A stretch of DNA of 64,000 bases from an uncultured Myxococcia bacterium (GTDB lineage: Bacteria > Myxococcota_A > UBA9042 > PHBI01): assembly GCA_942493285.1 (NCBI GenBank), contig OW818691.1, forward strand, positions 1,234,321-1,298,320, in the 5' to 3' direction. How positions within the stretch are numbered: position 1 is the stretch's first letter; each line of letters opens with the position of its first letter. Shown piece after piece: positions 1-64,000 of this stretch. The translations under genes and the position numbers were made by a program. The notes below the pieces were generated by a model. It saw nothing but the letters and a program-made list of their open reading frames with translations. It had not been told where the DNA came from and did no database searches.

Positions 1-314
1 GGCCAGGCTCATTCTATACCTATTCTCCGGTCGGAGGATCGCTGCAACTGGTCTTGTCGACTTCCGATGTCCAAGGGCGGAGCCGTGGGGACCAAGCATC
101 TACGTGAACTCCTTAATCGTCTCCGAGCACTCGGATTCGGCTGGGCCCAAGCTCTACCTGAGTATTGAAATGCAAAGTGGCGATGAGATTGTGGCCATCT
201 GCGAAAGTGCAGTACTTGAGCTGGTACAACGAGCGGCATCCTAGGGCGACTGCTCTATCATCGCTCCGGAATCCGAGAGAGTCATAGGTTTCCACCTGTT
301 CGCCGCCGCTGGCC

Positions 315-406
315 AACAAGCGTATCGACCTGACACGGCCTAATCGCGATGGGGCCTATCAGCCCCATCGCGATTGATCGGCCGCGCAGGTCATACGCAG
401 GACGTT
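315..406 (+). repeat. attC-like ~92-bp imperfect palindrome, copy 1 (variant: gcgtatcgacctgacacgg left arm)
   Basis: Conserved AAC...GTT element with perfect central hairpin AATCGCGATGGGGC/GCCCCATCGCGATT; same orientation as all other copies. Confidence 0.9.
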
Positions 407-787
407 GTCTGGCCTGTGACTCCTCCGCTTGCCGCACTGCATCAGCTAGCGCCTCTACATCTCACCTGCCGGCGGACCCGCCGCGTCAGTGCTTGCTGGC
501 CCTTATCCGCCTGTGCTCGGGCTCAGGTGCGCCCCTCGCCGCCTCCACGTAAAGCGGCGCCTCGCACGGCCTAACCGCAGCGGGTCGCAGTTTCTCTCCA
601 AGTCACCAACAGCTCTGAGCTGAATCTGTAAACCAAGTGCGCACCAGTGTTTCGCTGCCGCCAACTGACTTTACGGTCCGCACCAGCTGCGCAATCAATA
701 TGGGTTCGAGCGATGCCCGATCTAGGTAGATTGAGCTTCTGCCCTTGGCCCAACTAGTGCAAAGTACGCCATCGGACGGAGGGTAGC

Positions 788-1726
788 ATGAGATTGTCGA
801 TAGTGCTCCTGGTGCATTTGGTGATGTCGAGCGGGTGTGCGAGCGAATCGGCCGATCAAGATGGTCCGTCATTGGAGCAGTTCATCGCCGCGTCTGCCGC
901 TCAAGGTTGCGCCAACATCGTCCGATGCGGCTCCAACAATCCCGACTTTGCCCCGTATCTCGTGGCGATTCGGGAGCGACCGGATTTGTGCGCATCGGAC
1001 TGGGCTGACCTAACTCCCCGTCACCAGTACCAGAGTCGCGTCGCGGAGGGCACAACACGCTACAGCTCGGAAGCGGCAAAGCGATGCCTCCAAGCGCTTG
1101 CCAACGTCTGCAATGAGACCTTCCACGAGGTCCTCGCCTGCGATGCGGTCTTCATGGGAACTGTACCGACGGGAGGTGTCTGTCGTAGTTCAATCGAGTG
1201 CGCCGGAGATGCCTTCTGCGACTTCCGCCAGGATGTTTGCGGTGACGGCACTTGCGCGCAACGTACCGTCTTCGGGGAGTCGTGCGATGGAGGTGAGTGC
1301 ACCCACGCCAGCGGTCCCAGTGCATGCGGCAGCTTCGGTTGCTTGCCGCTCGTGGAAGTGGTCGTTGGCATCAACGATGAGTGCGGCGACATAGATTCGC
1401 CCGAGAGCATTGTCCGCGCATCATGTGGAGATGGTCTCTTCTGCAGTCACCACGGCACTTCGGACGCGACTAGGCGTTGCCTCAAACGCGTTGCGCGTGG
1501 TGAGTTATGCGACGCTGGCCGCGACCTATGTACCGACTTCAGCGACACTTGCGTCCCAGACGCTGACGGTCAGTCGCGATGTTTGCCCGTCACGCTCCAA
1601 TCCCAGATCAATGCTCCATGCGGACAGAATCCCAGTCTCGAGGGGGCGTGCAATTTCCTAATGGGACTCTCCTGCGAGGAAGGGTCGTGCGTGGAATCCG
1701 AGCGTCTACCTGACTGCGCCGACTAG
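788..1726 (+). CDS. Cys-rich secreted lipoprotein (hypothetical)
   Basis: 312-aa ORF; N-terminal hydrophobic signal with lipobox-like LVMSSGC; >30 Cys; first gene after attC copy 1, co-oriented with array. Confidence 0.55.
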   Translation: MRLSIVLLVHLVMSSGCASESADQDGPSLEQFIAASAAQGCANIVRCGSNNPDFAPYLVAIRERPDLCASDWADLTPRHQYQSRVAEGTTRYSSEAAKRCLQALANVCNETFHEVLACDAVFMGTVPTGGVCRSSIECAGDAFCDFRQDVCGDGTCAQRTVFGESCDGGECTHASGPSACGSFGCLPLVEVVVGINDECGDIDSPESIVRASCGDGLFCSHHGTSDATRRCLKRVARGELCDAGRDLCTDFSDTCVPDADGQSRCLPVTLQSQINAPCGQNPSLEGACNFLMGLSCEEGSCVESERLPDCAD

Positions 1727-2030
1727 CTTCTCCACGTTGTGGGCCGGGATCGGGTGCAAGCGTCCCTCTCGACCCACCACATGCCACTGCTCGTCGGACA
1801 GCCGCGGCCTCGCCCGAGACGCTCCTAAGTCATCGCAGACAGAGCGTGAATCGCCCTGCACCGCCTTCGCATCATCCCCTACAGACGCGTGAAGCGGACT
1901 CTCAGTTGGGCCACATGGCGGTTGGGCTGCCCACGGTCACCCTCTGCTCGACGTCTCGAAGGACTCGCTCCTTCCGGAACTGCCCCCGCGGCACAAGTCT
2001 AGGGTTTGACGGACGAAACCGGCTGGGCCA

Positions 2031-2335
2031 CAACTCGATGCGGGGTGTCGAGCTACTCGATGGGTGGTACCGAGCTACTCGATGCGGGGTACCGAGCTAC
2101 TCGATGCGGGGTACCGAGCTACTCGATGCGGGGTACCGAGCTACTCGATGCGGGGTACCGAGCTACTCGATGCGGGGTACCGAGCTACTCGATGCGGGGT
2201 ACCGAGCTACTCGATTGCCGGCACCGAGCCACTCGATTGCCGGTACCGAGCCACTCGATGGGTGGTACCGAGCCACTCGATGGGTGGTACCGAGCCACTC
2301 GATGGGTGGTACCGAGCCACTCGATGCGGGCACCG
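2031..2335. repeat. 22-bp tandem repeat (~14 units, CTCGATGCGGGGTACCGAGCTA)
   Basis: Period 22 counted directly; followed by ~180-bp block homologous to the 3' end of cassette 5. Confidence 0.85.
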
Positions 2336-2516
2336 AAATGGAAAGTCCGCTCGCCACCCACTCGCGACTGGCGCGGTTCGAATGTGAGCGTGTCGGGCGA
2401 GCCGCGCCAACCCAAGCCCGCCAGAACACCTGCTAAACGCACGGCCAAACCACCCGGATTGGACCACCGCGCATCGCATCGTAAGTTGTTGGTTTTACTG
2501 ACGAGCGGGGCCAGAC

Positions 2517-2608
2517 AACAAGCGCATCGAACTGACGCGGCCTAATCGCGATGGGGCCTATCAGCCCCATCGCGATTGATCGGCCGCGCAGCTCATGCGC
2601 AGGACGTT
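2517..2608 (+). repeat. attC-like palindrome, copy 2
   Basis: Full-consensus copy. Confidence 0.9.
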
Positions 2609-2660
2609 GTCCCGCCGAGCCCTGCTCCGCGTCCGCTCGATTCTCTCATCGATCTGCCCC

Positions 2661-2845
2661 GACTGGGCTCGCAGTTGTACTGCCCCGGCTCGGCTCGCAG
2701 TTGTACTGCGCCGGCTGGACTCTGCTCCGGCTCGACTCTGCTCCGGCTGGACTCGCAGTTGTACTGCCCCGGCTGGACTCGCAGTTGTACTGCCCCGGCT
2801 GGACTCGCAGTTGTACTGCCCCGGCTGGAGTCACAGTTGTGCCGT
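2661..2845. repeat. 26-bp tandem repeat (GGCTGGACTCGCAGTTGTACTGCCCC, ~6 units)
   Basis: Period 26 counted directly; starts ~50 bp after attC GTT. Confidence 0.85.
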
Positions 2846-4537
2846 GTTAGCGTTGGTCGAACAACGCACAGAAACGGCAAGTAGCGCCTGAGACCACCAC
2901 CGGGTTCGGCGATCGAGCGCGTTGCGATCACTTTGGTCCGGCGGGCGAGACGGGTTCTGCGGGTCCGACGCTTCGATCGGCCGAGACGGGAGTGCCAGAT
3001 CGTGACCGCACCGCAGAAGCGGCAGGCTCGGATCGGACTCGGAGCGAGGCGCAATGTGGCCTCACCGGGGACCTGCACGACCGCCGTCGCGCGGGACGTC
3101 ACGGGGCCTTGCCCTGACTCGGGCTCCGCCAGCGACGCGCCGATAGGATGGACCTCGACACTGGTGTAAAGTTCGACCTCGCGGCCGACAGCCACCTCGC
3201 CTGTACATTGGTCGAGCGGGGTGGCGGCGGCTTGTCGCCCGCGGTATCGCGCTTGGCGCAGGGCGTGACGAGCCCTTCCCGCCTCGGAACGCTGATATCG
3301 TCGCCCGGCATCGCGTACAGACCGACCGCGCGCCAACTCTGCGCACTCCGACGAGCAGTACCGACGTGGACCTCGGTCGCACGGGTCGCACACGCCGAAG
3401 AGACAGTGACACGGGTACCAGGCGCAGGTCGTGAGGCGATGCACATTGAGTTCGTTCGGGGTGGTCACGGGTCCCACGGGTCCACGATGCCGGATGGTGG
3501 CTTGGCTGCAAACACCGATGCGTCACGAAGGCCGACTCGAAGCTGTCCCTGTAGGGCAACTCACTGTGCTTTCCAACACGTAACCGACTTTCTCGCCGGC
3601 CAAATTGGTGGCGTCATGCGCTACTCGTCATCTCAAAGCGCATTCTGACCACTGCCGACATGCCGCACCTGCCTAGCCTCATACCCATCTTGGCCCGCAT
3701 GCCGGACGTCGTCTCGCCGGTATGCCCGTCCCACCTCCAACCGAGAAGGGGGGAGGGTGGTCAACTCTTCTATCTCACTATGGACCACCGGACTTTCGTC
3801 TTGGCCGCGGATGGCCGAAAGGAAGGCGAAAGATGGCAAACGATTTCATTGACGAAGTGCTGACACGAGAAGGGGCGACGCGCGAAGCTGAAGGCCTCAG
3901 ACGTCAGGCGCTGAAGGCTCGATTGCGCGCCGCAGAGGCGACCGCGAAGGGAGACGAGGACCTCGCACAGAAGAGGAGCTATGACGAGTACGCGATCGAG
4001 CAGGTCAGGGGGCAGATCCATCTGCGATTGGGAGACTCTTGACCTGCAAGAGTTGGCCGGGTCAAGCCGCAATCGATTGAACATAAAGCAGGCCTCGCAC
4101 AGGTTGATCCACTCTGACTCCAGGCCAACGTGCGTGCTGGACGCTTCGGGTCGGCTCAACCTGGACGGCAACCGCTGTAGTGGTCCCCGACGAGGTGTGC
4201 CGGAGGTAGTTGTTGGGGCTCAACCGTCTCCCTTAGCGCGCCAGAGCGGGCCAACGCGGCCCGTCGGGCCGAGTAGAACAGAGGGGCGTTGCCTGCCTAC
4301 GGTGTCTGGGCACTGCTGTTGCTTGAGCCCTCGACCCTAAGGAGCCGCACCATCGCTAGGGTAGGGGCTCGGTTTACTCTAGCGATGCAACGATCCTCAG
4401 CAGCCTCTCCTGCAGCTACCGAACCGGTCGCGATCAGACCTAAGAGTTCGGTAGCTTGACCTACATGTTTTCGCGATTTATCAATCGGTTGGCTAGCGAG
4501 AGACCGCAAGCAAACTCTGTAGGGATGCAGGTGACGT

Positions 4538-5899
4538 ATGGCGAGGATGTCGCGCAAACTCGAGAAAGGGACGCCCACTAAGTTTCGGATGAGCCTAGTG
4601 CCATCGTATGCAATTCGCGGGTGCCTCCCATTCATCACCATCGTGCTGGCGTTCGCGTGGTTCTGGGGCCTCCCGACAACTGCACGCGGCAACACTTGGT
4701 TCGAGACGCCGAAGCGGGACGCCTGCATCGGAAACGGCCTGCGACAGTACTCCGCGATCATCACTGGTTCGAACTATTTCGGTGACTGGGTCGCCGCGTG
4801 TAGGTCCACGCTCGCGAGAATCGATGGAGCAGGGCATCGGCCGTTCCACTGCGGGTGGGCGGTCGGCCGGGTCTGGGGCAAGTTCAAGGTCCCCGATGCC
4901 AGTTGCAGGACCGAACTGTATTTCGAACCACCTCGAAAGGGTGACTGCCGAGCTGACAAGGTAAGGCAGTACTCCGCGATCATCACTGGTACGAACTACA
5001 ACGGGGATTGGGTGCAAGCCTGTAGGAGGACCAGAGTTCGGATTGGAGAAGCGGAGCGTAGTGCCTACGAATGCCGTTGGAATGGAGGTCGAGTCTGGGG
5101 AGAGTTTAACGTCCCAGACCAGAGTTGCGCGACACATTGGGAGGCCTTTGTTCCCGAGAGTTGCCTTAGACTAGGCATCCGTCAATATGTCGCAGCCCTG
5201 GACCATCCCTATGGGGACGACCTAGCCGAATGCAGGCGTCGCCCTGCCGAAATCAAGGGCCAATACTTTGAGCGACCGACTCGATGCGAGAAGGATGTTC
5301 TTCACGCAGGTGGTAGGGCGCGCGGTGAGTTCGATGTGACAGATGTCAGTTGTCAGCCTAGGTTCGGAGCGCCACAGCAGATGGGTTGCGAATCGAATAG
5401 GATGCTGTACCGCGCCCAATTGATCGACGTTCCTTCCATGGAGAATCAGCAGGCTCTCTGCATGAGCGGCAGGTGGAAGATTAGAGTTGGCGATGGAGAC
5501 TATGCACCAGTTCGCTGCCAAGCAAACCTTGGAGGTGGACCGATTCTAGGTTATGTTCTCGTGAGCGAGCAGCTCTGCGGTTCCGTCGCTTCGGAAACAC
5601 GACTCCAAGAGCATAGCTTTTTCGTGGAGGACAGCAATGGCTGCGCGAAAGGGTATGTTGCGCATGCTGAGAGTCTGGAGATGGCAAAGAAGCACGCACA
5701 ATCTGCTGGGTTCACACCTATCGACGGCTACTGCACCTACGAGATGAAGCTCGTGTACAGCTCTGGGCCTGATAACTATTTCCCCAAGGTGGATGCGAAA
5801 TCTCCCTCAGATGCGAAAAGATGTGCTGACTTCACGCACTGTTCCGGCGGCCAGTGTTCCACCAGTGTGAACGAAACAGACTGTCCACCCAAACCATAG
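4538..5899 (+). CDS. Cys-containing internal-repeat protein with N-terminal membrane/signal segment (hypothetical)
   Basis: 453-aa ORF; repeated ~50-aa modules (RQYSAIITG[ST]NY.GDWV.ACR); hydrophobic LPFITIVLAFAWFWGL near N-terminus; true start may be 4589. Confidence 0.5.
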   Translation: MARMSRKLEKGTPTKFRMSLVPSYAIRGCLPFITIVLAFAWFWGLPTTARGNTWFETPKRDACIGNGLRQYSAIITGSNYFGDWVAACRSTLARIDGAGHRPFHCGWAVGRVWGKFKVPDASCRTELYFEPPRKGDCRADKVRQYSAIITGTNYNGDWVQACRRTRVRIGEAERSAYECRWNGGRVWGEFNVPDQSCATHWEAFVPESCLRLGIRQYVAALDHPYGDDLAECRRRPAEIKGQYFERPTRCEKDVLHAGGRARGEFDVTDVSCQPRFGAPQQMGCESNRMLYRAQLIDVPSMENQQALCMSGRWKIRVGDGDYAPVRCQANLGGGPILGYVLVSEQLCGSVASETRLQEHSFFVEDSNGCAKGYVAHAESLEMAKKHAQSAGFTPIDGYCTYEMKLVYSSGPDNYFPKVDAKSPSDAKRCADFTHCSGGQCSTSVNETDCPPKP

Positions 5900-6199
5900 T
5901 GGAAGACGGACTTGATGGTCATTTTAGCGCCCATCTCAGGTGTCGGTGAATCGTGCTCGGTCCATTTCTCCTAAGGAGGCGAGTCCGCGTGTGTGCACTC
6001 AGAAACTCCAAACTCGTCTTGCCATTTCGCAAGTCCGGATCGGGGCTGAGTCGTCCTCCACATCCCACCTCGGCGCTCGCCCCTGAGCCCGGCAAGCCGC
6101 CCACCATAACCCGACGGAGTTACACGCCATTTCGACTCGCCCGCTCGCTCCTTCTGTACCCTGGTCGCTCATTCTCAAGGCAACGCGGCTCGGCGGGAC

Positions 6200-6291
6200 A
6201 ACAAGCGCATCGAACTGACGCGGCCTAATCGCGATGGGGCCTATCAGCCCCATCGCGATTGATCGGCCGCGCAGCTCATGCGCAGGACGTT
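6200..6291 (+). repeat. attC-like palindrome, copy 3
   Basis: Full-consensus copy. Confidence 0.9.
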
Positions 6292-6367
6292 GTCCCGCCG
6301 AGCCCCTCTCCGCGTCCGCTCGACTCTCTCATCGACCGGTCCCGCTCGTCGCTTTCGCCATTCAAAC

Positions 6368-6616
6368 CCCGGCCGGACTCGCAGTTGTACGGCCCCGGCT
6401 GGACTCGCAGCTGTACAGCCCCGGCTGGACCCTCAGTTGTACAGCCCCGGCCGGACTCGCAGTTGTACAGCCCCGGCCGGACTCAGATTTGTGCAGCCCC
6501 GGCTGTACTCAGAGTCGTGAAGCCCCGGCTGTACTCTGAGTCGTGAAGCCCCGGATGTACTCACAGTCGTGCAGCCTCGGCTGGGCTCACAGTCGTGCAA
6601 CCCCGGCTGGACTCAA
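6368..6616. repeat. 26-bp tandem repeat (CCGGCTGGACTCGCAGTTGTACAGCC family, ~10 degenerate units)
   Basis: Same repeat family as 2661-2845 and 57800-58448; placed directly after attC. Confidence 0.8.
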
Positions 6617-6750
6617 GGATCTGCGGCTAAATGCCCAGACTCCGATGCAAGTAGACGGCGGTGGAGCCGGTTCAGGCAGTCATGGCCATGTCATCGACCC
6701 TCGTATCATGACGCTGCCTAGGGTTAGCCACCAGACTAAAAGGCCTCATA

Positions 6751-7128
6751 TTGCTTGTGATGAGTGACGTGGAGGGGTATGGATTGGGCTGTGGAGGAAG
6801 AATGCAATCGAGGAAGCCCACAATCGAGTCGAACGAGCCCTTGCTGACGCTTGCAACCGAGCTTGCGCACCTGAGTCCTGAGCAGCGCAAGATGGTAGTC
6901 GATTTCGCCCGGCGGCTGCGCCGGGTGGGCAATCTGAGGGTGCCGAACGTTCTGGAAGGCGCCGAATACGAAGCATGGCTCGATCGAGTCGGAACTCGGT
7001 CGACTGAAGTGCTGTCGGGTTTTCGGAATCGGCTTGAAGAGGCCGGACTCGACCCGGACGGGGATCTCCCACGCAGCGAGTGGCCCGAAGACATGGAGCC
7101 TTCGTCGAAGACGAGCGTCACCACTTGA
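6751..7128 (+). CDS. Putative antitoxin/partner of zeta-like kinase (hypothetical)
   Basis: Small ORF directly upstream of and overlapping the P-loop kinase gene; likely start at internal Met (6802). Confidence 0.35.
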   Translation: MLVMSDVEGYGLGCGGRMQSRKPTIESNEPLLTLATELAHLSPEQRKMVVDFARRLRRVGNLRVPNVLEGAEYEAWLDRVGTRSTEVLSGFRNRLEEAGLDPDGDLPRSEWPEDMEPSSKTSVTT

Positions 7129-7700
7129 CGCTGCGTCGTATGATTGTGGTTGCTGGTCCGTCGGGGAGTGGCAAGAGCGTGCTGTTTCCCGTCTTCGAGC
7201 TGTGTTCGGCGGCCTTCAATGTCGACGACCGAGCGGCCGAGCTTCACGGTAGCTATACGGGAATCCCGCCGGCACTGCGCAGACAGGCTCAGCTTGAATG
7301 CGAGTCCTTCGTAGCTGAGCAGATTGCGAGCGGTGTTTCGTTCGCGGTGGAGACGACCTTACGCTCTGATGCGGCGTTGCGGCAGGTTGCCAGTGCACGT
7401 CTCTCGGGCTTTGCAACGATGCTCATCTATTTGTGCGCTGGCAGCGTGGAGCAATGCATCTTGCGGGTAGCACGGCGCGGGGCGTTGGGCGGGCATTCCG
7501 CTCCGGAGGCCGAGATTCGAGACATCTATGCCAAGAGCCTCGGCCACCTTGTCGCATCCCGCGGGCTATTCGATAGTGCCGATCTGTTTGACACCTCTGA
7601 GCCCTGGAGTTCGCCTCGGAGGGTTATGGAGCTTCGACGCGAACAGCTTCGCACCATCGCGCCAATTCCCGAGTGGGTGCCCGATACCTGGCGGGGTTGA
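7080..7700 (+). CDS. Zeta-toxin/AAA-kinase-like P-loop NTPase (putative TA toxin)
   Basis: Walker A VVAGPSGSGKSV near N-terminus, ~190-aa kinase-sized body; likely start at Met 7140. Confidence 0.55.
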   Translation: MARRHGAFVEDERHHLTLRRMIVVAGPSGSGKSVLFPVFELCSAAFNVDDRAAELHGSYTGIPPALRRQAQLECESFVAEQIASGVSFAVETTLRSDAALRQVASARLSGFATMLIYLCAGSVEQCILRVARRGALGGHSAPEAEIRDIYAKSLGHLVASRGLFDSADLFDTSEPWSSPRRVMELRREQLRTIAPIPEWVPDTWRG

Positions 7701-8218
7701 TGTAGGCGGATTGTCGCGAGGCAGCTCGCCTTCGACGATGCGGGACCACTTTGGGCGACGGAGCCGGGGGCTGCGCGCTGGGGCAGCATGAGGTAGGTGA
7801 GTAACGTGGTGGGTGCACGATGGTGCCGAGCCTTTGGAATATGGGGCATATGTGTCAGCCTCTGAGTTTGGAGGCGATTGGCGGGGAGCGTTCACCGAGC
7901 GCCGGATGCGGAGAGGGAGCCGTCGCTGTGGCACTGCTCGCATGATAGGGCTGAGAGCTGAGGCCGCTCGACTTTGCGGTGTAACGTCAGGTCTCCGTGC
8001 AGCAGATGTGGCGACTCCGCCAGCGTGCCACGGCCTCAGAAGGTCGGTGGGGGATCAACGCCCCTGACGCCGCCATTCAAACGACGTTGACAGCCCCACG
8101 CAAGCCAATCCGTCTTCCCTCATCCTCTCCTTCACCGCCATAGGTCGTGGCAAATCGGCTAGTTACGCGTGCCTGCTCCGTCAACGCGCCATCGTGGGCC
8201 AACGCGGCCCGGCGGGAC

Positions 8219-8310
8219 AACAAGCGCATCGAACGGACGCGGCCTAATCGCGATGGGGCCTATCAGCCCCATCGCGATTGATCGGCCGCGCAGCTCATGC
8301 GCAGGACGTT
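8219..8310 (+). repeat. attC-like palindrome, copy 4
   Basis: Full-consensus copy (gaacggacgcgg variant). Confidence 0.9.
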
Positions 8311-8624
8311 CGCCGGCCCCCTACCTCCGAAGCCGATCGCACTCAGACACACCAGCCGTCCCGACTTGGTCAGTCTCCAAACATAAGGCTCTTCGCAGCG
8401 TTCGGAATGCCTGCATTCAATCCCCACCGCACTTCCACCATCGCTACGCCAGTCGCATAGTGTCCTGCCGCATTGTCCCCAACTCTTCGTCCCCAACTCT
8501 TCGTCCCCAACTCTTCGTCCCCGCACACTTTGTCCGCCCACATCGGCACACGAGGAACACACTCGCTGAGGGGGAGCTACTGCCTACTTATGCGAAATTG
8601 GCATCTTCGGAGCAGTTCCGTTCA

Positions 8625-9092
8625 TCAGTCATCGCCAGGAGCCGCACGGTGTCTCCGCAGGAAGTCATTGAGTGCCAATTCGGCCTCCTCCTGCCGACAG
8701 TATCCTTGCCGCGCGAAGTCAAAGGCATCATCCAACCTCGACATATCCTCAGCGGAATCGTCATCCGGGAGCTGGTTGCTTAGGAACATCTGGTACAAGC
8801 CGCGCACAAGATGGGATGCTGTCACACGACCAGCTGCGAACTCAGCACCCATGCGTGCAATTAGACATCGAGAGGCGGTCGCGACATCCACCGCTCCAGG
8901 GATCAAGCGTAGAGCATGCACAATGTCGAGGGGATGAGCCTTGCTCGCCATCGAAATGTCTATGAGTTCACTGGGAAGCTCATCGGTTGCCATGAGTCGG
9001 GCGTCAGCCCACGCGATGACCTCCTCTACGCCATTCATTCCGGTTTCCACCCCAATCGCCAGCACTTCCGCTTCAGTCCTCAGATTCACCAT
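8625..9092 (-). CDS. Hypothetical protein
   Basis: 155-aa ORF, no recognised motif. Confidence 0.3.
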   Translation of the reverse strand: MVNLRTEAEVLAIGVETGMNGVEEVIAWADARLMATDELPSELIDISMASKAHPLDIVHALRLIPGAVDVATASRCLIARMGAEFAAGRVTASHLVRGLYQMFLSNQLPDDDSAEDMSRLDDAFDFARQGYCRQEEAELALNDFLRRHRAAPGDD

Positions 9093-9432
9093 CTATCTCC
9101 CAATATGGCATGCGCGGTTTCATCCCAGCACTTCCGCTGCGCTCCATTAACGTTGCCGCGAAAACCCCATCAATTCGCCGCGCACATAGAAGAACGAGAA
9201 GCGTCGCGGCCTCTGTAGTGGCGGCGTAGCACACGCTTCGCAGCCACCATGCGGCCCTCGCTGTCAAGTAATATGAGGCCACGCAGTTCCTCTCGCTGCG
9301 TCCGGTTCAGGGGCGTCTTGACCATCCTTCGTTAGCAGGCTATCCGACATCTGATTGTGGATTAGGCCTGCTCGGATGAAGCCCATATTCGATGGAGCCG
9401 GAACCGGTCAAACCCTCGGGTAGCCTGCTCAG

Positions 9433-9918
9433 CTACTTGCAGCCAGACAATTCGAGCACGCTCGCAATCAATTTGTCCGAGAGCCACATACCGGCATCGC
9501 GCAACTCCGCTAGAACGACCGCAGGATCTTCAATGTCCTTGCGCCTGTATCCGGCAACCACCACTCCCAAAGTCCCAATCACCTCAAGGGCCAACCCGAC
9601 CGCGCACTTCCGGCCCAAGAGGTCGTCCATGACGAGCCGGGAGCGTCGATTCACGAGCCCCAAAGCGATAACCTCGGATTCGCCCGGACCCAGATCCCAT
9701 GCGGCAACGGTCTGCGGGATTGAGGGCACCGAGACTGGCTGCAGCCAGTTAGCGTTCCTCACCGCCTCCGCTGCGCGATCGCAGTGCGCGGAGGAGCTGA
9801 CCTCACGGAAGACCGCTGTCGGTACCAATATGCGTTCGCCGAGAGGACGCAGAAGTTCCAGGTAACCTGAATTACCCAGGAAGATTAGCGGCGAGGCGTT
9901 TACTATGACATCAGGCAT
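9433..9918 (-). CDS. DUF3368 (PIN-like) toxin of UPF0175/DUF3368 TA pair
   Basis: MPDVIVNASPLIFLGN...GESEVIALGL...LGVVVAGYRRKDI matches the DUF3368 pattern; overlaps upstream antitoxin stop. Confidence 0.55.
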   Translation of the reverse strand: MPDVIVNASPLIFLGNSGYLELLRPLGERILVPTAVFREVSSSAHCDRAAEAVRNANWLQPVSVPSIPQTVAAWDLGPGESEVIALGLVNRRSRLVMDDLLGRKCAVGLALEVIGTLGVVVAGYRRKDIEDPAVVLAELRDAGMWLSDKLIASVLELSGCK

Positions 9919-10162
9919 TCTGAAGCTCGCGTTCCAGATCCGCCTCGTCCACCACGAATACGTCGACACGACGGCGAGCCAACTCCGCGAGGAACTGGGG
10001 CCGATCCATCTCAGCTGCCTCAGCTGCACGCTCCATAGAGATCGTCCCTTGCTGGTACCAGTGAATCGCCGCGGCCAGGCGCATTTCACGAGCGAGTTCA
10101 TGGGGAGTCTTTCGCATAGCACCGAAGAGGCTCTCTGGTATGCGGACGGCAAGTTCAGTCAT
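9911..10162 (-). CDS. UPF0175 family antitoxin
   Basis: 83 aa; ...GTISMERAAEAAEMDRPQFLAELARRRV... typical of UPF0175. Confidence 0.55.
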   Translation of the reverse strand: MTELAVRIPESLFGAMRKTPHELAREMRLAAAIHWYQQGTISMERAAEAAEMDRPQFLAELARRRVDVFVVDEADLERELQNA

Positions 10163-10306
10163 TTGCGTTCACCTCCTGCCGCTTCCGAGCGCCACTGGGC
10201 TCACCAACGGACTCGTCCAGTATACGGGCGAAAGCATGTGCAAGCAACCTCTCAGGTGCTCCATCAGCGTCGGCGTGAGTGGGGCCGAGTGAGTGGCCGG
10301 CCGGCG

Positions 10307-10398
10307 AACAAGCGCATCGAACTGACGCGGCCTAATCGCGATGGGGCCTATCAGCCCCATCGCGATTGATCGGCCGCGCAGCTCATGCGCAGGACGTT
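10307..10398 (+). repeat. attC-like palindrome, copy 5
   Basis: Full-consensus copy. Confidence 0.9.
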
Positions 10399-10852
10399 GT
10401 CTGGCCTGTGCCCCCTCCACTTGCTGCACTGCATCAGCTAGCCGCTCTACACCTCGCCTGCCGGCCGACGCCCCCGCGTCACTGCTTCCTGGCCCTCATC
10501 CTCCTGTTGTCTGGCCTTACGACCCTCAACTGGTTCGCACTCGACCCGAACGGGCACATCTTGGAGCTCCGTTGGCCCATCAACCAGAGCCTCCCGTCGA
10601 CCACCGCCTCAAACTTCCGGCCCCATGCCAACCTCAACAACCAACACTTCGTGGTCACTACCTCTCTCCCTCGAATTACGTCATTGCTGCCTGCAGATGA
10701 TCGTCAAGAGTCGCTCCGTGGTAGGCCGCTCGACACATGCGTATACGCCCGTCCCCAGTCCGCCCTGACCCTCGTTGCTGCCTATTGTATCGTCGCTGAT
10801 TCCAGGGTAGCTTTCCCCCAACGAGTCCTCACAAACATCTGACTGAGCAAGT

Positions 10853-11773
10853 ATGAGCACACTAAAGACAAGATTCGACGGGCCAGACGGACAACGCCGA
10901 CTCATCGACGTGCTCCGGACACAACGCATCGTCGAGTACGACGAGGCCCTCGCGACCCTCCTCGCCGACAAAGGCGACTTGACGGAGTACGACGTCGGCG
11001 CGGCCATCGTCGTCCAAGATGAACCGGACAATGACGTCTTCTTCATTGTGGAAGGCCTAGTGGAGGTTGAAGTAAACGGCCAGGTTGTAGCGACCCGATG
11101 TGCTGGCGAGTGTATCGGCGAGATGGCAGCAATCGACCCTTCTGTTAGACGCTCGGCAACGGTTCGCGCGACCGAAGTCACTCTCGTTCTGAAGCTGACC
11201 GAACCGAACTTTCAGGCTGCGATTATCTCGGCGCCAAGCGTCTGGAAGAGGCTCGCACTCGTCTTGGCCGAACGTCTTCGGCAACGCGAGCGTTTTCACC
11301 GAGTGCCGAATCCAATTCCAATTCTGTTTGTCGGGAGTTCTGTTGAGGGCCTCCCCATCGCTAGCGAGATCGTCGAGGGTTTGAAGCATGATAATGTGAT
11401 CGCGCGCCAATGGTCCAACCCAGGGGTCTTCACCCCCGGGGGGATCTCAATCGATACCCTAGTCAAGGAGGTCGAGCTCGCAGACTTCGCTGCGATGGTC
11501 TTCGGGCCAGACGACCAGGTCGCCAGTCGCAAGGACTCATTCTTCGCCCCGCGGGACAATGTCGTCTTCGAACTGGGACTCTTCATGGGACGCCTAGACA
11601 GGAACCGGGCGCTCGTGATCAAGGAGCACGGTTCGGAGATCAAGATTCCCACGGACCTCCTCGGTGTGACTCCAATCACGTACGTTAAGAAGCCTGGCGC
11701 AGATCTGGCGACGACGATCTCGCCTGTTTGCAATGCGATTCGAAAACTGGTCAAGGAACTTGGGCGGAGGTAG
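10853..11773 (+). CDS. Pycsar-type effector: cNMP-binding domain fused to TIR-like (PF10137-type) domain
   Basis: N-terminal cyclic-nucleotide-binding signature (FFIVEGLVEV...GECIGEMA...RSATVRA); C-terminal PRDNVVFELGLFMGRLDRNRALVI...IPTDLLGV fits the TIR-like nucleotide-binding domain. Confidence 0.6.
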   Translation: MSTLKTRFDGPDGQRRLIDVLRTQRIVEYDEALATLLADKGDLTEYDVGAAIVVQDEPDNDVFFIVEGLVEVEVNGQVVATRCAGECIGEMAAIDPSVRRSATVRATEVTLVLKLTEPNFQAAIISAPSVWKRLALVLAERLRQRERFHRVPNPIPILFVGSSVEGLPIASEIVEGLKHDNVIARQWSNPGVFTPGGISIDTLVKEVELADFAAMVFGPDDQVASRKDSFFAPRDNVVFELGLFMGRLDRNRALVIKEHGSEIKIPTDLLGVTPITYVKKPGADLATTISPVCNAIRKLVKELGRR

Positions 11774-11775
11774 AG

Positions 11776-12468
11776 ATGGGAATTTCCGACGATCTCAAAT
11801 CAGAGGTTCAGAACATATTCAAGAGCACCTGGACGATTCGCGAGGGGAGGACGGTCCCCGCTCCGGAGGACCTAAAGCTGGCAAACGACGGTGTCCGGTT
11901 GGATGCCACAGTCCTTTACGCCGACATTGATGGCTCAACGGACATGGTCGATAAACTGAAACCGGAGGTCGCGGCTGAACTCTACAAGACCTATCTGCTA
12001 TGTGCGGCCCGCATCATCAGGTCGGAGGGTGGTGAGATCACGGCATACGATGGCGACCGAGTTATGGCCGTGTTCATTGGCGACTCGAAAAATAGCAGTG
12101 CGGCGAAATGCGCCCTCAAGATCAACTATGCCGTCACTCAAATCATAAACCCATCCTTCAAGGTCGCCTACCCAAGTTCGACCTTTGCCCTCAGGCAGGT
12201 TGTCGGAATTGACACCGGCTCCTTGCTGGTCGCCCGTACCGGGATACGGGGAGCAAACGACCTCGTTTGGGTAGGGCCCGCAGCGAATTACTCCGCCAAG
12301 CTCACAAGCAACAGCGAGCATCCGTTTGCGACATTCATCACGAAGGCCGTATACGACGCACTGAACCCTGAGACCAAGACTGCTAAGGGTGGACTGAACA
12401 TGTGGGAGGCGCGCGTGTGGAAGAGCAAAACCATCTATCGCAGCAGCTACTGGTGGGTGCTTCCCTAA
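11776..12468 (+). CDS. Class III nucleotidyl cyclase (PycC-like pyrimidine cyclase)
   Basis: Cyclase motifs VLYADIDGSTDM, EGGEITAYDGDRVMAVF, VGIDTGSLLV; ATG 11776 preceded by GGAGG; immediately downstream of the cNMP-binding effector. Confidence 0.6.
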   Translation: MGISDDLKSEVQNIFKSTWTIREGRTVPAPEDLKLANDGVRLDATVLYADIDGSTDMVDKLKPEVAAELYKTYLLCAARIIRSEGGEITAYDGDRVMAVFIGDSKNSSAAKCALKINYAVTQIINPSFKVAYPSSTFALRQVVGIDTGSLLVARTGIRGANDLVWVGPAANYSAKLTSNSEHPFATFITKAVYDALNPETKTAKGGLNMWEARVWKSKTIYRSSYWWVLP

Positions 12469-12671
12469 CAGACCACGATAGTTGGTCTGCCAGCGCGCGC
12501 CGAAATCCTTCGTAGACTGCTTATGCCTGATCGGCTCGCGCGTTATCAGGGCGCCCAAGGAGACGACATTGCGACCGCGGGTCGCCTGGTGGCCGATGTC
12601 ATCGGCGAATCTCCGAACGACGCTCAGTAGTCGCGATGATGCTCGGTCAGGCAAATCGGTACCTGATACCG

Positions 12672-12855
12672 ACCTACTCGATGCCTTGTACCGGCCTTCT
12701 GGATCCCCACCATCGACCAGCTCGATGGGCGATACCAAGCCACTCGATGGGTGGTGCCGAGCTACTCGATGGGTGGTACCGAGCTACTCGATGGGAGGTA
12801 CCGACGTACTCGATGGGCGGCACCGAGCTGCTCGATGGGCGTTACCGAAGTAGTC
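12672..12855. repeat. 22-bp tandem repeat (CTCGATGGGTGGTACCGAGCTA, ~9 units)
   Basis: Same family as 2031-2335; followed by the same ~180-bp conserved block before attC. Confidence 0.85.
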
Positions 12856-13030
12856 AGTCCGCTGGGCTCCCAGTCGCGACTGGCGAGGTTCGGATGCAAG
12901 CGACGGGCGCGCCGCTTCGAGCTACCCCAAGCCCCTCAGAACACCGCTAAACGCAGGGCCAAACCGCACGAATTTGACCACTGCGCAAAGCAGCGCAAGT
13001 TGTGCGTTGTACTGACGAACGGGGCCAGAC

Positions 13031-13122
13031 AACACGCGTATCGACCTGACACGGCCTAATCGCGATGGGGCCTATCAGCCCCATCGCGATTGATCGGCCG
13101 CGCAGGTCATACGCAGGACGTT
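13031..13122 (+). repeat. attC-like palindrome, copy 6 (aacacgcgtatcgacc variant)
   Basis: Conserved hairpin and GTT end. Confidence 0.9.
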
Positions 13123-13432
13123 GGCTGGCCCGTACCCTCAGCGCTGGGACGCACTCAGTAGGTGGACCACATCGCTACCCCTGCTCGTCCGCTCAGCGTG
13201 CCGTTGGCTGGCCCGAGCAAGTCACAGGTCGCTCCTCCCCCGCGCCGCCCCCATACGCCTTTTCCGCCGGAGCGCGGCTACGAATGCAACAGGCACTCGT
13301 ACCCCGTGGTGCCGGAGCGACATTGCAGTCCAAGACCCTACACGATTGCCGTTCGCGACGCCGGTTGGGTGAAGGCCGGTCCCTTTGCCGCGCTTCGCCC
13401 CGGTACTCCCACCGCTTGAAAGGGCAGCGCCC

Positions 13433-14521
13433 CTAACGGGTTGGCCGTTCTGGCCCCGGCTTGACTAGACGCAATGTCGGCCGAGCCGATGTTCGGAAAA
13501 TGGTCCGGAGCTCTTCACTAACCATGATCAACGCTGATGCTAAGTCGTCGTCGCTGTATCCCAGATCCTCCACGTGAACTCTCACCATCTCGGCGAGCAA
13601 CTGCCCCTTCTCCGGGGCCAAGGGAAACGGCTCGTTCTTTCGATATCCCATAGCGCTGATCCGTCGCCAGAGTCTTTCGCTATGATGCTTGGATACCTTT
13701 CCCAGACTCTGGGCCCGCATTAGGCAAGCCTGCGCCGAACAGCCCCATCTCCGCTTGAGGTGAAACAGATCGTCCAACAAGGGGTTTGTTGGAATTTCGG
13801 GCCTAATATCGTCGGCGGGCATAAGGAGTTCTTGTGCAAATCGATCGGCCTCATCTTCCTGATCTTTTGTAAGGTCGAGAAGGTTCGTGTGCATGACTAG
13901 GTGCCCCAATTCGTGGGCCATCGAGAAGCGAAGTCGGTCCGCAGGAGAGCGCGTGTTCAAGAATACATAAGGCGGCGACTCGTTCGCGCTAGCATGAACG
14001 TCGTCGGTACCGAAATCACACGCAATAATGACGATACCTTTGCCCTCTAGAAGCGCGGTAAGATCTGGAATCGGACCCCGAGGCATCTTCCAAACGCGCC
14101 TCAAGTCTCTAGCCACCTCCGAGGGATCCCGTTCTGAGGATTTGCCGATTCCATTGGCCACCGGTCGACGAGGTAGCGCCGGCTCAGGCATCTCTATTGC
14201 TCGAGAGAGCCGTTCCACTTGGCTTGCGCGAACGTCAAGCAGAGCCTTTAGTGTTCGAATCTCTCGAACACCAAGGCTCTGCTTCTTCCGCCAAAACGTA
14301 GTCGCAGCAGGCCGGACATCGTGCTGATAGAAGAACTCAATCGGATACTCCAGGGCCTGGGCCCACGCCTCAACGTGTTCACGCGTCGGATTGGTAATGC
14401 CATGCTCGGCGCGAGACACGGAACCCTGATTTGTTGCGCTCGAACTCGCGAGAGCGGCCTGCGTCATCCCCCTCGATTCCCGAGCAAGAATGAACGCCCA
14501 ATGGTTGAATTCAGGCGCCAT
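13433..14521 (-). CDS. XRE-family HTH fused to ImmA/IrrE-type zinc metallopeptidase
   Basis: N-terminal HTH (WAFILARESRGMTQAALA); HEXXH (MAHELGHLVMH). Confidence 0.55.
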   Translation of the reverse strand: MAPEFNHWAFILARESRGMTQAALASSSATNQGSVSRAEHGITNPTREHVEAWAQALEYPIEFFYQHDVRPAATTFWRKKQSLGVREIRTLKALLDVRASQVERLSRAIEMPEPALPRRPVANGIGKSSERDPSEVARDLRRVWKMPRGPIPDLTALLEGKGIVIIACDFGTDDVHASANESPPYVFLNTRSPADRLRFSMAHELGHLVMHTNLLDLTKDQEDEADRFAQELLMPADDIRPEIPTNPLLDDLFHLKRRWGCSAQACLMRAQSLGKVSKHHSERLWRRISAMGYRKNEPFPLAPEKGQLLAEMVRVHVEDLGYSDDDLASALIMVSEELRTIFRTSARPTLRLVKPGPERPTR

Positions 14522-14524
14522 GAC

Positions 14525-15184
14525 TTAGCCTTCGGACTTCTTCGACCCGGGCTTCGCATCTGCTTTCGGAGCGAGTCGCAGTTTCGGCTTCGAAGTTCCC
14601 TCCTCGGTCTTCCGCTCCACACCCGATTCCCGGGGGGCGAAATCAAGCGTCTGCTGCAATCCATCCGACAGGGTATACCTCCAGTGAGCTCTATCGAGTG
14701 CCCGCATATAGACAGCGAAAACGCCCGCCAACTCCACACCCTCGCTATCGACCTGATACCCCACCGTCACACGATTGCCCTGTGGGACATCTAGGCTGTC
14801 GAGAAGCGAGCCCTGCGAGTTGCTGTTATAGAAGGCCTGGGCGCGCTTTGTTGGGGTGCACCGTGGTAGGCCTTCTCGGTCGAGCAGTTTGAAATTCAGG
14901 TGTAAGCGGTCGTTCACGCGCAGGGTCCACATTCCTCTCCGTTCTCTCACCCGGTCGGGGAAGCGGTTCCGCATCAGCTGCACTATTAGGGCCTGAACAT
15001 TTGTGGCACGCACCTTTCGAGGAGGGCGCGAAGGGAAACGCGGTTCGACTTCCATCGTGTAGATCCGCCACGCTTCTCGAAACGCGTCGCGCACATCATC
15101 GAGGATGACCTCGGCTTCAGCCCTGAATTGGTCCACCGAATAGCTTATGCTCATCTGTCCGTGCCTCCGTTGCCCATTCCTGAA
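14525..15184 (-). CDS. Hypothetical protein co-transcribed with the HTH-ImmA gene
   Basis: Stop/start juxtaposed with downstream gene (14521/14525); start chosen at internal Met MSISYSV. Confidence 0.35.
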   Translation of the reverse strand, partial: FRNGQRRHGQMSISYSVDQFRAEAEVILDDVRDAFREAWRIYTMEVEPRFPSRPPRKVRATNVQALIVQLMRNRFPDRVRERRGMWTLRVNDRLHLNFKLLDREGLPRCTPTKRAQAFYNSNSQGSLLDSLDVPQGNRVTVGYQVDSEGVELAGVFAVYMRALDRAHWRYTLSDGLQQTLDFAPRESGVERKTEEGTSKPKLRLAPKADAKPGSKKSEG

Positions 15185-15517
15185 GCCAGGTTGGACTGCG
15201 CTCGGGGAAAAGTCAACGCGAAATATGCATGGTTCTATGCGAGCACCGCCACGCCTCTGGCGCTCCTCTTTTCGCAGTGGTCTTCCCAAGCTCGTGCTGG
15301 AGCTATGACGAGGCGCTCGCGCCGCGCGGCCTGATGCCAAGAGCCTCCGCGCACCACCCAACAGTCTTCGTTAGTCGCATGGTCTACCTCCGAAGTAATG
15401 CGCCTTCTGCCCACAACGCGCCAGGCGATGCAGGGAATTGCGTGGACATTCAATATCCTCGACGTCGCGAGCGGATGCCGGGTCGCTCGCGTGGCGCCGT
15501 CTCATCAGAAGTAGGCA

Positions 15518-15609
15518 GGCAAGCGCATACAACGGACACGGCCTAATCGCGATGGGGCCTATCAGCCCCATCGCGATTGATCGGCCGCGCCGCTGATGCG
15601 CAGGACGTT
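15518..15609 (+). repeat. attC-like palindrome, copy 7 (divergent left and right arms)
   Basis: aagcgcatacaacggacacgg ... ccgcgccgctgatgcgcaggacGTT; central hairpin intact. Confidence 0.85.
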
Positions 15610-15909
15610 GGCTGGCCCGTGCCCTCATCGCTGGGACGCACTCATCAGCCGACCACACACCCCAGCCACGTTTGCCGCTCAGCCTGCCGTTGGCTGCCCC
15701 AAGCCTCTCGCGTTGACGCCCTTCCAGTCGAATTCCCAGGCTTGCTGGTGGCCGTTCAAGCCGTTCCCACCGCTCCCGCGTACCCTCCTCATCCATCGGA
15801 CAACATCGAGTGCGCCGCGCACGAGAGCTATAGTGTCGGCGTCCCTTGTCACCCCCAAGCGACCCATGTTAGGCCCAGTGGCACCTAGCGACCAGCCGAG
15901 GAAGAGATC

Positions 15910-17241
15910 ATGCACGTGACGCCCAAAGAGTTTACGATCAAGAAGCTCGTTCAGAGCTTCAACGCAGGCTCACTCCTCCGCAACGATGAATATCAACGCG
16001 GCGAGGTCTGGACACGCTATCAGAAGGCCACGTTTGTCGACTCTGTCTTCCGAGGCTACCCTGTCCCGGCACTGTTCTTTCATCGAGTGGAAAGGCCAGG
16101 GCTCGATGACACTCCGGTTGCATCATATGAAATCATTGACGGACAGCAGCGCCTGACCGCACTCCGCGACTTCAGCGCCGGCAACCTTCAACTGCTCAAG
16201 ACAGAAGGAGAGCCACGTCTCCGACTTCCTAAGGGTGTTCGCTCAATTCCCGCTCCATGGGCAGGCAAGGCGTTCAATGAACTCGACGAGCACCTCCGTG
16301 CGCATTACGAAGATCGCACCGTTACGGTCTTCATCGTGGCACCTGACGCTCACCCTGACGAGATTCGGGATTTGTTCATACGTCTGCAGTCTGGTACCGC
16401 GCTTACTCGACAACAAGTTCGGGATGCCTGGCCGGGAAACGTCGGGCCCTTCATCGAAAAGCTTGCCGGTAAGCTCAAGATCAAACCATCTGTGAAACTC
16501 TTCCAGGTAGTGGACCAACGTGGCCAGGGCAGTGACGATGAGCTCAAGGACAATTACGTCGTCGATAGGCAGACATGCGCACAACTCCTCAAAATCTTCA
16601 CCGCTCGGGCTGCCGACCCATACGCCTTTCCTGCGGTATCAGCCAATCATCTGGATACCATGTATCACGAATACACCGATTTCGATCCGCGGGGAAAACT
16701 CGCCGAACACTTTCGAGAGCTGGTGGAAGGTGCGACTCGAGTCTTCGAGAGAGTTACCACGGAACTGATGGTTCACTCTGCGACCAAGCGGAAGTTCCGA
16801 CGACTCGACGTCACGGTGACCATGATGTACCTCCAGGACGCTTCGCGCGACCCGAATTTCAAGCTGGGCCAGACAACCTTTGCAGCGCTCGCGAAAAACA
16901 TAGCAAATTGTATCGTTACTCCTCCATCGAGGCTCTCGCCCAAGGGCAAGGGTACGTCCTCGTCGGCACTTAAGGACTACTATGCTTGGTGGCGCGATAA
17001 TGTGGCCTGTGGGGCGGGAGTCCGACTCGATGACAAGCGGCTATTTGATGAGCAAGACAAGAGCATCATTCGTGCCCGTGAGATGGGGCTGTGCGCTATT
17101 TGCGAGACAAGCGTAGACCGAGACGACGAGGAGTATGACCACTGGCCCGTACCACACCGGGACGGCGGACCCTCCATCCCCACGAATGGAAGACTCGTTC
17201 ACCGCCGTTGCCATCCACGCGGACGTCCGCTTGAGGATTAG
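15910..17241 (+). CDS. DUF262 (ParB-like) plus C-terminal HNH nuclease, GmrSD-like type IV restriction/defence protein
   Basis: DGQQRLTAL motif of DUF262; C-terminal CAICE...HWPVPHRDGG...HRRCH HNH-like Cys/His motif. Confidence 0.55.
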   Translation: MHVTPKEFTIKKLVQSFNAGSLLRNDEYQRGEVWTRYQKATFVDSVFRGYPVPALFFHRVERPGLDDTPVASYEIIDGQQRLTALRDFSAGNLQLLKTEGEPRLRLPKGVRSIPAPWAGKAFNELDEHLRAHYEDRTVTVFIVAPDAHPDEIRDLFIRLQSGTALTRQQVRDAWPGNVGPFIEKLAGKLKIKPSVKLFQVVDQRGQGSDDELKDNYVVDRQTCAQLLKIFTARAADPYAFPAVSANHLDTMYHEYTDFDPRGKLAEHFRELVEGATRVFERVTTELMVHSATKRKFRRLDVTVTMMYLQDASRDPNFKLGQTTFAALAKNIANCIVTPPSRLSPKGKGTSSSALKDYYAWWRDNVACGAGVRLDDKRLFDEQDKSIIRAREMGLCAICETSVDRDDEEYDHWPVPHRDGGPSIPTNGRLVHRRCHPRGRPLED

Positions 17242-17463
17242 GGCCGTATGGCAATACGCCGTCGACTCGACCCGCCACGCCGCCTTGAAGCCGACCACGA
17301 TCGTCGTTGGGGTGGACCGCTAATCCTCGGATCGCTCTGTTGCCCGTCGGCAAAGCACGACACGAGTCAAACCTGCTCGACCCACCTTCCGCGATTATGT
17401 TGCTGATAGTCTCAAACACCCTTCGTCCCATTGCAAACCAGCATAGCTAGGCCACTCGCGCTC

Positions 17464-18417
17464 TCACGAGACGATTCGTTGGGAGACGAGGAAGTCAGTT
17501 CGCATCCACTCGCCATCAATGCGGTGTGACTCTTCGACTTGGAGCCCATCATAGGTCTGATATTGGATTAAGATGCTTGCTTGGCCCCGACTTGGGAAAT
17601 GAATGCCGACTGAGTTCTGGAGCTCCATTCCGTCACGAATTTGCACAGGCCATTGGCCGACGTGGTCAACGACCACTCCCGTACCCGACGCCTTCAGATA
17701 CACGTTGAATGCCGGTGGACCGCCAAAATGCCCCACCCTAAGCTTGTACGAGCTCTGTTCTGGTCCCGCTTGTCCCCCCGTCCCGCGGAATTCCACGATG
17801 GGGCGAACGATCGGAAGGCGGCCCTCTTTCCGGAGCAAGGCTAGGGTAGCGGCCGCCGCTTCGCGTTTGATGTCGATTGCGATCCGACACTTGAGTTCGA
17901 CCGAATCACGGAATGGCCAGTACCAATTGCCGGCTGCCGGAGCTCCGTGCCGTTCGATAAAATCAAGAAGCTTCGTGTCGCCATTGCTGACCCACTTTAG
18001 CGGGGGAACTCCGACCCTGCCTTGCTTCGACCACTCTTTCCAAACAGAATGGTCCGCCGCCAGGCGGTCTCTGACATACACACGAGTGGGAATGTCATGG
18101 AGGCGCGCCGTCTCATACTCTAGCTCGGTGGCTGTTTTGCCAGGGTAGCCGTATGCCGATAGGTCGCTCCCGAAACGGCGCGACAGCACCACCAGGACCG
18201 TATCGCATTTTCTGACGTTGATTAGGCAGTTCTCGATCGAGTGATGATTGGGGGCGACATCGAACTCGGAATGCAATCGGTCAGACAGGACGGGAATCAC
18301 CCCGAGTTCTTTGAGGTAGACCTCCAGCTCGGCGCGCAGGTCGATCAAATCAAAGCAGGTGCTACTCACAAAGACCCGAAACTGCGAGCCGTTCGAACTT
18401 GTCGCGGCATCTGACAT
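17464..18417 (-). CDS. DUF4062-domain protein (defence-associated)
   Basis: N-terminal FRVFVSSTCFDLIDLRAEL typical of DUF4062; convergent with the DUF262 gene. Confidence 0.45.
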   Translation of the reverse strand: MSDAATSSNGSQFRVFVSSTCFDLIDLRAELEVYLKELGVIPVLSDRLHSEFDVAPNHHSIENCLINVRKCDTVLVVLSRRFGSDLSAYGYPGKTATELEYETARLHDIPTRVYVRDRLAADHSVWKEWSKQGRVGVPPLKWVSNGDTKLLDFIERHGAPAAGNWYWPFRDSVELKCRIAIDIKREAAAATLALLRKEGRLPIVRPIVEFRGTGGQAGPEQSSYKLRVGHFGGPPAFNVYLKASGTGVVVDHVGQWPVQIRDGMELQNSVGIHFPSRGQASILIQYQTYDGLQVEESHRIDGEWMRTDFLVSQRIVS

Positions 18418-19256
18418 CGTATGTCTCCCGGTCCTCGGTGGTGGCTCGATATCCATGTTGAGGAAACCAGATACCCTCCAGATTGTCAACCAGTGCTGAT
18501 CCGTAGGACGGGGCGGAGGCTAGATACCGGGCATTGCGAGTCCTGGTCGCTCCTGGGCCAACCTCTAGGGCGTCCCCGCCCCGATCTCCCCGAAGTCTCG
18601 CCAACCGAGAAGTCGGCTTCCACAAGCTCTCAGCTGTTCCGAGGTTGCCAGTTCTCTCATCCCGCATAGCGAGCCGACAACAGTCTGGGCCTCAAGGCAA
18701 ATGATTGGTAGTAGACTGAGGTTCCAAGCGCTCCCGAAGGCGTCAGGATTCGCGCAAGCCTTCCGGCTCGGACGGCCCGCCTTCGAGGACACTCGCGCGC
18801 CTCACGCACTCGGCCAAAGCCGGGCGAGAACTCTTGGACGGCTTCCGAATGCGACGAAAGCCAGCCGACAGAGCTCGGAAGACTGTTCTCCTGACGAAAG
18901 CATGCCATGGAGTCCTCGAACGCGGTTCCGAGCGACGCGAGCACGTCCCGTAGTCCTTGGACGTCACCTCAGAACCTCCGGGCGCCTCCACCCAAGTTCA
19001 CGCGGCCTGATCCCCGTATCCCGGCCGCGCATTTGTGCCACCTGTGCGTCTCGACGAGCTTCTGCACATCAGGTCACCGGTCTCGGGGACCAAAACGCCG
19101 ACGGCGACGGCACATGCTTTCTTCCCAGCCCACGAACCAGACACAAGACTCTCCCACCCGCAAGAATGACGAGCTCGAGCTTGCCATTCACGCTAGCCCG
19201 AGCTCTCGTGCTACCCCTTCGCTGCGTGACCGGCCGGGTATTTCGCGAGGCCAGCC

Positions 19257-19348
19257 AACAAGCGCATCGAACTGACGCGGCCTAATCGCGATGGGGCCTA
19301 TCAGCCCCATCGCGATTGATCGGCCGCGCAGCTCATGCGCAGGACGTT
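19257..19348 (+). repeat. attC-like palindrome, copy 8
   Basis: Full-consensus copy. Confidence 0.9.
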
Positions 19349-19665
19349 GGCTGGCCCGTACACCCCCAACCGGCCGGCGTCATCGCAACCGACCCTTCGT
19401 TCTGTGACTGCTTGTTCTCTCTTTCACCTCACCCTGTCCCACATCTATCCCGCGCCGAGACCGACTGACTCACCCCGAACTTGGCTCTTCGGTCGCGCTC
19501 CGACTACTCCACGCCCACGGTCGCCAGGAACCAGGCACACCATGCCAACTAGCCACAGCTCTCGCTCCGGAACCCTTCCATGTCATCAAATTTCTGCTAG
19601 AATCTCTTCGTTCGCCGATGCGGACCCGCCACCATAACGATGCTGTGCAATGAGGCGAGAGTACA

Positions 19666-20682
19666 ATGCGAACTATCATCGCGGGCTCGGGCAGCCACTT
19701 CCCACCCACCGTCATCGAGAATGCGGAGCTCGAGAGGCGCTTCGCGCTCACGCATCCGCATGTCACCGCCGAATGGATCGAGCGGAAGACAGGAATTCAG
19801 ACCCGACGCATCGCCCGTCCCGGCCACCCAGAGGACTTCAACAGCCGGCTCGCAGAAGTTGCCTCCCGCAGGGCACTCATGGATGCCGGCGTGTCCGCGA
19901 AAGACGTTGAGATGATCATCTTCGCAACTTGTACGCCTGACACAATCATTCCGTCCACGGCCTGCTGGCTGCAAGGAGCGTTAGGTGCTGACCGAGCTTG
20001 GGCGTTCGACCTAAATGCCGCCTGCTCGGGTTTTATCTACGGCATGGCCATCGCCGACCAAGCAATACGCTCGCATTCAGCCTCCACGATCCTGCTCGTG
20101 GGTGCAGAGGTCATGTCGGCGTTCACGGACTCTGCAAATCCGCAGACAGCGGTTGTTTTCGGAGACGGCGCTGGCGCCATAGTTCTCAAGGCCTCACCTG
20201 ACACTACGCCCAGCGACAGACCCCACGTAAGGCACGTGTCCGTCGGCGCAAGAGGAAACCAAGCCAACCTTTTCCAGATCCCCGCTGGCGGTTCTCGGAT
20301 TCCGACTCCAAGCACGGAATCGCCAAGGATGCACACCATGCATATGAATGGGCCCGCGATCAGGCAGGAGGCAGAATGCTCCATGGCAAGCATCGCGAGA
20401 GCGGCCCTCCAGGCAACAGACTTGGAGACATCTGACATAGACTGGATATTGCCTCATCAGGCAAACCTGCGCATCATCGAGGCCGTGACAGCTGAGCTCG
20501 GCCTTCCTTCAAGCAAGGTTCTAACGAATCTGGAACTATATGGCAATACCGCGGCTGCGACGATTCCGACGCTATTCGACCAATCGGTCGCACTGGGGAC
20601 ATTCTCGCCGGGACAGCGCCTCTTGCTTGTCGGCTTCGGTGCTGGACTTACTTTCGCGGCTGCCGTCCTCGAGTACCAATAG
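19666..20682 (+). CDS. 3-oxoacyl-ACP synthase III (FabH/KAS III)-like
   Basis: 338 aa; active-site context AACSGFIYGMAIA, thiolase fold length, C-terminal NLRIIEAV...GNTAAATIP. Confidence 0.7.
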   Translation: MRTIIAGSGSHFPPTVIENAELERRFALTHPHVTAEWIERKTGIQTRRIARPGHPEDFNSRLAEVASRRALMDAGVSAKDVEMIIFATCTPDTIIPSTACWLQGALGADRAWAFDLNAACSGFIYGMAIADQAIRSHSASTILLVGAEVMSAFTDSANPQTAVVFGDGAGAIVLKASPDTTPSDRPHVRHVSVGARGNQANLFQIPAGGSRIPTPSTESPRMHTMHMNGPAIRQEAECSMASIARAALQATDLETSDIDWILPHQANLRIIEAVTAELGLPSSKVLTNLELYGNTAAATIPTLFDQSVALGTFSPGQRLLLVGFGAGLTFAAAVLEYQ

Positions 20683-20706
20683 TCCTTCAGAAAGGGAAGT
20701 GGCACC

Positions 20707-22611
20707 ATGAGCGAACCGCAACTCTCGAGAAAGCAGCAGCGCGAGGTCCTGGCCCGTCTTCGACAAGCGATCATTACCGACGAGCTGGTGACACTCTCCG
20801 CCTCAGTTAGCACACAGGTGCTTTGCCTCGACCTTGAGGAAGAGTCGATTCGCGGCCTATCCGTATCGAGACGGCTGTGGCTAAGGCAGGCTTGTCCCGA
20901 ATCCCATGCTCAAGACGTCATGCCGACAACGGCCTTCATCGCGCTTGGTTGGAGATTCGGACTCTTGTTGGTGAGCGGGCTCATACAGTCCGTTAGGCAG
21001 GATGGCTCAATCGAGTTCACCTTCTCGGTTGCCGATGCAACAACGAATGAGCGGCGGAATTCGCCTAGGGAGAGGGTTGAACTGGGGTATCCGTTGACAG
21101 CGGTGCTCGAAACTTCAGGCGGCGAGCACATGCCGTGTGAGATTGTAATAGATAGCGCCTCTGCAACCCATTCGGCTCTGCTCGTCACCAAAGCCGACTT
21201 GACCCGGCAGGGATTGGCTGATGACGTGCGTTCTGTCCACGTCTTGGATGAACGTCGAATCGCCGCAACCATGCGCAGGCACAGAGTCATCGCTAATCGG
21301 CTCAGAGACAACAAACCGCTCTTGATTTGTCTCTCCGAGGGCGTCCCCGCACCGCAAAGCCTGAGTCAGGTTCGGCTCCGCCCGGGTGCAACGATTACTT
21401 TGTCTTCCTTGGCCTATGCGCACCAAAGCACCGTGTTCCAAATCGACACCGTCACCACGTCCGGCCTGCTCGTCGCAAACGATCCTTCGTTGCGATTGCT
21501 CCGCGAGCAGGAGGTGCTGTTCTTTCAGCCTTCGACTGGTCTTCGCTTTAAGGTCTCTCGAAACGAGACAGGACTCACCATTGATCTTTTGGAGCGTAGC
21601 CTCGGCGATCGTGTCCAGTGGTACAATCTCCTCCTAGACATCCAAGGCACTCAAAAGTCGGGTCTCTGCGCCCTTCAGATCCGGTCCATACCCGCATTAA
21701 TGGTTGAGGCCGGCTCGGTCGATCTCGTCGGCCTTAGGCGACGGACCCGTCGCGCACGCTACTACGAGGCCCGATCAGACCTAGAGTCAACTGCGCCTCG
21801 CACCAAGACGCGACTCTTTCGTGTCGATTCGTCCGATTCGGTGGTCGGTCACGCTTCCATGATGCGTGCATCGCAGAACCTCTGGGCAGCGATCGATAAT
21901 ATTGGTTCGTCGCGATTCGATGGACGGTGGAACCGAGATGCCGTCGCCCCGTGGCTGCGTCTGATGTCAGAGGTCTTTGCCGGAAGAGCCGCGTCCTTCC
22001 TGTGGACATTTCGACCCGATCATGGCATTTGGACCGCCTTCGATCTCGAGGTCTCGAAAGAGAGCCGCTACCTTATCTGTCGACATGAGGTTCGCGTCTT
22101 GCTCGTCGCCGATCCGCCACCCATCCTGTTGTCGAGTGTGTCGTTCCGGGAGATGACAGTCCGTATGTTTCACGACGAGATTGTTGGGTTTCCAGACTCC
22201 GACCATCGACTGCTCCATCTCATGTCAGGGACACAGCCTACCAGCGACTTCGATTCGGACATGCTGCATGACTATGGCTCGCCACCGAATCGCGTCTTCG
22301 GGGCCGCGACATTGCCCAGCGGCGCGCGTGTTGTTCTGACGACTGCCAACTGCGGTGAATGGGCTACCATCAATGGCCTGCATAATTGCGTCTATATTGT
22401 TCGCGACCCGCGCGGTCCTCCAGCGGAGCCCAACGACGAGTCAATGCTGCTCTCCCTCGCTTGGCGCGCTGCGTTCGCCACCGGCGCGCATCCTCGAAGT
22501 CTAATGGCAGTCAATTTCGAAGACACCTTACCTGCCTGGCCCGTCTGGGTGAATCTGGTGATTTCCTCTGATGCGCTGAGCGTCGCGGCGGATTACGCAG
22601 AACGCACGTGA
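20707..22611 (+). CDS. Hypothetical protein (634 aa)
   Basis: Long ORF immediately downstream of the fabH-like gene; no recognised motif. Confidence 0.45.
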   Translation: MSEPQLSRKQQREVLARLRQAIITDELVTLSASVSTQVLCLDLEEESIRGLSVSRRLWLRQACPESHAQDVMPTTAFIALGWRFGLLLVSGLIQSVRQDGSIEFTFSVADATTNERRNSPRERVELGYPLTAVLETSGGEHMPCEIVIDSASATHSALLVTKADLTRQGLADDVRSVHVLDERRIAATMRRHRVIANRLRDNKPLLICLSEGVPAPQSLSQVRLRPGATITLSSLAYAHQSTVFQIDTVTTSGLLVANDPSLRLLREQEVLFFQPSTGLRFKVSRNETGLTIDLLERSLGDRVQWYNLLLDIQGTQKSGLCALQIRSIPALMVEAGSVDLVGLRRRTRRARYYEARSDLESTAPRTKTRLFRVDSSDSVVGHASMMRASQNLWAAIDNIGSSRFDGRWNRDAVAPWLRLMSEVFAGRAASFLWTFRPDHGIWTAFDLEVSKESRYLICRHEVRVLLVADPPPILLSSVSFREMTVRMFHDEIVGFPDSDHRLLHLMSGTQPTSDFDSDMLHDYGSPPNRVFGAATLPSGARVVLTTANCGEWATINGLHNCVYIVRDPRGPPAEPNDESMLLSLAWRAAFATGAHPRSLMAVNFEDTLPAWPVWVNLVISSDALSVAADYAERT

Positions 22612-23474
22612 CACCGTCTAGTAGCGGGATGTGCGGATTCTTGTCGTCCATTTACCCTCTCATTCCGTTACGGGTGTCACAAATGGAGAATGCCTGGATG
22701 TTCAGCCAGACTCAACTCGCTTCTGTCGTTGTTGCGATGTGCGCGACCGCAGCCTTAGCTTCTCCAGCCTGGTCTCATGGACCAAGCCACCACCCCGAGA
22801 TCCAGTGCAAGGACCTGAGTTCCTACTCGAACTTGTATTCTCAGGCCGACTCGACATATCGGGTCGTGGGGGAGTGTCCACCGAGGCTGAATCTATCCAG
22901 TCGGCGATTCGGCGCTTTGCTATTTGCTGTCGAAGTTAAGGAGTTTTTCGCCGAGCAACTCGTGCTGTCCGGTGACCTAAAGTTCGAGTTCCCGCCGTCC
23001 TCTTTGGACTTGCTGGATAGCAAGATCGGAGGGGACTTGGTTCTTGGTCGCATTGACCGTACCCCGGGGGAGCCCATACATGAACAGGACACCTCGGATG
23101 ACTACGGTGAAGTCGAAGGCGGGGATGGCTTCCCCAATGAGTGCACAGAAGCTCCGTGGAAGCTCCCCGCCGACCGGGGGACGGTCGACCGTCTCGTCTT
23201 GATTCGAACGACGGTCCGAGATGTCCACGCCACCCAGTTGGCAATAAGCCACTTCGATGTCAGTGGCATTACAGCGGTTCTCGCTCATATTGAGCCCTCC
23301 CTCAATCGATACCCGGCGTGTCGAATCCAGCCGACGGCATCCTTGGTCGTGATGTTGTCGAGTCCCAGCCGCACGGCTTCGACGAGGGCGACCGAAAGGC
23401 GCGCACGGGTTCTACGCAGGAAGGCCTTGAGTTTGGACCAAGCCTCTTCGATTGGGTTGAGGGTGGGCGTGTAG
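22608..23474 (+). CDS. Hypothetical, probably secreted, protein
   Basis: Overlapping start with upstream ORF; hydrophobic signal-like segment ASVVVAMCATAALASPAWS; 3' end abuts the IS630 insertion. Confidence 0.35.
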   Translation: MTPSSSGMCGFLSSIYPLIPLRVSQMENAWMFSQTQLASVVVAMCATAALASPAWSHGPSHHPEIQCKDLSSYSNLYSQADSTYRVVGECPPRLNLSSRRFGALLFAVEVKEFFAEQLVLSGDLKFEFPPSSLDLLDSKIGGDLVLGRIDRTPGEPIHEQDTSDDYGEVEGGDGFPNECTEAPWKLPADRGTVDRLVLIRTTVRDVHATQLAISHFDVSGITAVLAHIEPSLNRYPACRIQPTASLVVMLSSPSRTASTRATERRARVLRRKALSLDQASSIGLRVGV

Positions 23475-23785
23475 GGGGGCACGTACAGGAGCTTCACGCC
23501 GTACTTGATTGCCAAAGCCTTAACCTCCTCGGAGTGATGGATGTTGAGGTTGTCCATGACGAGCGTATGACCCTTGTTCTCGAGTTTGGGGAAAAGCTCT
23601 TCATCAAGGTAGCGCAGGAACTCGAGTTTCCGCATGCTGCCGTCGAGCATATGGGCTGCGATGATGCCGTCCTTGGTGAGTGCCCCAATGACCGTGTAGT
23701 TGGTTCCGCGGGCCTTGGGCTGATAGTCGACGACACGTTGCCCCTGAGGGCTTCGGGCATGACTCCGCATCATTCGGAGGTTCAC
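23285..23785 (-). CDS. IS630-family transposase, DDE catalytic part (orfB)
   Basis: DNLNIHHS...PPYTPTLNPIEEAWSKLK Tc1/mariner-IS630 DDE signature. Confidence 0.65.
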   Translation of the reverse strand: MNLRMMRSHARSPQGQRVVDYQPKARGTNYTVIGALTKDGIIAAHMLDGSMRKLEFLRYLDEELFPKLENKGHTLVMDNLNIHHSEEVKALAIKYGVKLLYVPPYTPTLNPIEEAWSKLKAFLRRTRARLSVALVEAVRLGLDNITTKDAVGWIRHAGYRLREGSI

Positions 23786-23892
23786 CCCCGTCTGGTCGAG
23801 AAAGACGAAGCTATCAGCGGGGACCTCTGGTTGCCTTTTCTGGAAAGCAGCTCGTGCGGCGATAACGCGTTCGCTCTGAGCCTCGGTAGCTT

Positions 23893-24252
23893 CTAACGTC
23901 TTTTTTTTCGCGTGAGTTTGGCCCGCTGCAGCGCCCGGTGCATGGCGGAGCTGCTCACCTCCGTTCCGAACTTTGTATTGTAGGCGAGTCGGTACTCTTC
24001 GATGGTCGCGTCGGGCATCTCTTGCACCAGGTCTGCAAGATTCGCCCGCTCAGCCTCCCCGAACCAGCTGCGTCGAGCACCACCCATGGCAAGTGGCGCG
24101 ATGCTACCTGTCGTCCTCTTCCGCTTCTGCCAGCGTTTGATGGTCGCCGTCCCGACCATGAAGCGAGCCGCGGTCTCATCTATCGACAGCCCTTCATCTT
24201 CCTTGGCCGCCATTGCCCGTTCTCGAAGCTCGTTGGGTAGTGCTTTCGGCAC
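23893..24252 (-). CDS. IS630-family transposase, N-terminal HTH part (orfA)
   Basis: HTH-rich 119-aa ORF ending at poly-A/T run (ttttttttcg at 23895-23905), likely -1 frameshift into orfB. Confidence 0.55.
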   Translation of the reverse strand: MPKALPNELRERAMAAKEDEGLSIDETAARFMVGTATIKRWQKRKRTTGSIAPLAMGGARRSWFGEAERANLADLVQEMPDATIEEYRLAYNTKFGTEVSSSAMHRALQRAKLTRKKRR

Positions 24253-24311
24253 GATGACCTCCTACAAGCGTCTGATCACGAGCAGGTCGACCAGGCAAGA
24301 ATTAGATCAAC

Positions 24312-25496
24312 TTGGCTGGGGGCCGCTGTAGTGCGAATCGCATCAAACTGGATTTCAGTCTCTTCGAGAGCGAAGCGAGAGTCCGACGAGCGGCCCTTCG
24401 ACACTTTTCTGCGGTAGGCGCATCGTTTTGTGCGGGACTTGATTTGCTAGCCGCTATCGTTGGATATGTCGACCTGACCTACGCCGATCTCAATGGCCGA
24501 ATGGACGCCTACGGTTTGCAGTCGGAGGAAGGGATTTCGTTCACTGGTGCCGTTACGACCCGCGCCAACTTCAATCCTGATCGGAAATGTGCCGCTACGT
24601 CGGCCCCGCCTCCGCCTTTTCATGTGAATCTGCCGAGTGCTCGGCTTCGTGCCCTAGACGCCCGTGGGATGGAGGGCTCAATCAATTTCTCTATCGATTA
24701 TGCCGATATTCGCATGCTCAACCTCGACTACACGACCCATTGCAAATACGATGGAAAGCCAGCTGGACCTAAGTCCTTGAAGTTGACAGAGACGCCGTGG
24801 TCAGTGACTGTGAGTGCAGCTGGTACCGAGATCGGCAAGCTAGATACTCCACTTTCACGCGGGCGGGCGAGGTGTTTCGTATTGGCGGCGATCAATGGTG
24901 GGGCTCATGATTTCAGAGATAGTGTCTGCAACGAGAGTGACGGCCTTGTTGATGAAGACGCCGTGGAAATCTTTGCTTCCGCATACGAGCGGGCAGGTAA
25001 CGGGGCAGATGCCAGACGAGTTCGCGCCGAGGCTCCGTTCCCCGCCTGCCTTAGCAGTCTGCCAGGTTGGCAGTACGCGCTTGTGCCCATCTTTGCTTGT
25101 CTCTTGGCCGCCTTCGGCCTACTGAAGACTGTGCGGACTGCTCACGCGAAACGCCCTCCGACGTCCCATGGTATCCAACTCGATACAGTCCGACGAGAAC
25201 CTGCATCGCCAGGCGCCGAGCGACCGGTGGCCCCCGAAAAGGCGCTAGATTGCGAGCGACTAAGTGGATGCGGAACGAGTGCTGAGTCAGAAGAGCCGTG
25301 GAAAAGCATACGGGAATTTGCGCTATCATTCCTGCTAGCAGTGGATCTACTGCTACCTGACTTTGTAGACCTCCAAGTTCGAAAGAAGTATGAGAACGAC
25401 CTGGGCAACATGGAGGGCGTTCCCCTCGCCGGATTGTTTATTTACCGAATTGCAGGCTGGGCATACGCGACTTGGCTCGTTTCGCTCCTCCTTTGA
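24312..25496 (+). CDS. Hypothetical protein with C-terminal transmembrane segments
   Basis: 394-aa ORF; hydrophobic stretches (ALVPIFACLLAAFGLL, WAYATWLVSLLL). Confidence 0.35.
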   Translation: MAGGRCSANRIKLDFSLFESEARVRRAALRHFSAVGASFCAGLDLLAAIVGYVDLTYADLNGRMDAYGLQSEEGISFTGAVTTRANFNPDRKCAATSAPPPPFHVNLPSARLRALDARGMEGSINFSIDYADIRMLNLDYTTHCKYDGKPAGPKSLKLTETPWSVTVSAAGTEIGKLDTPLSRGRARCFVLAAINGGAHDFRDSVCNESDGLVDEDAVEIFASAYERAGNGADARRVRAEAPFPACLSSLPGWQYALVPIFACLLAAFGLLKTVRTAHAKRPPTSHGIQLDTVRREPASPGAERPVAPEKALDCERLSGCGTSAESEEPWKSIREFALSFLLAVDLLLPDFVDLQVRKKYENDLGNMEGVPLAGLFIYRIAGWAYATWLVSLLL

Positions 25497-25648
25497 CGCG
25501 CGACTCTGTTCCGCTTCGACTGTCTCGGACTTGCTACATCCCGGCGCGACCCGCGCCCCCAGGGCTCCCCCGTCCGGGGTGTCACGGAAACAACGGGCTT
25601 CGAACCCGCTCGCCCAAGCCCACGATTCTCGTGCTCGCGAGGCCAGCC

Positions 25649-25740
25649 AACAAGCGCATCGAACTGACGCGGCCTAATCGCGATGGGGCCTATCAGCCCC
25701 ATCGCGATTGATCGGCCGCGCAGCTCATGCGCAGGACGTT
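25649..25740 (+). repeat. attC-like palindrome, copy 9
   Basis: Full-consensus copy. Confidence 0.9.
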
Positions 25741-26127
25741 GGCTGGCCCGTACCCTCACAGCTGGGACCCACTCAGTAGGTTCTCACTCCGCAGCCTCGC
25801 TCGCCGTTGAGCCTTCCGTTGGCTGGCCCCAAACACCAAAGCTCGACCTCGTTCATCGCCCTCATCCCCACTCGCCACTTGCAGTTGGCAGGCCCGAGCC
25901 CTCACCCATCCTTCTGCCCAGGCCCGAGTGCCCCGCGCGCCACACTAAATCCGCGTCTTTCATCCCTTCCCTCATGAGCGTCCGTCCGAGCGAGCTCACT
26001 GGCTAACGCGTCTCCACTCCTCGCCCGCAAGGGAGACTTCGCCCCAGGCAAGACGATCTCATTCAAGACGGATAGCTCTCGACAGCCTTACCGCGATGCT
26101 GGATCCTCCCTCCATGGAGGTTGCAAG

Positions 26128-27984
26128 GTGACCGAGAGACTTGACTGGGCAATGTCAGAGAGGCAGGCAGAAGGCTATGATGATTCGACCGGAAGGCAAC
26201 TCCAAGTGCTTTCTGGCCTAGGAAGCGTCAACATCTTTGTGGGCGCCAATAGTGTTGGCAAGAGCCGTATGCTCAGGCGGCTTTTCGCGGCAGGAATTAA
26301 GGGTCTGAGTCGCAAGGTATTGGGCCTTCAGTCTTTAAATGTCGCTATCGCAGAATGCCAGGCTGACCTGAAACGCCACTTCCGACAGAATAATCCTGTG
26401 ATCGCTGTCGGCGACGTGGATGCCACAACGCTAGACGGGATACAGGCTCCTAGCTCGCTGCGAGCCGACTCGGACAGTCTCTCGAGCATTCGCGCCGTAG
26501 CTTCGCGGCTCGCAGAACTTTCGAACCCCAGTCTCCGCTTTTCACCCAACGCATCGAGCAACATCACCGCACAAAAAATGATGGCGCCAATCAACGATAT
26601 AGGTCGGGCTCTTCAACAGAGTCTAAAGCCCTTTCCTCATTCTCTTCCGGGGATCGGCGAGCTGAAGTCGACCTATATTCCTGTCCTCCGGAGCCTCCGC
26701 TCGATCTCTGGTGGACTGCCGCTGCGGGACAGGACCATTAGGGACTATTTTCCCGATATGGCTGGTGCCGCTGATGTCATCTACACTGGCGAGTCACTCT
26801 TCGCGGAGCTTCGTTCGATGCTCCTCGGTTCGCACTCTGAACGAACTCGTATTCGTCAATTCGAGAAGTTCCTGTCTCGCGCACTATTCGGCGGCGACGA
26901 GGTGGAACTCATACCGCGCGAAAGCGGGGACGTGACCTGGGTCAAGTTGGGGAAGCGCCCGGAGCGAGAAATCTATAACCTGGGAGATGGCATTCAGCAC
27001 GCCATCATCCTGATGTTTCCGTTCTTCGCTAGACCCAGCACCCTCTTTTTCGTGGAAGAGCCCGAGCTTCATCTACATCCTGGCATGCAGCGGCGAATCT
27101 TGGAGGCTTTCTACGACTCTCGTCGGGCGCCTGGGTACGATCAAAATCGCCTCTTCTTGACGACTCATTCGAACCACCTCTTGGACATGAGTCTCGACTA
27201 CCAAGACATGGCGGTGTACCGCTTCACTGAGGGCGGCCAAGAGATGGGTGACGGGCAAACTCATCATCGCGTAGAGCGGGTGAGCAATGCTGACCATGGT
27301 ACCTTAGAGGTGCTCGGGGTTCGGAAGTCTTCGGTTCTCCTGGTCAATGCGACGCTTTGGGTGGAAGGCATCTCCGAGCGTTGGTTCTTTCGCCGTCTAA
27401 TCGACTTGGTGCAGTCATCGGAGCCTCGCCATCGCAGACTTTCCGAGGACGTGCACTTCAGTTTCGTGGAATATGCGGGCGCCAATATCATCCACTACGC
27501 ATTCGTTCAGGGTAAGGAGACTCACCCGATCGAAGTAAGTAGACTCTGCGGTCGAGCGCTGGTGATTGCGGATTGGGATGAGGGGGCAAAGGACGAACGT
27601 TTGTCCAGAATCGAGGCCGTGCATGGCACGGATTCGACGATCGTCATCCGAGAAGTTCGAGAGGTCGAGAATCTACTCAGTCCTGAGATTCTTCGTCGGG
27701 TAATCTCCGGCTATGAAGGAGTAGACGTCAACAAGATACCAGAGTTTGGATTCGAGGCCTACCAGCATGAATACCTCGGGTCCTTTATCGAGAACCTTCT
27801 GGTGGGCGTGAAGCGTCGAACCGGAAGCTATGCAGCCAAGTCGGGTACGATTGCCGGCAAGGTGGATTTCTGGAGGCGTGCGCTCGAGCATCTTGATGAA
27901 GAGACATTCGATTCTCTCCCTCAGGTGACCAAGGATCTGGCGGTGAAGATCGTCGCGTTCATCGCTCGCCACAACGCCACCTGA
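26128..27984 (+). CDS. AAA_21/OLD-family-like ABC-type ATPase (putative defence protein)
   Basis: Walker A VGANSVGKS; distal LFLTTHSNHLLD (D-loop/H-loop-like) typical of AAA_21/OLD N-terminal ATPases; 618 aa, sole gene of its cassette. Confidence 0.55.
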   Translation: MTERLDWAMSERQAEGYDDSTGRQLQVLSGLGSVNIFVGANSVGKSRMLRRLFAAGIKGLSRKVLGLQSLNVAIAECQADLKRHFRQNNPVIAVGDVDATTLDGIQAPSSLRADSDSLSSIRAVASRLAELSNPSLRFSPNASSNITAQKMMAPINDIGRALQQSLKPFPHSLPGIGELKSTYIPVLRSLRSISGGLPLRDRTIRDYFPDMAGAADVIYTGESLFAELRSMLLGSHSERTRIRQFEKFLSRALFGGDEVELIPRESGDVTWVKLGKRPEREIYNLGDGIQHAIILMFPFFARPSTLFFVEEPELHLHPGMQRRILEAFYDSRRAPGYDQNRLFLTTHSNHLLDMSLDYQDMAVYRFTEGGQEMGDGQTHHRVERVSNADHGTLEVLGVRKSSVLLVNATLWVEGISERWFFRRLIDLVQSSEPRHRRLSEDVHFSFVEYAGANIIHYAFVQGKETHPIEVSRLCGRALVIADWDEGAKDERLSRIEAVHGTDSTIVIREVREVENLLSPEILRRVISGYEGVDVNKIPEFGFEAYQHEYLGSFIENLLVGVKRRTGSYAAKSGTIAGKVDFWRRALEHLDEETFDSLPQVTKDLAVKIVAFIARHNAT

Positions 27985-28246
27985 CACGACCTATCGGCAT
28001 GCGACTGGCTCCATCAGATTAGTTCTAAGGAAATGTTGCCGGTCGAGCCTAATGCGGGTGCCGCAAACGCAACCTCCGCTTCCGGCCGAGCGTCGCGATT
28101 TCCGTCAATCGTCTCACAATAATCGCATCATATCGCTGCCGTCAGATGTTCGCCAAGGGCCGCTGTCGCTGCCGTCTTGCTCAGCCGCGGCCGTCGACTA
28201 CCTGAGAACGCTAGCTTCCACGCTCGTGCGCAACGCGAGGCCAGCC

Positions 28247-28338
28247 AACAAGCGTATCGACCTGACACGGCCTAATCGCGATGGGGCCTATCAGCCCCAT
28301 CGCGATTGATCGGCCGCGCAGGTCATACGCAGGACGTT
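28247..28338 (+). repeat. attC-like palindrome, copy 10 (gcgtatcgacctgacacgg / caggtcatacg variant, same subtype as copy 1)
   Basis: Left and right arm changes are mutually compensatory. Confidence 0.9.
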
Positions 28339-28545
28339 GTCCCGCGAAGCCTCTCCACTCTGGCTCGACTCTCCTCGCGCTCGGCTTCGACTGGACTCTC
28401 CTTCCTCCCCTTCCGGCCGGACTGTCTATACTTCGGCCCCGGCTGGACACTCCGTCCTTCCCTCCCGGCTGGATGTTCCGTCCTCCGTCCCGGCCACTAG
28501 TCATGCCACGCCGCCCCGATGGGCGCTTCGAGGTGTAGGCCTCCC

Positions 28546-30111
28546 TCAGGTCCTTGGAATCACTGAGAGGTAGACTGTGACGCCGAGGCCCCGTAGTGAA
28601 CGGATTGCCTCTGCAAAAGCAATCTTTGAAAACAGAGGAAGACGAGGGACCTGGATCGTTCCCTTCTTCTTGCCACCCATCAAAAGCACCACCGAGAAGT
28701 GCTTCGATTTGGCGGCTGACGTCGGCCACTGGGCAACGTAGCGGGCCTCAATGTCAGCGATATAGGAAGCGTCGTTCCTCATGAGCCGCGCAGACACGGT
28801 CGCCTGGGAGAACAGGTGATTCCAAACTGCAGAGGTCTTGCCTGCCTTGACATGAACGAACTCCCACTTGTCAGTCAGTACATCACAGGGCTCGATCTTG
28901 CTCGTCCCGCGATAGAAGAATTTTTGGTCTTGAAGCAGCGATGAGAGCGAGTTTGCGATATTGGCGTTGAACGCGTCTTCCTTCATTCCCATCGGCCAAG
29001 GGGGAAGTTTGCTTGCGCTCGGCCAAGGAGGTAGCGCCGCAATACGGGCATTGAGACCAGTTACGTAGTTTTGGCCTGGAAGCAACCAAATGCCACGAAG
29101 GAACAGGTAGCTCTTACCGCCGTGTTTCACCTCTGCCTCAAGAAACCGTGCGAGTCGAGCTCGCGTCACCTCGCCATTCACGTCTCTGAATGAGAGGTTT
29201 GCCTTCGAGAGGTTCTTGGACGTGAGCCCCTCAGCAGCAATCACGCCCTCAAGCCCCTTTTGAGTCGGCGAGCCGAGTATGAAGTCTTTGGTTGCAACGG
29301 TCAGTGTGAAATCCGTCCCTTCAAGTTCAGCCTCAAGTGGAAGCGCCAGGACTACAAGGCGAGCATTTGTCGTCCCAGTTTGGTGCGCCAGTTGCTTGTG
29401 GAGAGCGTCGTTCAGTTTGGCCCTCAGTTTCGGCTCCCGCACGCGCTGAACGTCGTCGAGAAATTTCAGGTCTGGAGGGAGCGGCCGCCGAAGCAACTTG
29501 AGGGTATGTCGTAGCACCTTCTTGAGGTCTGTAAAGTCGCCCTTCCACGAGCGTATCCGTAGGCAGTCGGTTCCGGCAAAGAAGCTGCCAACGACGGGCG
29601 ACGCTGTCGAAGGTCGACCTGCGAGCGCCGCAAACACGTCAATGCCAAGGTCGAGGCCAAACTCATCGGGCTTGCCGGACGAGGCCCGGAATGTCGAGAC
29701 CTCCAGCGGATTCATGTCTGGCCGAAGGGTCCGCATGTGCATGACCCGCTCCGGGTCAATCAGACGGGATGCGCAATCGAGACCGTACCTCGATTGAAAG
29801 ATGCCTGCGGTGATTGACGACCACCCGTGTCCGAAGGCGACAGCGAAGACCCGCTCCCTCGTCTTTGACTTTGCCGAAATGAGCACTAGGCCCGAGGCGC
29901 TCTGATTCTGTGGGGTGGCGCCGTCCAGCGCTATGCCCAGCGCGCCCAACCACTTCACCCAGGGCGGCGTCTTGAGTGAGTTCTGCTTCAAGAGGACCCG
30001 AACGGCCTTTCCCGGATTAGCTGCCGCAGCTATCTCGTAGTATCCATCCGGGATCGGCACGGCAGCAAGACTGGCAAACTTCCGTCTGAGCAAGAACACG
30101 GTCAAATTCAT
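28546..30111 (-). CDS. Hypothetical 521-aa protein (possibly TIGR04141-like sporadically distributed family)
   Basis: Long ORF, sole occupant of cassette; C-terminal CDVLTDKWEFVHVKAGK resembles that family; weak assignment. Confidence 0.45.
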   Translation of the reverse strand: MNLTVFLLRRKFASLAAVPIPDGYYEIAAAANPGKAVRVLLKQNSLKTPPWVKWLGALGIALDGATPQNQSASGLVLISAKSKTRERVFAVAFGHGWSSITAGIFQSRYGLDCASRLIDPERVMHMRTLRPDMNPLEVSTFRASSGKPDEFGLDLGIDVFAALAGRPSTASPVVGSFFAGTDCLRIRSWKGDFTDLKKVLRHTLKLLRRPLPPDLKFLDDVQRVREPKLRAKLNDALHKQLAHQTGTTNARLVVLALPLEAELEGTDFTLTVATKDFILGSPTQKGLEGVIAAEGLTSKNLSKANLSFRDVNGEVTRARLARFLEAEVKHGGKSYLFLRGIWLLPGQNYVTGLNARIAALPPWPSASKLPPWPMGMKEDAFNANIANSLSSLLQDQKFFYRGTSKIEPCDVLTDKWEFVHVKAGKTSAVWNHLFSQATVSARLMRNDASYIADIEARYVAQWPTSAAKSKHFSVVLLMGGKKKGTIQVPRLPLFSKIAFAEAIRSLRGLGVTVYLSVIPRT

Positions 30112-30628
30112 TTCCCGCCCCCTCGTTGAGACGTCGTTCTATCACACTCACGGCCCACGCGCCAGCGTCGCCCCGAGCCTACAGAGCCTCACCGAGATGA
30201 AAGCGAAGGAAGGCCGCTTTTCGGCACGACTTCTGCGATGCTTTCGTGTCACCGGCTCTTCAGAGTCTGCGCCCAATACAGTGTGGGAGAATGTCGCAAC
30301 TGCTCAGCCGAAAGCCGGTCACACCCCCGGACTCACTCCACGGGTCACACCCCCGGACTCACTCCAATCGCGTCACACGCGCCGAGTCACTCCAGTATCG
30401 GGCGGCGCCCAGCCCTATCAGCCACACGCGGGGCTCAGGCAGCTCCTTGCGGGGCTCAGGCAGCTCATTGCGCGTGCGGATAGCGGCTTGCGGAACTCCG
30501 GTGGTTCGTTGCGGGGCTCAGCTCGCCTGGTCATGATTGCGGTCGGCGAGCACCCGCCATTGCCACTCGACCAGTCGCTCCGTCTCTTCCTCGACGCGCA
30601 AATCCGCTCCAACGCGGCTTCGCGGGAC

Positions 30629-30720
30629 AACAAGCGCATCGAACTGACGCGGCCTAATCGCGATGGGGCCTATCAGCCCCATCGCGATTGATCGGCCGCG
30701 CAGCTCATGCGCAGGACGTT
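30629..30720 (+). repeat. attC-like palindrome, copy 11
   Basis: Full-consensus copy. Confidence 0.9.
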
Positions 30721-31399
30721 GGCTGGCCCCAAACGCCAAAGCTGGACGTAGTTCATCGACTGTCGCCCATTCACCGCTCCGCACAGACTCTGTTGGATTG
30801 CCCGCAACCGATCTCTTGCTCTGGGCAACCGAGCCTTCGTCTCCCGAAGCCAGCCCGACGCCCATCGCTCCATGTCTCCATGTCGCCATAGTCTCCCTCG
30901 GCCTCGCTTCGGCTGCCCCTCGACCTCAGCCGATTCAGAGGTCCTCTTCATGCCCTTGGCCCCCATCCACTGCATCGTGCCGCCCCGGTCGCTTCTGCAT
31001 CGTTCACTCACCATACTTGCCTAACGCATCGTGGCACCCCAAGGTCGGGGTCCGGTAGCGTTTGGGGAGAAAATGTTGACTACGTGTGGAGAGAAACCAG
31101 ACCCATCTTCTATAGGTGTGTGGAGGCCGACGTGTCGATGAGTAGCTCCGCACTCCCAAAAACTTCTCAGCTGGCGCTGGCGACTGCCGATTGGCCCACC
31201 ATCAATCGTCGCCTCTATGCTCACGCTTTGCAGGTTGCCGAAAACTTCAAGTGGGCTGGTCAACGATATCGTCATCTGGCGAAGGGCAAGACTCTTGAGG
31301 ATGTGGTCTACGGTGCCGTCGAGGCAGTCCTAGCAGGCTGCTGAAATATGGGGTCGATTGGACCTCCCCTCCGGCCCACTTACGTCCATTGTGGACGCT

Positions 31400-32600
31400 C
31401 AGTACTCCGCTTGGAGGCGGGGGCGCCCCCTCCAGAGTTCGGCAAGTCGTGCTTGTGGCTTCAGTCTCTCATGCGGCGGCGGCGAGTCGGTTGATGTTGT
31501 TGATTTTGACCAGGTTGAAGGCGGCACCGACGAGCTTGGCGAACCATCCGATTCGTTCGAGCCCTCGATATCGAGCCCGCTTCATGCGACCTGGTTGCTT
31601 CATCCAACCGAAGACCGCTTCTATCTCGCGCCGCTTGATCAAGCTGATGGCATAGCCGGGAAACCGCGTCGTCCTGGAGTCGATGTTCGACTTGCGGCGG
31701 CCTGGCTGCTCGTTTCTCGCGACATGCGGCGTGACGTTGCGGTCGCGCAGCTGGTCAACGAAGTCTTTGGTGTCATAGGCTTTGTCAGCCCCAAGCGTGA
31801 TGCGAGACGTCCCCGCAAGGTTCTCATCGATCATGGCGATGGCCGCATCGCGCTCGATGGTGCCCGTGACGATGTCAGCGCGGGTGTCGACGATCAGTCC
31901 GTTGCGGTTCTCCATCAGCGCATTCACGGCATAGGAGAGTTCGGCTCCAGACCCGGCGCTCTTGCGAGCCAGTCGAGAATCGGGGTCCGTCGTTGACGCA
32001 TGGGTGTCATTCGAGCGCTTCTCGCCCTTGAAGTCTGACCAACCGTTCGAGTCACCAGGGTCTGAGTCCTTGGGCTTGAAGCTCTTGTGGGACGCCATCG
32101 CAGTGATGATGGTGCCGTCCACCGAGAAGTGTTCATTGCTCATCAAGCCAGCGGTCTCGGCCTGCGCCACGATGGACTTGAGGAACGCATTGGCGACATC
32201 GTGCTCGATGAGTCGCTCCCGGTTCTTCGAGAATGTGGATGCATCGAAAGCGGGGCCCGTGAGGTCCATGTCTACGAACCAACGGAACAGCATGTTGTAC
32301 TCGAGCTGCTCGCAGATTTGGCGCTCGCTCCGGACCGAGAAGAGCACCATCAGGAGCAGCGTCTTGAGCTGCCGTTCGGGCGGGATCGACGGCCGACCCA
32401 CGCTGCTATACATACTCTCGAACGTCCCATCGAGCTCCGCCAGAGCCGCATCAGCCAGCTTCTTGATGCCTCTGAGCGGATGGCTCGGTGGCACGAGTGA
32501 GCCGGGCGAGACGAGCATGAGCATGGAGGGCTGACTGGTTTTGGAGCCGCGCATACGCGCGTTAGATCATAGGGTTAGGAGAAAGTCGATCCGGCTTCTG
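31400..32600 (-). mobile_element. IS5-family insertion sequence (approximate bounds)
   Basis: Contains IS5-family DDE transposase ORF; ends not mapped. Confidence 0.45.
31469..32554 (-). CDS. IS5-family DDE transposase
   Basis: 361 aa; N-terminal InsH-like region (PERQLKTLLLMVLFSVRSERQ) and DDE region (ADKAYD..., FGWMKQ...R). Confidence 0.6.
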   Translation of the reverse strand: MRGSKTSQPSMLMLVSPGSLVPPSHPLRGIKKLADAALAELDGTFESMYSSVGRPSIPPERQLKTLLLMVLFSVRSERQICEQLEYNMLFRWFVDMDLTGPAFDASTFSKNRERLIEHDVANAFLKSIVAQAETAGLMSNEHFSVDGTIITAMASHKSFKPKDSDPGDSNGWSDFKGEKRSNDTHASTTDPDSRLARKSAGSGAELSYAVNALMENRNGLIVDTRADIVTGTIERDAAIAMIDENLAGTSRITLGADKAYDTKDFVDQLRDRNVTPHVARNEQPGRRKSNIDSRTTRFPGYAISLIKRREIEAVFGWMKQPGRMKRARYRGLERIGWFAKLVGAAFNLVKINNINRLAAAA

Positions 32601-33018
32601 CGCGGCTCGGACTTTTTCAGCAGCCTGCTAGTACAGCCTGACCTCTGGAGCCCAGAACGCGGGAGTCTCGAGCATTTCCTCAAACTTCTCGTCAGGAGCG
32701 ACCTAACGAGAATCGCTCTGAGCGGCGCTCGGAAGCGCGAGAGCTTCGGAGACGTCGACGACTTCGAGTCAAACTTGCTCGACCCCGAGAGCACTATAAT
32801 CAGGGCCGAAGAGGAGGACGCATATCGAGTTCAGATACGAGCGATGCAGCTAGCCTTCTCCGCCGACCCGATTGTCAGTCGAATCCTCGCAGGATGTCTC
32901 CAAGGAGGATCCATGAAGCCGAGGTTTCTGGCAGAATCGCTGAACTTGGGATTGCCCCAGGTCAATGCCGCCCTCAAGCGTCTCCGGCGCTGGGCTTGGA
33001 CCCCAAGAGAGTCAAGCC

Positions 33019-33408
33019 ATGAGTAAGATTTCGGTCCAAGAGCAAATTGAGTCGATTGTCGCGCTTCTCAATGAGGAAGACTTGCCTGCGGAGGATCAAG
33101 AACGTTTGATCCAGGGCGCAGACAAGGCAGTCTTGGTGCGACTCAACGCACTCACCGCCCGCTTCGTCGCTGAGAATTCGATAGCTCGGACCACCGCGGC
33201 GCAACAACGCAAGGAAGCTCTCAGGGAGCGGCTGCAGATGGTCCAGAAGTCGAATCTGTCCCGAGACGAACTGATCCTCCGCATCCAAGGCAAACGCGAG
33301 CTTCTTGGAAGCGCAGCCCCAGCATTCTTTCGGAGCTTCCTCGACGTCACCGACGAGGATCTGGCGAGCCATCTCGCGGACCTGGAGTTCCTGGACGGTG
33401 AGCGATGA
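33019..33408 (+). CDS. Hypothetical coiled-coil protein, partner of ImmA-like peptidase
   Basis: Stop overlaps start of downstream ImmA-like gene (ATGA at 33405). Confidence 0.35.
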   Translation: MSKISVQEQIESIVALLNEEDLPAEDQERLIQGADKAVLVRLNALTARFVAENSIARTTAAQQRKEALRERLQMVQKSNLSRDELILRIQGKRELLGSAAPAFFRSFLDVTDEDLASHLADLEFLDGER

Positions 33409-34253
33409 CTCGTCGATCGGCGTGTCGCGCGGAGTGGGCTGCAATCGAACTCGTGAGGCAGTGGGGAATCACCAGTGCCCCGGAGCTACACTATCTGGAT
33501 GACCTCGCTTTCATGGCAGGCGCACTCGTCGTCGACTCAATTCTAGAAGGCGCACAAGCGCGTCTCGTGTGTGGAGCCGGTCGGGCAATCATCAGCGTTT
33601 CGACGTCAATGACGTCAGAGAGACGTCGTTTCGCTATCGGGCACGAGCTTGGTCACCTGAGGATGCACTCAACCAAACACCGGCACGCGTTGTGTAGTCA
33701 GGAAGACTTGGTGATGAGGCCCGCAGCCAACGAGCGGACCGCATTCGCAGAGCAGCAGGCCAATCTTTTCTCGTCAGCGATTCTCATGCCGGAGTTTCTC
33801 TTCGCGCCGCGCCTAGGAGGCGACTATCCCACGATCGCCACGCTCGAGTCGCTTGCTGCGGAGTTTGCGACTTCACTGACAGCGACCGCGTGTCGGTATG
33901 TTCGACTGACAACTCACTGTTGCGCGGTGATCTATTCGGTCGAGGGCATAGTCCATTGGGCGATGCCCAGTCAGAGCTTCCTCGACTCTCCTTTCAGGAT
34001 ACTCGGCGGTCCCGTCGATCGGTGCTCTCTTGCCGGCCTGCTGGGCGAGTTCAATGGCCCGGCTGTAGCTACCGAGCTACGCTCCCCAGCGAGCGCGTGG
34101 CTAGCTGATGGACCATACGACCGGGCCGCCTCACTTCGGGAGCTGTGTTGGCCAATGCCAAACTACCGCGCGACTCTGTCTATCATTCAGCTTGACTCTG
34201 ACATTCTCGATTTCGGCTTCAGTGCTCATAGAGATGGAGCTTACTTGTCGTAA
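33405..34253 (+). CDS. ImmA/IrrE-family zinc metallopeptidase
   Basis: HEXXH motif IGHELGHLRMH and downstream E (FAEQQANLFSSAILMP) typical of DUF955/ImmA. Confidence 0.55.
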   Translation: MTRRSACRAEWAAIELVRQWGITSAPELHYLDDLAFMAGALVVDSILEGAQARLVCGAGRAIISVSTSMTSERRRFAIGHELGHLRMHSTKHRHALCSQEDLVMRPAANERTAFAEQQANLFSSAILMPEFLFAPRLGGDYPTIATLESLAAEFATSLTATACRYVRLTTHCCAVIYSVEGIVHWAMPSQSFLDSPFRILGGPVDRCSLAGLLGEFNGPAVATELRSPASAWLADGPYDRAASLRELCWPMPNYRATLSIIQLDSDILDFGFSAHRDGAYLS

Positions 34254-34967
34254 CGTTCCGAAGTGGGGGATTGAACGTTGCCCCTCCTCCTTTTGAGCCG
34301 CCGAAGTAGGCACCTCCATCAGGCAGAGTTGCTCGGAACTCGACTTCCGCGTTCGACTCTGTCGTCGGCCCCCCGCGACGCGAGGCCAGCTAACGAGAGT
34401 CGGGGTCTCAAGGTCAGTAATAGACCGAGATTCCAAGCGCTCCCGAAGGCGTTCGAGGATTCACGGATGCCTTCCGGCCCGCCTGTTCGACCTTCGAGGA
34501 CACTTGCGCTCGTCACGCGCTCAGCCAAAGCCTGGCGAGGATTCTTGGACGGCTTCCGAGTGCGCCGAAAGCCGGCGGCTCAGAGCTCGGAAGACTGCTG
34601 TCCTGACGAGAGCGTCCCACGGAATCCTCGCACACGGTCTCTAGCGACGGGAGCACATCCCGTAGTCCTCGGACATCAACCCCGATTCTCCGGGCGCCTC
34701 CACCAAAGTTCGCGCCGCCTGTGTCCCGTATCCCGGCAGCGCCTTTGTGCACCTCCGAGCCTCGACGAGCTTCTATATCCTCAGGTCAGCGGTCTCGCGG
34801 GCCAAACCCCCATGGCAACGTCAACTGGTTCGTGGCCCAGCCCACGAACCAGAAGCAGAACTCTCCCACCTGCAAGAATGACGAGCTCGAGCTCGTCCTT
34901 CACCCTGACCCGAGCTTTCGTGCTGCCGTTCGGCGCGTGACGGGACGGCTATTTCACGAGGCCAGCC

Positions 34968-35059
34968 AACAAGCGCATCGAACTGACGCGGCCTAATCGC
35001 GATGGGGCCTATCAGCCCCATCGCGATTGATCGGCCGCGCAGCTCATGCGCAGGACGTT
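34968..35059 (+). repeat. attC-like palindrome, copy 12
   Basis: Full-consensus copy. Confidence 0.9.
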
Positions 35060-35458
35060 GTCCCGCACGAGGCCTGCTCGTTCCCTCGCCTTCCTCACCG
35101 CCTTCCTCCGAGAGCGCCCCGCATCCCTCAAGGCCGCTGCTCCGCCTGCAGGCCCCTGTCGTCTCCTTGCCCTCCTCGCCTGACTCGCTTCTGGAGGGAC
35201 GTGCATCCCTCAAGCCCCCGATGCCGGTTCGGTTCCTGGCCCTACGCCTCCCGTTGCTCACTGGGGCGCATCCCCCTCGCAGGGTTGCTCCTCGAGCTCG
35301 CGGTTGAGGTCGCCAGAGTGTCCCAATCGGAGAGACACCTGGCACACTTGGGACAGTTGCGGGACACTTTCGCGAGAAATAGCTGCGTGTTTTCAAGGGG
35401 CTGAGGTTGGCCCGGCTCTTGCTCATGGGTTCGCGTTTCCCAACACGAGAACCCGGTT

Positions 35459-36637
35459 ATGCACACGGAACCTACACGGCTCATCTCTCCATCCGTTCAG
35501 GGGGTGATTCGGCAGTTCGCGCCCAGCTACATCGCGAAGAATGGCAAGGGGTTACCCCTGTCGCATCGCAAGGCGCTTCGCCTCCTCTCTCAGTGTCGAA
35601 CGGTCGCGCTTGGCGGTCACGTGGTCGAGTGCGGCAACTGCAAGGTGCAGGACTACACCTACCACTCGTGCGGCCACCGTTCTTGCCCTCGCTGCATGTC
35701 GGAGGACTGTGATGCGTGGCTTGGCGCTCGGCGGAGTGAGCTGTTGCCGGTTCCTTACTTCCACGTGGTGTACACGGTGCCGGAGGGGCTGAACGGCGTG
35801 GTGCGGAGTCATCAAGGGGAGCTGTATCCAGTGCTGATGCAGGCGGCGGGTAACTCGCTTCTGGCAGTTGCGGCCGCGCCTGACAACCTGGGGGGTAGGG
35901 TAGGGGTGATGTCGACGCTGCACACGTCGTCGAGTGCGCTGGCGTACCACCTTCACGTGCACTGCCTTGTCCCCGCGGGGTCGGTCGATGCAGAGGGCGA
36001 GTGGCATGACGCGAAGGACTCGCGCCTGGGGTCAGAGAGCGCGCTTGGCAAGGCTTTCCGGGACAAGGTCGGTTCGATGATGAAGGCCGCAGTCCCGGAC
36101 GTTGCGCTGCCGGACGGGGTGTTCGACCTCGCGTGGAAGGTGCATCTCGAGGTACCGCAGCACGGGGCGGAGACGGTGCTTCGGTATCTGGGTCGCTCGG
36201 TTCACCGCGGCCCGATGAGTGACCACCGCATCGTGTCTGTGACCGAGACCCATGTCGTGTTCAAGTATCGGGACAAGGACCGCACGAAGGCCAAGACGAT
36301 GTGCGTGGACGGCCACGAGTTCCTTCGTCGCTTCCTGCAGCATGTTTGGCCCGACCGGGTGCACAAGGTGCGCTACGCTGGCTTGTGGAGTCGGAAGTGT
36401 CGGGCGGAGCTTCGTGCACTCAGGCAGCGACTCCTGGCAGCCATGCAAGTCGAGCCACCTCCTGCGGTCGGGGAACCGAAACCGCTGCTACCCCCTGAGC
36501 CCGTCCTACCTCCGTGGCGTCGCTGCCCTCACTGCCAGGCGGAGCGGTTCATCGTGGCTCGCTTCAAGGCTGGAACCACCCCACCACCCCTGGTGGACCC
36601 GCTGCAGGGCACACTACCCGGGATAGACCCTCCCTGA
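35459..36637 (+). CDS. IS91-family (HUH Y2 rolling-circle) transposase
   Basis: N-terminal Zn-binding domain (ALGGHVVECGNCKVQDYTYHSCGHRSCPRCM), VPYFHVVYTVP, HUH motif HLHVHCLV, downstream tyrosines (LRYLGRSVH...). Confidence 0.8.
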   Translation: MHTEPTRLISPSVQGVIRQFAPSYIAKNGKGLPLSHRKALRLLSQCRTVALGGHVVECGNCKVQDYTYHSCGHRSCPRCMSEDCDAWLGARRSELLPVPYFHVVYTVPEGLNGVVRSHQGELYPVLMQAAGNSLLAVAAAPDNLGGRVGVMSTLHTSSSALAYHLHVHCLVPAGSVDAEGEWHDAKDSRLGSESALGKAFRDKVGSMMKAAVPDVALPDGVFDLAWKVHLEVPQHGAETVLRYLGRSVHRGPMSDHRIVSVTETHVVFKYRDKDRTKAKTMCVDGHEFLRRFLQHVWPDRVHKVRYAGLWSRKCRAELRALRQRLLAAMQVEPPPAVGEPKPLLPPEPVLPPWRRCPHCQAERFIVARFKAGTTPPPLVDPLQGTLPGIDPP

Positions 36638-37059
36638 TGGCGAAGCGACGGCCCTTCCGAGTATCCCGTATCCCGTCACGACCTCACGCACGAACGTGTG
36701 GTCGTCTCGCAGAGATCTGCCCTGTGAACGCCAGCGCAAGCCACTCCACGACCGATTTCGAGCGTCGGGAGCGTTCCACGCGCCACGAGTCCTCCAGTCT
36801 GCCAATCAGACTGCTCTACGGACCCGAAACCGAGGCCTCTTTGACCCGAAAAGGAGGCGATTCGGCTCCCCTCAGAGGGGCCTGCGAGGGGGCAGAACAT
36901 ATAAAATGCAGTAGGTCGCCTCGACCGCCACTGGCAAGGGTCTGCGAGCATTCGCCGTCGTCTCGAGGACAGGCCTTTCTTGGCCACCGCACTCACCGCA
37001 GGACCCCGACGCCCAATCAGCTGGAGTCGAGGCGCTAGCGACTTCAGACGTGCGGGGAC

Positions 37060-37151
37060 AACAAGCGCATCGAACTGACGCGGCCTAATCGCGATGGGGC
37101 CTATCAGCCCCATCGCGATTGATCGGCCGCGCAGCTCATGCGCAGGACGTT
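37060..37151 (+). repeat. attC-like palindrome, copy 13
   Basis: Full-consensus copy. Confidence 0.9.
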
Positions 37152-37435
37152 GGGCGGCGTACCCACTCCCACCCACTGTCCCACCTCCACCTCCGCTCCG
37201 TCGGCGCTTCACTCTACCTCTTCCTACTAACACATCATCTCTCGCTGCTTCACTCCACCACCGCGCTCAAACGCCCATACACCTGGGCTCGCAACAGCTC
37301 GCCCACCATCACCACAGCCGGCAACCCCGCTCCCCGCTTGGTGCGCGTAACCTGGCTTGCCAAGAACTCAAGGCTATGTTCAAATTACCACACCTCGCAC
37401 TCGTTTCCTTGGTACCTCGATCGGAGTAGTAGTAA

Positions 37436-38386
37436 GTGTCAGAAACCTCCAACATCGCTGCAATGGCAAACAAGCTCAGCAATGAGATCTTTGGAGTCTT
37501 CGGTTGGACGTCCGTTGGGCCAACGGACATCAATTGGGACTGTACCCAGCCGACTCACAACTGCCAGACTCACCCATCCGATGTTGTTTTCTGGTACGAC
37601 GATCCGTACCAAGGAGACCGTGTCTACGTCAACTTTGACCTGAAGAGTTACGCGGCGAAAACCTTGCAAAAGAGCAAAGTCACCAAGGCTCTCCACAGCC
37701 TAGCAAACGCTGTCGAATGCGCCAACAGCGGAGACTGCTGGCGTGCAACTTACGTCGACGCCGATGTCAATTGGCATTGCGACGGCGCGCTCTTCGTCTA
37801 CAACCACGACCACGGATTCGACAAGTCGTTCCGCGCCCTCTTCGACGAGGCCTCCGCAACAGTCAAAGTCCCAAAGGGCAGACGCCTCTGTGTATTCGGG
37901 CCACCCGAGATTGAGTACCTGTTCAACGTCGCCACCGACATCTTGACACTGAAGGGCAGGGGTGAACTCCCCAGCGGCAAGGAATCCGAGTTCTGGTACC
38001 CTGACCTCGTCACCGCACGACGCCACACACAGCAGAAATCCGCAGCCAGCATAGAGATGTTGACGGGGCCTTGGATCACTCTTCGAGCATCGGCCTCCGT
38101 CCCGAAATACTATCTCTGGTATAGGAGCGGAGGTGCCAGCACGATCGACCACTTCAAGTATCTCCTCGACTTCGTGTTCCGCTACCAAGTTCTTGCGTCA
38201 GATGACACGAGTGTCATCGTGCGCCTTGTTGGCGCTGACTCCAATGCTGTCTCAAATTTCTCCATCGCCAAGGACCAGTACTCACGCATGATGCATCTTG
38301 ACCCAAGCCGTTTGCGAAACGTAACCGCCTCGAATGTGGATGCAGCCCGGCGTGTTTTTGACCAGACCGAAATCGGAATGGAGTAG
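37436..38386 (+). CDS. Hypothetical protein, gene 1 of a three-gene operon (possible PD-(D/E)xK-like nuclease fold)
   Basis: 316 aa; D...D...(D/E)xK-like arrangement (WYDDPYQGDRVYVNFDLKSY), weak; GTG/ATG start ambiguity (37436 or 37463). Confidence 0.45.
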   Translation: MSETSNIAAMANKLSNEIFGVFGWTSVGPTDINWDCTQPTHNCQTHPSDVVFWYDDPYQGDRVYVNFDLKSYAAKTLQKSKVTKALHSLANAVECANSGDCWRATYVDADVNWHCDGALFVYNHDHGFDKSFRALFDEASATVKVPKGRRLCVFGPPEIEYLFNVATDILTLKGRGELPSGKESEFWYPDLVTARRHTQQKSAASIEMLTGPWITLRASASVPKYYLWYRSGGASTIDHFKYLLDFVFRYQVLASDDTSVIVRLVGADSNAVSNFSIAKDQYSRMMHLDPSRLRNVTASNVDAARRVFDQTEIGME

Positions 38387-38388
38387 TC

Positions 38389-39567
38389 ATGGCAGGCAGA
38401 ACCCGCAGTGCTCTGTATTTCGCGGATGACAAAGACGTGCTCGACGTTCTCACTCTCGCCAAGAAGAAGATCACCCCGGCGCGACTTGTAGAACTCGGAA
38501 AGCGACGCGGTCTCCTTCTCTCTTCCGATGACTCCCGGGAGACCCTCGCCGAGCGGATCGCGAAGTTGCCATTTGACTGGACGGAGCTCGAACACCTTTT
38601 GGGTTTCGTCGACTCTGCGAGCAGGGCTGAAAAATTGTCGGTTCACTCTTTCCTCGCAACGGTGGCCCCGGCTGACCTCAAAGACGCCGTCGAAGCTACT
38701 AAGGTTGCACGCCAAGACCTTCGCGGAGAGGTGTTCTCGATCTCGACCGTTGGAAACACCACTACCGTCTCGGTGAAATACACGGAATTGGACCCCAATC
38801 GTACTCGCCTCGTGCAGCGGACCGAGCGCGAGTTCAGTATGGAAATCCTCCAGACCTCCGAGGGATTTAAGGTTCGCCATCAGGCGCAAGAGCGCGCCGA
38901 TGACGTCAGGAACGAGATTCTCAACAAACTCATCGAGCTCACGAAGCCTCCCGCCCCGCCAGAGGCCCGCCCAATCGAGCTTTCGTCGATCCGTAGTCCG
39001 CGACACCGCACGAATTTCTTTGTCCAGCTCATGAAGCTCCCAGGCTTCGAGCTTGAAGACGTCGTTGTCGTAAACGGTGCCATATTGGACGACGACGCTG
39101 ACAATGACGACAATGACGAGGCATTTGACCCCGGACTCACCAACCACGTTCGCCAAGTAGCCCTCCGTGGGGGCAAGCTACTCGACTCCAAGGAGTACGC
39201 AGAGCTCTTTAAGGAGGAGACTGGCCGCTTCATCAGCTCAGTCATCTGGCGTGCGAATGAGCAGAAGGGAGATAGGACCCGCGTCGAGATCGAGGCCGGA
39301 TTCGGCAATGCCGTGAATGCTACCGATTTCGCCTTCTCTATTCGGAAGGCTTGGGTCCGCAATTCCAGTGGAGACATCAAGAAGACCAAGGTTCAGAACA
39401 CCGAGCGCCTGGTTCTCGAGAAGAGACTTGCGCCGATCCTTGAGAAGGCTGCTGATGACGCCGTCGCAAATGTGCTCAGGGATGCCTCTGCCGACACAGA
39501 AGATGTCGTTGAAGCGCTCGCCGCTGCATCCGAAGGTGTCTCCTCCTCCGACGGTGGTTCCAAATGA
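38389..39567 (+). CDS. Hypothetical protein, gene 2 of the three-gene operon
   Basis: 392 aa; start 3 bp after upstream stop; acidic low-complexity stretch DDDADNDDNDE; no recognised motif. Confidence 0.45.
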   Translation: MAGRTRSALYFADDKDVLDVLTLAKKKITPARLVELGKRRGLLLSSDDSRETLAERIAKLPFDWTELEHLLGFVDSASRAEKLSVHSFLATVAPADLKDAVEATKVARQDLRGEVFSISTVGNTTTVSVKYTELDPNRTRLVQRTEREFSMEILQTSEGFKVRHQAQERADDVRNEILNKLIELTKPPAPPEARPIELSSIRSPRHRTNFFVQLMKLPGFELEDVVVVNGAILDDDADNDDNDEAFDPGLTNHVRQVALRGGKLLDSKEYAELFKEETGRFISSVIWRANEQKGDRTRVEIEAGFGNAVNATDFAFSIRKAWVRNSSGDIKKTKVQNTERLVLEKRLAPILEKAADDAVANVLRDASADTEDVVEALAAASEGVSSSDGGSK

Positions 39568-40241
39568 AAGCAGCTTGGTGCTGTTGGTACTCTGCGGCTC
39601 TGACCGCGGTCGACTTCAGCTCGCTTCCTGCCGCGCTTAGGAGCTGGAGTTCTCGGGATGTCGAAGGGCGTGTTCGGTTGGCTAACGCACGACGCGATAG
39701 TCTGTCAGGCAGCTATTCTCTGCGACAGGACTGGACCGAACGAGTTGCCGGGGCCGATGGACTATTCGAGGACGCAGAGATTCCCAGAGTTCGAATTCTC
39801 TCTGTCCAGTTCCGCCTTAGCACCACGTACCCACAAGTCGAGCTATGGGGCGCTCGCTCAGCAGGCCGTCTTCTGCTCAAGGAACTCGCGAGCCTTCTAC
39901 CTTCGGCCTGCCCGGCTCCGATACCTCTACAGCCGATTGACTGGTTTGGAGCCATTGAGGCCGGCCATGAGGTTCGAACCGTCGGAATGGTGTCAGCACA
40001 GATTCCACTATCATCAAGCGTCGTAATGAGGGCGCACTTCGACGGGACGACCGACATTCGTCCGCTCCTGTCCAAGAAGTTCCCCGCCCTTCTAAAGTCA
40101 CCACGGAAGCTTGTCGTCCAGATCCAGAAGAGCACGGGCTTTTCCCAGGTGGAACTCGGAACTAACGCCAGCGCTCGGGTGCCGCCGAATGACGAAGAGT
40201 CGCGTGCCCTGCTCCGGTCTGCAATTGCCACCCTCGTCTAA
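39564..40241 (+). CDS. Hypothetical protein, gene 3 of the three-gene operon
   Basis: 225 aa; ATGA start/stop overlap with gene 2. Confidence 0.4.
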   Translation: MKAAWCCWYSAALTAVDFSSLPAALRSWSSRDVEGRVRLANARRDSLSGSYSLRQDWTERVAGADGLFEDAEIPRVRILSVQFRLSTTYPQVELWGARSAGRLLLKELASLLPSACPAPIPLQPIDWFGAIEAGHEVRTVGMVSAQIPLSSSVVMRAHFDGTTDIRPLLSKKFPALLKSPRKLVVQIQKSTGFSQVELGTNASARVPPNDEESRALLRSAIATLV

Positions 40242-40298
40242 CGTCAGTCCCAACTCGACTTCTTGCGCTCAAGCAACGGACCTACCGCAGCGCCGCCC

Positions 40299-40390
40299 AA
40301 CAAGCGCATCGAACTGACGCGGCCTAATCGCGATGGGGCCTATCAGCCCCATCGCGATTGATCGGCCGCGCAGCTCATGCGCAGGACGTT
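40299..40390 (+). repeat. attC-like palindrome, copy 14
   Basis: Full-consensus copy. Confidence 0.9.
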
Positions 40391-40447
40391 GTCCCGCGAA
40401 GCCTGCTCCGTTCTCAGCTGGATTGACTGCATAGCCTCTTCCCCTCT

Positions 40448-40700
40448 CAGCTGGACTCACCATCATCCATCCTCGGGGTGGACTCACCATCATCCGTCCT
40501 CGGGGTGGACTCACCATCATCTGTCCTCGGGGTGCACTCACCATCATCCGTCCTCGGGCTCGAGTCACCATCAGCCGTCCTCGGGTTGGACTCACCATCA
40601 TCCATCCTCGGGCTCGACTCGCCGTCGTTCATTCTCGAGGTCGACTCACCACCATTCACCATCGGTCTTCGGACTGGGCTCGCCGTCGTTCATTCTCGGA
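40448..40700. repeat. 27-bp tandem repeat (GGTGGACTCACCATCATCCGTCCTCGG, ~10 units)
   Basis: Period 27 counted; starts ~55 bp after attC. Confidence 0.85.
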
Positions 40701-40759
40701 TGTGGCAATTCGGCTCCGTTGCGCACTCGCCGAACAGTCGGCACGCAGCGGACGCGGAA

Positions 40760-41620
40760 TCGATGGCGTGCTAATTTGCGATGAGATGGCTTGGTGTTAG
40801 CACGCATGTTTCCCCGCCGGACTCGTTCGATCGCAACCTCGGATGTGGACTTGAGGATCGACAATCCAAGAGCCTCACTTTCGGCGAGAAGACCTTCAGC
40901 GTGAAGCGCACGTCAAGTCGCGCGGGCCACTTTGCGATGAGAAGGCTTGGTGTTAGCACGTGTACCTCGATTCAGGGCTCTGCGTCGCGCACTTCCGTCG
41001 TGCACTCGGCGAACCACTCGGGTGCATGTTGAATCGGGGGCGTGCTAATTTACGATGAGAAGACTTGGTGTTAGCACGCGTGCCTCCTCGCCGAACTCCT
41101 TTGGTCTCATCCTCCCGGTACCTGCTGACGTCGGCTTGCCGCCCCTCGGTCGCTCGGCTCCGATGTGCACTCGCTGAACAGTTGGCGCGCGGTCCTCGTA
41201 GAATCGGGGGCGTGCTAATTTACGATGAGAAGACTTGGTGTTAGCACGCCTGCTTCCCCGCCGAACTCGTGCCGTCTCATCCTCCCCGTGCCCGCCGATG
41301 TCAGCTTGCCGACCCTCGGTCGCCCGGCTCCGATGCGCACTCGCTGAACAGTTGGCGCCCGGTCCTCGTAGAATCGGGGGCGTGCTAATTTACGATGAGA
41401 AGACTTGGTGTTAGCACGCCTGCTTTCCCGCCGAACTCGTGCGGTCTCATCCTCCCGGTGCCCGCCGAAGTCGGCTTGCCGCCCCTCGGTCGCTCGGCTC
41501 CGATGCGCACTCGCCGAACAGTTGAAGCGCGGTGCGTGTTGAATCGGGCGCGCGCTAATTTACGATGAGAAGACTTGGTGTTAGCTCGCGTGCTTTCTCG
41601 CCGAACTCGTACGGTAGCAG
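40760..41620. repeat. ~170-bp tandem repeat (5-6 units), each with a conserved 39-bp hairpin GCGTGCTAA-N21-TTAGCACGC
   Basis: Hairpin copies at ~40766, 40925, 41041, 41211, 41381, 41551; last four exactly 170 bp apart; no credible ORF. Confidence 0.85.
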
Positions 41621-41640
41621 AGCCACCTTCCATCCCCGCG

Positions 41641-41850
41641 TTGGACTGGCCATCGCTCATTCTCGGGCAGCCTCACGAGCGCGAGCTCTGGCTCGGACTC
41701 ACTGTCGTCCATTCTCAGGTGGCGCTCACCATCGTTGATTCTCGGGGCTGGGTTGAACGCACCACCTCCATTCTCCGAGGTGGACTCGCCATCGTTCAAT
41801 CTCGAGGTGGACTCGCCATCGTTCAATCTCGAGGTGGACTCGCCATGCGT
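41641..41850. repeat. 27-bp tandem repeat (GGTGGACTCGCCATCGTTCAATCTCGA family)
   Basis: Same family as 40448-40700. Confidence 0.75.
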
Positions 41851-42157
41851 GGCTGTCGTGTGCGGAATGTCGTTTGTACAGATTTGCCCCGCCGAGACCC
41901 GTGGCTCACTCCTCGTGGAGTCTTAGAGCCACCGGAGGGTAGGGCGGCTGCCAGGCGTCGACTACTTCTCCCCGCCACGACTCCCGCTCCCACCACCCCG
42001 CCGCACTCCGCCTCGCCTGTATCCGACCGCACCTCGCCAGGCTCCACCTGCGGTCTGCCAGGAACCGCTCCTCCTCGACTCAAGACCCAAATCTCGCAAT
42101 TACCTGAAGCACTTCTCTCCCTTCATCGCGCCAACTCCCGCGTGGCTTCGCGGGGAC

Positions 42158-42249
42158 AACAAGCGCATCGAACTGACGCGGCCTAATCGCGATGGGGCCT
42201 ATCAGCCCCATCGCGATTGATCGGCCGCGCAGCTCATGCGCAGGACGTT
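42158..42249 (+). repeat. attC-like palindrome, copy 15
   Basis: Full-consensus copy. Confidence 0.9.
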
Positions 42250-42357
42250 GTCCGGCGTGCGCACTCAGAACTGGTTGCACTTCAGCGACGCCCCGCGCCT
42301 GGTATCTCCCCACCCCTTCCTTCATCGGCGCTAACCGTCTTCTCGGGAGACGCTCCC

Positions 42358-42712
42358 CTCTGAGGTTGATGGCGTTCTGGAGGTCGCGCAGCGCGACGTT
42401 GACGCCTCGGCTCTGTCGCCGTCGCTCCTTTCTGCGCTTGTCGGCATCTCTCCCTCTGGGGTTGAATGTCGCTCTGGAGGTCCTGCCCGACGTTGACGCC
42501 TCGGTCACCGACGCTCTCGTCCGGCGCTCCTGTCGGCGGACGTTCGTCTCTGGGCTGGATGTCGCTCTTGAGGTCGCGGCGCGTCGTTGTGGTCCTCCTG
42601 GGAGCCTTCCCGACCGCTTGGCGCCTTGCCCTCAGCCCCTTCTGTCCCATCCGTGCGACACTTTGGGACGGTTTGGGACGGTTTGGGACAGCTATGGGAC
42701 AGTTTGGGGTTG
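42358..42712. repeat. ~95-bp degenerate direct repeats (x2.5) followed by 10-bp GGGACRGTTT decamer repeats (x5)
   Basis: Visible repeated blocks TCTGRGGTTGAWTGTCGCTCTKGAGGTC...GACGTTGACGCCTCGG; decamers at 42655-42712; upstream of the diverged IS91-family transposase. Confidence 0.6.
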
Positions 42713-42884
42713 GCTTCACGTAGGCGTGATGCGGTCTTCATGGCTGGCATGGTTTTTGGCAAGAGCTCGGGTCCTCCAACTCAGGGACCTGAACATCTTG
42801 CCGCAATCGAGCCCTTCGACCTCAGCCATCTCCCTGTCTCTTGCTGACGTTCTTCGGCGGTTTGGTGCGAGGTACCGTTCGCGC

Positions 42885-43994
42885 ATGCGTGGGAGTTTGC
42901 CAGAGGAGCATCGGACTGCGATGCGGATGATCGAGAAGTGCCGCACGCCTGCTCTTGGCGGTCATGTTCTGGAGTGCGCGACGTGTGAGGGTGAGCAGGG
43001 GTATGCGTTCAACTCGTGCAATCATCGCTCGTGTCCGAAGTGCATGAGGGAGGCGTCAGCGAAATGGGTTGCAGCTCGGCACGAGGAAGTCCTCCCAGTG
43101 CCGTACTTCCATGTGGTTTTCACGGTGCCGCAGGAGCTGAACGCCATCGTTCGTGACGAGCAGCGGAAGCTCTATCCATTGTTGATGAAGGCGGCCGGGC
43201 AGGCCCTGGTCTCCATCGGGAAGTTGCCTGAGAACCTGGGTGCGACGCCGGCGGTGATGACGTCGCTGCACACGTCTTCGAATACACTCGTGTATCACCT
43301 CCATGTTCACTGTCTGGTTTCGGCTGGCGGTTTGGACGGGGAGGGGAATTGGAAGGCCTCGAAGTCCGAGACACTTGCCCCAACGCGCGCCCTTGGTGCC
43401 AGGTTCCGGTCTCGGGTACTTTCGCTGATGAAGTCAGCGGTGAAGGACCTCAGTGTCCCCGAGGCCGTGCTCAAGAAGGACTGGCAAGTCTACCTCGAGC
43501 TTCCCCACCACGGCACTCCGGCGTTGCTTGAGTACCTCAGTCGTCCGCTTCACTGCGGGCCGTTGTCGGAGTATCGCCTCGAGTCCATGACGGACGAGGA
43601 TGTGGTGTTCCGGTACCAGAAGAGTGGCGACCGGACCTGGCGCACGATGCGGTTGTCTGGACACGAGTTCCTTCGTCGGTTTCTGCAACACGTATGGCCC
43701 AGCGGTGTGCACCGGGTTCACTACTGTGGTCTGTGGCGTCGGAGGTGTCGTGAACAGCTTCGAGCTCTGCGCGCGCTCCTTCTCGGGTCAGCCCCCCCGG
43801 CACCGGCCGCCGCCCCAGTAGCAGCGCGTGCTGACGGGGATGTGCCCTCCGCTGACCTCGAGGTACCCCACTGGCTCAAGTGCCCGCACTGCGCCGGGAC
43901 GCGAGTCGTCGTCGCGCACTTCCGCGCAGGAGCGAAGCTGCCTCCGCTGACGCCACGCGGGTGGGGGGTAATCTCGCCGGAGCCACCGTCGTAG
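42885..43994 (+). CDS. IS91-family transposase, diverged second type (N-terminus may start earlier at a non-ATG codon)
   Basis: ALGGHVLECATCEGEQGYAFNSCNHRSCPKCM, VPYFHVVFTVP, HLHVHCLV; aligns along its length with the 35459-36637 transposase but with different sequence; 600-aa ORF-track call starts inside the attC repeat and is an artefact. Confidence 0.6.
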   Translation: MRGSLPEEHRTAMRMIEKCRTPALGGHVLECATCEGEQGYAFNSCNHRSCPKCMREASAKWVAARHEEVLPVPYFHVVFTVPQELNAIVRDEQRKLYPLLMKAAGQALVSIGKLPENLGATPAVMTSLHTSSNTLVYHLHVHCLVSAGGLDGEGNWKASKSETLAPTRALGARFRSRVLSLMKSAVKDLSVPEAVLKKDWQVYLELPHHGTPALLEYLSRPLHCGPLSEYRLESMTDEDVVFRYQKSGDRTWRTMRLSGHEFLRRFLQHVWPSGVHRVHYCGLWRRRCREQLRALRALLLGSAPPAPAAAPVAARADGDVPSADLEVPHWLKCPHCAGTRVVVAHFRAGAKLPPLTPRGWGVISPEPPS

Positions 43995-44315
43995 TGCAGC
44001 TCACACACCGCTCTGAATCCCACCTCGTCCTCATGGCCTCGCGAGCGGCCGTAAGGGACTGGTCCGTCCGGAGTCGGGTCAGCGCCCCCTCCGAATGCCA
44101 ATTCTTCTCTCTGAAGGCCCGTCAAAGTCGCCTCGAGACCACCCAACTTCCAAGAACCCCCTCGTCGAGGACCGAAAGCCGTCACCGCTCGCTCGCCTTC
44201 AGCCTCCTCCCTGACCACCAGATTCCTATATATCGCATAGGGCCCAGAGGTCCCTCTCGACGGCTTGCAGAGCGGCTCTCACGCCCACCCAAAGCCCATC
44301 CAATGGGCGCCGGAC

Positions 44316-44407
44316 AACAAGCGCATCGAACTGACGCGGCCTAATCGCGATGGGGCCTATCAGCCCCATCGCGATTGATCGGCCGCGCAGCTCATGCGCA
44401 GGACGTT
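44316..44407 (+). repeat. attC-like palindrome, copy 16
   Basis: Full-consensus copy. Confidence 0.9.
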
Positions 44408-44704
44408 GTCGGGCGTGTGCGGCCGGAGCTCGTCGCTATCGAGAGGTCCCAGCGCCACGGATGCAGCCACCCGACTTAGCACTGTTCGTGCCAAACAGCC
44501 GGGCACTCGGATCCGCCTCACCCCCTAACAGAGCCTGCCAACCCGTTGCGCTCTCATCGCTCGGCGTCCCCGACGCTCGCACGATTTTCGCAGCACTGGT
44601 CCAACGTGGCGTCGAGAATGCCAAGGGCGGCAATTGTGCTCCCAGGTTCCGCGTCAGACCGAGTACGAACTCTGTGTGACATCCACCTGAACCACTGGCT
44701 TCAG

Positions 44705-45013
44705 TCAAGTTGGACGACTGAGCCAGTAGCCAGGTCGGCGCCTGCTATGCGCAACCGCGATCACTACAATCCGGTCTCCTCGCGTTTGATACACGAGCAG
44801 ATACGGAAAGGTCGCGAGGGAAATCCTGCGAATCTCGCTTCCGGCGAGGTGCTGTGATGTCCAAAGAGCACCAAGCCGCGGATTGTCGGCAATTCGTCGA
44901 GCGGCGCCCGCCACGGCATCCAGGAATCGAAGTCCAACGCCGGTCCCTCGTTCCTCATACCAGGAGGCAGCAGCGCGCAATTCATCCAGTGCGGCTTGTA
45001 GAAAAGTCAGCAC
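44705..45013 (-). CDS. ParE/RelE-family toxin
   Basis: 102 aa; ...FPYLLVYQTRGDRIVVIAVAHSRR typical ParE C-terminus. Confidence 0.6.
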   Translation of the reverse strand: MLTFLQAALDELRAAASWYEERGTGVGLRFLDAVAGAARRIADNPRLGALWTSQHLAGSEIRRISLATFPYLLVYQTRGDRIVVIAVAHSRRRPGYWLSRPT

Positions 45014-45292
45014 CTATTTGCGCAGCTCCGCCCGAAGCGCAGCAATTGCTTCGAACGCGTCGATCTCACGCGCATCTCCGGAGTCGAGCTCAGCGAGTCG
45101 CCGCTTGACTTCAATGGCCCATATCTCGTCCCACTCTTCGCCGGTCGCGTCGTTGTCCTCATCATCAAGACTTTCCAGCAGGCCAAGTGCGACCGCAGCG
45201 CGGTCCCGCGGAGTTAGCTTCAGTCCGGCGCTAAGAACATTGTTCGTGTTCAGGCCGGCATTGAGGACATTGTTGGTGGCGTCGATACCCAT
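45014..45292 (-). CDS. Addiction-module antitoxin (ParD-like / TIGR02574-type)
   Basis: LTPRDRAAVALGLLESLDDED...EEWDEIWAIEVKRRLAELDSGDAREIDAFEAIAALRAEL; abuts toxin start; start may be later than 45292. Confidence 0.45.
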   Translation of the reverse strand: MGIDATNNVLNAGLNTNNVLSAGLKLTPRDRAAVALGLLESLDDEDNDATGEEWDEIWAIEVKRRLAELDSGDAREIDAFEAIAALRAELRK

Positions 45293-45947
45293 GGCCAGGA
45301 TGGTAGCGCACGTCGGGGCATGGGCCAAGGGTGGTGTTTCGAATCCAGGCCAGGTCCACGCGCACAAACCGAGCCCATCGTCTGAACCAGCCGATCGGAC
45401 GGTAGGTTTGAAGCCTTGCCCGATTACGCGGAGAGTTGGAATCGGCGGGGTCGAGCGACTCAAGTCGCGTCCTCGCGCCGAGTGGCGACGGCGCTATGAC
45501 TGCGCCTTCTTTCTCGCGTCTCGTATTCGATGCGCGCGCTTCACGTGTAGGGCATAGGACGGGTCAAACCCTCTCAGACCCGCTAAAATGAACGACCGGC
45601 CCCCCGGGTGGGCACGTTTGGACCCGTCGGTCGGCCACCCAGCCCCCCCGGTTGGGCACGTTCGGACCCGTCGGTCGGCCTCCCGGCCCCCCGGGTGGGC
45701 ACGTCGGCCTGGTCTGTGGACTCGCCCGGACCACTGGTTGGTATGCCGAGACCCCGACCGAGGGGCGTTCGGACCAGAATCCCAGGGCCAATCGGACGCC
45801 TGTCGCGGCAGCTCCTTCGAAGTCTCCCTTTCTTTGGCCCCCTTCGCGACGGCGCCCTTTCCATCCTTGGAGCGTCGACGCATTGACATGAGCCCATGCG
45901 TGGCCTACGAGAACCCGCAAATGCCACCTCGACGGAGGACTATCGAT

Positions 45948-47288
45948 ATGACGACTCCCGCTAACGCCGCCCGAACCGCCATCGCTTTGTCGCTGTTCGT
46001 CGCCCTGTCCTCAGTTGTTCGCGTCGAGGCCGCCGAGCCGCCCCCGTCCGCCGCGCTGCAGCTCGTCCCCGCGGATGCAGAGGAGTGCCGCGATCAGCCC
46101 GTTCTCGTCGGTCAGACCACGAGGCAGCTGGGCGAGCTCTTCGATCGCGTGAGCACCCTCTTGCAACACGCCCAGATGTTGGGCTGCGCCTACCCTCGGG
46201 GGACCAGAGGGGCTTGGCCCGGCGCATACTGGGGCGAGACCCTGATCCTGGCGTACCTGGCGCGTTCGGAGTACTCTGGCGGCGATCCGGTGATGGTCGC
46301 CTTCGCCTTGAACGCGTACTCTCGCCTCATGGTGCGCCCGGAGGCCCCTTTCCGGGAGCAACGCAAGAACATCGCCGCCGTCCTTGCAGGGTACCACCGC
46401 CTGATGCCGCTCGACGTGATCACCAGGGCGGTCCGCGCAGCGCTCCCAGTGGCACTCGCAGAGGTGTTGATCGCGGGCTGCGCGGAGGGATTCGATGACG
46501 CGCGCGCCCAGGGGCCCGAAGACGCGCTTTGGACGGCATATGAGACGTACGCCACCGAGGCGGCCCCGGTCGCGGTCCTCCTCCGGGAGTTGAGGGCTCA
46601 AGCCGCGAGCGGGGCGACGGATGCCGTGCTTGCACGACTCGACAGCGAGCGCCAAACGCTCCTCGACGCCGCGAAGGACCGCGAGGCAGCCCTGCGCGCT
46701 CCCGCATTTCGGGAGCTCACCGGTATCGCGCGAGCCATCTCCAGCACTTCGGGGGCCCAGCGCCCCTATGAGCAGTTGCTCCCCGAGCCATTGCTTCCCA
46801 CCTGGATGCTGGCCACGACCAAGGACCGTCAGCGAAGGAATCTTCCCTTGACCTCTTCAGCGCTGGATGGCGTCGAAATGGCGTGGCGCGTGGTCCGCGC
46901 AGGCGAGTTCAGGCGCGGCAAACCCACCCCCGGGTCAAACTTCTTTACCGCGCGCGTCAAGAAGGTCGGTCGCGACGCCGACGGGAAGTCCCTAATCGAG
47001 CTCGACAACAAGCAGACCACGTCCTATGCGGGACAGTGTCGCACTACGTTGGTCTTCGTCGACGCGGCGGGACAGGGCTGGGGCAAAGAACGGTGTAGCG
47101 GGTCAGCTGAAATCACGACCACCTCCGGCCCCCCGACGGTGACCTTGCCGACCGCGTCGGTCGCCGCACTCAAGAACGGTCGCTACGTCGAATATTTTTC
47201 GGACGAGGCAGGGGCTACCGGACATCTGGGCCGGGTCTGGGACGCGAAGTTTGACAAGCTGCTCGCCATCGGCCCTTTCCGGCTGTGA
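45948..47288 (+). CDS. Hypothetical secreted protein
   Basis: Start at Met followed by signal-peptide-like TAIALSLFVALSSVVRVEAA; 446 aa. Confidence 0.45.
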   Translation: MTTPANAARTAIALSLFVALSSVVRVEAAEPPPSAALQLVPADAEECRDQPVLVGQTTRQLGELFDRVSTLLQHAQMLGCAYPRGTRGAWPGAYWGETLILAYLARSEYSGGDPVMVAFALNAYSRLMVRPEAPFREQRKNIAAVLAGYHRLMPLDVITRAVRAALPVALAEVLIAGCAEGFDDARAQGPEDALWTAYETYATEAAPVAVLLRELRAQAASGATDAVLARLDSERQTLLDAAKDREAALRAPAFRELTGIARAISSTSGAQRPYEQLLPEPLLPTWMLATTKDRQRRNLPLTSSALDGVEMAWRVVRAGEFRRGKPTPGSNFFTARVKKVGRDADGKSLIELDNKQTTSYAGQCRTTLVFVDAAGQGWGKERCSGSAEITTTSGPPTVTLPTASVAALKNGRYVEYFSDEAGATGHLGRVWDAKFDKLLAIGPFRL

Positions 47289-47581
47289 GCACGTCCCGAT
47301 GCTCCTAGCTCTTCAAATGGCGAAATGGCCATGCATTTGCGCGCACTCACTCTCAAGTATTGCGTCACGTCTGGGAGCTGACGTTCCAAACGCATTCGCC
47401 AGGAGGCAGTTTCAATCGATTGTCGACAGGGCTCGATCTACACACGCGATTAGCGTTTGAGAGTCCGCCGCATTTGTTCTGCCGTTCGGATCGCGACCTC
47501 ACAGGCCGGCCAGAGCCTTCACGACAGCGCCCCCAGGATTGCGCACCGCAATTCGCACATCTTTTCGGAACGGCGCCCGAC

Positions 47582-47669
47582 AACAAGCGCATCGACCATG
47601 ACACCGCCTAATCGCGGGGGCGATGCGCCCCCGCGATTGATCGGCGGTGCAGGTCATGCGCAGGACGTT
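47582..47669 (+). repeat. attC-like palindrome, copy 17: 88-bp variant with compensatory changes (AATCGCGGGGGCG-atg-CGCCCCCGCGATT)
   Basis: Both hairpin arms changed so pairing is kept; arms gcatcgaccatgacacc / ggcggtgcaggtcatgcg also co-vary. Confidence 0.85.
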
Positions 47670-48068
47670 GTCCCGCACGAGGCCTGCTCGTTCCCTCGCC
47701 TTCCTCACCGCCTTCCTCCGAGAGCGACCCGCATCCCTCAAGGCCGCTGCTCCGCCTGCAGGCCCCTGTCGTCTCCTTGCCCTACACGCCGGACTCGCTC
47801 CTGGACGGACGTGCATCCCTCAAGCCCCCGATGCCGGGTCGGTTCCTGGCCCTACGCCTGGCGTTGCTCACTGGGCCGCATCCCCCTCGCAGGGTTGCTC
47901 CTCGCGCTCGCGGTTGAGGTCGCCAGAGTGTCCCAATCGGAGAGACACCTGGCACACTTGGGACAGTTGCGGGACACTTTCGCGAGAAATAGCTGCGTGT
48001 TTTCAAGGGGCTGAGGTTGGCCCGGCTCTTGCTCATGGGTTCGCGTTTCCCAACACGAGAACCCGGTT

Positions 48069-49247
48069 ATGCACACGGAACCTACACGGCTCATCTCTCC
48101 ATCCGTTCAGGGGGTGATTCGGCAGTTCGCGCCCAGCTACATCGCGAAGCATGGCAAGGGGTTACCCCTGTCGCATCGCAAGGCGCTTCGCCTCCTCTCT
48201 CAGTGTCGAACGGTCGCGCTTGGCGGTCACGTGGTCGAGTGCGGCAACTGCAAGGTGCAGGACTACACCTACCATTCTTGCGGCCACCGTTCGTGCCCTC
48301 GCTGCATGTCGGAGGACTGTGATGCGTGGCTTGGCGCTCGCCGGAGTGAGCTGTTGCCGGTTCCTTACTTCCACGTGGTGTACACGGTGCCGGAGGGGCT
48401 GAACGGCGTGGTGCGGAGTCATCAAGGGGAGCTGTATCCAGTGCTGATGCAGGCGGCTGGTAACTCGCTTCTCGCAGTTGCAGCCGCGCCTGAGAACCTG
48501 GGGGGTAGGGTAGGGGTGATGTCGACGCTGCACACGTCGTCGAGTGCGCTGGCGTACCACCTTCACGTGCACTGCCTTGTCCCGGCGGGGTCGGTCGATG
48601 CAGAGGGCGAGTGGCATGACGCGAAGGACTCGCGCCTTGGGTCAGAGAGCGCGCTGGGCAAGGCTTTCCGGGACAAGGTCGGTTCGATGATGAAGGCCGC
48701 AGTCCCCGACGTTGCGCTGCCGGACGGGGTGTTCGACCTCGCGTGGAAGGTGCATCTCGAGGTACCGCAGCACGGGGCGGAGACGGTGCTTCGGTATCTG
48801 GGTCGCTCGGTTCACCGCGGCCCGATGAGTGACCACCGCATCGTGTCTGTGACCGAGACCCATGTCGTGTTCAAGTATCGGGACAAGGACCGCACGAAGG
48901 CCAAGACGATGTGCTTGGACGGCCACGAGTTCCTGCGCCGCTTCCTGCAGCACGTCTGGCCCGACCGGGTGCACAAGGTGCGCTACGCCGGTCTGTGGAG
49001 TCGGGGCTGTCGTCCGCAGCTCCGCGCACTCAGGCAGCGACTCCTGGCAGCCATGCAAGTCGAGCCACCTCCCGCGGTTGGGGAACCGAAACCGCTGCTA
49101 CCCCCTGAGCCCGTCCTACCTCCGTGGCGTCGCTGCCCTCACTGCCAGGCGGAGCGGTTCATCGTGGCTCGCTTCAAGGCGGGAACCACCCCACCACCCC
49201 TGGTGGACCCGCTGCAGGGCACACTACCCGGGATAGACCCTCCCTGA
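48069..49247 (+). CDS. IS91-family transposase (copy 2)
   Basis: 392 aa, few substitutions relative to copy 1. Confidence 0.8.
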   Translation: MHTEPTRLISPSVQGVIRQFAPSYIAKHGKGLPLSHRKALRLLSQCRTVALGGHVVECGNCKVQDYTYHSCGHRSCPRCMSEDCDAWLGARRSELLPVPYFHVVYTVPEGLNGVVRSHQGELYPVLMQAAGNSLLAVAAAPENLGGRVGVMSTLHTSSSALAYHLHVHCLVPAGSVDAEGEWHDAKDSRLGSESALGKAFRDKVGSMMKAAVPDVALPDGVFDLAWKVHLEVPQHGAETVLRYLGRSVHRGPMSDHRIVSVTETHVVFKYRDKDRTKAKTMCLDGHEFLRRFLQHVWPDRVHKVRYAGLWSRGCRPQLRALRQRLLAAMQVEPPPAVGEPKPLLPPEPVLPPWRRCPHCQAERFIVARFKAGTTPPPLVDPLQGTLPGIDPP

Positions 49248-49669
49248 TGGCGAAGCGACGGCCCTTCCGAGTATCCCGTATCCCGTCACGACCTCACGCA
49301 CGAACGTGCGGTCGTCTCGCAGAGATCTGCCCTGTGAACGCCACCGCAAGCCACTCCACGACCGATTTCGAGCGTCGGGAGCGTTCCACGCACCACGAGT
49401 CCTCCAGACTGCCGATCAGACTGCTCTACGGACCCGAAACCGAGGCCTCTTTGACCCGAAAAGGAGGCGATTCGGCTCCCCTCAGAGGGGCCTGCGAGGG
49501 GGCAGAACATATAAAATGCAGTAGGTCACCTCGACCGCTACTGGCAAGGGTCTGCGAGCATTCGCCGTCGTCTCGAGGACTGGCCTTTCTTGGCCACCGC
49601 ACTCACCGCAGGCCCCCGAAGCCCAATCAGCTGGAGTCGAGGCGCTAGCGACTTCAGACGTGCGGGGAC

Positions 49670-49761
49670 AACAAGCGCATCGAACTGACGCGGCCTAATC
49701 GCGATGGGGCCTATCAGCCCCATCGCGATTGATCGGCCGCGCAGCTCATGCGCAGGACGTT
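49670..49761 (+). repeat. attC-like palindrome, copy 18
   Basis: Full-consensus copy. Confidence 0.9.
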
Positions 49762-50137
49762 GTCCGGCGCCACGAGCTATACGCGATCAAGAGCTCGACG
49801 CCCGAGTTTCCCCTTCAACCGGTCTCCGTCCATCGTTCTACCCTTTCTCCAGGCGCTCATCGGCACCTTTGGAATGGGTCAGCTCGGCACCAGCCCCATC
49901 CTTCGCGGGGCACTTCGGCTTTGGCTCCGGGGCGGCTCTACGAAGCACATGTTGTCCGTCGGCTTCCTATGGGTTGCTCTGATGCTGCTCAAGACTGCCG
50001 TGTGTGTGGAGTATCTTGGTCGATTCACCCGCTGGAGTGAGTGACCGTCAGCCTGAATTTGCGGGTGCGGTGCGACGAGACCAGGCCTGTTAGGATTTCC
50101 CGTTGCGTGCGGCGAAACCGGGTGCTAATCACCGCGC

Positions 50138-51280
50138 ATGGTGCGGCGAATGTTCATCCATGAGCTCCCGGGCTGGCCGGGTCTGACTTGGGACGCGGGC
50201 GTCTTGGCCAACGCTCTTGGGCGGGTCCGGCACCGACAAGGTCGCCTGCTTGGGCGCATGGAGGCGCTAGGCTTTGACCTTCGCGACGAAGCGAGCGTCA
50301 TGGTCCTCACACGCGACGTGGTTGAGTCATCCGCGATTGAGGGGGAGCATCTCGACGCGACAGATGTGCGTTCCTCCATTGCACGGAGGCTGGGGCTGCC
50401 GCTCGCGGGATTGGCGTCGCCTCCAAGCCAGCGAGTGGAGGGCATCGTCGAGGTGCTGTTGGATGCGACGCAACGCGCGCGCAAAGGCCTGACCCAAGAG
50501 CGCCTATGGGGCTGGCATGCGGCGTTGTTTCCGACGGGCTTCAGTGGAATGCGTCGAATCACGGTAGGCGCTTGGCGGCCGCCTGAGGCAGGGCCAATGC
50601 AGGTAGTGTCCGGTCCAGTGGGACGGGAGCGCCTGCATTTCGAGGCTCCGGCCGCAGAACGACTCGCAACAGAGATGGGAGAGTTCCTTGCGTGGTTCGA
50701 GTCGTCAACGCAAGCTGCTGATGAACTCGATCCAGTGCTCATTGCCGCGATTGCCCACCTTTGGTTCATCACGATTCACCCGTTCGAGGATGGTAATGGC
50801 CGAATAGGGCGGGCTATAGCGGACATGGCGTTGGCACGCGCCGATGGGATTCCGCAGCGGTTCTATAGTCTCTCGTCGCAGCTCATGACAGAGCGCAAGG
50901 ACTACTACCGTGAGCTCGAAGCAGCTCAGCGCGGCAGTCTCGACATCACGGACTGGCTCGCGTGGTTCCTGGGCTGCTTGGACCGCGCCATTGACCGTTC
51001 CGATGATCTCGTGGCGGGTGTCATGAGGCGTGCGAAGATTTGGAGGCGAGCAGAGGAACAACCTGGGGTGAACGCTCGCCAGCGAACAGTCATTGAGCGC
51101 CTCCTGGGGGACTTCAAGGGGCACCTGACATCATCGAAGTATGCGACATTCGCAAAGTGTTCAAGTGACACGGCTCTACGCGATATCGAGAACTTGGTTG
51201 AACGAGGGATCCTTGTCCGCAATCCAAGTGGGGGACGGAGCACGAGCTATCGACTGGCAGAGGCCGAGTTGTTCTCATGA
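50138..51280 (+). CDS. Fic-family protein (AMPylase-type Fic/Doc toxin)
   Basis: Canonical Fic motif HPFEDGNGRIGR; 380 aa with N-terminal extension. Confidence 0.75.
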   Translation: MVRRMFIHELPGWPGLTWDAGVLANALGRVRHRQGRLLGRMEALGFDLRDEASVMVLTRDVVESSAIEGEHLDATDVRSSIARRLGLPLAGLASPPSQRVEGIVEVLLDATQRARKGLTQERLWGWHAALFPTGFSGMRRITVGAWRPPEAGPMQVVSGPVGRERLHFEAPAAERLATEMGEFLAWFESSTQAADELDPVLIAAIAHLWFITIHPFEDGNGRIGRAIADMALARADGIPQRFYSLSSQLMTERKDYYRELEAAQRGSLDITDWLAWFLGCLDRAIDRSDDLVAGVMRRAKIWRRAEEQPGVNARQRTVIERLLGDFKGHLTSSKYATFAKCSSDTALRDIENLVERGILVRNPSGGRSTSYRLAEAELFS

Positions 51281-51454
51281 GGTCAGGCGTGGACTGAAGT
51301 GCAGGAGCGGCCGCGCGACCATCCCAAACTGGCTGTGTGAAGGTCGTTCGACTTCCTCCGACGAGCCGCTCGTCCCAAGGGGCGTTCCATCCGAGACTCA
51401 GCGCCATCGCAAGAGGCCTAACGCCCTCAAGAGCAGTGTTCCGTGGCGCCCGAC

Positions 51455-51546
51455 AACAAGCGCATCGAACTGACGCGGCCTAATCGCGATGGGGCCTATC
51501 AGCCCCATCGCGATTGATCGGCCGCGCAGCTCATGCGCAGGACGTT
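51455..51546 (+). repeat. attC-like palindrome, copy 19
   Basis: Full-consensus copy. Confidence 0.9.
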
Positions 51547-51945
51547 GTCCCGCACGAGGCCTGCTCGTTCCCTCGCCTTCCTCACCGCCTTCCTCCGAGA
51601 GCGACCCGCATCCCTCAAGGCCGCTGCTCCGCCTGCAGGCCCCTGTCGTCTCCTTGCCCTACACGCCGGACTCGCTCCTGGACGGACGTGCATCCCTCAA
51701 GCCCCCGATGCCGGGTCGGTTCCTGGCCCTACGCCTGGCGTTGCTCACTGGGCCGCATCCCCCTCGCAGGGTTGCTCCTCGCGCTCGCGGTTGAGGTCGC
51801 CAGAGTGTCCCAATCGGAGAGACACCTGGCACACTTGGGACAGTTGCGGGACACTTTCGCGAGAAATAGCTGCGTGTTTTCAAGGGGCTGAGGTTGGCCC
51901 GGCTCTTGCTCATGGGTTCGCGTTTCCCAACACGAGAACCCGGTT

Positions 51946-53124
51946 ATGCACACGGAACCTACACGGCTCATCTCTCCATCCGTTCAGGGGGTGATTCGGC
52001 AGTTCGCGCCCAGCTACATCGCGAAGCATGGCAAGGGGTTACCCCTGTCGCATCGCAAGGCGCTTCGCCTCCTCTCTCAGTGTCGAACGGTCGCGCTTGG
52101 CGGTCACGTGGTCGAGTGCGGCAACTGCAAGGTGCAGGACTACACCTACCATTCTTGCGGCCACCGTTCGTGCCCTCGCTGCATGTCGGAGGACTGTGAT
52201 GCGTGGCTTGGCGCTCGCCGGAGTGAGCTGTTGCCGGTTCCTTACTTCCACGTGGTGTACACGGTGCCGGAGGGGCTGAACGGCGTGGTGCGGAGTCATC
52301 AAGGGGAGCTGTATCCAGTGCTGATGCAGGCGGCTGGTAACTCGCTTCTCGCAGTTGCAGCCGCGCCTGAGAACCGGGGGGGTAGGGTAGGGGTGATGTC
52401 GACGCTGCACACGTCGTCGAGTGCGCTGGCGTACCACCTTCACGTGCACTGCCTTGTCCCGGCGGGGTCGGTCGATGCAGAGGGCGAGTGGCATGACGCG
52501 AAGGACTCGCGCCTTGGGTCAGAGAGCGCGCTGGGCAAGGCTTTCCGGGACAAGGTCGGTTCGATGATGAAGGCCGCAGTCCCCGACGTTGCGCTGCCGG
52601 ACGGGGTGTTCGACCTCGCGTGGAAGGTGCATCTCGAGGTACCGCAGCACGGGGCGGAGACGGTGCTTCGGTATCTGGGTCGCTCGGTTCACCGCGGCCC
52701 GATGAGTGACCACCGCATCGTGTCTGTGACCGAGACCCATGTCGTGTTCAAGTATCGGGACAAGGACCGCACGAAGGCCAAGACGATGTGCTTGGACGGC
52801 CACGAGTTCCTGCGCCGCTTCCTGCAGCACGTCTGGCCCGACCGGGTGCACAAGGTGCGCTACGCCGGTCTGTGGAGTCGGGGCTGTCGTCCGCAGCTCC
52901 GCGCACTCAGGCAGCGACTCCTGGCAGCCATGCAAGTCGAGCCACCTCCCGCGGTTGGGGAACCGAAACCGCTGCTACCCCCTGAGCCCGTCCTACCTCC
53001 GTGGCGTCGCTGCCCTCACTGCCAGGCGGAGCGGTTCATCGTGGCTCGCTTCAAGGCGGGAACCACCCCACCACCCCTGGTGGACCCGCTGCAGGGCACA
53101 CTACCCGGGATAGACCCTCCCTGA
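51946..53124 (+). CDS. IS91-family transposase (copy 3)
   Basis: 392 aa. Confidence 0.8.
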   Translation: MHTEPTRLISPSVQGVIRQFAPSYIAKHGKGLPLSHRKALRLLSQCRTVALGGHVVECGNCKVQDYTYHSCGHRSCPRCMSEDCDAWLGARRSELLPVPYFHVVYTVPEGLNGVVRSHQGELYPVLMQAAGNSLLAVAAAPENRGGRVGVMSTLHTSSSALAYHLHVHCLVPAGSVDAEGEWHDAKDSRLGSESALGKAFRDKVGSMMKAAVPDVALPDGVFDLAWKVHLEVPQHGAETVLRYLGRSVHRGPMSDHRIVSVTETHVVFKYRDKDRTKAKTMCLDGHEFLRRFLQHVWPDRVHKVRYAGLWSRGCRPQLRALRQRLLAAMQVEPPPAVGEPKPLLPPEPVLPPWRRCPHCQAERFIVARFKAGTTPPPLVDPLQGTLPGIDPP

Positions 53125-53546
53125 TGGCGAAGCGACGGCCCTTCCGAGTATCCCGTATCCCGTCACGACCTCACGCACGAACGTGCGGTCGTCTCGCAGA
53201 GATCTGCCCTGTGAACGCCACCGCAAGCCACTCCACGACCGATTTCGAGCGTCGGGAGCGTTCCACGCACCACGAGTCCTCCAGACTGCCGATCAGACTG
53301 CTCTACGGACCCGAAACCGAGGCCTCTTTGACCCGAAAAGGAGGCGATTCGGCTCCCCTCAGAGGGGCCTGCGAGGGGGCAGAACATATAAAATGCAGTA
53401 GGTCACCTCGACCGCTACTGGCAAGGGTCTGCGAGCATTCGCCGTCGTCTCGAGGACTGGCCTTTCTTGGCCACCGCACTCACCGCAGGCCCCCGAAGCC
53501 CAATCAGCTGGAGTCGAGGCGCTAGCGACTTCAGACGTGCGGGGAC

Positions 53547-53638
53547 AACAAGCGCATCGAACTGACGCGGCCTAATCGCGATGGGGCCTATCAGCCCCAT
53601 CGCGATTGATCGGCCGCGCAGCTCATGCGCAGGACGTT
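53547..53638 (+). repeat. attC-like palindrome, copy 20
   Basis: Full-consensus copy. Confidence 0.9.
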
Positions 53639-53756
53639 GTCCCGCGAAGCCTGCTCCTTTCACAGCTGGACTGGCCGCGAAGCCTGCTCCTTTCACAGCT
53701 GGACTGTCCGCGACGCCTTCTCCGCTCTCACTTGGAGTCTCTGTCATCCATGCGCG

Positions 53757-53980
53757 AGGTGGACTCGCCGTCATCTATCCTCGGGGTGGACTCGCTGTCG
53801 TCCATCCTCGGGGTGGACTCGCCGTCATCCATCCTCGGGGTGGACTCGCCGTCATCCATCCCCGGGGTGGACTCGTCGTCGTTCATCCTCGAGGTGGACT
53901 CACCGTCGTTCATTCTCGGATTGGGCTCGTCGCCGTTCATTCTCGAGGTCGACTTACCGTCGTTTATTCTCGAGGTTCAC
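53757..53980. repeat. 27-bp tandem repeat (GGTGGACTCGCCGTCATCCATCCTCGG, ~9 units)
   Basis: Same family as cassette-14 repeats; preceded by a 36-bp direct duplication (53643-53712). Confidence 0.85.
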
Positions 53981-54002
53981 CGGGAAGCCTCCTCCGCTCT
54001 CA

Positions 54003-54450
54003 GCTGGACTTGGGATGTGACAGCCATGGCTGGACTTGGGATGTGACAGCCACGGCTGGACATGACAGCCACGGCTGGACATCGGAGGTGACAGCCACGG
54101 CTGGACATCGGAGGTGACAGCCACGGCTGGACATCGGATGTGACAGCCACGGCTGGACTTGGGATGTGACAGCAATGGCTGGACTTCGGATGTGACAGCC
54201 CCGGCTGGACATCGGAGGTGACAGCCACGGCTGGACTTGGGAGGTGACAGCCACGGCTGGACTTGGGATGTGACAGCCACGGCTGGACTTGGGATGTGAC
54301 AGCCACGGCTGGACCTGGGAGGTGACAGCCACGGCTGGACCTGGGAGGTGACAGCCACGGCTGGACTTGGGAAGTGACAGACGTGGCTGGGCTTGGGTTG
54401 AGATAGCCTCGGCTGGACTTGAGATGTGACAGCCATGCCTGGGCTTGGTC
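54003..54450. repeat. 26-bp tandem repeat (GGCTGGACTTGGGATGTGACAGCCAC, ~17 units)
   Basis: Period 26 counted. Confidence 0.85.
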
Positions 54451-54490
54451 ATAGCGGCTCGAGCCTGTGGGGCTCGGGTGGTTCGTGATG

Positions 54491-55192
54491 CTATTCGAGT
54501 TGGGTTGTGCAACGCCAGACACCGGCAGACCGGTGGAACGCAGCAATTCCATACTCAAGCCAATCGATCGGCAGGACGTGATCGACGAGGCTAATTTGGA
54601 ACGCGAAGCCTTGTACGCCCATCGCGCCCTGAATGTCTGCAGCGTAGCCGCCGACCTTGGTGTGAGAGTCGGGCGAGAGTGAGGTTGGAAGTGTTCCCAG
54701 AAACTCGAGAAACTCCTCCAGCTCTTCCTCCGACATCGCCGCAACGTCGTCCAACTGACTCAGCGCTTCCTCGACATCACCATATTGCGGGCACTCCTCA
54801 TGAAGCGTCCAAGAGAGAAGCGTAATTGGTGTCGTATCCTCGTCCGCCGGCGTTGGAAGCGGCTGCAAGTCAGTAAGGCTCGTGTATTCGCGAACCACCC
54901 ATCCGTCACCATTCTCACCTTCACCCGGCATCTCGTCGTCTTGAGGGAGGAAGAGCTGGATCGCAGCCAACCCTATTAGGCTGGTCGGCACTGCTGGCAA
55001 CTCGTCGATGCGAATCCAGAGGCAGGGCAAAAGGGGCCTATCAAACCACATCGGGCGAATCTCGCCAGCTAGTCCGAATCCAGGTCCGCCAAGGCACGAC
55101 TGGAGCGATGCCTGCTTTCCTTCGCTGAAGTTTGCGACCGACGATGGTCGCAGTAACCGCTTGGCAAGGTTCGAGAAGAGGTTTCGGTTCAT
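54491..55192 (-). CDS. Hypothetical protein
   Basis: 233-aa ORF; acidic stretches; no recognised motif. Confidence 0.35.
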   Translation of the reverse strand: MNRNLFSNLAKRLLRPSSVANFSEGKQASLQSCLGGPGFGLAGEIRPMWFDRPLLPCLWIRIDELPAVPTSLIGLAAIQLFLPQDDEMPGEGENGDGWVVREYTSLTDLQPLPTPADEDTTPITLLSWTLHEECPQYGDVEEALSQLDDVAAMSEEELEEFLEFLGTLPTSLSPDSHTKVGGYAADIQGAMGVQGFAFQISLVDHVLPIDWLEYGIAAFHRSAGVWRCTTQLE

Positions 55193-55567
55193 GGTCGAGA
55201 TGTCCAGTGGGCCGTAGTGTCGTGGTCGGTCGGCGCGTCGGAAGAACGTGTGCTTTGACTATCCGAGTTTGCCTCGGGAGACAAGGTGGCTCCGGTCAAA
55301 GAGTCTGCAAACAGATATGTGCAAGTGCAGGGTGATAGTAGGAGCGAATGAGATGCGACGCCCGCAAAGCGACTGTCGGGCAAGCTGTTCCGCGTGCACT
55401 CAGAAGGCTCAGGGCCAGAGTCTACAGTCATGTCGGGCGCACCGTCGTGACGGTGCCCTATCGGCCCGGGAGGGCGCGAACCCGGGGGGCACAACTCGCC
55501 TTCGCGCGTCGCCCTCCAACCATTCTCTCCTCTCATCGCGCCAATGCATGCGTGGCTTCGCGGGGAC

Positions 55568-55659
55568 AACAAGCGCATCGAACTGACGCGGCCTAATCGC
55601 GATGGGGCCTATCAGCCCCATCGCGATTGATCGGCCGCGCAGCTCATGCGCAGGACGTT
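55568..55659 (+). repeat. attC-like palindrome, copy 21
   Basis: Full-consensus copy. Confidence 0.9.
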
Positions 55660-56058
55660 GTCCCGCACGAGGCCTGCTCGTTCCCTCGCCTTCCTCACCG
55701 CCTTCCTCCGAGAGCGACCCGCATCCCTCAAGGCCGCTGCTCCGCCTGCAGGCCCCTGTCGTCTCCTTGCCCTACACGCCGGACTCGCTCCTGGACGGAC
55801 GTGCATCCCTCAAGCCCCCGATGCCGGGTCGGTTCCTGGCCCTACGCCTGGCGTTGCTCACTGGGCCGCATCCCCCTCGCAGGGTTGCTCCTCGCGCTCG
55901 CGGTTGAGGTCGCCAGAGTGTCCCAATCGGAGAGACACCTGGCACACTTGGGACAGTTGCGGGACACTTTCGCGAGAAATAGCTGCGTGTTTTCAAGGGG
56001 CTGAGGTTGGCCCGGCTCTTGCTCATGGGTTCGCGTTTCCCAACACGAGAACCCGGTT

Positions 56059-57237
56059 ATGCACACGGAACCTACACGGCTCATCTCTCCATCCGTTCAG
56101 GGGGTGATTCGGCAGTTCGCGCCCAGCTACATCGCGAAGCATGGCAAGGGGTTACCCCTGTCGCATCGCAAGGCGCTTCGCCTCCTCTCTCAGTGTCGAA
56201 CGGTCGCGCTTGGCGGTCACGTGGTCGAGTGCGGCAACTGCAAGGTGCAGGACTACACCTACCATTCTTGCGGCCACCGTTCGTGCCCTCGCTGCATGTC
56301 GGAGGACTGTGATGCGTGGCTTGGCGCTCGCCGGAGTGAGCTGTTGCCGGTTCCTTACTTCCACGTGGTGTACACGGTGCCGGAGGGGCTGAACGGCGTG
56401 GTGCGGAGTCATCAAGGGGAGCTGTATCCAGTGCTGATGCAGGCGGCTGGTAACTCGCTTCTCGCAGTTGCAGCCGCGCCTGAGAACCTGGGGGGTAGGG
56501 TAGGGGTGATGTCGACGCTGCACACGTCGTCGAGTGCGCTGGCGTACCACCTTCACGTGCACTGCCTTGTCCCGGCGGGGTCGGTCGATGCAGAGGGCGA
56601 GTGGCATGACGCGAAGGACTCGCGCCTTGGGTCAGAGAGCGCGCTGGGCAAGGCTTTCCGGGACAAGGTCGGTTCGATGATGAAGGCCGCAGTCCCCGAC
56701 GTTGCGCTGCCGGACGGGGTGTTCGACCTCGCGTGGAAGGTGCATCTCGAGGTACCGCAGCACGGGGCGGAGACGGTGCTTCGGTATCTGGGTCGCTCGG
56801 TTCACCGCGGCCCGATGAGTGACCACCGCATCGTGTCTGTGACCGAGACCCATGTCGTGTTCAAGTATCGGGACAAGGACCGCACGAAGGCCAAGACGAT
56901 GTGCTTGGACGGCCACGAGTTCCTGCGCCGCTTCCTGCAGCACGTCTGGCCCGACCGGGTGCACAAGGTGCGCTACGCCGGTCTGTGGAGTCGGGGCTGT
57001 CGTCCGCAGCTCCGCGCACTCAGGCAGCGACTCCTGGCAGCCATGCAAGTCGAGCCACCTCCCGCGGTTGGGGAACCGAAACCGCTGCTACCCCCTGAGC
57101 CCGTCCTACCTCCGTGGCGTCGCTGCCCTCACTGCCAGGCGGAGCGGTTCATCGTGGCTCGCTTCAAGGCGGGAACCACCCCACCACCCCTGGTGGACCC
57201 GCTGCAGGGCACACTACCCGGGATAGACCCTCCCTGA
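56059..57237 (+). CDS. IS91-family transposase (copy 4)
   Basis: 392 aa. Confidence 0.8.
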   Translation: MHTEPTRLISPSVQGVIRQFAPSYIAKHGKGLPLSHRKALRLLSQCRTVALGGHVVECGNCKVQDYTYHSCGHRSCPRCMSEDCDAWLGARRSELLPVPYFHVVYTVPEGLNGVVRSHQGELYPVLMQAAGNSLLAVAAAPENLGGRVGVMSTLHTSSSALAYHLHVHCLVPAGSVDAEGEWHDAKDSRLGSESALGKAFRDKVGSMMKAAVPDVALPDGVFDLAWKVHLEVPQHGAETVLRYLGRSVHRGPMSDHRIVSVTETHVVFKYRDKDRTKAKTMCLDGHEFLRRFLQHVWPDRVHKVRYAGLWSRGCRPQLRALRQRLLAAMQVEPPPAVGEPKPLLPPEPVLPPWRRCPHCQAERFIVARFKAGTTPPPLVDPLQGTLPGIDPP

Positions 57238-57659
57238 TGGCGAAGCGACGGCCCTTCCGAGTATCCCGTATCCCGTCACGACCTCACGCACGAACGTGCG
57301 GTCGTCTCGCAGAGATCTGCCCTGTGAACGCCACCGCAAGCCACTCCACGACCGATTTCGAGCGTCGGGAGCGTTCCACGCACCACGAGTCCTCCAGACT
57401 GCCGATCAGACTGCTCTACGGACCCGAAACCGAGGCCTCTTTGACCCGAAAAGGAGGCGATTCGGCTCCCCTCAGAGGGGCCTGCGAGGGGGCAGAACAT
57501 ATAAAATGCAGTAGGTCACCTCGACCGCTACTGGCAAGGGTCTGCGAGCATTCGCCGTCGTCTCGAGGACTGGCCTTTCTTGGCCACCGCACTCACCGCA
57601 GGCCCCCGAAGCCCAATCAGCTGGAGTCGAGGCGCTAGCGACTTCAGACGTGCGGGGAC

Positions 57660-57751
57660 AACAAGCGCATCGAACTGACGCGGCCTAATCGCGATGGGGC
57701 CTATCAGCCCCATCGCGATTGATCGGCCGCGCAGCTCATGCGCAGGACGTT
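57660..57751 (+). repeat. attC-like palindrome, copy 22
   Basis: Full-consensus copy. Confidence 0.9.
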
Positions 57752-57799
57752 GTCCCGCCGAGCCCTGTTCCGCGTCCGCTCGTCTTGTTCATCTACCGG

Positions 57800-58448
57800 C
57801 TCAACTGGCCTCACATTTGTACAGCCCCAGCTGGACTCGCAGGTGTAACGCCTCGGCTGGACTCGCAGGTGTACCGCTTCGGCTGGACTCGCAGGTGTAC
57901 CGCCTCGGCTGGACTCGCCAGTTGTACTGCCCCGGCTGGCCTCGCCAGTTGTACTGCCCCGGCTGGATTCGCAGTTCTACCGTCTCGGCTGGACTCGCAT
58001 TTGTACCGCTTCGGCAGTTGTAGCGCCTCGGCAGTTGTAGCGCCTCGGCAGTTGTACTGCCTCGGCTGGACTCGCAGTTGTACCGCGTCGGCTGGACTCG
58101 CAGTTGTACCGCGTCGGCTGGACTCGCAGTTGTACCGCGTCGGCTGGACTCGCAGTTGTACCGCGTCGGCTGGACTCGCAGTTGTACCGCGTCGGCTGGA
58201 CTCGCAGTTGTACCGCGTCGGCTGGACTCGCAGTTGTACCGCGTCGGCTGGACTCGCAGTTGTACCGCGTCGGCTGGACTCACAGTTGTACCGCGTCGGC
58301 TGGACTCGCAGTTGTACCGCGTCGGCTGGACTCGTAGTTGTACCGCGTCGGCTGGACTCGCAGTTGTACCGCCTCGGCAGTTGTACCGCGTCGGCTGACT
58401 CGCAGCTGTACAGCCCCGGCTGGACTCGCAGTTGTACAGCCCCGGCTC
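57800..58448. repeat. 26-bp tandem repeat (GGCTGGACTCGCAGTTGTACCGCGTC, ~25 units, central units near-identical)
   Basis: Period 26 counted; largest minisatellite in the window; begins ~50 bp after attC. Confidence 0.9.
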
Positions 58449-58656
58449 GCTGGATTCGTTGTGTCCCACGCGCGACCTCTCGCACATCAACGTCCAGGCC
58501 AAGTGCCCGTGGAGCGTTGGGGGCAACACCACGATGCGCGTCTCAGGTCGGTGGACGAGGATGTTTGAACTCGACAGCCGAGTCTTCCCGCTTCGACGAT
58601 CTCAGCTCACCAGGGTAGGGCTGTTCGGCACCGCAAGACTCTGCTATGGCGTCGAC

Positions 58657-59637
58657 ATGGTCGTCATCGTTGCCGTCGTTGTCATCATCGTCGCGATTGC
58701 GTTTGGTCAGATTCCTGACCCACTCCTGCACGCGCTCATCATAGGGCATACGAGCCTCGCAATTACGCCACCGCTAGGTGCAACGGCGCTTGTACTCTTC
58801 GGGCCCGAGCAGAAGACCAATGGCTTCGCTTACATCGCGCTGACGCTCTGGGCCATTGCTCTCGCGGCCGCGATCGGCGCGTCGATTTCCTCTGCCTCGG
58901 GGTGGGGGACCCTTATCAACATCGTTTTTGAGTCTCCAACCGCGGTTCTGTGGGGCCACATCGCGAACATCACCGCACTCAGTGCGCTGACGATTGGAGC
59001 GCTCGTCGGGGCGCGAGCTGCTCAGAGACGAGCGCGATTCACGACCAACGCCCTATTGCTCACTGCACTCGTCGGTGGGTTTGCGGTTCTGCGGCGATTG
59101 ATTGCGGGCCCGCTCGGGGACCCCGGAGACAACGGCCTTACCACCGCTGCAGCACTTATGCTGCCTGCCGTGGGCGTGCTCGGGAGCGCGGTCCATACCC
59201 AACGCTGGCGCGGCCCATCGCTCGCATGGGCTATCGTCGCACTCTCGACGCTTGGTGCAGGCCTCGTCAGGACGCTCATCGATCTCCCCCGGGACTTGCC
59301 CGTAGAGGAAGTAGTCCACCTCGATTCGTCGCCGTTCTACTACTTCTTCTTCACGGCAGTCGCTGGCCTTCTTGGAGGCATCGTGGTCTCGCGAGCGGAG
59401 GCGTTCGGGCGCAGAGCATTGTGGACCGCGGTCGGGTTCGCGCTCGGCGCACACACTCTCTGTGCGGTCGAGGTAATCGGCGCGGGTAGCCTTTCGAAGA
59501 ATCTCGCGGACGACGTGTTCGCATACATGATGATTCCCAAAATGCTCGGTGGGGTCCTCGTTTTGTCAGTCGCACTTTGGGTTCTATGGTCGTTGCGGGG
59601 CGGCTCCAGGATTCAACGTGAGGCGGCAAAGGCCTGA
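58657..59637 (+). CDS. Hypothetical polytopic membrane protein
   Basis: Multiple hydrophobic helices (MVVIVAVVVIIVAIAF, FAYIALTLWAIALAAAIGA, ALLLTALVGGFAVL...); start placed at first Met after the repeat tract. Confidence 0.4.
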   Translation: MVVIVAVVVIIVAIAFGQIPDPLLHALIIGHTSLAITPPLGATALVLFGPEQKTNGFAYIALTLWAIALAAAIGASISSASGWGTLINIVFESPTAVLWGHIANITALSALTIGALVGARAAQRRARFTTNALLLTALVGGFAVLRRLIAGPLGDPGDNGLTTAAALMLPAVGVLGSAVHTQRWRGPSLAWAIVALSTLGAGLVRTLIDLPRDLPVEEVVHLDSSPFYYFFFTAVAGLLGGIVVSRAEAFGRRALWTAVGFALGAHTLCAVEVIGAGSLSKNLADDVFAYMMIPKMLGGVLVLSVALWVLWSLRGGSRIQREAAKA

Positions 59638-60028
59638 AGATTCCCACAGTATCGGAGGTTGGACTATGCGCCTTGAGAATCCCTCATGGCGCTTGAGCCG
59701 ATGGCCGTGTCTCGACGACGGCGGCAATTTCGCACTCACTTGGTATGGCTTGGCCTTCGCGACCATGGCATTCTTCACCTATCCTTCGACCGCCCTCCGC
59801 TGGCTGGTCAACCGTGGTGGCTCCCTCACGCCCAACGCAAGCCATCGCAGCCCCGAGCGGAACACCTGCAAGTCATCGTACTGACCGCTCGAAAGCACGA
59901 CGTAGCGCACGCGAACGGATGGCACCACGCACGCCAAATGCCCACCGCCATCGACCGATTCGAGTCCGAGACCTACGCGTGACGCCTCCCTCATCGCGCC
60001 ACTGCGGGCTAGCGCGGCCCGGCGGGAC

Positions 60029-60120
60029 AACAAGCGCATCGAACTGACGCGGCCTAATCGCGATGGGGCCTATCAGCCCCATCGCGATTGATCGGCCGCG
60101 CAGCTCATGCGCAGGACGTT
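60029..60120 (+). repeat. attC-like palindrome, copy 23
   Basis: Full-consensus copy. Confidence 0.9.
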
Positions 60121-60596
60121 GTCGGGCGTGTGCAGCCAAGAGGTCCACGTTCGCAGAGGCCGCCCCCTACAGCGGTCAAAACTCCCCCGACGCCGCGACT
60201 TCCACAACCCCGCAACCGACGCCGCGGAGACGCTCCTCCATCCCGCGCCTCTGCTCGGGCCGCTACTTGCTCCGACCTCCCACCTGGTCGCGGCTCATCT
60301 CCTGTTGTCGGGCGTCCACAGCAGGACTGGTCACCACGCAGGACGGCTTCGCCCCGTGGAGTCGAGACCCGGCCCGCCTTCCAGTATGGGCCTGGCGGCC
60401 ACACGCTGGAAGGCCTCAAGCCTCGGCCAGCTCAAACACGTTGGCTTCATATCCAGGCTCAAACGGACACCAACGATTTCCAAATCAGCACGGCCACAAT
60501 CATCCAACGCTTCTCAGCTCAAGCCCTTCTTGCTCCTCTCTACGAATTCGCTCGCGGTTGTTCCCGAATGCGGTCCAGCGCATCGTCACACATCTC

Positions 60597-61919
60597 CTAG
60601 TTTGGTTCGGCATCACCGCTCGGGTCGGCGGCTCCCTCTGTGTCTCGGAAGCTGCCAATGTCCGACTCAACGCAATAGGCGATTAGGCCCGCGGAAAAGT
60701 TGAGCGTCTGGCATGCTGAGCGAGCATCTCGCATGAATGTCGTTTGATTGATCGCAAGCGGGTCGAGATCCGAGCTCAGGTACCCCGTGAACTCCGCTGC
60801 GGTGGCTGCGTCCTGATGCGCGAAGCTGGAAAGAAACGCGTATAGGTCCTTGTGTACATTTCGGAGCGGGGAAAGTTTGCAACGGTCCCCTATCGACCTT
60901 GCAAGGTTGAACTCCTTCTTCATGCCATCAATGGCCGCCTTCGCAGCTGCCTGCGACCATCCCTTCGACAACCAACCTCGGCGGATCTCGTCGAACACTC
61001 CAGTTTGACTTCGATCTCCAAGCTGAGCGGCGTGAGTTAGTATCGGCCCCATTGTCTCGGGAGCTAGCCAGTCGAGGTAGAACATGGTCGCGAGTTCATA
61101 TAGGCTTCGCGCAATTACCAACATCGTTTCGCCTCTCCCTCGTTCCACGAGCAGGTGCAATGCATCGATCGCCCGTATAGCGCGAACCAAAGTCGACGCG
61201 ACGACGTAGTGGTAATGCGTTTCTGCCTCCTCTGCGTGGACCTTCCTCAACCTCTCGAGAAGTCGCTCTAGGCGAATGCGGTTCGTTTCTAGGATCTCGC
61301 CAGCTGTCGTGCCGGGACGCGTAAGCTGGAGTTCGGAATCGAGTTGGAGCTCGGACGGACGAGTAGAATCGAGGTGAAAACGCTGAGTCTCAGGATCATC
61401 AATTCCGACAAGCACCAGTTCGGCATGGTGATGGTGTTTGGGCTCACCAAGGATGGCCGCCGGAACCTGAGTCGTTCCGAACCTTCGATATGCCTCGAGG
61501 ACTGCAGTATCGTCCGGACAAGCGTACCGAAAGGCAACATCCGTCCTTTCCAATTCGTATAGGTATAGTGGGGGACGTGTTCCGCGCGCCAATGACTGCA
61601 GAACGATCTGAACCAGTTCCTCCGTCACGGGCGGATCCACAACCAAGACAGGAGGCGACGTTTCGGGCCGAAGGAACCCCATCATGACTTCGCCGATTGG
61701 AACTCGTGTTTTCACCAACTTCAGTTGGCCGCGCACCGCGTTGATATAGGCCTTGAGAAAGTACGGATCAGATTCATATTGATCCGTTTCTATGGTTGCA
61801 GGGTCGACTAACACGTATTCCTGCTGTCGACGCAGTCGAGCCAAGGGGACCCCGTCCTTCGAAGGCCGTGTATTGGATCCTTCTTTGTGATAGCTGACCG
61901 GCATCAGCTTCTTGGCCAT
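60597..61919 (-). CDS. Hypothetical protein (441 aa)
   Basis: Start at Met (ATGGCC at 61914-61919 on minus) just inside the degenerate attC remnant; the longer ORF-track call runs through the remnant. Confidence 0.45.
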   Translation of the reverse strand: MAKKLMPVSYHKEGSNTRPSKDGVPLARLRRQQEYVLVDPATIETDQYESDPYFLKAYINAVRGQLKLVKTRVPIGEVMMGFLRPETSPPVLVVDPPVTEELVQIVLQSLARGTRPPLYLYELERTDVAFRYACPDDTAVLEAYRRFGTTQVPAAILGEPKHHHHAELVLVGIDDPETQRFHLDSTRPSELQLDSELQLTRPGTTAGEILETNRIRLERLLERLRKVHAEEAETHYHYVVASTLVRAIRAIDALHLLVERGRGETMLVIARSLYELATMFYLDWLAPETMGPILTHAAQLGDRSQTGVFDEIRRGWLSKGWSQAAAKAAIDGMKKEFNLARSIGDRCKLSPLRNVHKDLYAFLSSFAHQDAATAAEFTGYLSSDLDPLAINQTTFMRDARSACQTLNFSAGLIAYCVESDIGSFRDTEGAADPSGDAEPN

Positions 61920-61959
61920 CTCTCCACTCCACTCGGTTCGGGTTCGACTCAGGCGAGTT

Positions 61960-62007
61960 TGGACCGACTGACGAATTGCGTCAACCTCCGCTGATGCGCA
62001 GGACGTT
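61960..62007 (+). repeat. Degenerate/truncated attC-like remnant (right arm ...gctgatgcgcaggacGTT only)
   Basis: Right arm and GTT retained; downstream 100 bp homologous to 5' leaders of the cassettes starting at 44408 and 60121. Confidence 0.6.
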
Positions 62008-62181
62008 GTCGGGCGTGTGCAGCCAGAACTCGTCGCAATCGAGAGCTCCCCGCGCCACGTAGGCAGCCACCCGACTCGGCACCGTTCGCGCCAAACAGCC
62101 ACCCACACGGCTCCCACGCGCAGCCAGCCGCCCCGCTGGGCTCGCCTCACGCGGCGGGCCGTCGACGCGGCCACGCCAACT

Positions 62182-62529
62182 CTACTCAGAGCATTCTGGA
62201 CGAAGGCACCTATCGGCATAGGCCCCGCATACGAAGCGTCCATTCTCGCACATGCATGTCTGACTGGCGGCGCAGAGCCCACAGCAGCATTCATCGTGGG
62301 TTCCGCAGGTTCTCCCGCTAGGCGCACAAGCTCCGCCGATGCTGGCGCCCAGACATGCGCCCGTGTCGGGGATCTGGAGGACCTCATCTTGGTCTTGTTC
62401 GTCAACATCCTCCGTGCCATCGTCCGACGTCACCACGTCCCTGGCATCCAGTCTGTCATCGCTTTCGGCGGTGCAAGCGTTACCCAAAACGAGGAATGTG
62501 ACCGTGACCATCAAGCTCAATCGGAACAT
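62182..62529 (-). CDS. Small secreted Cys-rich protein (hypothetical)
   Basis: 115 aa; signal peptide MFRLSLMVTVTFLVLGNACTA; C-terminal 10 Cys within ~45 aa. Confidence 0.45.
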   Translation of the reverse strand: MFRLSLMVTVTFLVLGNACTAESDDRLDARDVVTSDDGTEDVDEQDQDEVLQIPDTGACLGASIGGACAPSGRTCGTHDECCCGLCAASQTCMCENGRFVCGAYADRCLRPECSE

Positions 62530-62605
62530 GTTGACTCCTAAGACGCCCGACTCGCTCTCACTTCCTGGTCGGCTGACGGGCCTGGAGACTTGCTGCTCGG
62601 GACTC

Positions 62606-63460
62606 TTACGTGGTCGGGTTGCTTGGCGTCGGAGCGGCAGTGCCGTTTGGTGATGGACGCGGTTCTGGGTCGACCGCCGGAGCTGGCCGGCGTGGGATGC
62701 CAGTACCGTAGAGGAACTCGAGCTCGTAGGCCGAACTCAGGGCGGGGTTCTTGACGTCCAGCGCCCATGCCCGCGCGGCAGCACGGCCCTGACGAAGGAG
62801 GTCGACCGCGTAGCCTTCGAGTAGGTTCAGCCTTCGCGTCTCGATGGGGTTGCCCCGAATCTTCTCGGCTGGAGCTGTCTTCGAACCAACTTCGGCCAGA
62901 GACGCCGTGACTTCTGCTGTCGCCTCGGGCCCTCCTCGCCCTGTCGCCGCTGTCACCACGCTCGGATGGTTGAAGGCGGTCAGGAGGAGGGTCATCTGCT
63001 CCTTCAGCTTGGTCTTCGACCGACCAGCTTTACCCAGGCGCTCGAGAGTGGCCTTAATCGTGCTCCGCGCGTCTTTGAAGTCGGCTCCCGCAGTGCGTCT
63101 CAGCGCGAGGTCGACGTTGTTCAGGACGGTCCGGGCATTGTGCAGTGCGCGCTTCCCGCGGCTAATCGTGTCGCGGTAGTCGTCAGTCGAAGAGGAGCGC
63201 GCAACGTCCTTACCGACCCGCACGTCGCTGAGGTTCTGAATCGCGTTCGCCAGGGTCGCCATCTCCGTCTGCTCATCGGCAGCGAATCCATACCTCGATG
63301 GGATTGCGCCCGTGGAAGACCACGCTTCGTTGAATCGGGCGAGCTGCGCGAGAACGTCCTGCGTGCCGAACTGCTCGCCAACTTCGACGAGCTCGCGCTG
63401 GTTCTCTGGGTCGAGCGTCTCGAGTTGCTGGAGCAAAGAGGCGGTGGCGTCGCTGTACAT
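62606..63460 (-). CDS. Hypothetical protein (284 aa)
   Basis: Long ORF, Ala/Pro-rich C-terminus; no recognised motif. Confidence 0.4.
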   Translation of the reverse strand: MYSDATASLLQQLETLDPENQRELVEVGEQFGTQDVLAQLARFNEAWSSTGAIPSRYGFAADEQTEMATLANAIQNLSDVRVGKDVARSSSTDDYRDTISRGKRALHNARTVLNNVDLALRRTAGADFKDARSTIKATLERLGKAGRSKTKLKEQMTLLLTAFNHPSVVTAATGRGGPEATAEVTASLAEVGSKTAPAEKIRGNPIETRRLNLLEGYAVDLLRQGRAAARAWALDVKNPALSSAYELEFLYGTGIPRRPAPAVDPEPRPSPNGTAAPTPSNPTT

Positions 63461-64000
63461 GGTCCCTCCGGGTAAGCTGTAGCGAAATCTTGCGACAGGC
63501 GTGACAAGTTGTCAACAGACGCGCCGTGGTCGTCCGAGCCAGCAATGGAGCCATCCTAGCCCCTCCAATGTACGTTGTTGACCCCTCCAAGGTGCGTCTT
63601 GTCGCGTCCAGGGCGGAGGTTGCATACCCCAGGGTGGCATCTTGTACCCCCCTGGACTCACCTTGCACCCGCCAGGGTGACGACCTGTCCCTGCCAAGGA
63701 GCGACTTGCACCCGTCAGGGTGTGACCTGCGCCCATGTCCGGCGGCCATTGACCAGTCCGCGGGTCCACCTCTGCCCCCGCCGCGGGTTGAGGATGAACG
63801 ACCCAGGATTGTCGATTACCCACCTCGACCCGACTCAAAGCCATGACCCGGGGTCGGGAGTGCCTCATCTTCGTCGTGACACTGGACTCAGTCGGAATCC
63901 TGAGGGACGCCGAAGTTGTCCGGCGCGTTGGGGCACCGTTCGCGTGCCGGCTCACCGCCGCACTGGCCCGGCTAATCGATGCAAGGGCAGCCCGTTATGA

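Follow-up and report, generated by a model that had tools for sequence, protein, structure and literature searches.

Sedentary chromosomal integrons, such as the Vibrio cholerae superintegron with its VCR sites and the integrons of Xanthomonas and Pseudomonas, are among the closest described systems to the locus that we analysed, a stretch of 64 kb that we call the window. The window shares with them a long co-oriented array, homogeneous and lineage-specific attC sites, and a cargo mostly of no assigned function, with toxin-antitoxin genes, phage-defence genes and duplicated cassettes. It differs from them in several respects: no IntI, attI or Pc was seen in the window; the cassettes are 1.7-6.3 kb long and often carry several genes, whereas those of sedentary chromosomal integrons measure ~0.5-1 kb; the R boxes do not read GTTRRRY and reach 8-12 bp; the attC sites are extremely alike (17 of the 23 copies are 100% identical over 92 bp); and 5 of the 22 complete cassettes carry IS91-type transposases.

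A set of two or more attC sites that has no integron integrase in its neighbourhood is defined as a CALIN, and the window, with 23 attC sites and no intI within 64 kb, would fit this definition as far as its own sequence reaches; CALINs mostly have fewer than 6 sites (Cury et al. 2016, PMC4889954). By default IntegronFinder clusters attC sites that are separated by less than 4 kb. All sites here are co-oriented and 20 of the 22 gaps are shorter than 4 kb, but the remaining two (6.4 and 4.3 kb) would split the array at this setting.

The repeat in the window has the same geometry as attC sites of class 1 integrons (aadA2, aacA4, qacG2 and others): AAC, ~8 nt, an extrahelical C, 6 nt and an extrahelical A on the top strand, the two extrahelical bases being G and T on the bottom strand. 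The L-box motif CAT-C-GA / TC-ATG is common to the repeat and the aacA4 site. The repeat departs from class 1 sites in its unpaired spacer (2/5 nt), its much longer L stem and a terminal stem that forms a perfect helix of 14 bp, and its R-box flanks are GGGAC/GTCCC-like rather than YYYR/RRRY.

Results

BLAST with the 92-bp consensus found 22 full copies of the repeat, a diverged 88-bp copy and a 14-bp right-end remnant (Table 1). A covariance model of the family found exactly 23 copies, all on the + strand, at 93-114 bits; its matches on the - strand were weak mirror images only (26-42 bits). The first-pass annotation, which was made from the sequence alone, had described 23 copies plus one remnant in one orientation, 1.8-6.4 kb apart, and had named clustering in a single orientation as a check. 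These descriptions were confirmed, the starts of neighbouring copies lying 1785-6392 bp apart with a median of ~2.3 kb. The arm sequences that it quoted and the perfect inner stem, which is 14 bp long, were also correct. The stem sequence AATCGCGATGGGGC occurs 22 times on each strand of the window, which makes 44 matches against 0.76 expected by chance.

Conservation of the repeat runs from AAC to GTT and stops there, as had been noted before. The right end is GTT in 23 of 23 copies and the left end AAC in 22; the exception, attC 7, has a degenerate left end, and its upstream flank does not pair with the start of the preceding cassette.

Table 1. Positions of the repeat sites, transposase genes and annotated cargo in the window.
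Feature	Position	Strand	Basis
attC 1, variant type GCGTAT.../...ATACGC	315..406	+	Family model 108.9 bits; surrogate attC model E=0.039
attC 2, consensus	2517..2608	+	Family model 113.9 bits; bottom-strand fold -45.5 kcal/mol, z -7.6
attC 3, consensus	6200..6291	+	Family covariance model
attC 4, 1 mismatch	8219..8310	+	Family covariance model
attC 5, consensus	10307..10398	+	Family covariance model
attC 6, variant type	13031..13122	+	Family covariance model
attC 7, decayed, GGC for AAC	15518..15609	+	Family covariance model
attC 8, consensus	19257..19348	+	Family covariance model
attC 9, consensus	25649..25740	+	Family covariance model
attC 10, variant type	28247..28338	+	Family covariance model
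attC 11, consensus	30629..30720	+	Family covariance model
attC 12, consensus	34968..35059	+	Family covariance model
attC 13, consensus	37060..37151	+	Family covariance model
attC 14, consensus	40299..40390	+	Family covariance model
attC 15, consensus	42158..42249	+	Family covariance model
attC 16, consensus	44316..44407	+	Family covariance model
attC 17, diverged 88 nt, compensatory changes in both stems	47582..47669	+	93.1 bits
attC 18, consensus	49670..49761	+	Family covariance model
attC 19, consensus	51455..51546	+	Family covariance model
attC 20, consensus	53547..53638	+	Family covariance model
attC 21, consensus	55568..55659	+	Family covariance model
attC 22, consensus	57660..57751	+	Family covariance model
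attC 23, consensus	60029..60120	+	Family covariance model
attC remnant, last 14 nt ATGCGCAGGACGTT	61994..62007	+	BLAST with consensus
IS5-like DDE transposase (DUF772 + DDE_Tnp_1), inside cassette 11	31469..32554	-	Pfam
IS91-family HUH transposase, 392 aa, cassette 35060-37059	35459..36637	+	Pfam Y2_Tnp + Zn_Tnp_IS91
IS91-type transposase copy 2, cassette 47670-49669	48069..49247	+	100% identity with copy 4 across 2000 bp
IS91-type transposase copy 3, cassette 51547-53546	51946..53124	+	99.95% identity
IS91-type transposase copy 4, cassette 55660-57659	56059..57237	+	Cassette-wide identity
Second, diverged IS91-family transposase, cassette 42250-44315	42192..43994	+	Pfam, NCBIfam
PycTIR effector (Pycsar)	10853..11773	+	Pfam; PADLOC
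PycC cyclase (Pycsar)	11728..12468	+	Pfam; PADLOC
GmrSD N-terminal restriction-endonuclease domain protein	15910..17241	+	Pfam; PADLOC: NsnA-like
OLD/GajA/AriA-like AAA ATPase	26128..27984	+	Pfam; PADLOC
Fic/DOC (DUF4172+Fic) cargo	50138..51280	+	Pfam

Several independent lines of evidence support the identification of the 92-bp repeats as attC sites. On the bottom strand the consensus folds into a hairpin (-45.5 kcal/mol, z = -7.6). From the outside inwards, the R box and an unpaired 5/2 spacer are followed by three helices of 6, 6 and 7 bp, with a bulged G after the first and a bulged T after the second, and then by the 14-bp terminal stem; the helix between the bulges includes a G-T wobble, which corresponds to an A-C mismatch in the top strand. 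A bottom-strand fold had been proposed as a check on the attC reading, and it showed two extrahelical bases, placed on the correct arm, together with R and L boxes and a spacer that is unpaired. In described attC sites the two or three extrahelical bases lie on the R''-L'' arm, G and then T 6-8 nt off, and a bottom-strand G follows AAC (Bouvier 2009, PMC2727003); the repeat has all of these features. Its bulged G and T are 6 nt apart, lie both on the '' arm and are retained in divergent variants, and the spacing AAC-8 nt-bulge-6 nt-bulge is that of the aadA2 and aacA4 sites in annotated class 1 integrons. The first-pass annotation was also right that the consensus is not a textbook one: the core sites do not fit RYYYAAC / GTTRRRY, only the AAC and GTT triplets do. 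The flanks read GGGACAAC/GTTGTCCC, CAGCCAAC/GTTGGCTG and similar, with R'/R'' boxes such as GTTGTCC and GTTGGCT.

The fold is supported by covariation. Of the cells, 96.7% were paired, whereas shuffles gave 86% and slid controls no more than 39%, and 13 base pairs carry compensatory changes on both sides, a level that 0 of 500 shuffles reached. In variants on 17 metagenome contigs the outer boxes and the bulges are kept while the middle varies freely. A surrogate attC covariance model, built solely from 13 class 1 attC sites, gave 25 matches at E<=10 in the window, of which 21 were repeats (21 of the 23 copies), all on the + strand, full length and in register; the scores of the single repeats were marginal (8-17.5 bits, best E = 0.039).

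The flank that follows GTT of one site pairs with the flank that precedes AAC of the next site, that is, across the cassette. Mean contiguous pairing was 6.7 bp across the cassette, compared with 3.0 bp at a flank's own site and 2.6 bp with other sites (permutation, 0 of 100,000; 13 comparisons better, 9 equal, 0 worse). Such pairing is expected if inter-repeat segments moved as circles. By this measure the cassette boundary falls within the R' core, to a precision short of the single phosphodiester bond (G|TT), and both ends of a cassette complete a single R box between them.

The 22 complete cassettes of the window include two that are longer than 4 kb, and many contain several genes on both strands; the largest known cassettes are ~2 kb (Cury 2016, PMC4889954). 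The cargo is typical of sedentary integrons, as had been proposed. The proposal needs correction for the cassettes, which are much larger and less compact than textbook ones. A Pycsar defence system is complete within a single cassette (10853..12468; PADLOC E=1e-96 to 1e-106), and further cargo comprises toxin-related genes, genes of no assigned function and non-coding repeats. Where whole cassettes are duplicated, the boundaries of the duplication fall within attC sites.

The first-pass annotation had reported no intI or attI in the window. We likewise found none (Pfam; tblastn with IntI1, E>=0.99) and no Pc promoter in the 64 kb, nor was any integron integrase, attI or Pc found on the 17 metagenome contigs that carry this attC family. 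Because there is no IntI in the window, "chromosomal integron or CALIN", as the array was initially called, is the right level of claim.

Transposase genes had been described as IS insertions among the cargo. This seems to hold for the IS5-like gene alone, which resembles an ordinary insertion; the other five of the six transposase genes each fill a whole attC-bounded cassette. These five encode IS91-family HUH proteins, four of them in near-identical 2.0-kb cassettes, with an HxHVH motif, a Y2_Tnp domain and an N-terminal zinc-binding domain. The window proteins match the IS91 transposase model of NCBIfam (transpos_IS91) at 318-321 bits; the copy at 35459..36637 scores 321 bits and is 97.35% identical to the other three. 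The fifth, diverged protein has 48% amino acid identity to the 392-aa type, and its ORF as listed begins within attC 15, the conserved part starting at ~42819. The tyrosine motif reads YLGRS or YLSRP, so the first catalytic tyrosine alone is kept and the second is missing. ISCR transposases likewise have a single catalytic tyrosine.

Discussion

We consider it probable, at about 0.85, that the window belongs to a large cassette array of the integron type on the chromosome, in which the 92-bp repeats are attC sites and the IntI is encoded outside the window. Such an array is a known kind of bacterial gene-capture system, here with phage-defence and toxin genes. The site anatomy, covariation, single orientation, cassette-wise boundaries and recent whole-cassette duplication described here are observations. 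When single-stranded, the bottom (-) strand of each attC would fold into a hairpin that integron integrases read through its shape. In this hairpin the R box comprises AAC/GTT and cassette-specific flanks, the central spacer is unpaired, the L stem bears on its R''-L'' arm an extrahelical G followed by a T, and the terminal stem is variable. Recombination at the conserved GTT or beside it would excise or insert circles, each holding one attC and one inter-repeat segment, which would make the array a store of cassettes of 1.7-6.3 kb. The enzyme would be an IntI encoded upstream of position 1 or elsewhere in the ~9.3-Mb chromosome.

Several observations count against the IntI reading: the lack of an integrase, attI and Pc in the window and on the 17 metagenome contigs, the marginal scores of single repeats with the surrogate model, the R'/R'' boxes that depart from GTTRRRY/RYYYAAC, the large cassettes with several genes on both strands, and the five co-oriented HUH transposase genes, which put forward a second candidate enzyme. 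Under this alternative, which we regard as highly improbable, no IntI takes part and the IS91-type transposases build and move the array: rolling-circle copying starts and ends at the 92-bp hairpins, and an inter-hairpin unit is copied as a single-stranded circle and re-inserted at another hairpin. The transposase genes run in the same direction as the repeats, each filling an inter-repeat unit, and three of their cassettes are 99.95-100% identical, which points to recent amplification. The HUH motif and first tyrosine are conserved in homologues of 50-59% identity, attC sites likewise bound relatives in four further sets of metagenome contigs, and the 320-610 bp on each side of the genes hold no conserved end motifs or hairpins (oriIS/terIS), so that the cassettes lack ends of their own. 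Moreover, CAAG and GAAC, the preferred target tetranucleotides of IS91, can be read in the left arm directly downstream of each transposase cassette. Against all this, none of the shape features by which IntI recognises a site is missing from the hairpin (AAC/GTT, the G after AAC, the G/T bulges and canonical spacing), and an unrelated HUH system would have no reason to share them. Such a transposase is absent from the contigs with the same attC family, and two-gene relatives of it have ordinary small terminal hairpins and no attC. Nicking by HUH enzymes normally takes place in a loop or next to a hairpin; here the boundary is inside a stem.

Recombination of attC-like sites by a non-canonical tyrosine recombinase, and not by a true integron integrase, is highly improbable. 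The candidate is a 280-287 aa Xer/IntI-like partner of the transposase family in the two-gene elements. This operon partner aligns with the integron-integrase model in its N- and C-terminal parts but has no IntI-specific insertion; one such recombinase is encoded 330 bp away from the final site of an array of four attC, and no canonical IntI was seen on any contig with these sites. However, the IntI-specific insertion is the part that contacts the extrahelical bases, and these are conserved here. The two-gene elements have no attC nearby, and the recombinase near the four-attC array, which is transcribed convergently to the cassettes and adjoins a fragment of an IS21, may therefore be part of a different element.

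That the repeats are locally dense REP/BIME-like or MITE-like intergenic palindromes which delimit no mobile units would suit GC-rich imperfect palindromes between genes with no Rfam match, but is scarcely credible when 23 of 23 copies share one orientation with strong strand asymmetry, flanks pair across cassettes and not across repeats, whole inter-repeat units are duplicated with boundaries within repeats, no RAYT-type gene occurs among the 40 ORFs scanned, and neither terminal inverted repeats nor target-site duplications were seen.

With the array read as an integron-type one, selfish cargo that is moved, and has been amplified, in the form of cassettes is the best reading of the five IS91-type transposase cassettes. 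Like ISCR1 of complex class 1 integrons, they are physically linked to an integron-type array; however, ISCR1 has an oriIS of its own and is not part of the cassette array, whereas the gene in the window is a cassette between intact attC sites and, unlike IS91/ISCR elements, lacks a recognisable oriIS or terIS. Mobile elements tied to integron arrays also include IS1111-attC elements and group IIC-attC introns. Both split the attC on insertion, whereas the boundaries of the transposase units coincide with attC sites, both flanking sites are intact and the unit acts as a normal cassette.

The left edge of the window cuts the array, which continues beyond it. Near the other edge, the cassette start that follows the attC remnant is 84% identical to the start of cassette 16.

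A repeated element with the architecture of attC

The 14-nt inner stem of the repeat occurs 22 times per strand in the window, against 0.76 matches expected by chance, and two further occurrences came from BLAST with the consensus: at 47582-47669 a diverged copy of 88 nt, and at 61994-62007 a remnant of the right end, 14 nt long. We also built a covariance model of the repeat (family model), which found exactly 23 copies on the + strand, scoring 93 to 114 bits, and on the - strand weak mirror images alone, at 26 to 42 bits. Copies extracted with their flanks showed that the unit is 92 bp long, with AAC at its start, GTT at its end and cassette-specific sequence on both sides. Seventeen of the 23 copies are identical, and the start-to-start distances range from 1785 to 6392 bp (median about 2.3 kb). 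The first-pass annotation had described an element of about 92 bp, present 23 times plus one remnant in a single orientation, 1.8 to 6.4 kb apart and conserved up to GTT; the family model, BLAST, the spacing and the extracted copies agree with this description, and within the window the clustering in one orientation is complete (23/23 on +).

We folded the bottom strand of the repeat as single-stranded DNA. From the outside inwards, the fold begins with an R-box helix (ACAAC/GTTGT and its flanks) and an unpaired spacer of 5/2 nt. Two 6-bp helices follow, with a bulged G after the first and a bulged T after the second, and the hairpin closes with a 7-bp helix, a small internal loop and a perfect 14-bp terminal stem; the energy is -45.5 kcal/mol (z = -7.6). 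Both bulged bases are on the R''-L'' arm, and a G-T wobble inside the 6-bp helix between them is an A-C mismatch on the top strand. By the definition of Bouvier et al. 2009 (PMC2727003), the central spacer of an attC site is unpaired, the R''-L'' arm carries two or three extrahelical bases (a G, then a T 6-8 nt away), the terminal structure is variable, and a G usually follows AAC on the bottom strand. The window repeat shows every one of these features, and the attC fold with extrahelical bases that had been proposed from the sequence was recovered with its R and L boxes, spacer, bulged G and bulged T. Among 13 attC sites taken from annotated class 1 integrons on plasmids, those of aadA2 and aacA4 have the same AAC-8 nt-bulge-6 nt-bulge spacing as the window repeat, and the aacA4 site also has the L-box motif CAT-C-GA / TC-ATG in common with it.

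A scan with the two outer boxes, leaving the middle free, identified this attC family on 17 metagenome contigs. Outer boxes and bulges are preserved in their sites, whereas the middle differs from site to site in both sequence and length (79-94 nt). In 13 distinct sequences, 96.7% of cells were paired, versus 86% in shuffles and at most 39% with slid partners, and compensatory changes occurred in 13 pairs, a number reached by none of 500 shuffles. The Rfam scan of the window, in which there is no attC model, matched no family; the viral contigs searched gave no attC match, and the exact attC-arm pattern had just three single matches in GTDB representative genomes, all in Actinobacteria and judged to be chance.

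If each inter-repeat segment travels as a circle, cut within the R' core, the flank after GTT of one site should pair with the flank before AAC of the next. Contiguous pairing in the window averaged 6.7 bp with the partner flank of the same cassette, compared with 3.0 bp for the other flank of the same site and 2.6 bp for any other site (permutation count 0/100,000). The same-cassette partner did better at 13 sites, equally well at 9 and worse at none. The diverged copy at 47582, taken from its correct start, has an 8-nt cassette pairing (read by eye), which leaves the decayed copy at 15518 as the only site with a pairing score of zero. The signature is also present in unrelated arrays on three metagenome contigs with relatives of the window transposases (L021, L031 and L048). 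On L031, attC sites at 1542-1625 and 3641-3724 flank a transposase cassette. The outer flanks of the two sites, downstream of the attC after this cassette and upstream of the one before it, pair with each other, which would follow from insertion of the cassette into a pre-existing single attC.

A surrogate covariance model built from the 13 class 1 sites alone gave 25 matches at E≤10 in the window (search space 128 kb, both strands). Of these, 21 were repeats, from the 23 copies, all on the + strand and full length, with R'', the two bulges and R' in register. The scores were low (8-17.5 bits, best E = 0.039); taken as a set the matches are supportive, and they do not replace the model of IntegronFinder. 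On L021, L022 and L024, where such sites border transposase genes, the same model matched them with E-values from 3e-4 to 0.017.

IS91-type transposase cassettes

Four cassettes in the window measure exactly 2000 bp between attC sites, and over this full length their identity is 97.35-100%. All four encode an IS91-family transposase of 392 aa with Y2_Tnp and Zn_Tnp_IS91 domains (NCBIfam transpos_IS91, 321 bits), and a fifth cassette encodes a relative. The 2000-bp cassette is the only one present in four copies in the window, and because the neighbours of the copies differ, the duplicated unit is the cassette itself. The source chromosome carries at least six sequence variants of one transposase and at least three of the other (at least nine together; cluster records). 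All five attC sites belonging to transposase cassettes have the consensus sequence, which is not significant (chance probability 0.18).

We compared the tyrosine motif in the window genes at 35459-36637 and 42192-43994 and in IS91-family proteins of the same clade (P0001-P0037). The HUH motif (HxHVH) and the first tyrosine are kept in the window proteins and most of the approximately 35 closest homologues, whereas the second catalytic tyrosine of IS91 is replaced by Ser, Pro or Phe. The resulting motif is YLGRS/YLSRP (YLxR[S/P]) in place of YLGRY; HxHVH and the first tyrosine are retained across homologues of 50-59% identity. The cassettes contain no recognisable oriIS/terIS motifs or terminal hairpins, and we rejected a normal IS91 with its own ends on these grounds. 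The differing neighbours, the lack of recognisable ends, the missing second tyrosine and the multiple chromosomal variants likewise speak against the insertion of an ordinary IS into a cassette. Of the IS insertions in the array mentioned by the first-pass annotation, one IS5-like transposase looks like an ordinary insertion; the five IS91-type genes fill cassettes of their own.

Most homologues elsewhere are on contigs about 2 kb long, a length that fits a repeated cassette with repeats on both sides, and those with available context take two forms. In the first, the transposase is alone between co-oriented attC sites (L021-L024, L048 and the contigs of P0005). The P0005 protein is identical on 19 contigs, and its neighbours differ among the eight inspected (L030-L037). 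L048, from another metagenome, has related attC sites, and L038, with a marginal attC match, probably belongs to this form as well. The second form, in more distant relatives on five contigs, is a two-gene operon. Its first gene encodes an Xer/IntI-like tyrosine recombinase of 280-287 aa without the IntI insertion, and its second a two-tyrosine IS91 transposase. These elements have no attC; small hairpins lie at their termini, on the left CTAAACCGCnnnGCGGTAGG and on the right TTTTGTGTCG..CGACACAAAA. No relative of the transposase was found in the viral contigs, and no description of IS91-type transposases as integron cassettes in the full-text literature searched.

Runs of an iteron-like TTGGGAC(A/G) repeat, spaced by about 10-11 bp, lie 100-200 bp upstream of the single-tyrosine genes in divergent cassettes. 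The comparison covered both window types, L031 and L038, with the two-gene elements, in which these iterons are absent, as contrast; the L048 gene is preceded by a comparable TGTCCC pair. The transposase or a regulator could bind to the iterons as an array.

Search for the integrase

As the first reading had noted, the window has no intI: the Pfam scan detected no tyrosine recombinase, and tblastn with IntI1 (query 100% identical to annotated IntI1) was negative. The 17 contigs with the same attC family also gave no tyrosine recombinase and no IntI1 tblastn match at any of those loci, and a Pfam scan of 67 ORFs from them contained no recombinase. A recombinase adjoining the L021 array was rejected as IntI (280 aa, no IntI-specific insertion, below model cut-offs). 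Since the attC top strands are on +, the expected place of an intI is upstream of base 1. The 99.95-100% identity of cassette copies suggests recent recombination, and thus an enzyme that may be active somewhere in the genome.

Measured on the + strand, GC skew falls below zero in 25 of 32 2-kb segments (cumulative -1.14 over 1-64000). Were replication its cause, the lagging-strand template would carry the attC bottom strands, a minority orientation found only in small arrays (Loot et al. 2017, PMC5371416). The skew may instead come from the foreign composition of the cassettes.

Interpretation of the array

The array works like an integron cassette array and agrees with one in nearly every testable respect; it may belong to a sedentary chromosomal integron or be a CALIN. 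We consider it probable (about 0.85) that an IntI encoded outside the window recombines the array. On this view the IS91-type cassettes would be selfish cargo that has multiplied in cassette form. The array differs from textbook integrons in its core boxes, which are not GTTRRRY (as the first reading had remarked), its R-box stems of 8-12 bp, its extreme attC identity, its large, loosely packed and often multi-gene cassettes, and the large share of IS91-type transposase cassettes. The largest known cassette is about 2 kb and the clustering threshold is 4 kb (Cury et al. 2016); two attC gaps in the window exceed this threshold. Read as an integron-type array, it adds a large, very homogeneous attC family with canonical IntI geometry, non-canonical cores and unusually big cassettes, useful for calibrating attC detectors and the 4-kb rule. 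The recurrent attC-bounded single-tyrosine IS91-type cassette, amplified here and with relatives in other metagenomes, is the more interesting point.

It is unlikely, but conceivable, that the single-tyrosine proteins take an active part in the integron instead of being passive cargo. They would copy DNA by the rolling-circle mode, either between successive attC sites or on into adjacent DNA, and so make single-stranded circles already bearing an attC; as substrates for IntI, these would allow cassettes to be amplified and even new ones to be created. Such a partnership would account for the 17 identical attC sites, the long multi-gene cassettes and the transposase cassette as the only one in four copies. 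If true, it would be a testable answer to the long-standing question of cassette origin and would bear on attC homogeneity within sedentary integrons; IS91-type proteins acting on attC hairpins would link rolling-circle transposition to cassette amplification or genesis. That the hairpins serve as rolling-circle ends for the HUH proteins themselves is improbable, since the hairpin has canonical IntI-type geometry and the same attC family exists without a transposase. Slightly less probable again is a non-canonical Xer/IntI-like recombinase as the enzyme of the array, because the extrahelical bases are conserved. REP- or MITE-like repeats are excluded for practical purposes by the orientation and the cassette-wise pairing.

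Cargo, cassette layout and decay

The recognisable genes are mostly on the + strand, with six exceptions, and many ORFs of the window have no family assignment. The first-pass annotation had expected cargo chiefly on +, phage-defence and toxin-type genes, and ORF-less cassettes, and each was found: Pfam and PADLOC identified the Pycsar, GmrSD-domain, OLD/GajA/AriA-like, Fic/DOC and zeta-toxin-like genes, and cassettes 14 and 20 (numbered after the preceding attC) are largely without ORFs because of their tandem repeats. On metagenome contigs, the same attC family accompanies restriction-modification, Dnd and Mrr genes.

Features of the window and of related metagenome contigs (window positions unless a contig is named)
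Feature	Position	Remarks
Pycsar system, complete, two genes	10853-12468	One attC-bounded cassette; PycTIR 10853-11773, PycC 11728-12468 (Pfam, PADLOC)
Protein with GmrSD N-terminal restriction-endonuclease domain		NsnA-like in PADLOC (Pfam, PADLOC)
OLD/GajA/AriA-like ATPase		Pfam, PADLOC
Hp2-family protein		PADLOC
DUF6119 protein		Pfam/PADLOC scan
Fic/DOC protein		Pfam/PADLOC scan
Zeta-toxin/AAA_33-like protein		Pfam/PADLOC scan
DUF3368 protein		- strand; domain of unknown function (Pfam), presumably PIN-like
Two M78/HTH proteins		Pfam/PADLOC scan
KAS III gene		Within a 6.3-kb multi-gene cassette (Pfam/PADLOC scan)
IS5-like transposase		Pfam/PADLOC scan
2000-bp transposase cassettes	35060-37059, 47670-49669, 51547-53546, 55660-57659	
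Fifth transposase cassette	42250-44315	Relative with 48% identity to the 392-aa protein
Two-gene elements	L025 2151-5548; L026 8531-10499; L027 481-2444; L028; L029	
Iteron-like repeats	35319-35366, 42643-42701; L031 ~1800-1840; L038 ~3300-3360; L048 ~295-320	
Non-coding tandem repeats	2654-2840, 6367-6615, 40452-40655, 53743-53963, 54003-54448, 57794-58447	
Further non-coding tandem repeats	2033-2330, 12721-12848, 41031-41615	
Leader families (cassette starts after attC)	406, 10398; 2608, 6291, 57751; 13122, 15609, 25740; 28338, 40390, 53638; 44407, 60120, 62007	Families separated by semicolons

In several cassettes non-coding tandem repeats occupy the first 200-800 bp after attC, with periods of 26-27 bp and a common core, TGGACTC. 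The window also contains a 170-bp repeat in 3.4 copies, and cassettes 1 and 5 carry repeats of 22 bp at their 3' ends. We considered the 26-bp repeats as reiterated R' ends of attC and rejected this, as their alignment scores were no better than those of shuffles.

Two sites are decaying. The attC at 15518-15609 has GGC for AAC as its left core and an unpaired upstream flank, and after the right-end remnant at 61994-62007 comes a cassette start that shares 84% identity with the start of cassette 16. Both suggest that cassettes have fused or been deleted. Among cassettes that are otherwise unrelated, the first 40-240 bp form a few leader families, 75-85% identical, and the same leader families are present on metagenome contigs.

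Follow-up and report, generated by a model that had tools for sequence, protein, structure and literature searches.

Probable integron gene cassettes carrying an IS91-family HUH transposase gene in a large attC array of an uncultured Myxococcia bacterium

Sedentary chromosomal integrons, such as the Vibrio cholerae superintegron and the Xanthomonas arrays, consist of long co-oriented arrays with near-identical, species-type attC sites. Recombination takes place at G|TT, the 5' end of each cassette can pair with that cassette's own R'', duplicated cassettes occur, and toxin, defence-like and unknown genes are frequent among the cargo. Integron recombination requires attC as folded single-stranded DNA. 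Several mobile elements are specialised for integron arrays; IS1111-attC insertion sequences and group IIC-attC introns are found interrupting attC. ISCR elements, which encode IS91-related HUH enzymes, are also physically tied to integrons, and ISCR1 is located beyond the 3' conserved segment, outside the attC cassettes. Canonical IS91, IS801 and IS1294 are not cassettes and have an oriIS end beside a GTTC or CTTG target as well as a terIS. IS91-family elements end in subterminal palindromes beside a tetranucleotide whose second position is a conserved T (GTTC, CTTG or GTCC), and they function through a circular ssDNA intermediate made of the bottom strand (PMC13181058). Our literature searches on IS91-family genes as integron cassettes returned no report, only ISCR and clinical contexts.

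The locus described here was analysed in a window of 64 kb (the whole stretch of DNA under study). It shares the array layout, the crossover, the cassette-end complementarity, the duplications and the type of cargo with sedentary chromosomal integrons. Unlike them, it has cargo in which a rolling-circle transposase is accompanied by private cis motifs, its cassettes are large (1.8–6.4 kb, n = 22 complete cassettes) with long non-coding leaders, and the window contains no intI or attI. We estimate a probability of about 75% that four near-identical units and a fifth, diverged one are integron gene cassettes in a large chromosomal array, with an intact IS91-family HUH transposase gene (tnpA) as cargo. 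Candidate further parts of this cargo are a cluster of repeats upstream of tnpA and an oriIS-like box downstream of it. The features are as follows.

308 to 60121, forward strand: cassette array; repeat copies with G|TT ends, 23 complete attC sites and 22 complete cassettes
35058 to 37149, forward strand: transposase cassette copy 1; 2,092 bp, from the TT of the upstream G|TT to the G of its own attC
35318 to 35369, forward strand: upstream repeat cluster, 90–140 nt before tnpA copy 1
35459 to 36637, forward strand: tnpA copy 1; 392 aa, IS91 family
36899 to 36916, forward strand: candidate AT-rich oriIS-like box, ATATAAAATGCAGTAGGT; 261 nt past the stop codon and ~140 nt before attC
37059 to 37152, forward strand: attC of copy 1, identical to the array consensus
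42248 to 44405, forward strand: fifth transposase cassette (lineage 2); 2,158 bp, with its own attC at 44312–44408
44225 to 44242: oriIS-like box of the fifth cassette
47668 to 49759, forward strand: transposase cassette copy 2; tnpA at 48069–49247, attC at 49669–49762
51545 to 53636, forward strand: transposase cassette copy 3; tnpA at 51946–53124, attC at 53546–53639
55658 to 57749, forward strand: transposase cassette copy 4; tnpA at 56059–57237, attC at 57659–57752
61993 to 62007: truncated attC remnant

The array extends past the left end of the window. Its 23 complete attC sites are imperfect palindromes of ~94 nt with ..CAAC/GTTG.. ends, all co-oriented, and were 94–100% identical over 94 nt in self-BLAST. 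Their anatomy is that of a canonical attC, namely R'' ending in AAC, an imperfect hairpin with bulged bases and then G|TT. Folding of the bottom strand was predicted to yield −41.6 kcal/mol (z = −5.9) and a stem interrupted by single-base bulges. In 21 of the 22 complete cassettes, the first 10–17 nt form the reverse complement of the stretch directly before the cassette's own attC. This R'/R'' complementarity involves at least eight different sequences and includes all five tnpA cassettes. Pairing of a cassette start with its own attC is an integron signature, with the crossover at G|TT. The sites were finally detected by a constrained DNA fold. A detector needing 7-bp R''/R' complementarity inside one site recovered only 14 of the 23 attC sites because R' belongs to the following cassette, and one needing AAC-GTT pairing in the unconstrained minimum free energy fold recovered almost none; a strict 12-mer inverted-repeat test for cassette ends was too stringent and missed known positives. 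No tyrosine recombinase gene is encoded in the 64-kb window, from which attI and an integrase gene are absent; formally, the array as seen in the window is an attC cluster without integrase. Rfam matched no family anywhere in the window, introns included.

The original prediction of four near-identical units, each with one IS91-family open reading frame, was borne out by self-BLAST, alignment and the Pfam and NCBIfam matches. The units are real and go far beyond what chance would produce, but the size of 2,000 bp given for them omitted the 94-nt repeat, and the true length is 2,092 bp from crossover to crossover. In copy 1, the 5' sequence GTTGTCCCGCACG pairs with CGTGCGGGGACAAC at 37046–37059. 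Copies 2 and 4 were 100% identical over 2,092 bp in the alignment, copy 3 differed from both by 1 nt, and copy 1 differed from copies 2–4 by 53 substitutions without indels. At either end, the limit of copy-to-copy identity could be placed to within ~19 nt of G|TT, and each unit is bounded by the palindromic repeat. On the left, the attC upstream of copy 2 (47579–47669) is a divergent variant (84% identity) with a difference 16 nt ahead of the crossover, and the right flanks of the copies diverge 4 nt past it. The four copies have different neighbours, with three different cassettes interleaved (49760–51544, 53637–55657 and 57750–60118). These comparisons showed that the copies were duplicated as whole cassettes, which now lie beside different neighbours. 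Two alternatives had been proposed at the outset, mobilisation of hairpin-bounded segments by the transposase and capture and amplification of transposase cassettes by integron-type recombination; the latter fits this anatomy.

The diverged fifth transposase gene was likewise found in a separate cassette, as predicted, and its protein is ~50% identical to the other four (a paralogue). The 5' sequence of this cassette, GTTGTCCGGCG, pairs with its own R'', CGCCGGACAAC. Alignment with a relative (P0011) suggests that the gene starts more likely at TTG 42798 (398 aa, ending at 43994) than at the internal ATG 42885. Framing of two transposase lineages by the same repeat had been taken as a sign of a functional link. 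However, other cassettes of the array, including those for Fic, TIR and GmrSD, are framed identically, and the framing is common to all 23 units of the window, not to the transposase units alone. Framing taken alone is therefore no sign of such a link.

The 392-aa TnpA matched Pfam Zn_Tnp_IS91 (7e-26) and Y2_Tnp (3e-41), and the window proteins scored 321 and 314 bits with NCBIfam NF033538 ('IS91 family transposase'; cut-off, 125). The HUH motif is HVH at residues 166–168, which is invariant in alignment A1, and the Zn-finger cysteines are conserved. The codon differences between tnpA copies 1 and 2 (24 synonymous and 6 non-synonymous) showed that tnpA is under purifying selection; because of this ratio and the conserved HUH and Zn-finger residues, the gene was taken as functional. 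The tyrosine motif of copy 1 is YLGRSVHRGP, with Ser in place of the second Tyr, and that of the fifth TnpA is YLSRPLHCGP. Thus, the window enzymes lack the YxxxY ('Y2') pair, the second catalytic tyrosine having been lost, and classical Y2 rolling-circle chemistry cannot be assumed for them. The second Tyr is retained in cassette relatives with attC family B, and int-associated relatives have YL(A/G)RY. IS91, IS801 and IS1294 belong to the same family (NF033538 above cut-off), whereas protein identity to them is ~24%. The comparison with ISCR that had been drawn turned out to be weak, since the sole ISCR model with a match (clade Ia, NF052416) gave 25 bits against a cut-off of 925, and the window gene lies inside a cassette, unlike ISCR1. 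In contrast to the elements that interrupt attC, all flanking attC sites are intact here and the element is itself a cassette.

The units had been described as having no recognisable IS ends, but they contain GGGACANTT repeats and the oriIS-like box. GGGACANTT has nine matches in the window against 1.3 expected, all inside the five tnpA cassettes, and equivalent repeats are present in the relatives P0002, P0005 and P0011. The cluster upstream of tnpA copy 1 consists of an inverted GTGTCCCA (35318) followed by GGCACACTT (35341), GGGACAGTT (35350) and GGGACACTT (35361) with 9–11 nt spacing; the fifth cassette has four GGGAC(A/G)NNT repeats at 42665–42704. The cluster of copy 1 is a candidate protein-binding or regulatory site. 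A sigma-70-like promoter was sought in the transposase cassette and not found. The oriIS-like box lies 215–332 nt past the stop codon in the cassette relatives and is similar to the right-end box of the int-tnpA insertion sequences described below and to the IS1294 terminus, TTTCAATTTCCTATACGT|GAAC. A low-information PWM of the box gave a weak p of 0.87 in copy 1 (0.007 to 0.87 per sequence), and positional conservation is a better argument for the box than the PWM score. A small palindrome (35068–35082) adjoins the start of cassette copy 1. By copy comparison, the mobile unit ends at the attC crossovers, not at the oriIS-like box or the small palindrome. Matches between GGAC/GTCC in the attC end and IS1294b targets were discarded, as tetranucleotides are too short to carry meaning.

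All transposase copies seen in the window sit inside the attC array, and the same was true of close relatives elsewhere. All 12 that were examined are attC-bounded cassettes with no adjacent integrase gene, and they involve at least two attC families; none of the 12 was seen as a free IS or at a location outside arrays. Down to 44% identity, each is a cassette of a single gene, free of further open reading frames and of the remains of any interrupted host cassette. Flanking attC sites were found for P0002, P0005, P0011, P0022, P0024, P0033, P0044, L005, L017 and L094, with the same R'/R'' logic wherever both ends were visible. The P0005 cassette had different neighbours on the six contigs examined, and tandem transposase cassettes occur in L088 and L179. 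The relatives came from a scan of species representatives, a set that does not include the source genome, and from metagenomes, where the matches listed were mostly distant ones. In phylogenies by neighbour joining alone, rooted with the distant outgroup IS1294 (24% identity), the 12 cassette-borne genes were monophyletic in 100 of 100 bootstraps and the int-associated set in 4 of 100. The cassette-borne IS91-family genes belong to a previously undescribed lineage, whose members were all seen as integron cassettes.

The more distant relatives, about 100 in number, are insertion sequences of two genes, in which tnpA is joined by the gene of an IntI-like tyrosine recombinase (int-tnpA). At 64 of 82 loci (80 from genomes and two from metagenomes), a tyrosine recombinase of 280–313 aa is encoded directly upstream, and among the metagenome matches listed, most loci also have one of this size in that position. 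In NCBIfam, this recombinase is often matched best by 'integron integrase', with a score below the cut-off, and it has no IntI insertion. Recombinases of IS91 elements have been reported to group with IntI as their closest homologues (bioRxiv 10.1101/542381), and our matches agree with that report. The right end of the int-tnpA insertion sequences reads RYYYAAC, hairpin, spacer, GTTRR, and the left end opens with a complementary (G)TTGAAC box, so that the ends are arranged like an attC. A BLAST search for flanking direct repeats in an early set of loci had found attC sites in L001 and L002 only, the first indication that the majority of the distant relatives do not form cassettes. Homologues with IS ends and no attC, which together with an adjacent IntI gene had been named beforehand as contrary evidence, exist among the more distant relatives but not among the 12 close ones. 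The int-tnpA subgroup (for example L065–67, L070/71 and L075/76) shares with the window genes 33–50% TnpA identity, the Zn-finger and HUH domains, and an A/T-rich ..TCCA.. box ~230 nt past the stop codon. Unlike this subgroup, the window genes have no recombinase gene alongside and have lost the second catalytic Tyr, and their units are bounded by full attC sites common to unrelated cassettes, with no dispersed copies seen. Although the framing argument for a functional link did not hold, the clade of 12 attC-bounded relatives and the IntI-like recombinases and attC-like ends of the nearest int-tnpA relatives gave it unexpected support.

From the anatomy of the sites, we infer that an integron integrase, whose gene would lie beyond the window, moves and duplicates the cassettes by site-specific recombination at attC. 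The probable ancestor of the lineage is the IS91 subgroup with its own IntI-like tyrosine recombinase and attC-like ends; the lineage would have lost the recombinase gene and would now rely on the resident integrase. The transposase is probably still active on its own cis sites, for example in nicking or single-stranded copying. Such putative activity would explain the high copy number of this cassette and the tandems elsewhere. On the same 9.29-Mb contig, the encoded proteins comprise six distinct variants in lineage 1 and three in lineage 2, and the transposase cassettes number at least 7 plus 3 in the genome, unlike the neighbouring cassettes. Since duplicated cassettes are known in other large chromosomal integrons without any transposase, copy number alone is no proof of self-promotion. 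Read conservatively, the data describe a new way of life for IS91-family genes, which are here borne on cassettes, have no recombinase of their own and keep one of two catalytic tyrosines; they also show that cargo of selfish appearance can reach many copies in integron arrays. With regard to the source of the single strand, the multiplication of cassettes and the origin of cassettes and of attC sites, a lineage of the rolling-circle type, which makes ssDNA, living only as cassettes, with relatives that have IntI homologues and attC-like ends, offers a testable link between integrons and IS91 elements.

It is unlikely, although the best placed of the remaining readings, that the cassette is itself the mobile element, a derivative of the int-carrying IS91 subgroup whose hairpin end would have become, or always been, an attC. 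The HUH enzyme would then make bottom-strand single-stranded copies of its cassette, and perhaps of neighbouring cassettes, which the integrase would insert. CTX-type filamentous phages served as a working analogy for this proposed division of labour, since the ssDNA produced by an HUH rolling-circle enzyme folds into a hairpin that an Xer/IntI-type tyrosine recombinase integrates; such phages and similar elements exploit Xer recombinases. Unlike these phages, the locus has no phage genes and has an attC as its recombination site, with IntI as the presumed recombinase. If this reading is true, a self-amplifying helper cassette would supply the single-stranded substrate of the integron, the attC-like int-tnpA ends and IntI-closest recombinases would point to a common origin with integron recombination, and new cassettes would have a possible route to gain attC sites.

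A somewhat more doubtful possibility is that the transposase moves the unit by itself, with the attC hairpin plus GTTG as oriIS, the upstream copy as terIS and a nick at G|TT. A bottom-strand circle of one cassette would be pasted beside another hairpin plus GTTG, giving a product indistinguishable from that of the integrase. The end layout and bottom-strand ssDNA circle of the IS91 family (PMC13181058), the int-tnpA ends (RYYYAAC, hairpin, spacer, GTTRR; left (G)TTGAAC box), the far greater amplification of this cassette than of its neighbours and the tandem copies in two other arrays are consistent with such a route. However, the other cassettes of the array, whose cargo is unrelated, share these ends and this R'/R'' logic, and the conserved oriIS-like box is not at attC but ~140 nt further into the cassette. 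To our knowledge, integrons in general follow the same end logic without IS91 enzymes. In addition, a tetranucleotide target should scatter copies, whereas none of the 12 relatives was seen outside arrays, and the second tyrosine is lost.

Amplification without integrase or transposase, by RecA homologous recombination between the 94-bp attC repeats, appears improbable. Either unequal crossing-over or circle excision and reinsertion could be involved; the repeats, at 94–100% identity over 94 nt, are long enough for RecA, and the L088 and L179 tandems are the classical product of unequal crossing-over. Nevertheless, the window copies are interleaved with three different cassettes, unlike the outcome of simple unequal crossing-over, copy 2 is preceded by a divergent attC (84%), and it would be left unexplained why this cassette was amplified here and in other arrays. 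Equally improbable is a passive passenger, an ordinary IS91-type IS that once landed in a cassette and was then carried and duplicated with no functional tie: ISs are common inside cassette arrays and the IS-like cis sequences are inset from both cassette ends, but all 12 clade members are single-gene cassettes without a disrupted-cassette remnant, in at least two attC families, the clade is monophyletic (100/100), no member was found as a free IS and purifying selection was kept, a persistence and diversification unexpected from incidental capture.

A tyrosine recombinase at L002:4767–5609 was considered as the intI of that array and rejected, since it lies on the wrong side and strand, behind an IS21 fragment. 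On the 9.29-Mb contig, one lineage-2 protein variant starts with translated attC sequence.

The window (G+C content, 60.8%) carries 23 complete imperfect palindromes of ca. 94 nt, all in a single orientation and spread over 308-60121, with the consensus CAACAAGCGCATCGAACTGACGCGGCC...GGCCGCGCAGCTCATGCGCAGGACG|TTG. Folding of the bottom strand of the palindrome gives a single long hairpin interrupted by one-base bulges (-41.6 kcal/mol; z = -5.9 against 200 shuffles). In 21 of the 22 complete units, the first 10-17 nt past G|TT are reverse-complementary to the stretch that immediately precedes ..CAAC in the unit's own downstream repeat, and these complementary 5' sequences are unit-specific (GTTGTCTGGCC, GTTCGCCGGCC, GTTGGCTGGCC, GTTGGGCGGCG, GTTGTCCGGCG, GTTGTCCCGCGAAGCC and others). 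Such pairing is the hallmark of integron cassettes, whose recombination site, attC, has R'' (..AAC) and R' (GTT..) boxes; since the crossover (G|TT) cuts the R' box, its outer part is carried at the cassette 5' end. The exceptions to R'/R'' pairing are the degenerate attC at 15520-15609 and the truncated last unit. The left edge of the window cuts through the array, which continues beyond it. Neither an integron integrase (IntI) nor its site attI was seen in the 64-kb window, and tblastn with five recombinases as queries found no tyrosine recombinase encoded there.

Several sites of the array are atypical. At 15520-15609, R'' is degenerate (AGGCAAGCGC in place of CAACAAGCGC) and the cassette fails the R'/R'' test, and the attC at 47579-47669 is diverged (84% identical) with another loop. 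A 29-nt direct repeat, (C/G)ATGCGCAGGACGTTGTCGGGCGTGTGCA, is found at 60106-60137 and 61993-62024; the second copy corresponds to the final 15 nt of an attC without its left half, so that unit 60119-62005, which holds a DUF5677 gene on the minus strand, is without its own attC. The ca. 95 nt past this second copy are similar to the beginning of cassette 44406.

The original prediction of four near-identical units with an IS91-family transposase gene (tnpA), plus a diverged fifth, holds; the four are 2,092-bp cassettes that are 0, 1 or 53 substitutions apart.

Cassettes carrying tnpA in the window
35058-37149, copy 1 (53 substitutions, without indels)
47668-49759, copy 2
51545-53636, copy 3 (one base off copies 2 and 4)
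55658-57749, copy 4 (identical to copy 2)
42248-44405, fifth tnpA gene (ca. 50% identical to the other four; start most likely TTG at 42798)

The 392-aa ORF of the four units matches Zn_Tnp_IS91 and Y2_Tnp and scores 321 bits against the NCBIfam model 'IS91 family transposase' (cut-off, 125). Window TnpA scores far below the cut-off of the ISCR family model, and ISCR elements, unlike the window tnpA, are located outside cassettes. The tnpA genes of the units are intact and under selection: the codon differences between the ORFs of copies 1 and 2 comprise 24 synonymous and 6 non-synonymous ones, indicating purifying selection. Identity between the copies ends near the crossover on both sides. 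On the left, the attC upstream of copy 2 (84% identical) departs from its counterparts 16 nt ahead of G|TT; on the right, the flanks part 4 nt past G|TT. Three unrelated cassettes lie between the copies. The units are integron cassettes and were duplicated as whole cassettes. A protein cluster look-up placed six distinct variants of the TnpA of the four units (lineage 1) and three of the fifth (lineage 2) on one 9.29-Mb NCBI contig, compared with only three and one, respectively, in the window; thus, the genome has at least seven lineage-1 and at least three lineage-2 copies. One lineage-2 copy outside the window starts with translated attC sequence.

The nearest homologues outside the source genome were 54-59% identical, nearly all on metagenome contigs of 1.5-2.5 kb. 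All inspectable relatives of the window's tnpA group are attC-bounded, single-gene cassettes, and the TnpA lineage of the window is cassette-bound.

Cassette-borne relatives by attC family (P, protein relatives; L, genome or metagenome loci carrying TnpA relatives)
As in the window: P0005 (L085-L090), P0002 (L093), P0011 (L091), L005 (Lysobacter MAG), L094, P0024 (L180)
Variant: P0022 (L181)
Different from the window's: P0044 (L001-L004), L017, P0033 (L179, Reyranella MAG)

Relatives whose contig includes both cassette ends again show pairing between the 5' end and the R'' of the same cassette (e.g. in L002, GTTGGACAG against CTGTCCAAC). The neighbours of the P0005 cassette differ among the six contigs examined, and two tandem tnpA cassettes are present in L088 and likewise in L179. 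RecA recombination between attCs would account for tandem pairs, but it leaves the interleaved copies unexplained and gives no account of the amplification of the tnpA cassette in particular. IS21-type elements (IstA/IstB) are inserted beside tnpA cassettes in three metagenome arrays (L085:2170-4549, L001:999-3238 and L091:293-2574).

More distant relatives (34-51% identity; 80 species-representative-genome loci and 80 metagenome loci among the matches listed) were almost all without attC flanks, as judged by constrained folding, a detection method with which no attC of L002 or of window 30000-64000 was missed. A gene for a 280-313-aa tyrosine recombinase lies directly upstream on the same strand in 64 of the 82 loci of one examined set, and also at most metagenome loci among the matches listed. 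Several distant relatives are sharp-ended, multi-copy insertion sequences (ISs); five copies of a 2,450-bp element, for instance, lie in one genome. At least 19 independent two-gene elements (tyrosine recombinase plus tnpA; int-tnpA ISs) have a common end layout (L065:4975-7424, L070, L075/L076, L027, L042, L057, L082, L148, L155 and others). At the left end, (G)TTGAAC or (G)TTGGAC precedes a small palindrome; the right end consists of a complementary ..GTTCAAC or ..GTCCAAC box, 2-4 nt, an imperfect hairpin (33-65 nt across the eight elements that were folded) and ca. 8 nt, with GTTRR after it in many elements. The target, as reconstructed, is often ..G|TT(G/A)G. The integron core consensus is GTTRRRY/RYYYAAC, which GTTGAAC and GTTCAAC match. 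Joining the ends would give a site ordered R'', hairpin, R' in which the 5' edge of R' marks the element boundary, a layout identical to that of attC and its cassette. The boxes also hold GTTC/GAAC, the IS91-family cleavage and target tetranucleotide (PMC13181058), and are therefore not assignable to one enzyme. One right end (L169:2783-2880) starts GTTCAACAAGCGCAT, in which 12 nt (CAACAAGCGCAT) are as in the window attC start, a match that could be chance. The top model for the int-tnpA recombinases was 'integron integrase' or 'XerA/integron integrase'; against TIGR02249 they scored 165-206 bits, short of the required 265, and they lack the insertion specific to IntI. These scores agree with the published statement that IntI has its closest homologues among the tyrosine recombinases of IS91 elements (bioRxiv 10.1101/542381).

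The cassette-borne genes grouped as one clade in a neighbour-joining (NJ) tree built from 143 TnpA sequences; the lowest identity inside the clade was 44%. When 12 cassette-borne genes and 38 randomly chosen tnpA genes of int-tnpA ISs (int-associated genes) were bootstrapped by NJ only with IS1294 as the outgroup, the cassette clade was monophyletic in 100 of 100 replicates and the int-associated set in only 4 of 100. The latter value suggests, without proving it, an origin of the cassette lineage inside the int-carrying group through recombinase loss. Cassette-borne TnpA retains the HUH motif and the Zn-finger cysteines. The two-tyrosine motif YL(A/G)RY is found in the int-associated genes and in three cassette genes with the second attC family; the second tyrosine is lost, giving YL(G/S/A)R(S/P), in the nine genes with window-type attC, both window lineages included, which form a subclade (98/100).

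The units had been described as lacking IS ends of their own, which is contradicted by two conserved non-coding features, a repeat cluster upstream of tnpA and an A/T-rich box downstream. The cluster, 90-140 nt upstream of tnpA, consists of inverted GTGTCCCA and then three to five GGGAC(A/G)NTT repeats spaced by about one helical turn. GGGACANTT has 9 matches in the window against 1.3 expected, all within the five tnpA cassettes, and P0002, P0005 and P0011 have the same arrangement. The box lies 215-332 nt past the tnpA stop codon.

A/T-rich boxes downstream of tnpA
36899-36916, lineage 1: ATATAAAATGCAGTAGGT
44225-44242, lineage 2: CCTATATATCGCATAGGG
P0002 and L005: GGATATAATCTCCA
P0005: GTGAAATCTCCAATGG

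This box is similar to the oriIS sequence at the IS1294 terminus, TTTCAATTTCCTATACGT|GAAC, and int-tnpA ISs have a comparable one, ..AAAW(T/C)TCCAAA.., which precedes their right inverted repeat by 7-51 nt, mostly by 10-30 nt. The top match of a PWM built from int-tnpA ISs falls on the box in eight of nine cassettes, with modest per-sequence significance (p 0.007 to 0.87, copy 1 of lineage 1 being weakest). The box is a candidate oriIS core.

Most likely, an integron integrase encoded outside the window excises the units and inserts them at attC; the lineage probably shed its own IntI-like recombinase and came to rely on the resident one. Mobilisation by TnpA alone, with attC and GTTG serving as ori and ter, would leave an indistinguishable product, but it is undercut by the presence of these ends on all the unrelated cassettes. 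An ordinary IS trapped inside a cassette fits poorly with 12 of 12 single-gene cassettes in one old clade. Besides mobilisation by a resident integrase, TnpA may still act on the cassette's private motifs and aid its multiplication. In a strong form, which we consider unlikely, TnpA would produce single-stranded bottom-strand copies that IntI integrates. Integron recombination works on the folded bottom strand of attC, and this scheme would parallel both that use and the IS91 ssDNA circle. The functional intermediate of IS91 is a circle of the bottom strand (PMC13181058). The literature searched did not yield any description of integron cassettes carrying IS91-family genes.

The cargo of the other cassettes includes Fic/DOC, a TIR plus cyclic-nucleotide-binding protein (Pycsar-effector-like), GmrSD, an AbiEii-like ATPase (AbiEii/AAA_21), IrrE-type peptidases (IrrE/M78 with HTH) and DUF6119. 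Defence- or toxin-like genes are present in many cassettes (10853-11773, 15910-17241, 26128-27984, 33405-34253 and 50138-51280; minus strand, 28546-30111 and 13433-14521). The cassettes are unusually large (1.8-6.4 kb), some with several ORFs or minus-strand ORFs. The final ca. 640 nt of two different cassettes (18708-19349 and 34417-35060) are 84% identical, indicating paralogous 3' parts. Tandem repeats are present at 2033-2330, 2654-2840, 6367-6615, 12721-12848, 40452-40655, 53743-53963, 54003-54448 and 57794-58447; their period is 22, 26 or 27 nt and mostly not divisible by three. In many cases they lie at the cassette 5' end directly past attC, several of their units have a common CTGGACTC core, and they look like non-coding leader arrays. 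Cassette 40389-42247 holds a 170-bp tandem repeat (41031-41615; 3.4 copies, 90% matches). In arrays with window-type attC, a 5' leader of ca. 40 nt past the crossover, TTGTCGGGCGTGTGCAGTCAG..CTGGTCGGCTC, is conserved in unrelated cassettes (L086:101-140, L085:4690-4730, L088:192-235, and window 44406-44425 and 60119-60137).

Follow-up and report, generated by a model that had tools for sequence, protein, structure and literature searches.

The operon and its cassette

Within the window, by which we mean the whole 64,000-nt stretch of DNA analysed (G+C content ~60%), lies an integron gene cassette that carries three tightly coupled, forward-strand open reading frames (ORFs). Their positions and junctions are exactly those given in the original prediction, which also described the three ORFs as the sole content of a 3.2-kb cassette; two attC sites indeed bound 3,239 nt that hold no further genes. 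The features are listed here, all on the + strand.

37056–37155, +: upstream attC, 100 nt (R'' GGACAAC at 37056–37062, R' GTTGGGC at 37149–37155)
37087–37120, +: perfect 14-bp inner hairpin of the upstream attC
37150–40388, +: integron gene cassette, 3,239 nt, crossover at G|TT
37436–38386, +: ORF1 (hp1), GTG start, 316 aa, 35.5 kDa; predicted effector, PD-(D/E)xK nuclease
37571–37582 and 37637–37645, +: predicted active-site codons of Hp1 (H46-P47-S48-D49 and D68-L69-K70)
38389–39567, +: ORF2 (hp2), 392 aa, 43.4 kDa, acidic (pI 5.3); predicted Hp1 partner or scaffold
39088–39129, +: acidic low-complexity linker of Hp2, residues 234–247, DDDADNDDNDEAFD
39564–40241, +: ORF3 (hp3), 225 aa, 24.6 kDa, basic (pI 9.55), predicted RdgC/Iml3/RexA-type fold; predicted DNA-binding subunit
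40295–40394, +: downstream attC, the cassette's own site, 100 nt (R'' GCCCAAC at 40295–40301, R' GTTGTCC at 40388–40394)

The first two genes are joined by TAG-TC-ATG (38384–38391) and the last two by an ATGA overlap (39564–39567), with GGAG-type ribosome-binding sites upstream of ORF1 and ORF2. The ORFs are not chance: for each of the three proteins, homologues were found at high significance. An antisense ORF of 324 aa (38182–39156) is taken, by reasoning alone, as a shadow ORF of a G+C-rich coding region.

The cassette in its integron array

The operon forms a single captured cassette in a large chromosomal integron. That cassette lies deep inside an array of at least 22 cassettes and has 286 nt 5' of the genes and 53 nt 3' of them. 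Crossover at the upstream attC falls between G37149 and T37150. The bottom strand of this site folds, with bulges, at -39.6 kcal/mol (z -6.9), and the downstream attC folds at -42.5 kcal/mol (z -6.5). Across the array we count 22 attC sites, 100 nt long in the 20 for which the R'' anchor was found; in these 20 anchored sites conservation begins at AAC and stops at GTT, the R''(RYYYAAC)...R'(GTTRRRY) arrangement of attC sites.

The 5' end of the cassette, TTGGGC, and the R'' sequence (GCCCAA) in its own 3' attC are reverse complements. Such cassette-wise complementarity of R' and R'', the signature of crossover at G|TT, is seen in this cassette (GTTGGGC/GCCCAAC) and in at least 13 others of the array, and extends to rare pairs—GTTCGCC/GGCGAAC, GTTGTCT/AGACAAC, and GTTGGCT/AGCCAAC. 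Since IS91/Y2 transposase genes lie next to the 100-nt repeat, we considered it as an IS91 terminus. We gave up this reading for attC: the repeats stand on either side of unrelated cargo, and their R' and R'' covary from cassette to cassette. An Rfam scan of the whole window returned no matches. The window holds no intI, attI, or Pc, and the polarity of the array would place them to the left of position 1. The array is defence-rich: genes for a Pycsar-type TIR effector, for an AriA/GajA-like ATPase, and for an NsnA/GmrSD-like protein also belong to it.

A scan of positions 36900–40500 found no promoter-like site and no meaningful terminator. The lack of a sigma-70-type promoter in the 286-nt leader, the position deep in a long array, and an unusually divergent third protein, missed by PADLOC and PHROGs models, would suit a silent or decaying copy that is far from the integron promoter and either unexpressed or no longer functional. 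We consider a silent or decaying copy highly unlikely: none of the three ORFs is interrupted or shortened, and all align end to end with their homologues; every residue invariant in the families of the first and third proteins is kept; and close copies in independent assemblies (97% identity for ORF3, 95% for a partial ORF1) fit purifying selection. The scan, moreover, covered sigma-70-type promoters only.

Identification as 3HP

The system that matches this operon is 3HP (Rst_3HP; Hp1-Hp2-Hp3), which was found in a P2-like prophage hotspot of E. coli, cloned, and shown to confer protection from P1 (Rousset et al. 2022, Cell Host Microbe, PMC9122126). The homologue from E. coli E1114 protects against P1 only, among eight phages, and does so from its native promoter (Rousset et al. 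2022, PMC9122126); later papers use the name 3HP for the same system. Hp1, Hp2, and Hp3 have had entries as 3HP or Rst_3HP in PADLOC-DB and DefenseFinder since 2022–23 (PADLOC PDLC03004–03006; PHROGs 7059/6531/5850), and in one Vibrio phage record the genes bear the labels Rst_3HP__Hp1/2/3.

The first two proteins are readily assigned. ORF1 matches PADLOC Hp1 (PDLC03004) at E 4.2e-61 over residues 2–288 of 316, and by BLASTP is 36% identical over its full length to the validated E1114 Hp1 (pFR109; E 2e-69). ORF2 matches PADLOC Hp2 (PDLC03005; E 1.3e-39) and phrog_6531, and is 31% identical to the validated Hp2 (pFR109; BLASTP, E 7e-41), with the acidic insert in register; a weak PADLOC BrxC/PglY match on ORF2 (E 0.013) was judged to be chance.

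ORF3 falls below the thresholds of the PADLOC Hp3 (PDLC03006) and phrog_5850 models. An independent Hp3 HMM, built from 83 syntenic Hp3 genes, recovers it at 54.9 bits (E 4.5e-19); PDLC03006 itself matches 26 of 28 ORF3 relatives; and the ORF3 family profile aligns with the validated Hp3 at an HHalign probability of 99.6% (E 1.3e-23), an alignment in which ORF3 and the validated protein share ~14% identity. A word-indexed homologue search yielded just one ORF3 match and two ORF2 matches—the ORF3 family was found by exhaustive HMMER search.

Homologues of Hp1, Hp2, and Hp3 thus lie adjacent, co-oriented, and in the Hp1-Hp2-Hp3 order, and the operon is almost certainly a 3HP orthologue, divergent but complete. 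It is a real defence system and not a new one. The original prediction of a defence or abortive-infection system stands, given an orthologue with a shown anti-phage phenotype and an integron array with other defence genes; its words "novel" and "unknown function" do not, for Hp1–3 are already catalogued as 3HP. The PADLOC and DefenseFinder check that it proposed answers with this known system, though the PADLOC Hp3 model misses ORF3, and a place in a known metabolic pathway, the outcome it named as contrary, did not emerge: no metabolic homology was found for the three proteins. We think it very probable that the operon functions as anti-phage defence in its own host.

Synteny and distribution

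Conservation of the three-gene order was another check proposed, its absence being the second contrary outcome named. That outcome did not occur: the Hp1-Hp2-Hp3 order with overlapping junctions is kept in all 83 loci with enough downstream sequence, drawn from many phyla and from phages. Among other places, the operon lies in the P2-like hotspot of Klebsiella and E. coli, on filamentous Pseudomonas phages and on a Vibrio phage, in a tRNA-Thr island, and on prophages and plasmids; a Paraburkholderia homologue is flanked by TIR and Gabija-like genes. Among complete E. coli genomes, 27 of 5,426 carry 3HP. An attC of the present type is missing from the closest relatives (67% identity, loci L093–L095) and from all other retrieved loci.

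Hp1, a PD-(D/E)xK nuclease

Hp1 folds as a PD-(D/E)xK nuclease, and its H-P-x-D...D-x-K site is intact. The predicted active site, H46-P-S-D49...D68-L-K70, occupies invariant columns in a 48-sequence Hp1 alignment, and HPxD...DLK occurs in every Hp1 of loci L001–L088. The fold agrees: in the structure model the site residues lie on consecutive beta strands (45–55 and 62–72), within what is modelled as an alpha-beta-beta-beta-alpha-beta core with Asp at the start of beta2 and (D/E)xK in beta3. Pfam and NCBIfam searches with the three ORFs gave no match at E <= 1 with a Pfam model set that lacked PF26115 (PDDEXK_GAPS4). That family, which takes its name from GAPS4, appears in the precomputed annotation of 120 of 120 ORF1 homologues among the matches listed, one of them 67% identical. 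Searches of PDB sequences with the Hp1, Hp2, and Hp3 profiles gave chance-level matches only.

We regard Hp1 as the likely DNase effector of the system. Its fold resembles type II, IIS, and ISP restriction enzymes as well as modification-dependent enzymes such as MspJI and AspBHI, and the P2-hotspot 3HP protects against P1 only among eight phages, which suggests a specific trigger. Both observations would suit a restriction-like nuclease that recognises a phage-specific DNA modification or structure, cuts foreign DNA alone, and spares the host. Such self/non-self discrimination is nevertheless unlikely, since the 83 syntenic operons are all free of methyltransferases and of other modification genes, no domain for specificity or for reading a modification could be detected, and the related system GAPS4 (GAPS4a plus GAPS4b; Mahata et al., bioRxiv 10.1101/2023.03.28.534373 and 10.1101/2025.09.07.674715) degrades both host and phage DNA (10.1101/2025.09.07.674715).

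Hp2 and its acidic linker

The acidic low-complexity insert that had been picked out by eye in ORF2 corresponds to residues 234–247. An acidic insert of variable length occupies the same position in all 25 aligned Hp2 proteins, the validated E. coli Hp2 included. No domain is recognisable in Hp2 by Pfam or PDB match, and Pfam searches with 25 family members returned nothing consistent; a candidate SAP/HeH/Rho-N DNA-binding motif at the N-terminus was unsupported, as one of the 25 matched HeH (E 0.019).

An acidic linker that resembles a DNA mimic, tight translational coupling, and carriage on prophages, filamentous phages, and plasmids are also what might be expected of a toxin-antitoxin-like addiction module, a kind of cassette common in integron arrays; Hp1 would be a toxin curbed by acidic Hp2 and/or Hp3, and the module would stabilise its cassette or carrier with defence as a side effect. 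We find this quite improbable. The validated homologue protects against phage from its native promoter, the proteins are far bigger than typical toxin-antitoxin pairs, no similarity to known toxin-antitoxin families was found, and GAPS4a alone or GAPS4b alone is reported to be inactive, not described as toxic (bioRxiv 10.1101/2025.09.07.674715).

Hp3 and the RdgC/Iml3/RexA fold

Hp3 is a basic protein whose structure model has the RdgC/Iml3/RexA fold. This RdgC-type fold occurs in dimeric, sequence-non-specific DNA-binding proteins; for DNA binding by Hp3 itself the one favourable feature is the basic pI of 9.55. Pfam, including its RdgC family, gave no match at E <= 1 for ORF3 or any of its 28 relatives, and PDB sequences gave none either; by sequence, Hp3 is not a member of the RdgC family. 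Hp3 is possibly a DNA-binding sensor or regulator, an assignment that we make tentatively.

The resemblance to RdgC, a modulator of RecA and of replication restart, invites a reading in which the operon is an accessory module of mobile elements for recombination, repair, or replication restart: a RecA modulator of RdgC type, paired with a structure-specific nuclease, would work on the DNA of the element itself and not in defence. One depositor has annotated gene 3 as an "RdgC-like exonuclease", and in P2-like prophages the operon adjoins dinI and a replication endonuclease gene. The site beside dinI is, however, a known P2 defence hotspot that exchanges unrelated defence systems, 3HP is not confined to phages, being found in defence islands and in integron cassettes too, and the family has a shown anti-phage phenotype; a recombination module is therefore very hard to credit.

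Proposed mechanism

The best explanation overall, to which we assign a probability of about 75%, is a divergent but complete 3HP carried as an integron cassette. Its most likely mode of action would be a nuclease complex that senses the state of DNA, degrades DNA, and ends in abortive infection. The steps below are drawn largely by analogy with GAPS4, a DNase that is switched on by DNA breaks and acts abortively, and whose subunits form a 2:2 GAPS4a/GAPS4b heterotetramer of 160.8 kDa (bioRxiv 10.1101/2025.09.07.674715).

On this model Hp1 and Hp2 would form a nuclease complex that stays inactive until infection yields aberrant DNA, for example breaks, free ends, or replication and recombination intermediates; the acidic linker of Hp2 may imitate DNA within the molecule and so prevent the complex from binding DNA. 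Once activated, Hp1 would degrade the DNA of phage and host alike, whatever its sequence or modification, and the loss of DNA would kill or arrest the infected cell before phage release. Hp3 would most likely encircle or clamp DNA, and it may be either a sensor that signals the state of the DNA to Hp1-Hp2 or a safeguard against autoimmunity; as a brake, it might mask chromosomal breaks or block RecA-dependent repair of degraded DNA. That DNA breaks or ends are the trigger and, jointly, that the outcome is abortive is plausible by this analogy, and we put the pair just short of an even chance. A bolder and more doubtful proposal is that 3HP is GAPS4 plus an obligate third subunit: Hp1-Hp2 would be one and the same as the GAPS4 DNase that senses breaks, and the strictly co-inherited Hp3 would be its DNA-state sensor or clamp, or else its autoimmunity brake.

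Significance

As the operon is a known system, we claim no discovery of novel defence. A complete three-gene defence operon held in one 3.2-kb cassette does add to the view of integrons as anti-phage stores. Because Hp3 escapes the PADLOC and PHROGs models, standard annotation would probably call the system incomplete or miss it; the divergent ORF3 is picked up by the independent Hp3 profile that we built. A mechanism for 3HP is so far undescribed under that name, and the link from Hp1 to PDDEXK_GAPS4, together with the predicted RdgC/RexA-like fold of Hp3, provides a concrete, testable model. If 3HP were GAPS4 plus Hp3, two separately named systems would be unified and 3HP would gain its first mechanism; the RdgC/RexA fold would also emerge as a recurrent DNA sensor in phage exclusion.

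Comparison with known systems

The operon shares with 3HP the same three families in the same order with overlapping junctions, protein sizes of ~320–335, 355–395, and 225–230 aa, the HPxD...DxK site of Hp1, and the acidic linker of Hp2. It differs from the validated system in its setting—an integron cassette here, in a genome with a contig of ~9.3 Mb, and a P2-like prophage hotspot in E. coli E1114. Defence systems as attC-bounded cassettes in integron arrays have likewise been described by Kieffer et al. ("Mobile Integrons Encode Phage Defense Systems", bioRxiv 10.1101/2024.07.02.601719), whose main text does not mention 3HP; their cassettes belong to mobile integrons, whereas the present one spans three genes and 3.2 kb in a large chromosomal array.

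Shedu (SduA) and Hachiman (HamA/HamB) have no sequence homology with the operon; the DUF4263 architecture of the former and the helicase partner of the latter are absent here, and Hp2 and Hp3 are unrelated to the partners in either system. The group comprising RdgC, lambda RexA, and Iml3-Chl4 (CENP-L/N) has no detectable sequence similarity to Hp3, which at 225 aa is shorter than the 301 aa of the matched E. coli RdgC chain (2owl_B), and which may bind DNA, perhaps as a ring dimer. The partner of RexA is the membrane protein RexB; that of Hp3 is predicted to be a nuclease complex.

GAPS4 offers another comparison. The literature searched draws no link between the names GAPS4 and 3HP, and the GAPS4-RiKo accessions WP_028132563.1 and WP_028132564.1 occur in none of the inspected E. 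coli 3HP loci (three allele sets). GAPS4 is described as two genes, or a fusion of both, in contrast to this operon and all 83 related loci, where a third coupled gene, Hp3, follows. GAPS4a carries the motif HGxD-SxK with an essential Asp near the N-terminus (D59 in MAVP-R, D49 in RiKo; bioRxiv 10.1101/2025.09.07.674715), and the HPSD-DLK of ORF1 differs from that motif at two positions. What the systems have in common is the assignment of Hp1 homologues to PF26115, an N-terminal PD-(D/E)xK site with Asp at ~49–59, and a nuclease gene followed by a ~370-aa gene with no known domain, the likeness of Hp2 to GAPS4b being one of size and position only. The HPSD Asp is residue 49 both in ORF1 and in Vibrio-type loci, where two copies each of Hp1 and Hp2 would weigh 158–161 kDa, against 160.8 kDa for the GAPS4 2:2 complex. 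It is possible that 3HP and GAPS4 are one system or two sister systems.

Identity of the Operon

The operon at 37436-40241 is a new, divergent member of a known system, 3HP (Rst_3HP; the anti-phage system Hp1-Hp2-Hp3), and not a new system. Its three ORFs have the positions and lengths originally predicted:

37436-38386 (+), ORF1 (hp1), GTG start, 316 aa
38389-39567 (+), ORF2 (hp2), 392 aa
39564-40241 (+), ORF3 (hp3), 225 aa

The TAG stop of ORF1 is followed by two bases and the ATG of ORF2; ORF2 and ORF3 overlap in ATGA (39564-39567), and GGAG motifs lie 8-12 nt 5' of ORF1 and of ORF2. The start of ORF1 is supported by its homologues, whose consensus opens M-A/S-E-T-x-N-I as ORF1 does. Pfam and NCBIfam searches of all three ORFs returned zero matches, in agreement with the original reading by eye, which had recognised no common motif. 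An antisense ORF of 324 aa opposite hp1/hp2, 38182-39156 (-), was judged a putative shadow ORF of the G+C-rich coding sequence, given the strong homologues of the sense genes.

The PADLOC models for Hp1 and Hp2 match ORF1 (E 4e-61) and ORF2 (E 1e-39) near full length; the suggested PADLOC check named two genes and left the third, ORF3, with no match to PADLOC models. Rousset et al. (PMC9122126) took the system from a P2-like prophage hotspot of E. coli and reported protection against phage P1; later papers cite it as 3HP, and a Vibrio phage record labels three genes Rst_3HP__Hp1/Hp2/Hp3. For comparison we used the proteins that they cloned, which Table S2A of the paper lists as pFR109 ('hp + hp + hp', E. 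coli E1114). ORF1 shares 36% identity with the validated Hp1 over its whole length (E 2e-69), and ORF2 shares 31% with Hp2 (E 7e-41), with the acidic insert in the same place. This homology, together with the PADLOC matches, contradicts the original suggestion of a novel system; the suggestion of defence is supported, an anti-phage phenotype having been validated for the family.

ORF3 needed further searches—a word-indexed search found one near-identical protein, and an exhaustive HMMER search found 35 relatives, mostly of 206-246 aa. In the family alignment 26/28 sequences match the PADLOC Hp3 model (best E 4.7e-25), and the family profile aligns with the validated Hp3 over 218 columns (99.6% probability, E 1.3e-23). 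As a non-circular test, the third genes of the 83 syntenic loci, and no other sequences, were made into an HMM; it gives ORF3 54.9 bits (E 4.5e-19), while the top score among 2,000 shuffles is 5.3 bits. Taken with the family matches, this score identifies ORF3 as an unusually divergent Hp3. The public Hp3 models PADLOC PDLC03006 (E <= 1) and phrog_5850 (E <= 0.01) do not detect it, and automated defence annotation would probably call the system incomplete. The equivalent PHROGs families (7059, 6531 and 5850) are all tagged 'unknown function'.

Synteny and Distribution

A one-genome-per-species scan gave 197 Hp1 relatives; the best 80 of the 197 loci were fetched, seven phage and E. coli loci were added, and each ORF was scored with Hp1, Hp2 and Hp3 HMMs. 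Lack of conserved synteny would have spoken against the original prediction; Hp1-Hp2-Hp3 keep the same arrangement and strand, their stop and start codons mostly overlapping, in 83/83 loci that extend 1.9 kb or more downstream (the remaining four, interrupted by contig ends, are outside this count). Hosts include Myxococcota, Verrucomicrobiota, Acidobacteriota, Cyanobacteria, Campylobacterota, Bdellovibrionota, a Clostridia MAG and many Pseudomonadota; within E. coli the system is rare (27/5,426 complete genomes).

The settings are varied: a P2-type hotspot of Klebsiella and E. coli with the gene order portal / 3HP / dinI / replication endonuclease, filamentous Pseudomonas phages, one Vibrio phage and an E. 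coli tRNA-Thr island. In Paraburkholderia tropica-type contigs (L089/L090, 2580-9002) a 3HP homologue belongs to a defence island, with a TIR-domain gene on one side and, on the other, a Gabija-like pair that consists of an OLD-like TOPRIM/AAA_15-21 ATPase and a UvrD-type helicase. Two other readings, a TA-like addiction module and a recombination or repair accessory module, each account for some of the data; both are disfavoured by the family's anti-phage phenotype, and the latter also by the occurrence of the operon in defence hotspots and islands.

An Integron Cassette Array

A repeat with an identical 34-nt inner palindrome occurs 22 times in the window, in a single orientation, where chance would give none. 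The units are 100 nt long (20 of 22 measured), with RYYYAAC-like and GTTRRRY-like ends; conservation starts exactly at ...AAC and stops exactly at GTT.... The bottom strand folds (-39.6 kcal/mol, z = -6.9) into a bulged outer stem round a perfect 14-bp hairpin. Each site is followed by an R' heptamer with which the next cassette opens, and the R'' in that cassette's own 3' site is its reverse complement: GTTGGGC/GCCCAAC for the operon cassette, and, among rare variants elsewhere, GTTCGCC/GGCGAAC, GTTGTCT/AGACAAC and GTTGGCT/AGCCAAC. Such pairing is the hallmark of integron cassettes that have recombined at G|TT. An IS91 end was also considered, given the IS91/Y2 transposase genes that flank the operon, and was dropped, since R'/R'' covariation and the unrelated cargo between sites argue for attC.

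The window is almost wholly one array, with 22 attC sites (315-60124) and cassettes of 1.8-6.4 kb. As first described, the operon is the sole content of its cassette:

37150-40388, attC-bounded operon cassette, 3,239 nt, three genes only

Two minus-strand genes, 60597-62420 (DUF5677) and 62606-63460, follow the final site, which ends at about 60124. No intI, attI or Pc was found within the window; from the array's polarity, they are expected to the left of position 1.

Other Cargo of the Array

10853-11773 (+), cNMP-binding and TIR protein, Pycsar-type effector (PADLOC PycTIR, E 2e-96; Pfam CAP12-PCTIR_TIR)
13433-14521 (-) and 33405-34253, two HTH or ImmA/IrrE (Peptidase_M78) proteins
15910-17241, GmrSD_N/NsnA-like protein (E 5e-28)
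17464-18489 (-), DUF4062 protein
26128-27984, AAA_21/AAA_15 ATPase, AriA/GajA/OLD-like
28546-30111 (-), DUF6119 protein (E 1e-79)
50138-51280, Fic and DUF4172 protein

With this cargo, the original description of the array as defence-rich is fair; integron cassettes have previously been reported to carry defence systems (Kieffer et al., bioRxiv 10.1101/2024.07.02.601719). The TIR protein may be an orphan Pycsar effector, as no cyclase gene was identified in its cassette. The large ORFs 4538-5899, 45588-47288 and 58432-59637 have no match at all. In the largest cassette (19347-25738, 6.4 kb) a KAS-III-like 3-oxoacyl-ACP synthase (19666-20682) precedes three ORFs (634, 288 and 394 aa) with no Pfam family; the 634-aa ORF, the one scanned against PADLOC, has no match there. 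The cassette may be an uncharacterised multi-gene module.

An IS91-family Y2 transposase gene (Zn_Tnp_IS91 and Y2_Tnp, 392 aa) occupies entire attC-bounded cassettes and occurs in four near-identical copies (97-100% identical) and one diverged copy:

35058-37149, 51545-53636 and 55658-57749, Y2 transposase cassettes of 2,092 nt
48069-49247, further copy
within 42248-44405, diverged copy

It is unusual for a rolling-circle transposase to behave as an integron cassette in several copies; the element may target or hitch-hike on attC sites. An IS5-like DDE transposase (DUF772 and DDE_Tnp_1), 31469-32554 (-), within the 4.3-kb cassette 30719-35057, shows that a conventional insertion sequence has also invaded the array. 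Directly downstream of the operon, cassette 40389-42247 has no convincing gene and is filled by tandem repeats:

40452-40655, 27-nt x7.6
41031-41615, 170-nt x3.4
41776-41846, 27-nt x2.6

Proposed Mechanism and Comparison with GAPS4

All ORF1 homologues among the matches listed carry Pfam PF26115 (PDDEXK_GAPS4); one UniRef entry of the family reads 'GAPS4 PD-(D/E)XK nuclease domain-containing protein', and newer PGAP annotation calls E. coli Hp1 a 'PD-(D/E)XK nuclease domain-containing protein'. Loci tied to the domain so named include L089 (4001-6805) and the closest relatives, L093-L095. Hp2 is acidic (pI 5.3) and has no match in Pfam, PDB or elsewhere; the acidic insert originally noticed in ORF2 corresponds to an acidic linker of variable length and fixed position in every Hp2 homologue aligned.

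Family PF26115, the Asp of HPxD (residue 49 in ORF1 and Vibrio-type loci) and the complex mass considered below lead us to propose that the operon would encode a latent nuclease complex; abnormal DNA would switch it on, and the activated complex would destroy DNA non-selectively. Hp3 would either encircle DNA as a sensor or act as a brake that limits self-damage. A restriction-like nuclease that discriminates self from non-self also explains part of the data and is disfavoured, a modification gene being absent from each of the 83 syntenic operons; a silent relic, likewise compatible with some observations, is disfavoured by the intact ORFs and invariant residues.

The latent-nuclease proposal invites comparison with GAPS4, known from Vibrio GMT islands and an E. 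coli homologue. GAPS4a, a divergent PD-(D/E)xK protein whose N-terminal Asp is essential, forms with GAPS4b a 2:2 heterotetramer of 160.8 kDa that degrades host and phage DNA upon infection, nalidixic acid or T6SS DNase; the system is abortive and is blunted by DNA-binding homing endonucleases (bioRxiv 10.1101/2025.09.07.674715). The likenesses, drawn from this published description, are the Pfam family of Hp1 homologues, named for GAPS4a, the N-terminal catalytic Asp, and a mass for 2x(Hp1+Hp2) of 158-161 kDa in Vibrio-type loci. Hp1-Hp2 would, by analogy, fit the same kind of machine. The systems differ in motif (HGxD-SxK as published, HPxD-DxK in Hp1) and in gene number; published accounts give GAPS4 two genes, and 83/83 assessable Hp1 loci have a third, RdgC-like gene (Hp3). 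In the literature searched no paper names GAPS4 and 3HP together, and the GAPS4 mechanism preprint does not mention 3HP. The residual interest of the operon lies in the packing of a whole three-gene system into one integron cassette, in an RdgC/RexA-like third subunit, and in the probable 3HP-GAPS4 relationship—the two names may denote the same or sister systems.

Follow-up and report, generated by a model that had tools for sequence, protein, structure and literature searches.

The stretch of DNA analysed here (the window, 64,000 nt, G+C content of about 60%) is an integron cassette array. Its 28-nt attC core has 22 copies in the whole window, all on the + strand and free of mismatches, and a profile search of the window returned 23 attC sites, none of them inverted. 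No integron integrase gene was detected among the scanned ORFs of the window, and no tRNA or tmRNA genes were found. IS91-family transposases are carried by 5 of the 22 window cassettes, one of them lying directly downstream of the cassette described here; two of the transposase genes are located at 35459-36637 and 42777-43994. The latter extends from G|TT to G|TT over 1859 bp (40389-42247), between attC copies 14 and 15, whose cores start at 40329 and 42188. All 23 attC-bounded cassettes that were compared follow a rule according to which the start GTTGxxx is complementary to the end xxxCAAC; this one starts with GTTGTCCCGCGAAGCC and ends with TTCGCGGGGACAAC, and GTTGTCCCGCGAAG in its R' is complementary to CTTCGCGGGGACAAC in its R''. 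Folded as single-stranded DNA, attC copy 14 reaches -39.9 kcal/mol (z = -6.8). Since attC sites lie on both sides and the cassette ends are complementary, the stretch is a genuine integron cassette without a gene.

The cassette contains three nested repeat families which share a strand-polar core, GSYGGACTY (Table 1). Its modules follow the order leader, 26/27-bp repeats, one to six units of about 160-172 bp, 27-bp repeats, tail and attC, which is the order of a family of non-coding direct-repeat cassettes, and the window cassette is a cargo-less member of this family. The same leader opens two other cassettes of the window, at 28341 and 53637, and also cassettes on the related contigs L001, L002/L005, L008 and L009. 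Tandem Repeats Finder reported a period of 170 bp at 41031-41615 (3.4 copies, 90% matches) and a period of 27 bp at 40452-40655 (7.6 copies) and at 41776-41846, and a repeat search widened the 27-bp family to the two blocks listed in Table 1. Successive hairpin starts are spaced by 156, 118, 170, 170 and 170 bp. The hairpin pattern, with up to three mismatches, has five matches in the window and none in 100 shuffles, and in a sixth copy, at 40922, the 5' arm is degenerate. The original prediction, made from the letters of the window, had described 27-bp repeats flanking hairpin-bearing units of about 170 bp, the last four at an exact 170-bp period; this architecture is confirmed, with six units in total and with the period given by the hairpin starts from 41040 to 41550. 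The hairpin itself is real and has the 9-bp stem that had been described, and its size is 40 nt (9 + 22 + 9) instead of 39. The tail thought to be conserved at the unit ends, CTCGTAGAATCGGGGG, is exact in only two units, the remainder having TGTTGAATCGGGG(G/C) or GCGGAATCGATG. Finally, the cassette had been said to consist entirely of repeats, which does not hold, as it also comprises a leader of about 60 bp and a unique tail. This tail is about 90% identical in L008 and L009, and protein-database searches with its spurious ORFs found nothing.

Table 1. Features of the gene-less cassette and of its flanking attC sites (positions in the window)
Feature	Position	Strand	Basis or remark
attC copy 14	40297-40396	+	R' crossover G|TT at 40388|40389 = cassette start
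Leader, two imperfect ~28-33-bp repeats ending CAGCTGGA(C/T)T	40397-40451	+	Repeat search
Left block, about ten 27-bp repeats (TGGACTCACCATCATCCGTCCTCGGGG)	40423-40701	+	Tandem Repeats Finder and repeat search
Unit 0, hairpin 40766-40805 with 3 mismatches, then divergent 3' half	40710-40911	+	
Degenerate unit 0', hairpin position 40922-40961	40912-41020	+	61 bits; 5' arm GCGGGCCAC unpaired
Four units with an exact 170-bp period, hairpins 41040-41079, 41210-41249, 41380-41419 and 41550-41589	41021-41615	+	
Promoter-like site TGAACA-N18-TAGAAT, ending 6 nt 5' of a hairpin	41175-41204	+	Consensus match
Second, identical promoter-like site	41345-41374	+	Consensus match
Longest ORF, 203 aa, TTG start inside the last hairpin	41575-42186	+	Judged spurious
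Right block, about nine 27-bp-type repeats (CGAGGTGGACTCGCCATCGTTCAATCT and diverged copies)	41616-41861	+	
Unique tail, 296 bp	about 41862-42157	+	Ends in the R'' flank TTCGCGGGGACAAC
attC copy 15	42154-42255	+	Owned by the gene-less cassette; crossover G|TT at 42247|42248

The cassette has no conserved protein-coding frame and no Pfam match, which bears out the earlier statement that no plausible CDS lies between attC copies 14 and 15. A long ORF with homologues had been named as evidence that would speak against this statement, and an ORF of 203 aa is indeed present; it is not a gene, because its translation matches nothing in Pfam and indels of 1, 16 and 28 nt disrupt the frame in the homologous cassettes of L001, L008 and L009. 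Shorter frames were likewise rejected. A small + strand ORF found in each unit (MRRLGVST) relies on a loop ATG that is not conserved and is ATT, ATC or ACG in other copies, a + strand frame from TTG/GTG shows no 3-base periodicity in the variation that follows the hairpin and meets variable unit lengths, and a - strand frame ending in VLTPSLLIVN is not maintained in other loci, where either the start or the frame is lost. The units were also rejected as a protein-coding tandem repeat, given that their lengths over all loci range from 156 to 180 bp without a multiple-of-3 rule and that the 27-bp repeat has a 26-bp variant. Variation among the 27-bp repeats falls mostly at every third base, which gives them a coding-like look. 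A decayed or frameshifted repeat-protein gene, with 9-residue repeats such as DDGESTPRM or VDSPSSILG, would account for this third-base pattern and for the fact that both strands are open through the repeats, but such a gene is already refuted for practical purposes by the 26-bp period of the repeats in L008, by the 26-bp and 22-bp periods of the sister repeat families in the window, by a unit period of 170 bp, which is not a multiple of 3, and by the absence of a Pfam match.

The core of each unit measures about 85 bp, and in its middle lies a 40-bp inverted repeat that hardly varies, GCGTGCTAA-N22-TTAGCACGC. In comparisons between loci, identity is 95% for the stem arms and 91% for the whole hairpin, against 75% for the 8-nt loop centre, 63% for the 30 nt downstream and 52% for the 20 nt upstream, and the hairpin contains no indel in 24 copies. 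Two invariant blocks, GCGTGCTAATTT.CGA and C.TGGTGTTAGCACGC, surround a variable centre of fixed length; the loop edges are as invariant as the stem, and a CTTG is conserved in the loop. The high identity of the arms compared to that of the flanks, together with the lack of indels, clearly points to selection acting on the hairpin itself. On visual inspection of the alignments, about 8 of the 24 units have GTT after the conserved GGACTC block.

What the hairpin might form was addressed by several structural analyses, and the tests that had been suggested for a structured RNA were negative or weak. The Rfam/Infernal scan that had been recommended yielded nothing: no match at the gathering threshold in the whole window, and for the units in E-value mode a best score of 18 bits, against a threshold of 50, with an unrelated fly lncRNA. 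The recommended folding check recovered the hairpin stem and no other consensus structure (a 10-bp stem and a 3-bp inner stem, from 18-21 aligned copies), and the fold z of whole units and of 100-nt cores ranged from -2.2 to +1.2 on both strands with RNA or DNA parameters. As single-stranded DNA, unit cores gave z values of -2.2 to +0.5, compared to -6.8 for attC. Covariation in the stem amounts to two compensated pairs (T-A to C-G in L004:3299 and L004:1428, A-T to G-C in L004:1428) and four broken cells, values that were reached by 4-12 of 500 shuffles; with so little variation, the stem is hardly informative about structure. A terminator-like element had also been considered, and neither a terminator-like site nor a U-tract was found 3' of the units. 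As for the suggested search for further hairpins, a covariance model built from 21 copies recovered every copy and matched nothing else in the window.

A number of specific candidates were rejected. Pairing between the loop and the downstream sequence in a pseudoknot is not unit-specific (permutation p = 0.38), and an extended stem between the two flanks gives no overall unit-specific signal (p = 0.64). Individual instances of flank pairing were seen at L004:1586, L003:243 and L001:7691. A hammerhead ribozyme was suggested by CGATGAGA in the loop and then dropped, as this motif varies and none of the ribozyme models gave a score; more generally, covariance-model scores were not near the gathering threshold for any Rfam family. 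A CRISPR array is contradicted by the 130-nt stretches between hairpins, which are homologous to one another (88-91% identity), and an array resembling that of ToxI in type III toxin-antitoxin systems, with tandem repeats of about 36 nt upstream of an endoribonuclease toxin, by the period of 170 bp and by the lack of a gene in the cassette. The units do not represent a second kind of attC either, for which RYYYAAC/GTTRRRY boxes and a very stable imperfect hairpin would be expected, as the attC profile (nhmmer) does not match them and their fold z is about 0 compared to -6.8.

About 20 further distinct unit copies were found, all on uncultured metagenome contigs, and all inside attC-bounded cassettes in the same orientation as attC. 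A metagenome scan gave five contigs (L001-L005), and three more (L008, L009 and L010), from two other datasets, were found with spurious unit-spanning ORFs in a protein database. The hairpin core had no match in 185,579 species genomes and none in viral contigs, plasmids or phages. A scan with the attC pattern gave two hits, both attributable to chance, and an exact-protein look-up gave none. The cassettes of L008 and L009 align with window positions 40297-40838 and then from 41201 or 41444 to 42247, at 76-86% identity, and their central part holds an inverted attC and a cargo gene; L002/L005 and L003 are built likewise. Because its relatives keep both halves and add an inverted attC and a cargo gene centrally, the window cassette is, on the strength of these alignments, the cargo-less form of the scaffold. 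Nested inverted cassettes are found in four of about six relatives and in none of the 22 window cassettes; these nested elements are cassettes in the proper sense (for example, GTTGTTAGGCC at the start of the one in L009 matches GGCCGAACAAC at its end). Two of the right-hand nested junctions lie exactly at the CGCCGAAC motif of the unit, which is G|TTCGGCG on the other strand, and the left-hand junctions read GGACG|AT, as would be expected from integrase recombination at secondary sites. Rearrangement end-points were also found inside hairpins, in a truncated unit of L008, in L001 at 7061-7075, and in L005, where the junction of the inverted attC falls within the loop of the counterpart of unit 0', uninterrupted in the window at 40922; the same junction occurs in L002.

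A second cassette family, with a different leader, also carries units. L004/L010 have five units immediately 5' of three + strand ORFs and a further unit behind these ORFs; the only start codon available to the first ORF of L004 is a TTG/GTG inside the last hairpin of the five-unit array, and the hairpin of the unit behind the ORFs begins, in L004, 7 nt past the stop codon of a + strand ORF. A sulfatase-modifying-enzyme-like gene of L001 is followed by at least four units, units are located 3' of cargo genes at L001:2656, from L001:7187 onwards and at L004:3299, and those of L009 flank cargo genes on the opposite strand. Cargo-bearing cassettes thus have single or arrayed units on either side of their cargo, and cassettes differ in their number of units, which ranges from 1 to 6. 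Given the presence of units in a second cassette family and on both sides of the cargo, the unit is apparently a module that moves between cassettes and can stand before or after cargo of either orientation.

Our working hypothesis, which we put forward tentatively, is that the unit acts in cis as a module that serves transcription of the array on the sense strand. Transcripts would start at the hairpin, or a few bases from it at most, under a weak promoter (YGAACM, 17-19 nt, YWGAAT) followed by a G-rich stretch, and the hairpin would form a stem-loop at the 5' end of the transcript, where it may stabilize the RNA or be bound by a regulator. A stem-loop at the 5' terminus stabilizes bacterial mRNAs. 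Tandem copies of the unit would have additive effects, and transcription would be restarted deep in the array, in the present case towards the downstream IS91-family transposase cassette. Directly upstream of hairpins, we found two sigma-70-type promoter-like sites with 9/12 matches, against 0.4 expected; 13 of 24 units have a looser promoter-like pattern at this position, and 19 of 24 have GAATC with a G-run. The five units that precede the three + strand ORFs of L004/L010 also favor this proposal, as does the position of the only start codon of the first of these ORFs. This lineage seems to make use of sigma-70-type promoters, since a cargo gene of L008 is preceded by TTGACA-N17-TAGAGT. Furthermore, most of the gene-less cassettes tested in chromosomal integrons of Vibrio have sense-strand promoter activity (PMC11014356). 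Several observations argue against a transcription module: conservation of the promoter-like hexamers is far below that of the hairpin, only two units have the key A at position 2 of the -10-like hexamer, and the first or single units at L004:1586, L004:3299 and window 40922 keep the hairpin without the -35-like part. In addition, units also lie 3' of cargo genes or flank opposite-strand ones, no terminator follows them, and according to the authors of PMC11014356 the promoters of cassettes of this type are not identifiable in silico.

Other explanations have to be weighed against this proposal. The unit is conceivably, though we consider it doubtful, an extragenic repeat of the REP or BOX type without a promoter of its own, in which case the stem-loop would form in read-through RNA and would block exonucleases, mark a processing site, or weakly terminate or insulate transcription. 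The occurrence of the same module 5' and 3' of cargo, single or arrayed and in one orientation only, fits such a repeat, as do the hairpin that begins just past a stop codon in L004 and the two compensated stem pairs, the intermediate C.A on the + strand being a G.U on the - strand. BOX elements are modular, with a variable number of tandem sub-units, and the build of the units resembles theirs. What a purely structural role leaves unexplained is that the loop edges are as invariant as the stem; moreover, the stem has only 9-10 bp and the loop 20-22 nt, the fold energy is not better than that of shuffles, and a U-tract is absent. With its variable but length-constant centre between invariant arms and loop edges, the hairpin resembles a site of protein recognition, which suggests that the inverted repeat, extruded from single-stranded DNA or as a duplex, might be bound or cut at the DNA level by the integrase, by an IS91-family HUH transposase or by a repressor, the repeat cassette then being a landing pad or a mobilizable element. 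This we regard as unlikely. The conserved CTTG of the loop recalls the CTTG/GTTC tetranucleotides that stand beside the subterminal palindromes of IS91-family elements, for which ends of 89 and 82 bp suffice for transposition (PMC13181058). The five IS91-family genes of the window, with one directly downstream, point in the same direction, and so do the frequency of nested inverted cassettes in the relatives, their junctions, which are like secondary sites of an integrase, and the several rearrangement end-points within hairpins. Yet the flanks of the IS91-type cassettes resemble the unit neither in sequence nor by a matching palindrome, the units, whose cores fold far less stably than attC, give no match to the attC profile, the breakpoints vary in position, the units are not regularly accompanied by any one protein gene, and a stretch without coding content may simply tolerate nested insertions. 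A more elaborate version, which we mention as a speculative and improbable one, would make the repeat cassette an acceptor platform, in which the hairpins and CGCCGAAC would be preferred single-stranded DNA sites for the integrase and/or IS91-family HUH transposases, inverted cassettes would be captured and stored antisense to the array promoter, and the units would spread between cassette families in a partnership like that of REP and RAYT, here for Y2 transposases within an integron.

The array could also have no function and be a minisatellite that has grown by slippage and unequal crossing-over in a dispensable, selfish cassette. The variable copy number, the core shared by the three nested families and the homogenization within loci (the loop GAGAAGAC is confined to the window array) are all compatible with this idea, which nonetheless seems quite unlikely to us, since drift and homogenization are insufficient to explain a hairpin that is kept at 91-95% identity in three separate datasets and in different cassette families, next to unit sequence that has diverged to 52-63%. 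Finally, the array might comprise trans-acting small RNA genes, one per unit. The full units each have a promoter-like site, the conserved hairpin and a small GC-rich stem near the end, and integron cassettes can carry sRNAs, as exemplified by sRNA-Xcc1 (PMC12444791). This possibility is nevertheless very unlikely, given that the units have no Rfam match, no terminator-like site at their 3' side and no conserved structure beyond the hairpin, that the pairing between loop and downstream sequence is not unit-specific, and that single units abut genes without the rest of the supposed gene.

In large chromosomal integrons, a noticeable fraction of the cassettes is gene-less, and these have so far been understood only as promoter carriers. 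The window cassette displays a different anatomy, a scaffold of nested non-coding repeats with a strongly selected hairpin module that is common to unrelated cassettes, on both sides of cargo, in cassettes that repeatedly hold backward insertions. If the hairpin is a regulatory or recombination signal, it would represent a new cis-element for integron biology and a handle on the expression, silencing or assembly of cassettes deep in arrays; if it is inert, it would offer a clean case of satellite-like DNA riding the integron system.

REP/BIME elements of enterobacteria and BOX elements of pneumococci are non-coding, palindromic, modular and intergenic, and are usually transcribed within neighbouring mRNAs. 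The unit shares with them its non-coding nature, the palindrome, and a modular build with a variable number of tandem sub-units, but it is much longer (about 170 bp), its loop is larger (22 nt), and it was seen inside integron cassettes only, with no partner of the REP-associated transposase type identified. Ends of IS91-family elements (PMC13181058) similarly form hairpins, with a CTTG-type tetranucleotide nearby and a minimal end pair of about 170 bp, and IS91 genes are abundant in the array; the units differ in that they have no sequence match to the local IS91-type cassette ends and are not at the ends of transposase genes. Like attC, the units contain imperfect inverted repeats that all face one way along the array, and some are flanked by an R-box-like CCGAAC...GTTCGG at which nested cassettes recombined; unlike attC, they have an ordinary fold, no match to the attC profile, and GTT in only about a third of the copies. 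sRNA-Xcc1, as presented in PMC12444791 (citing Chen et al. 2011), is likewise a non-coding function on an integron cassette, which in our case is a candidate one; it is described there as single-copy, paired with symE and having a mapped transcript, whereas the window cassette is a tandem array known from its sequence. Comparable, too, are the gene-less cassettes with promoter activity from Vibrio superintegrons (PMC11014356) and from an oral metagenome (PMC6557892), which are also bounded by attC, devoid of genes and located deep in large arrays. They too have sense-strand promoter-like sequences aimed at the next cassette, which in the window are putative sites with weak consensus motifs. 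These cassettes have not been described with nested tandem repeats or with a hairpin module common to cargo-bearing cassettes, both of which the window cassette has, and in the literature searched we found no description of a cassette that combines nested repeats, a shared hairpin module and inverted nested cassettes. The gene-less cassette is of a known kind, and what is new are the three nested strand-polar repeat families, the strongly selected hairpin module shared with cargo cassettes, and the relatives that hold inverted cassettes.

Many cassettes in the window carry tandem repeats of 26, 27 or 33 bp immediately adjoining attC, at either the 5' or the 3' end. These repeats have the core GSYGGACTY in common; it was counted 55 times versus 6.9 expected, and 54 of these occurrences lie on the + strand. 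Each hairpin of the ~170-bp repeat units likewise has one copy of this core 17 nt 3' of its end. Two other cassettes have a distinct 22-bp tandem repeat, ACTCGATGCGGGGTACCGAGCT, close to their 3' ends. We also observed that the leader (~30-bp repeats) and the 27-bp repeats of the gene-less repeat cassette are the same in a second window cassette, in which the 27-bp repeats are followed by 17 copies of the 26-bp repeat GCTGGACTTGGGATGTGACAGCCACG.

At ~90% identity across three datasets, the unique tail of the gene-less cassette is better conserved than most repeat units. Within the tail lies a nested stem, GGCTC-ACTCC...GGAGT...GAGCC, for which no covariation was seen among the only three sequences compared.

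Relatives of the gene-less cassette hold nested attC sites in inverted orientation, complete or truncated, each followed by a cargo gene; none was found among the 22 window cassettes. The nested junctions fall at G|TT in CGCCGAAC and at GGACG|AT and look like products of integrase recombination at secondary sites. In metagenome contigs L004 and L010, where five units lie directly upstream of three ORFs, the hairpin holds all the possible start codons of the first ORF, and strong GC3 bias begins at about codon 16 and not before. The only homologue found for this ORF is an identical copy from an ENA assembly. One possibility is that the ORF is a gene truncated at its N-terminus and joined to the unit.

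Coordinates of the features discussed (L, metagenome contigs; rc, reverse complement)
Feature	Sequence	Coordinates	Strand or remark
Unique tail	window	41862-42153	
Unique tail	L008; L009	96-420; 96-420	
Nested stem	window	~41907-41934	
26-/27-/33-bp repeats	window	2654-2840, 6367-6615, 28431-28491, 30317-30394, 40423-40701, 41616-41861, 53642-54448, 57794-58447	
22-bp repeat	window	2033-2330; 12721-12848	13.5 copies; 5.8 copies
Cassette sharing the leader	window	53637-55557	
26-bp repeat in it	window	54003-54448	
ORFs 3' of that repeat	window	54491-55192, 55189-55578	-
Inverted nested attC	L005	2478-2573	
Inverted nested attC	L008	2196-2297	rc 1504-1602
Inverted nested attC	L009	2605-2707	rc 458-572
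Inverted nested attC	L003; L001	~345-400; 5428-5476	
First ORF 3' of five-unit array	L004; L010	2078-2488; 934-1332	
IS91-family Y2 transposase cassettes	window	35062-37056, 47676-49666, 51549-53543, 55662-57656, 42252-44310	Pfam Y2_Tnp + Zn_Tnp_IS91
Y2_Tnp fragment	L001	344-826	-
DDE transposase	window	31469-32554	-
Putative defence-type cargo genes	window	10853-11773, 15910-17241, 26128-27984, 28546-30111, 50138-51280, 13433-14521, 33405-34253	

The IS91-family Y2 transposase genes of the window are themselves cassettes bounded by attC, accounting for 5 of the 22. One such cassette, of 2092 bp, is present in four copies, and a relative 49% identical to it lies directly 3' of the gene-less cassette. 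A weak Y2_Tnp fragment adjoins the scaffold cassette in L001. Separately, a DDE transposase (DUF772 + DDE_Tnp_1) lies within the 4.3-kb cassette 30726-34965, which suggests that this cassette contains an insertion sequence.

The genes carried as cargo in the array resemble a defence island. Among their products are a cNMP-binding protein with a CAP12/Pycsar-type TIR domain, a GmrSD-like nuclease, an AbiEii-like AAA ATPase, a DUF6119 protein and a Fic protein, together with two proteins of the M78-peptidase type, of which the one at 13433-14521 has an HTH domain as well.
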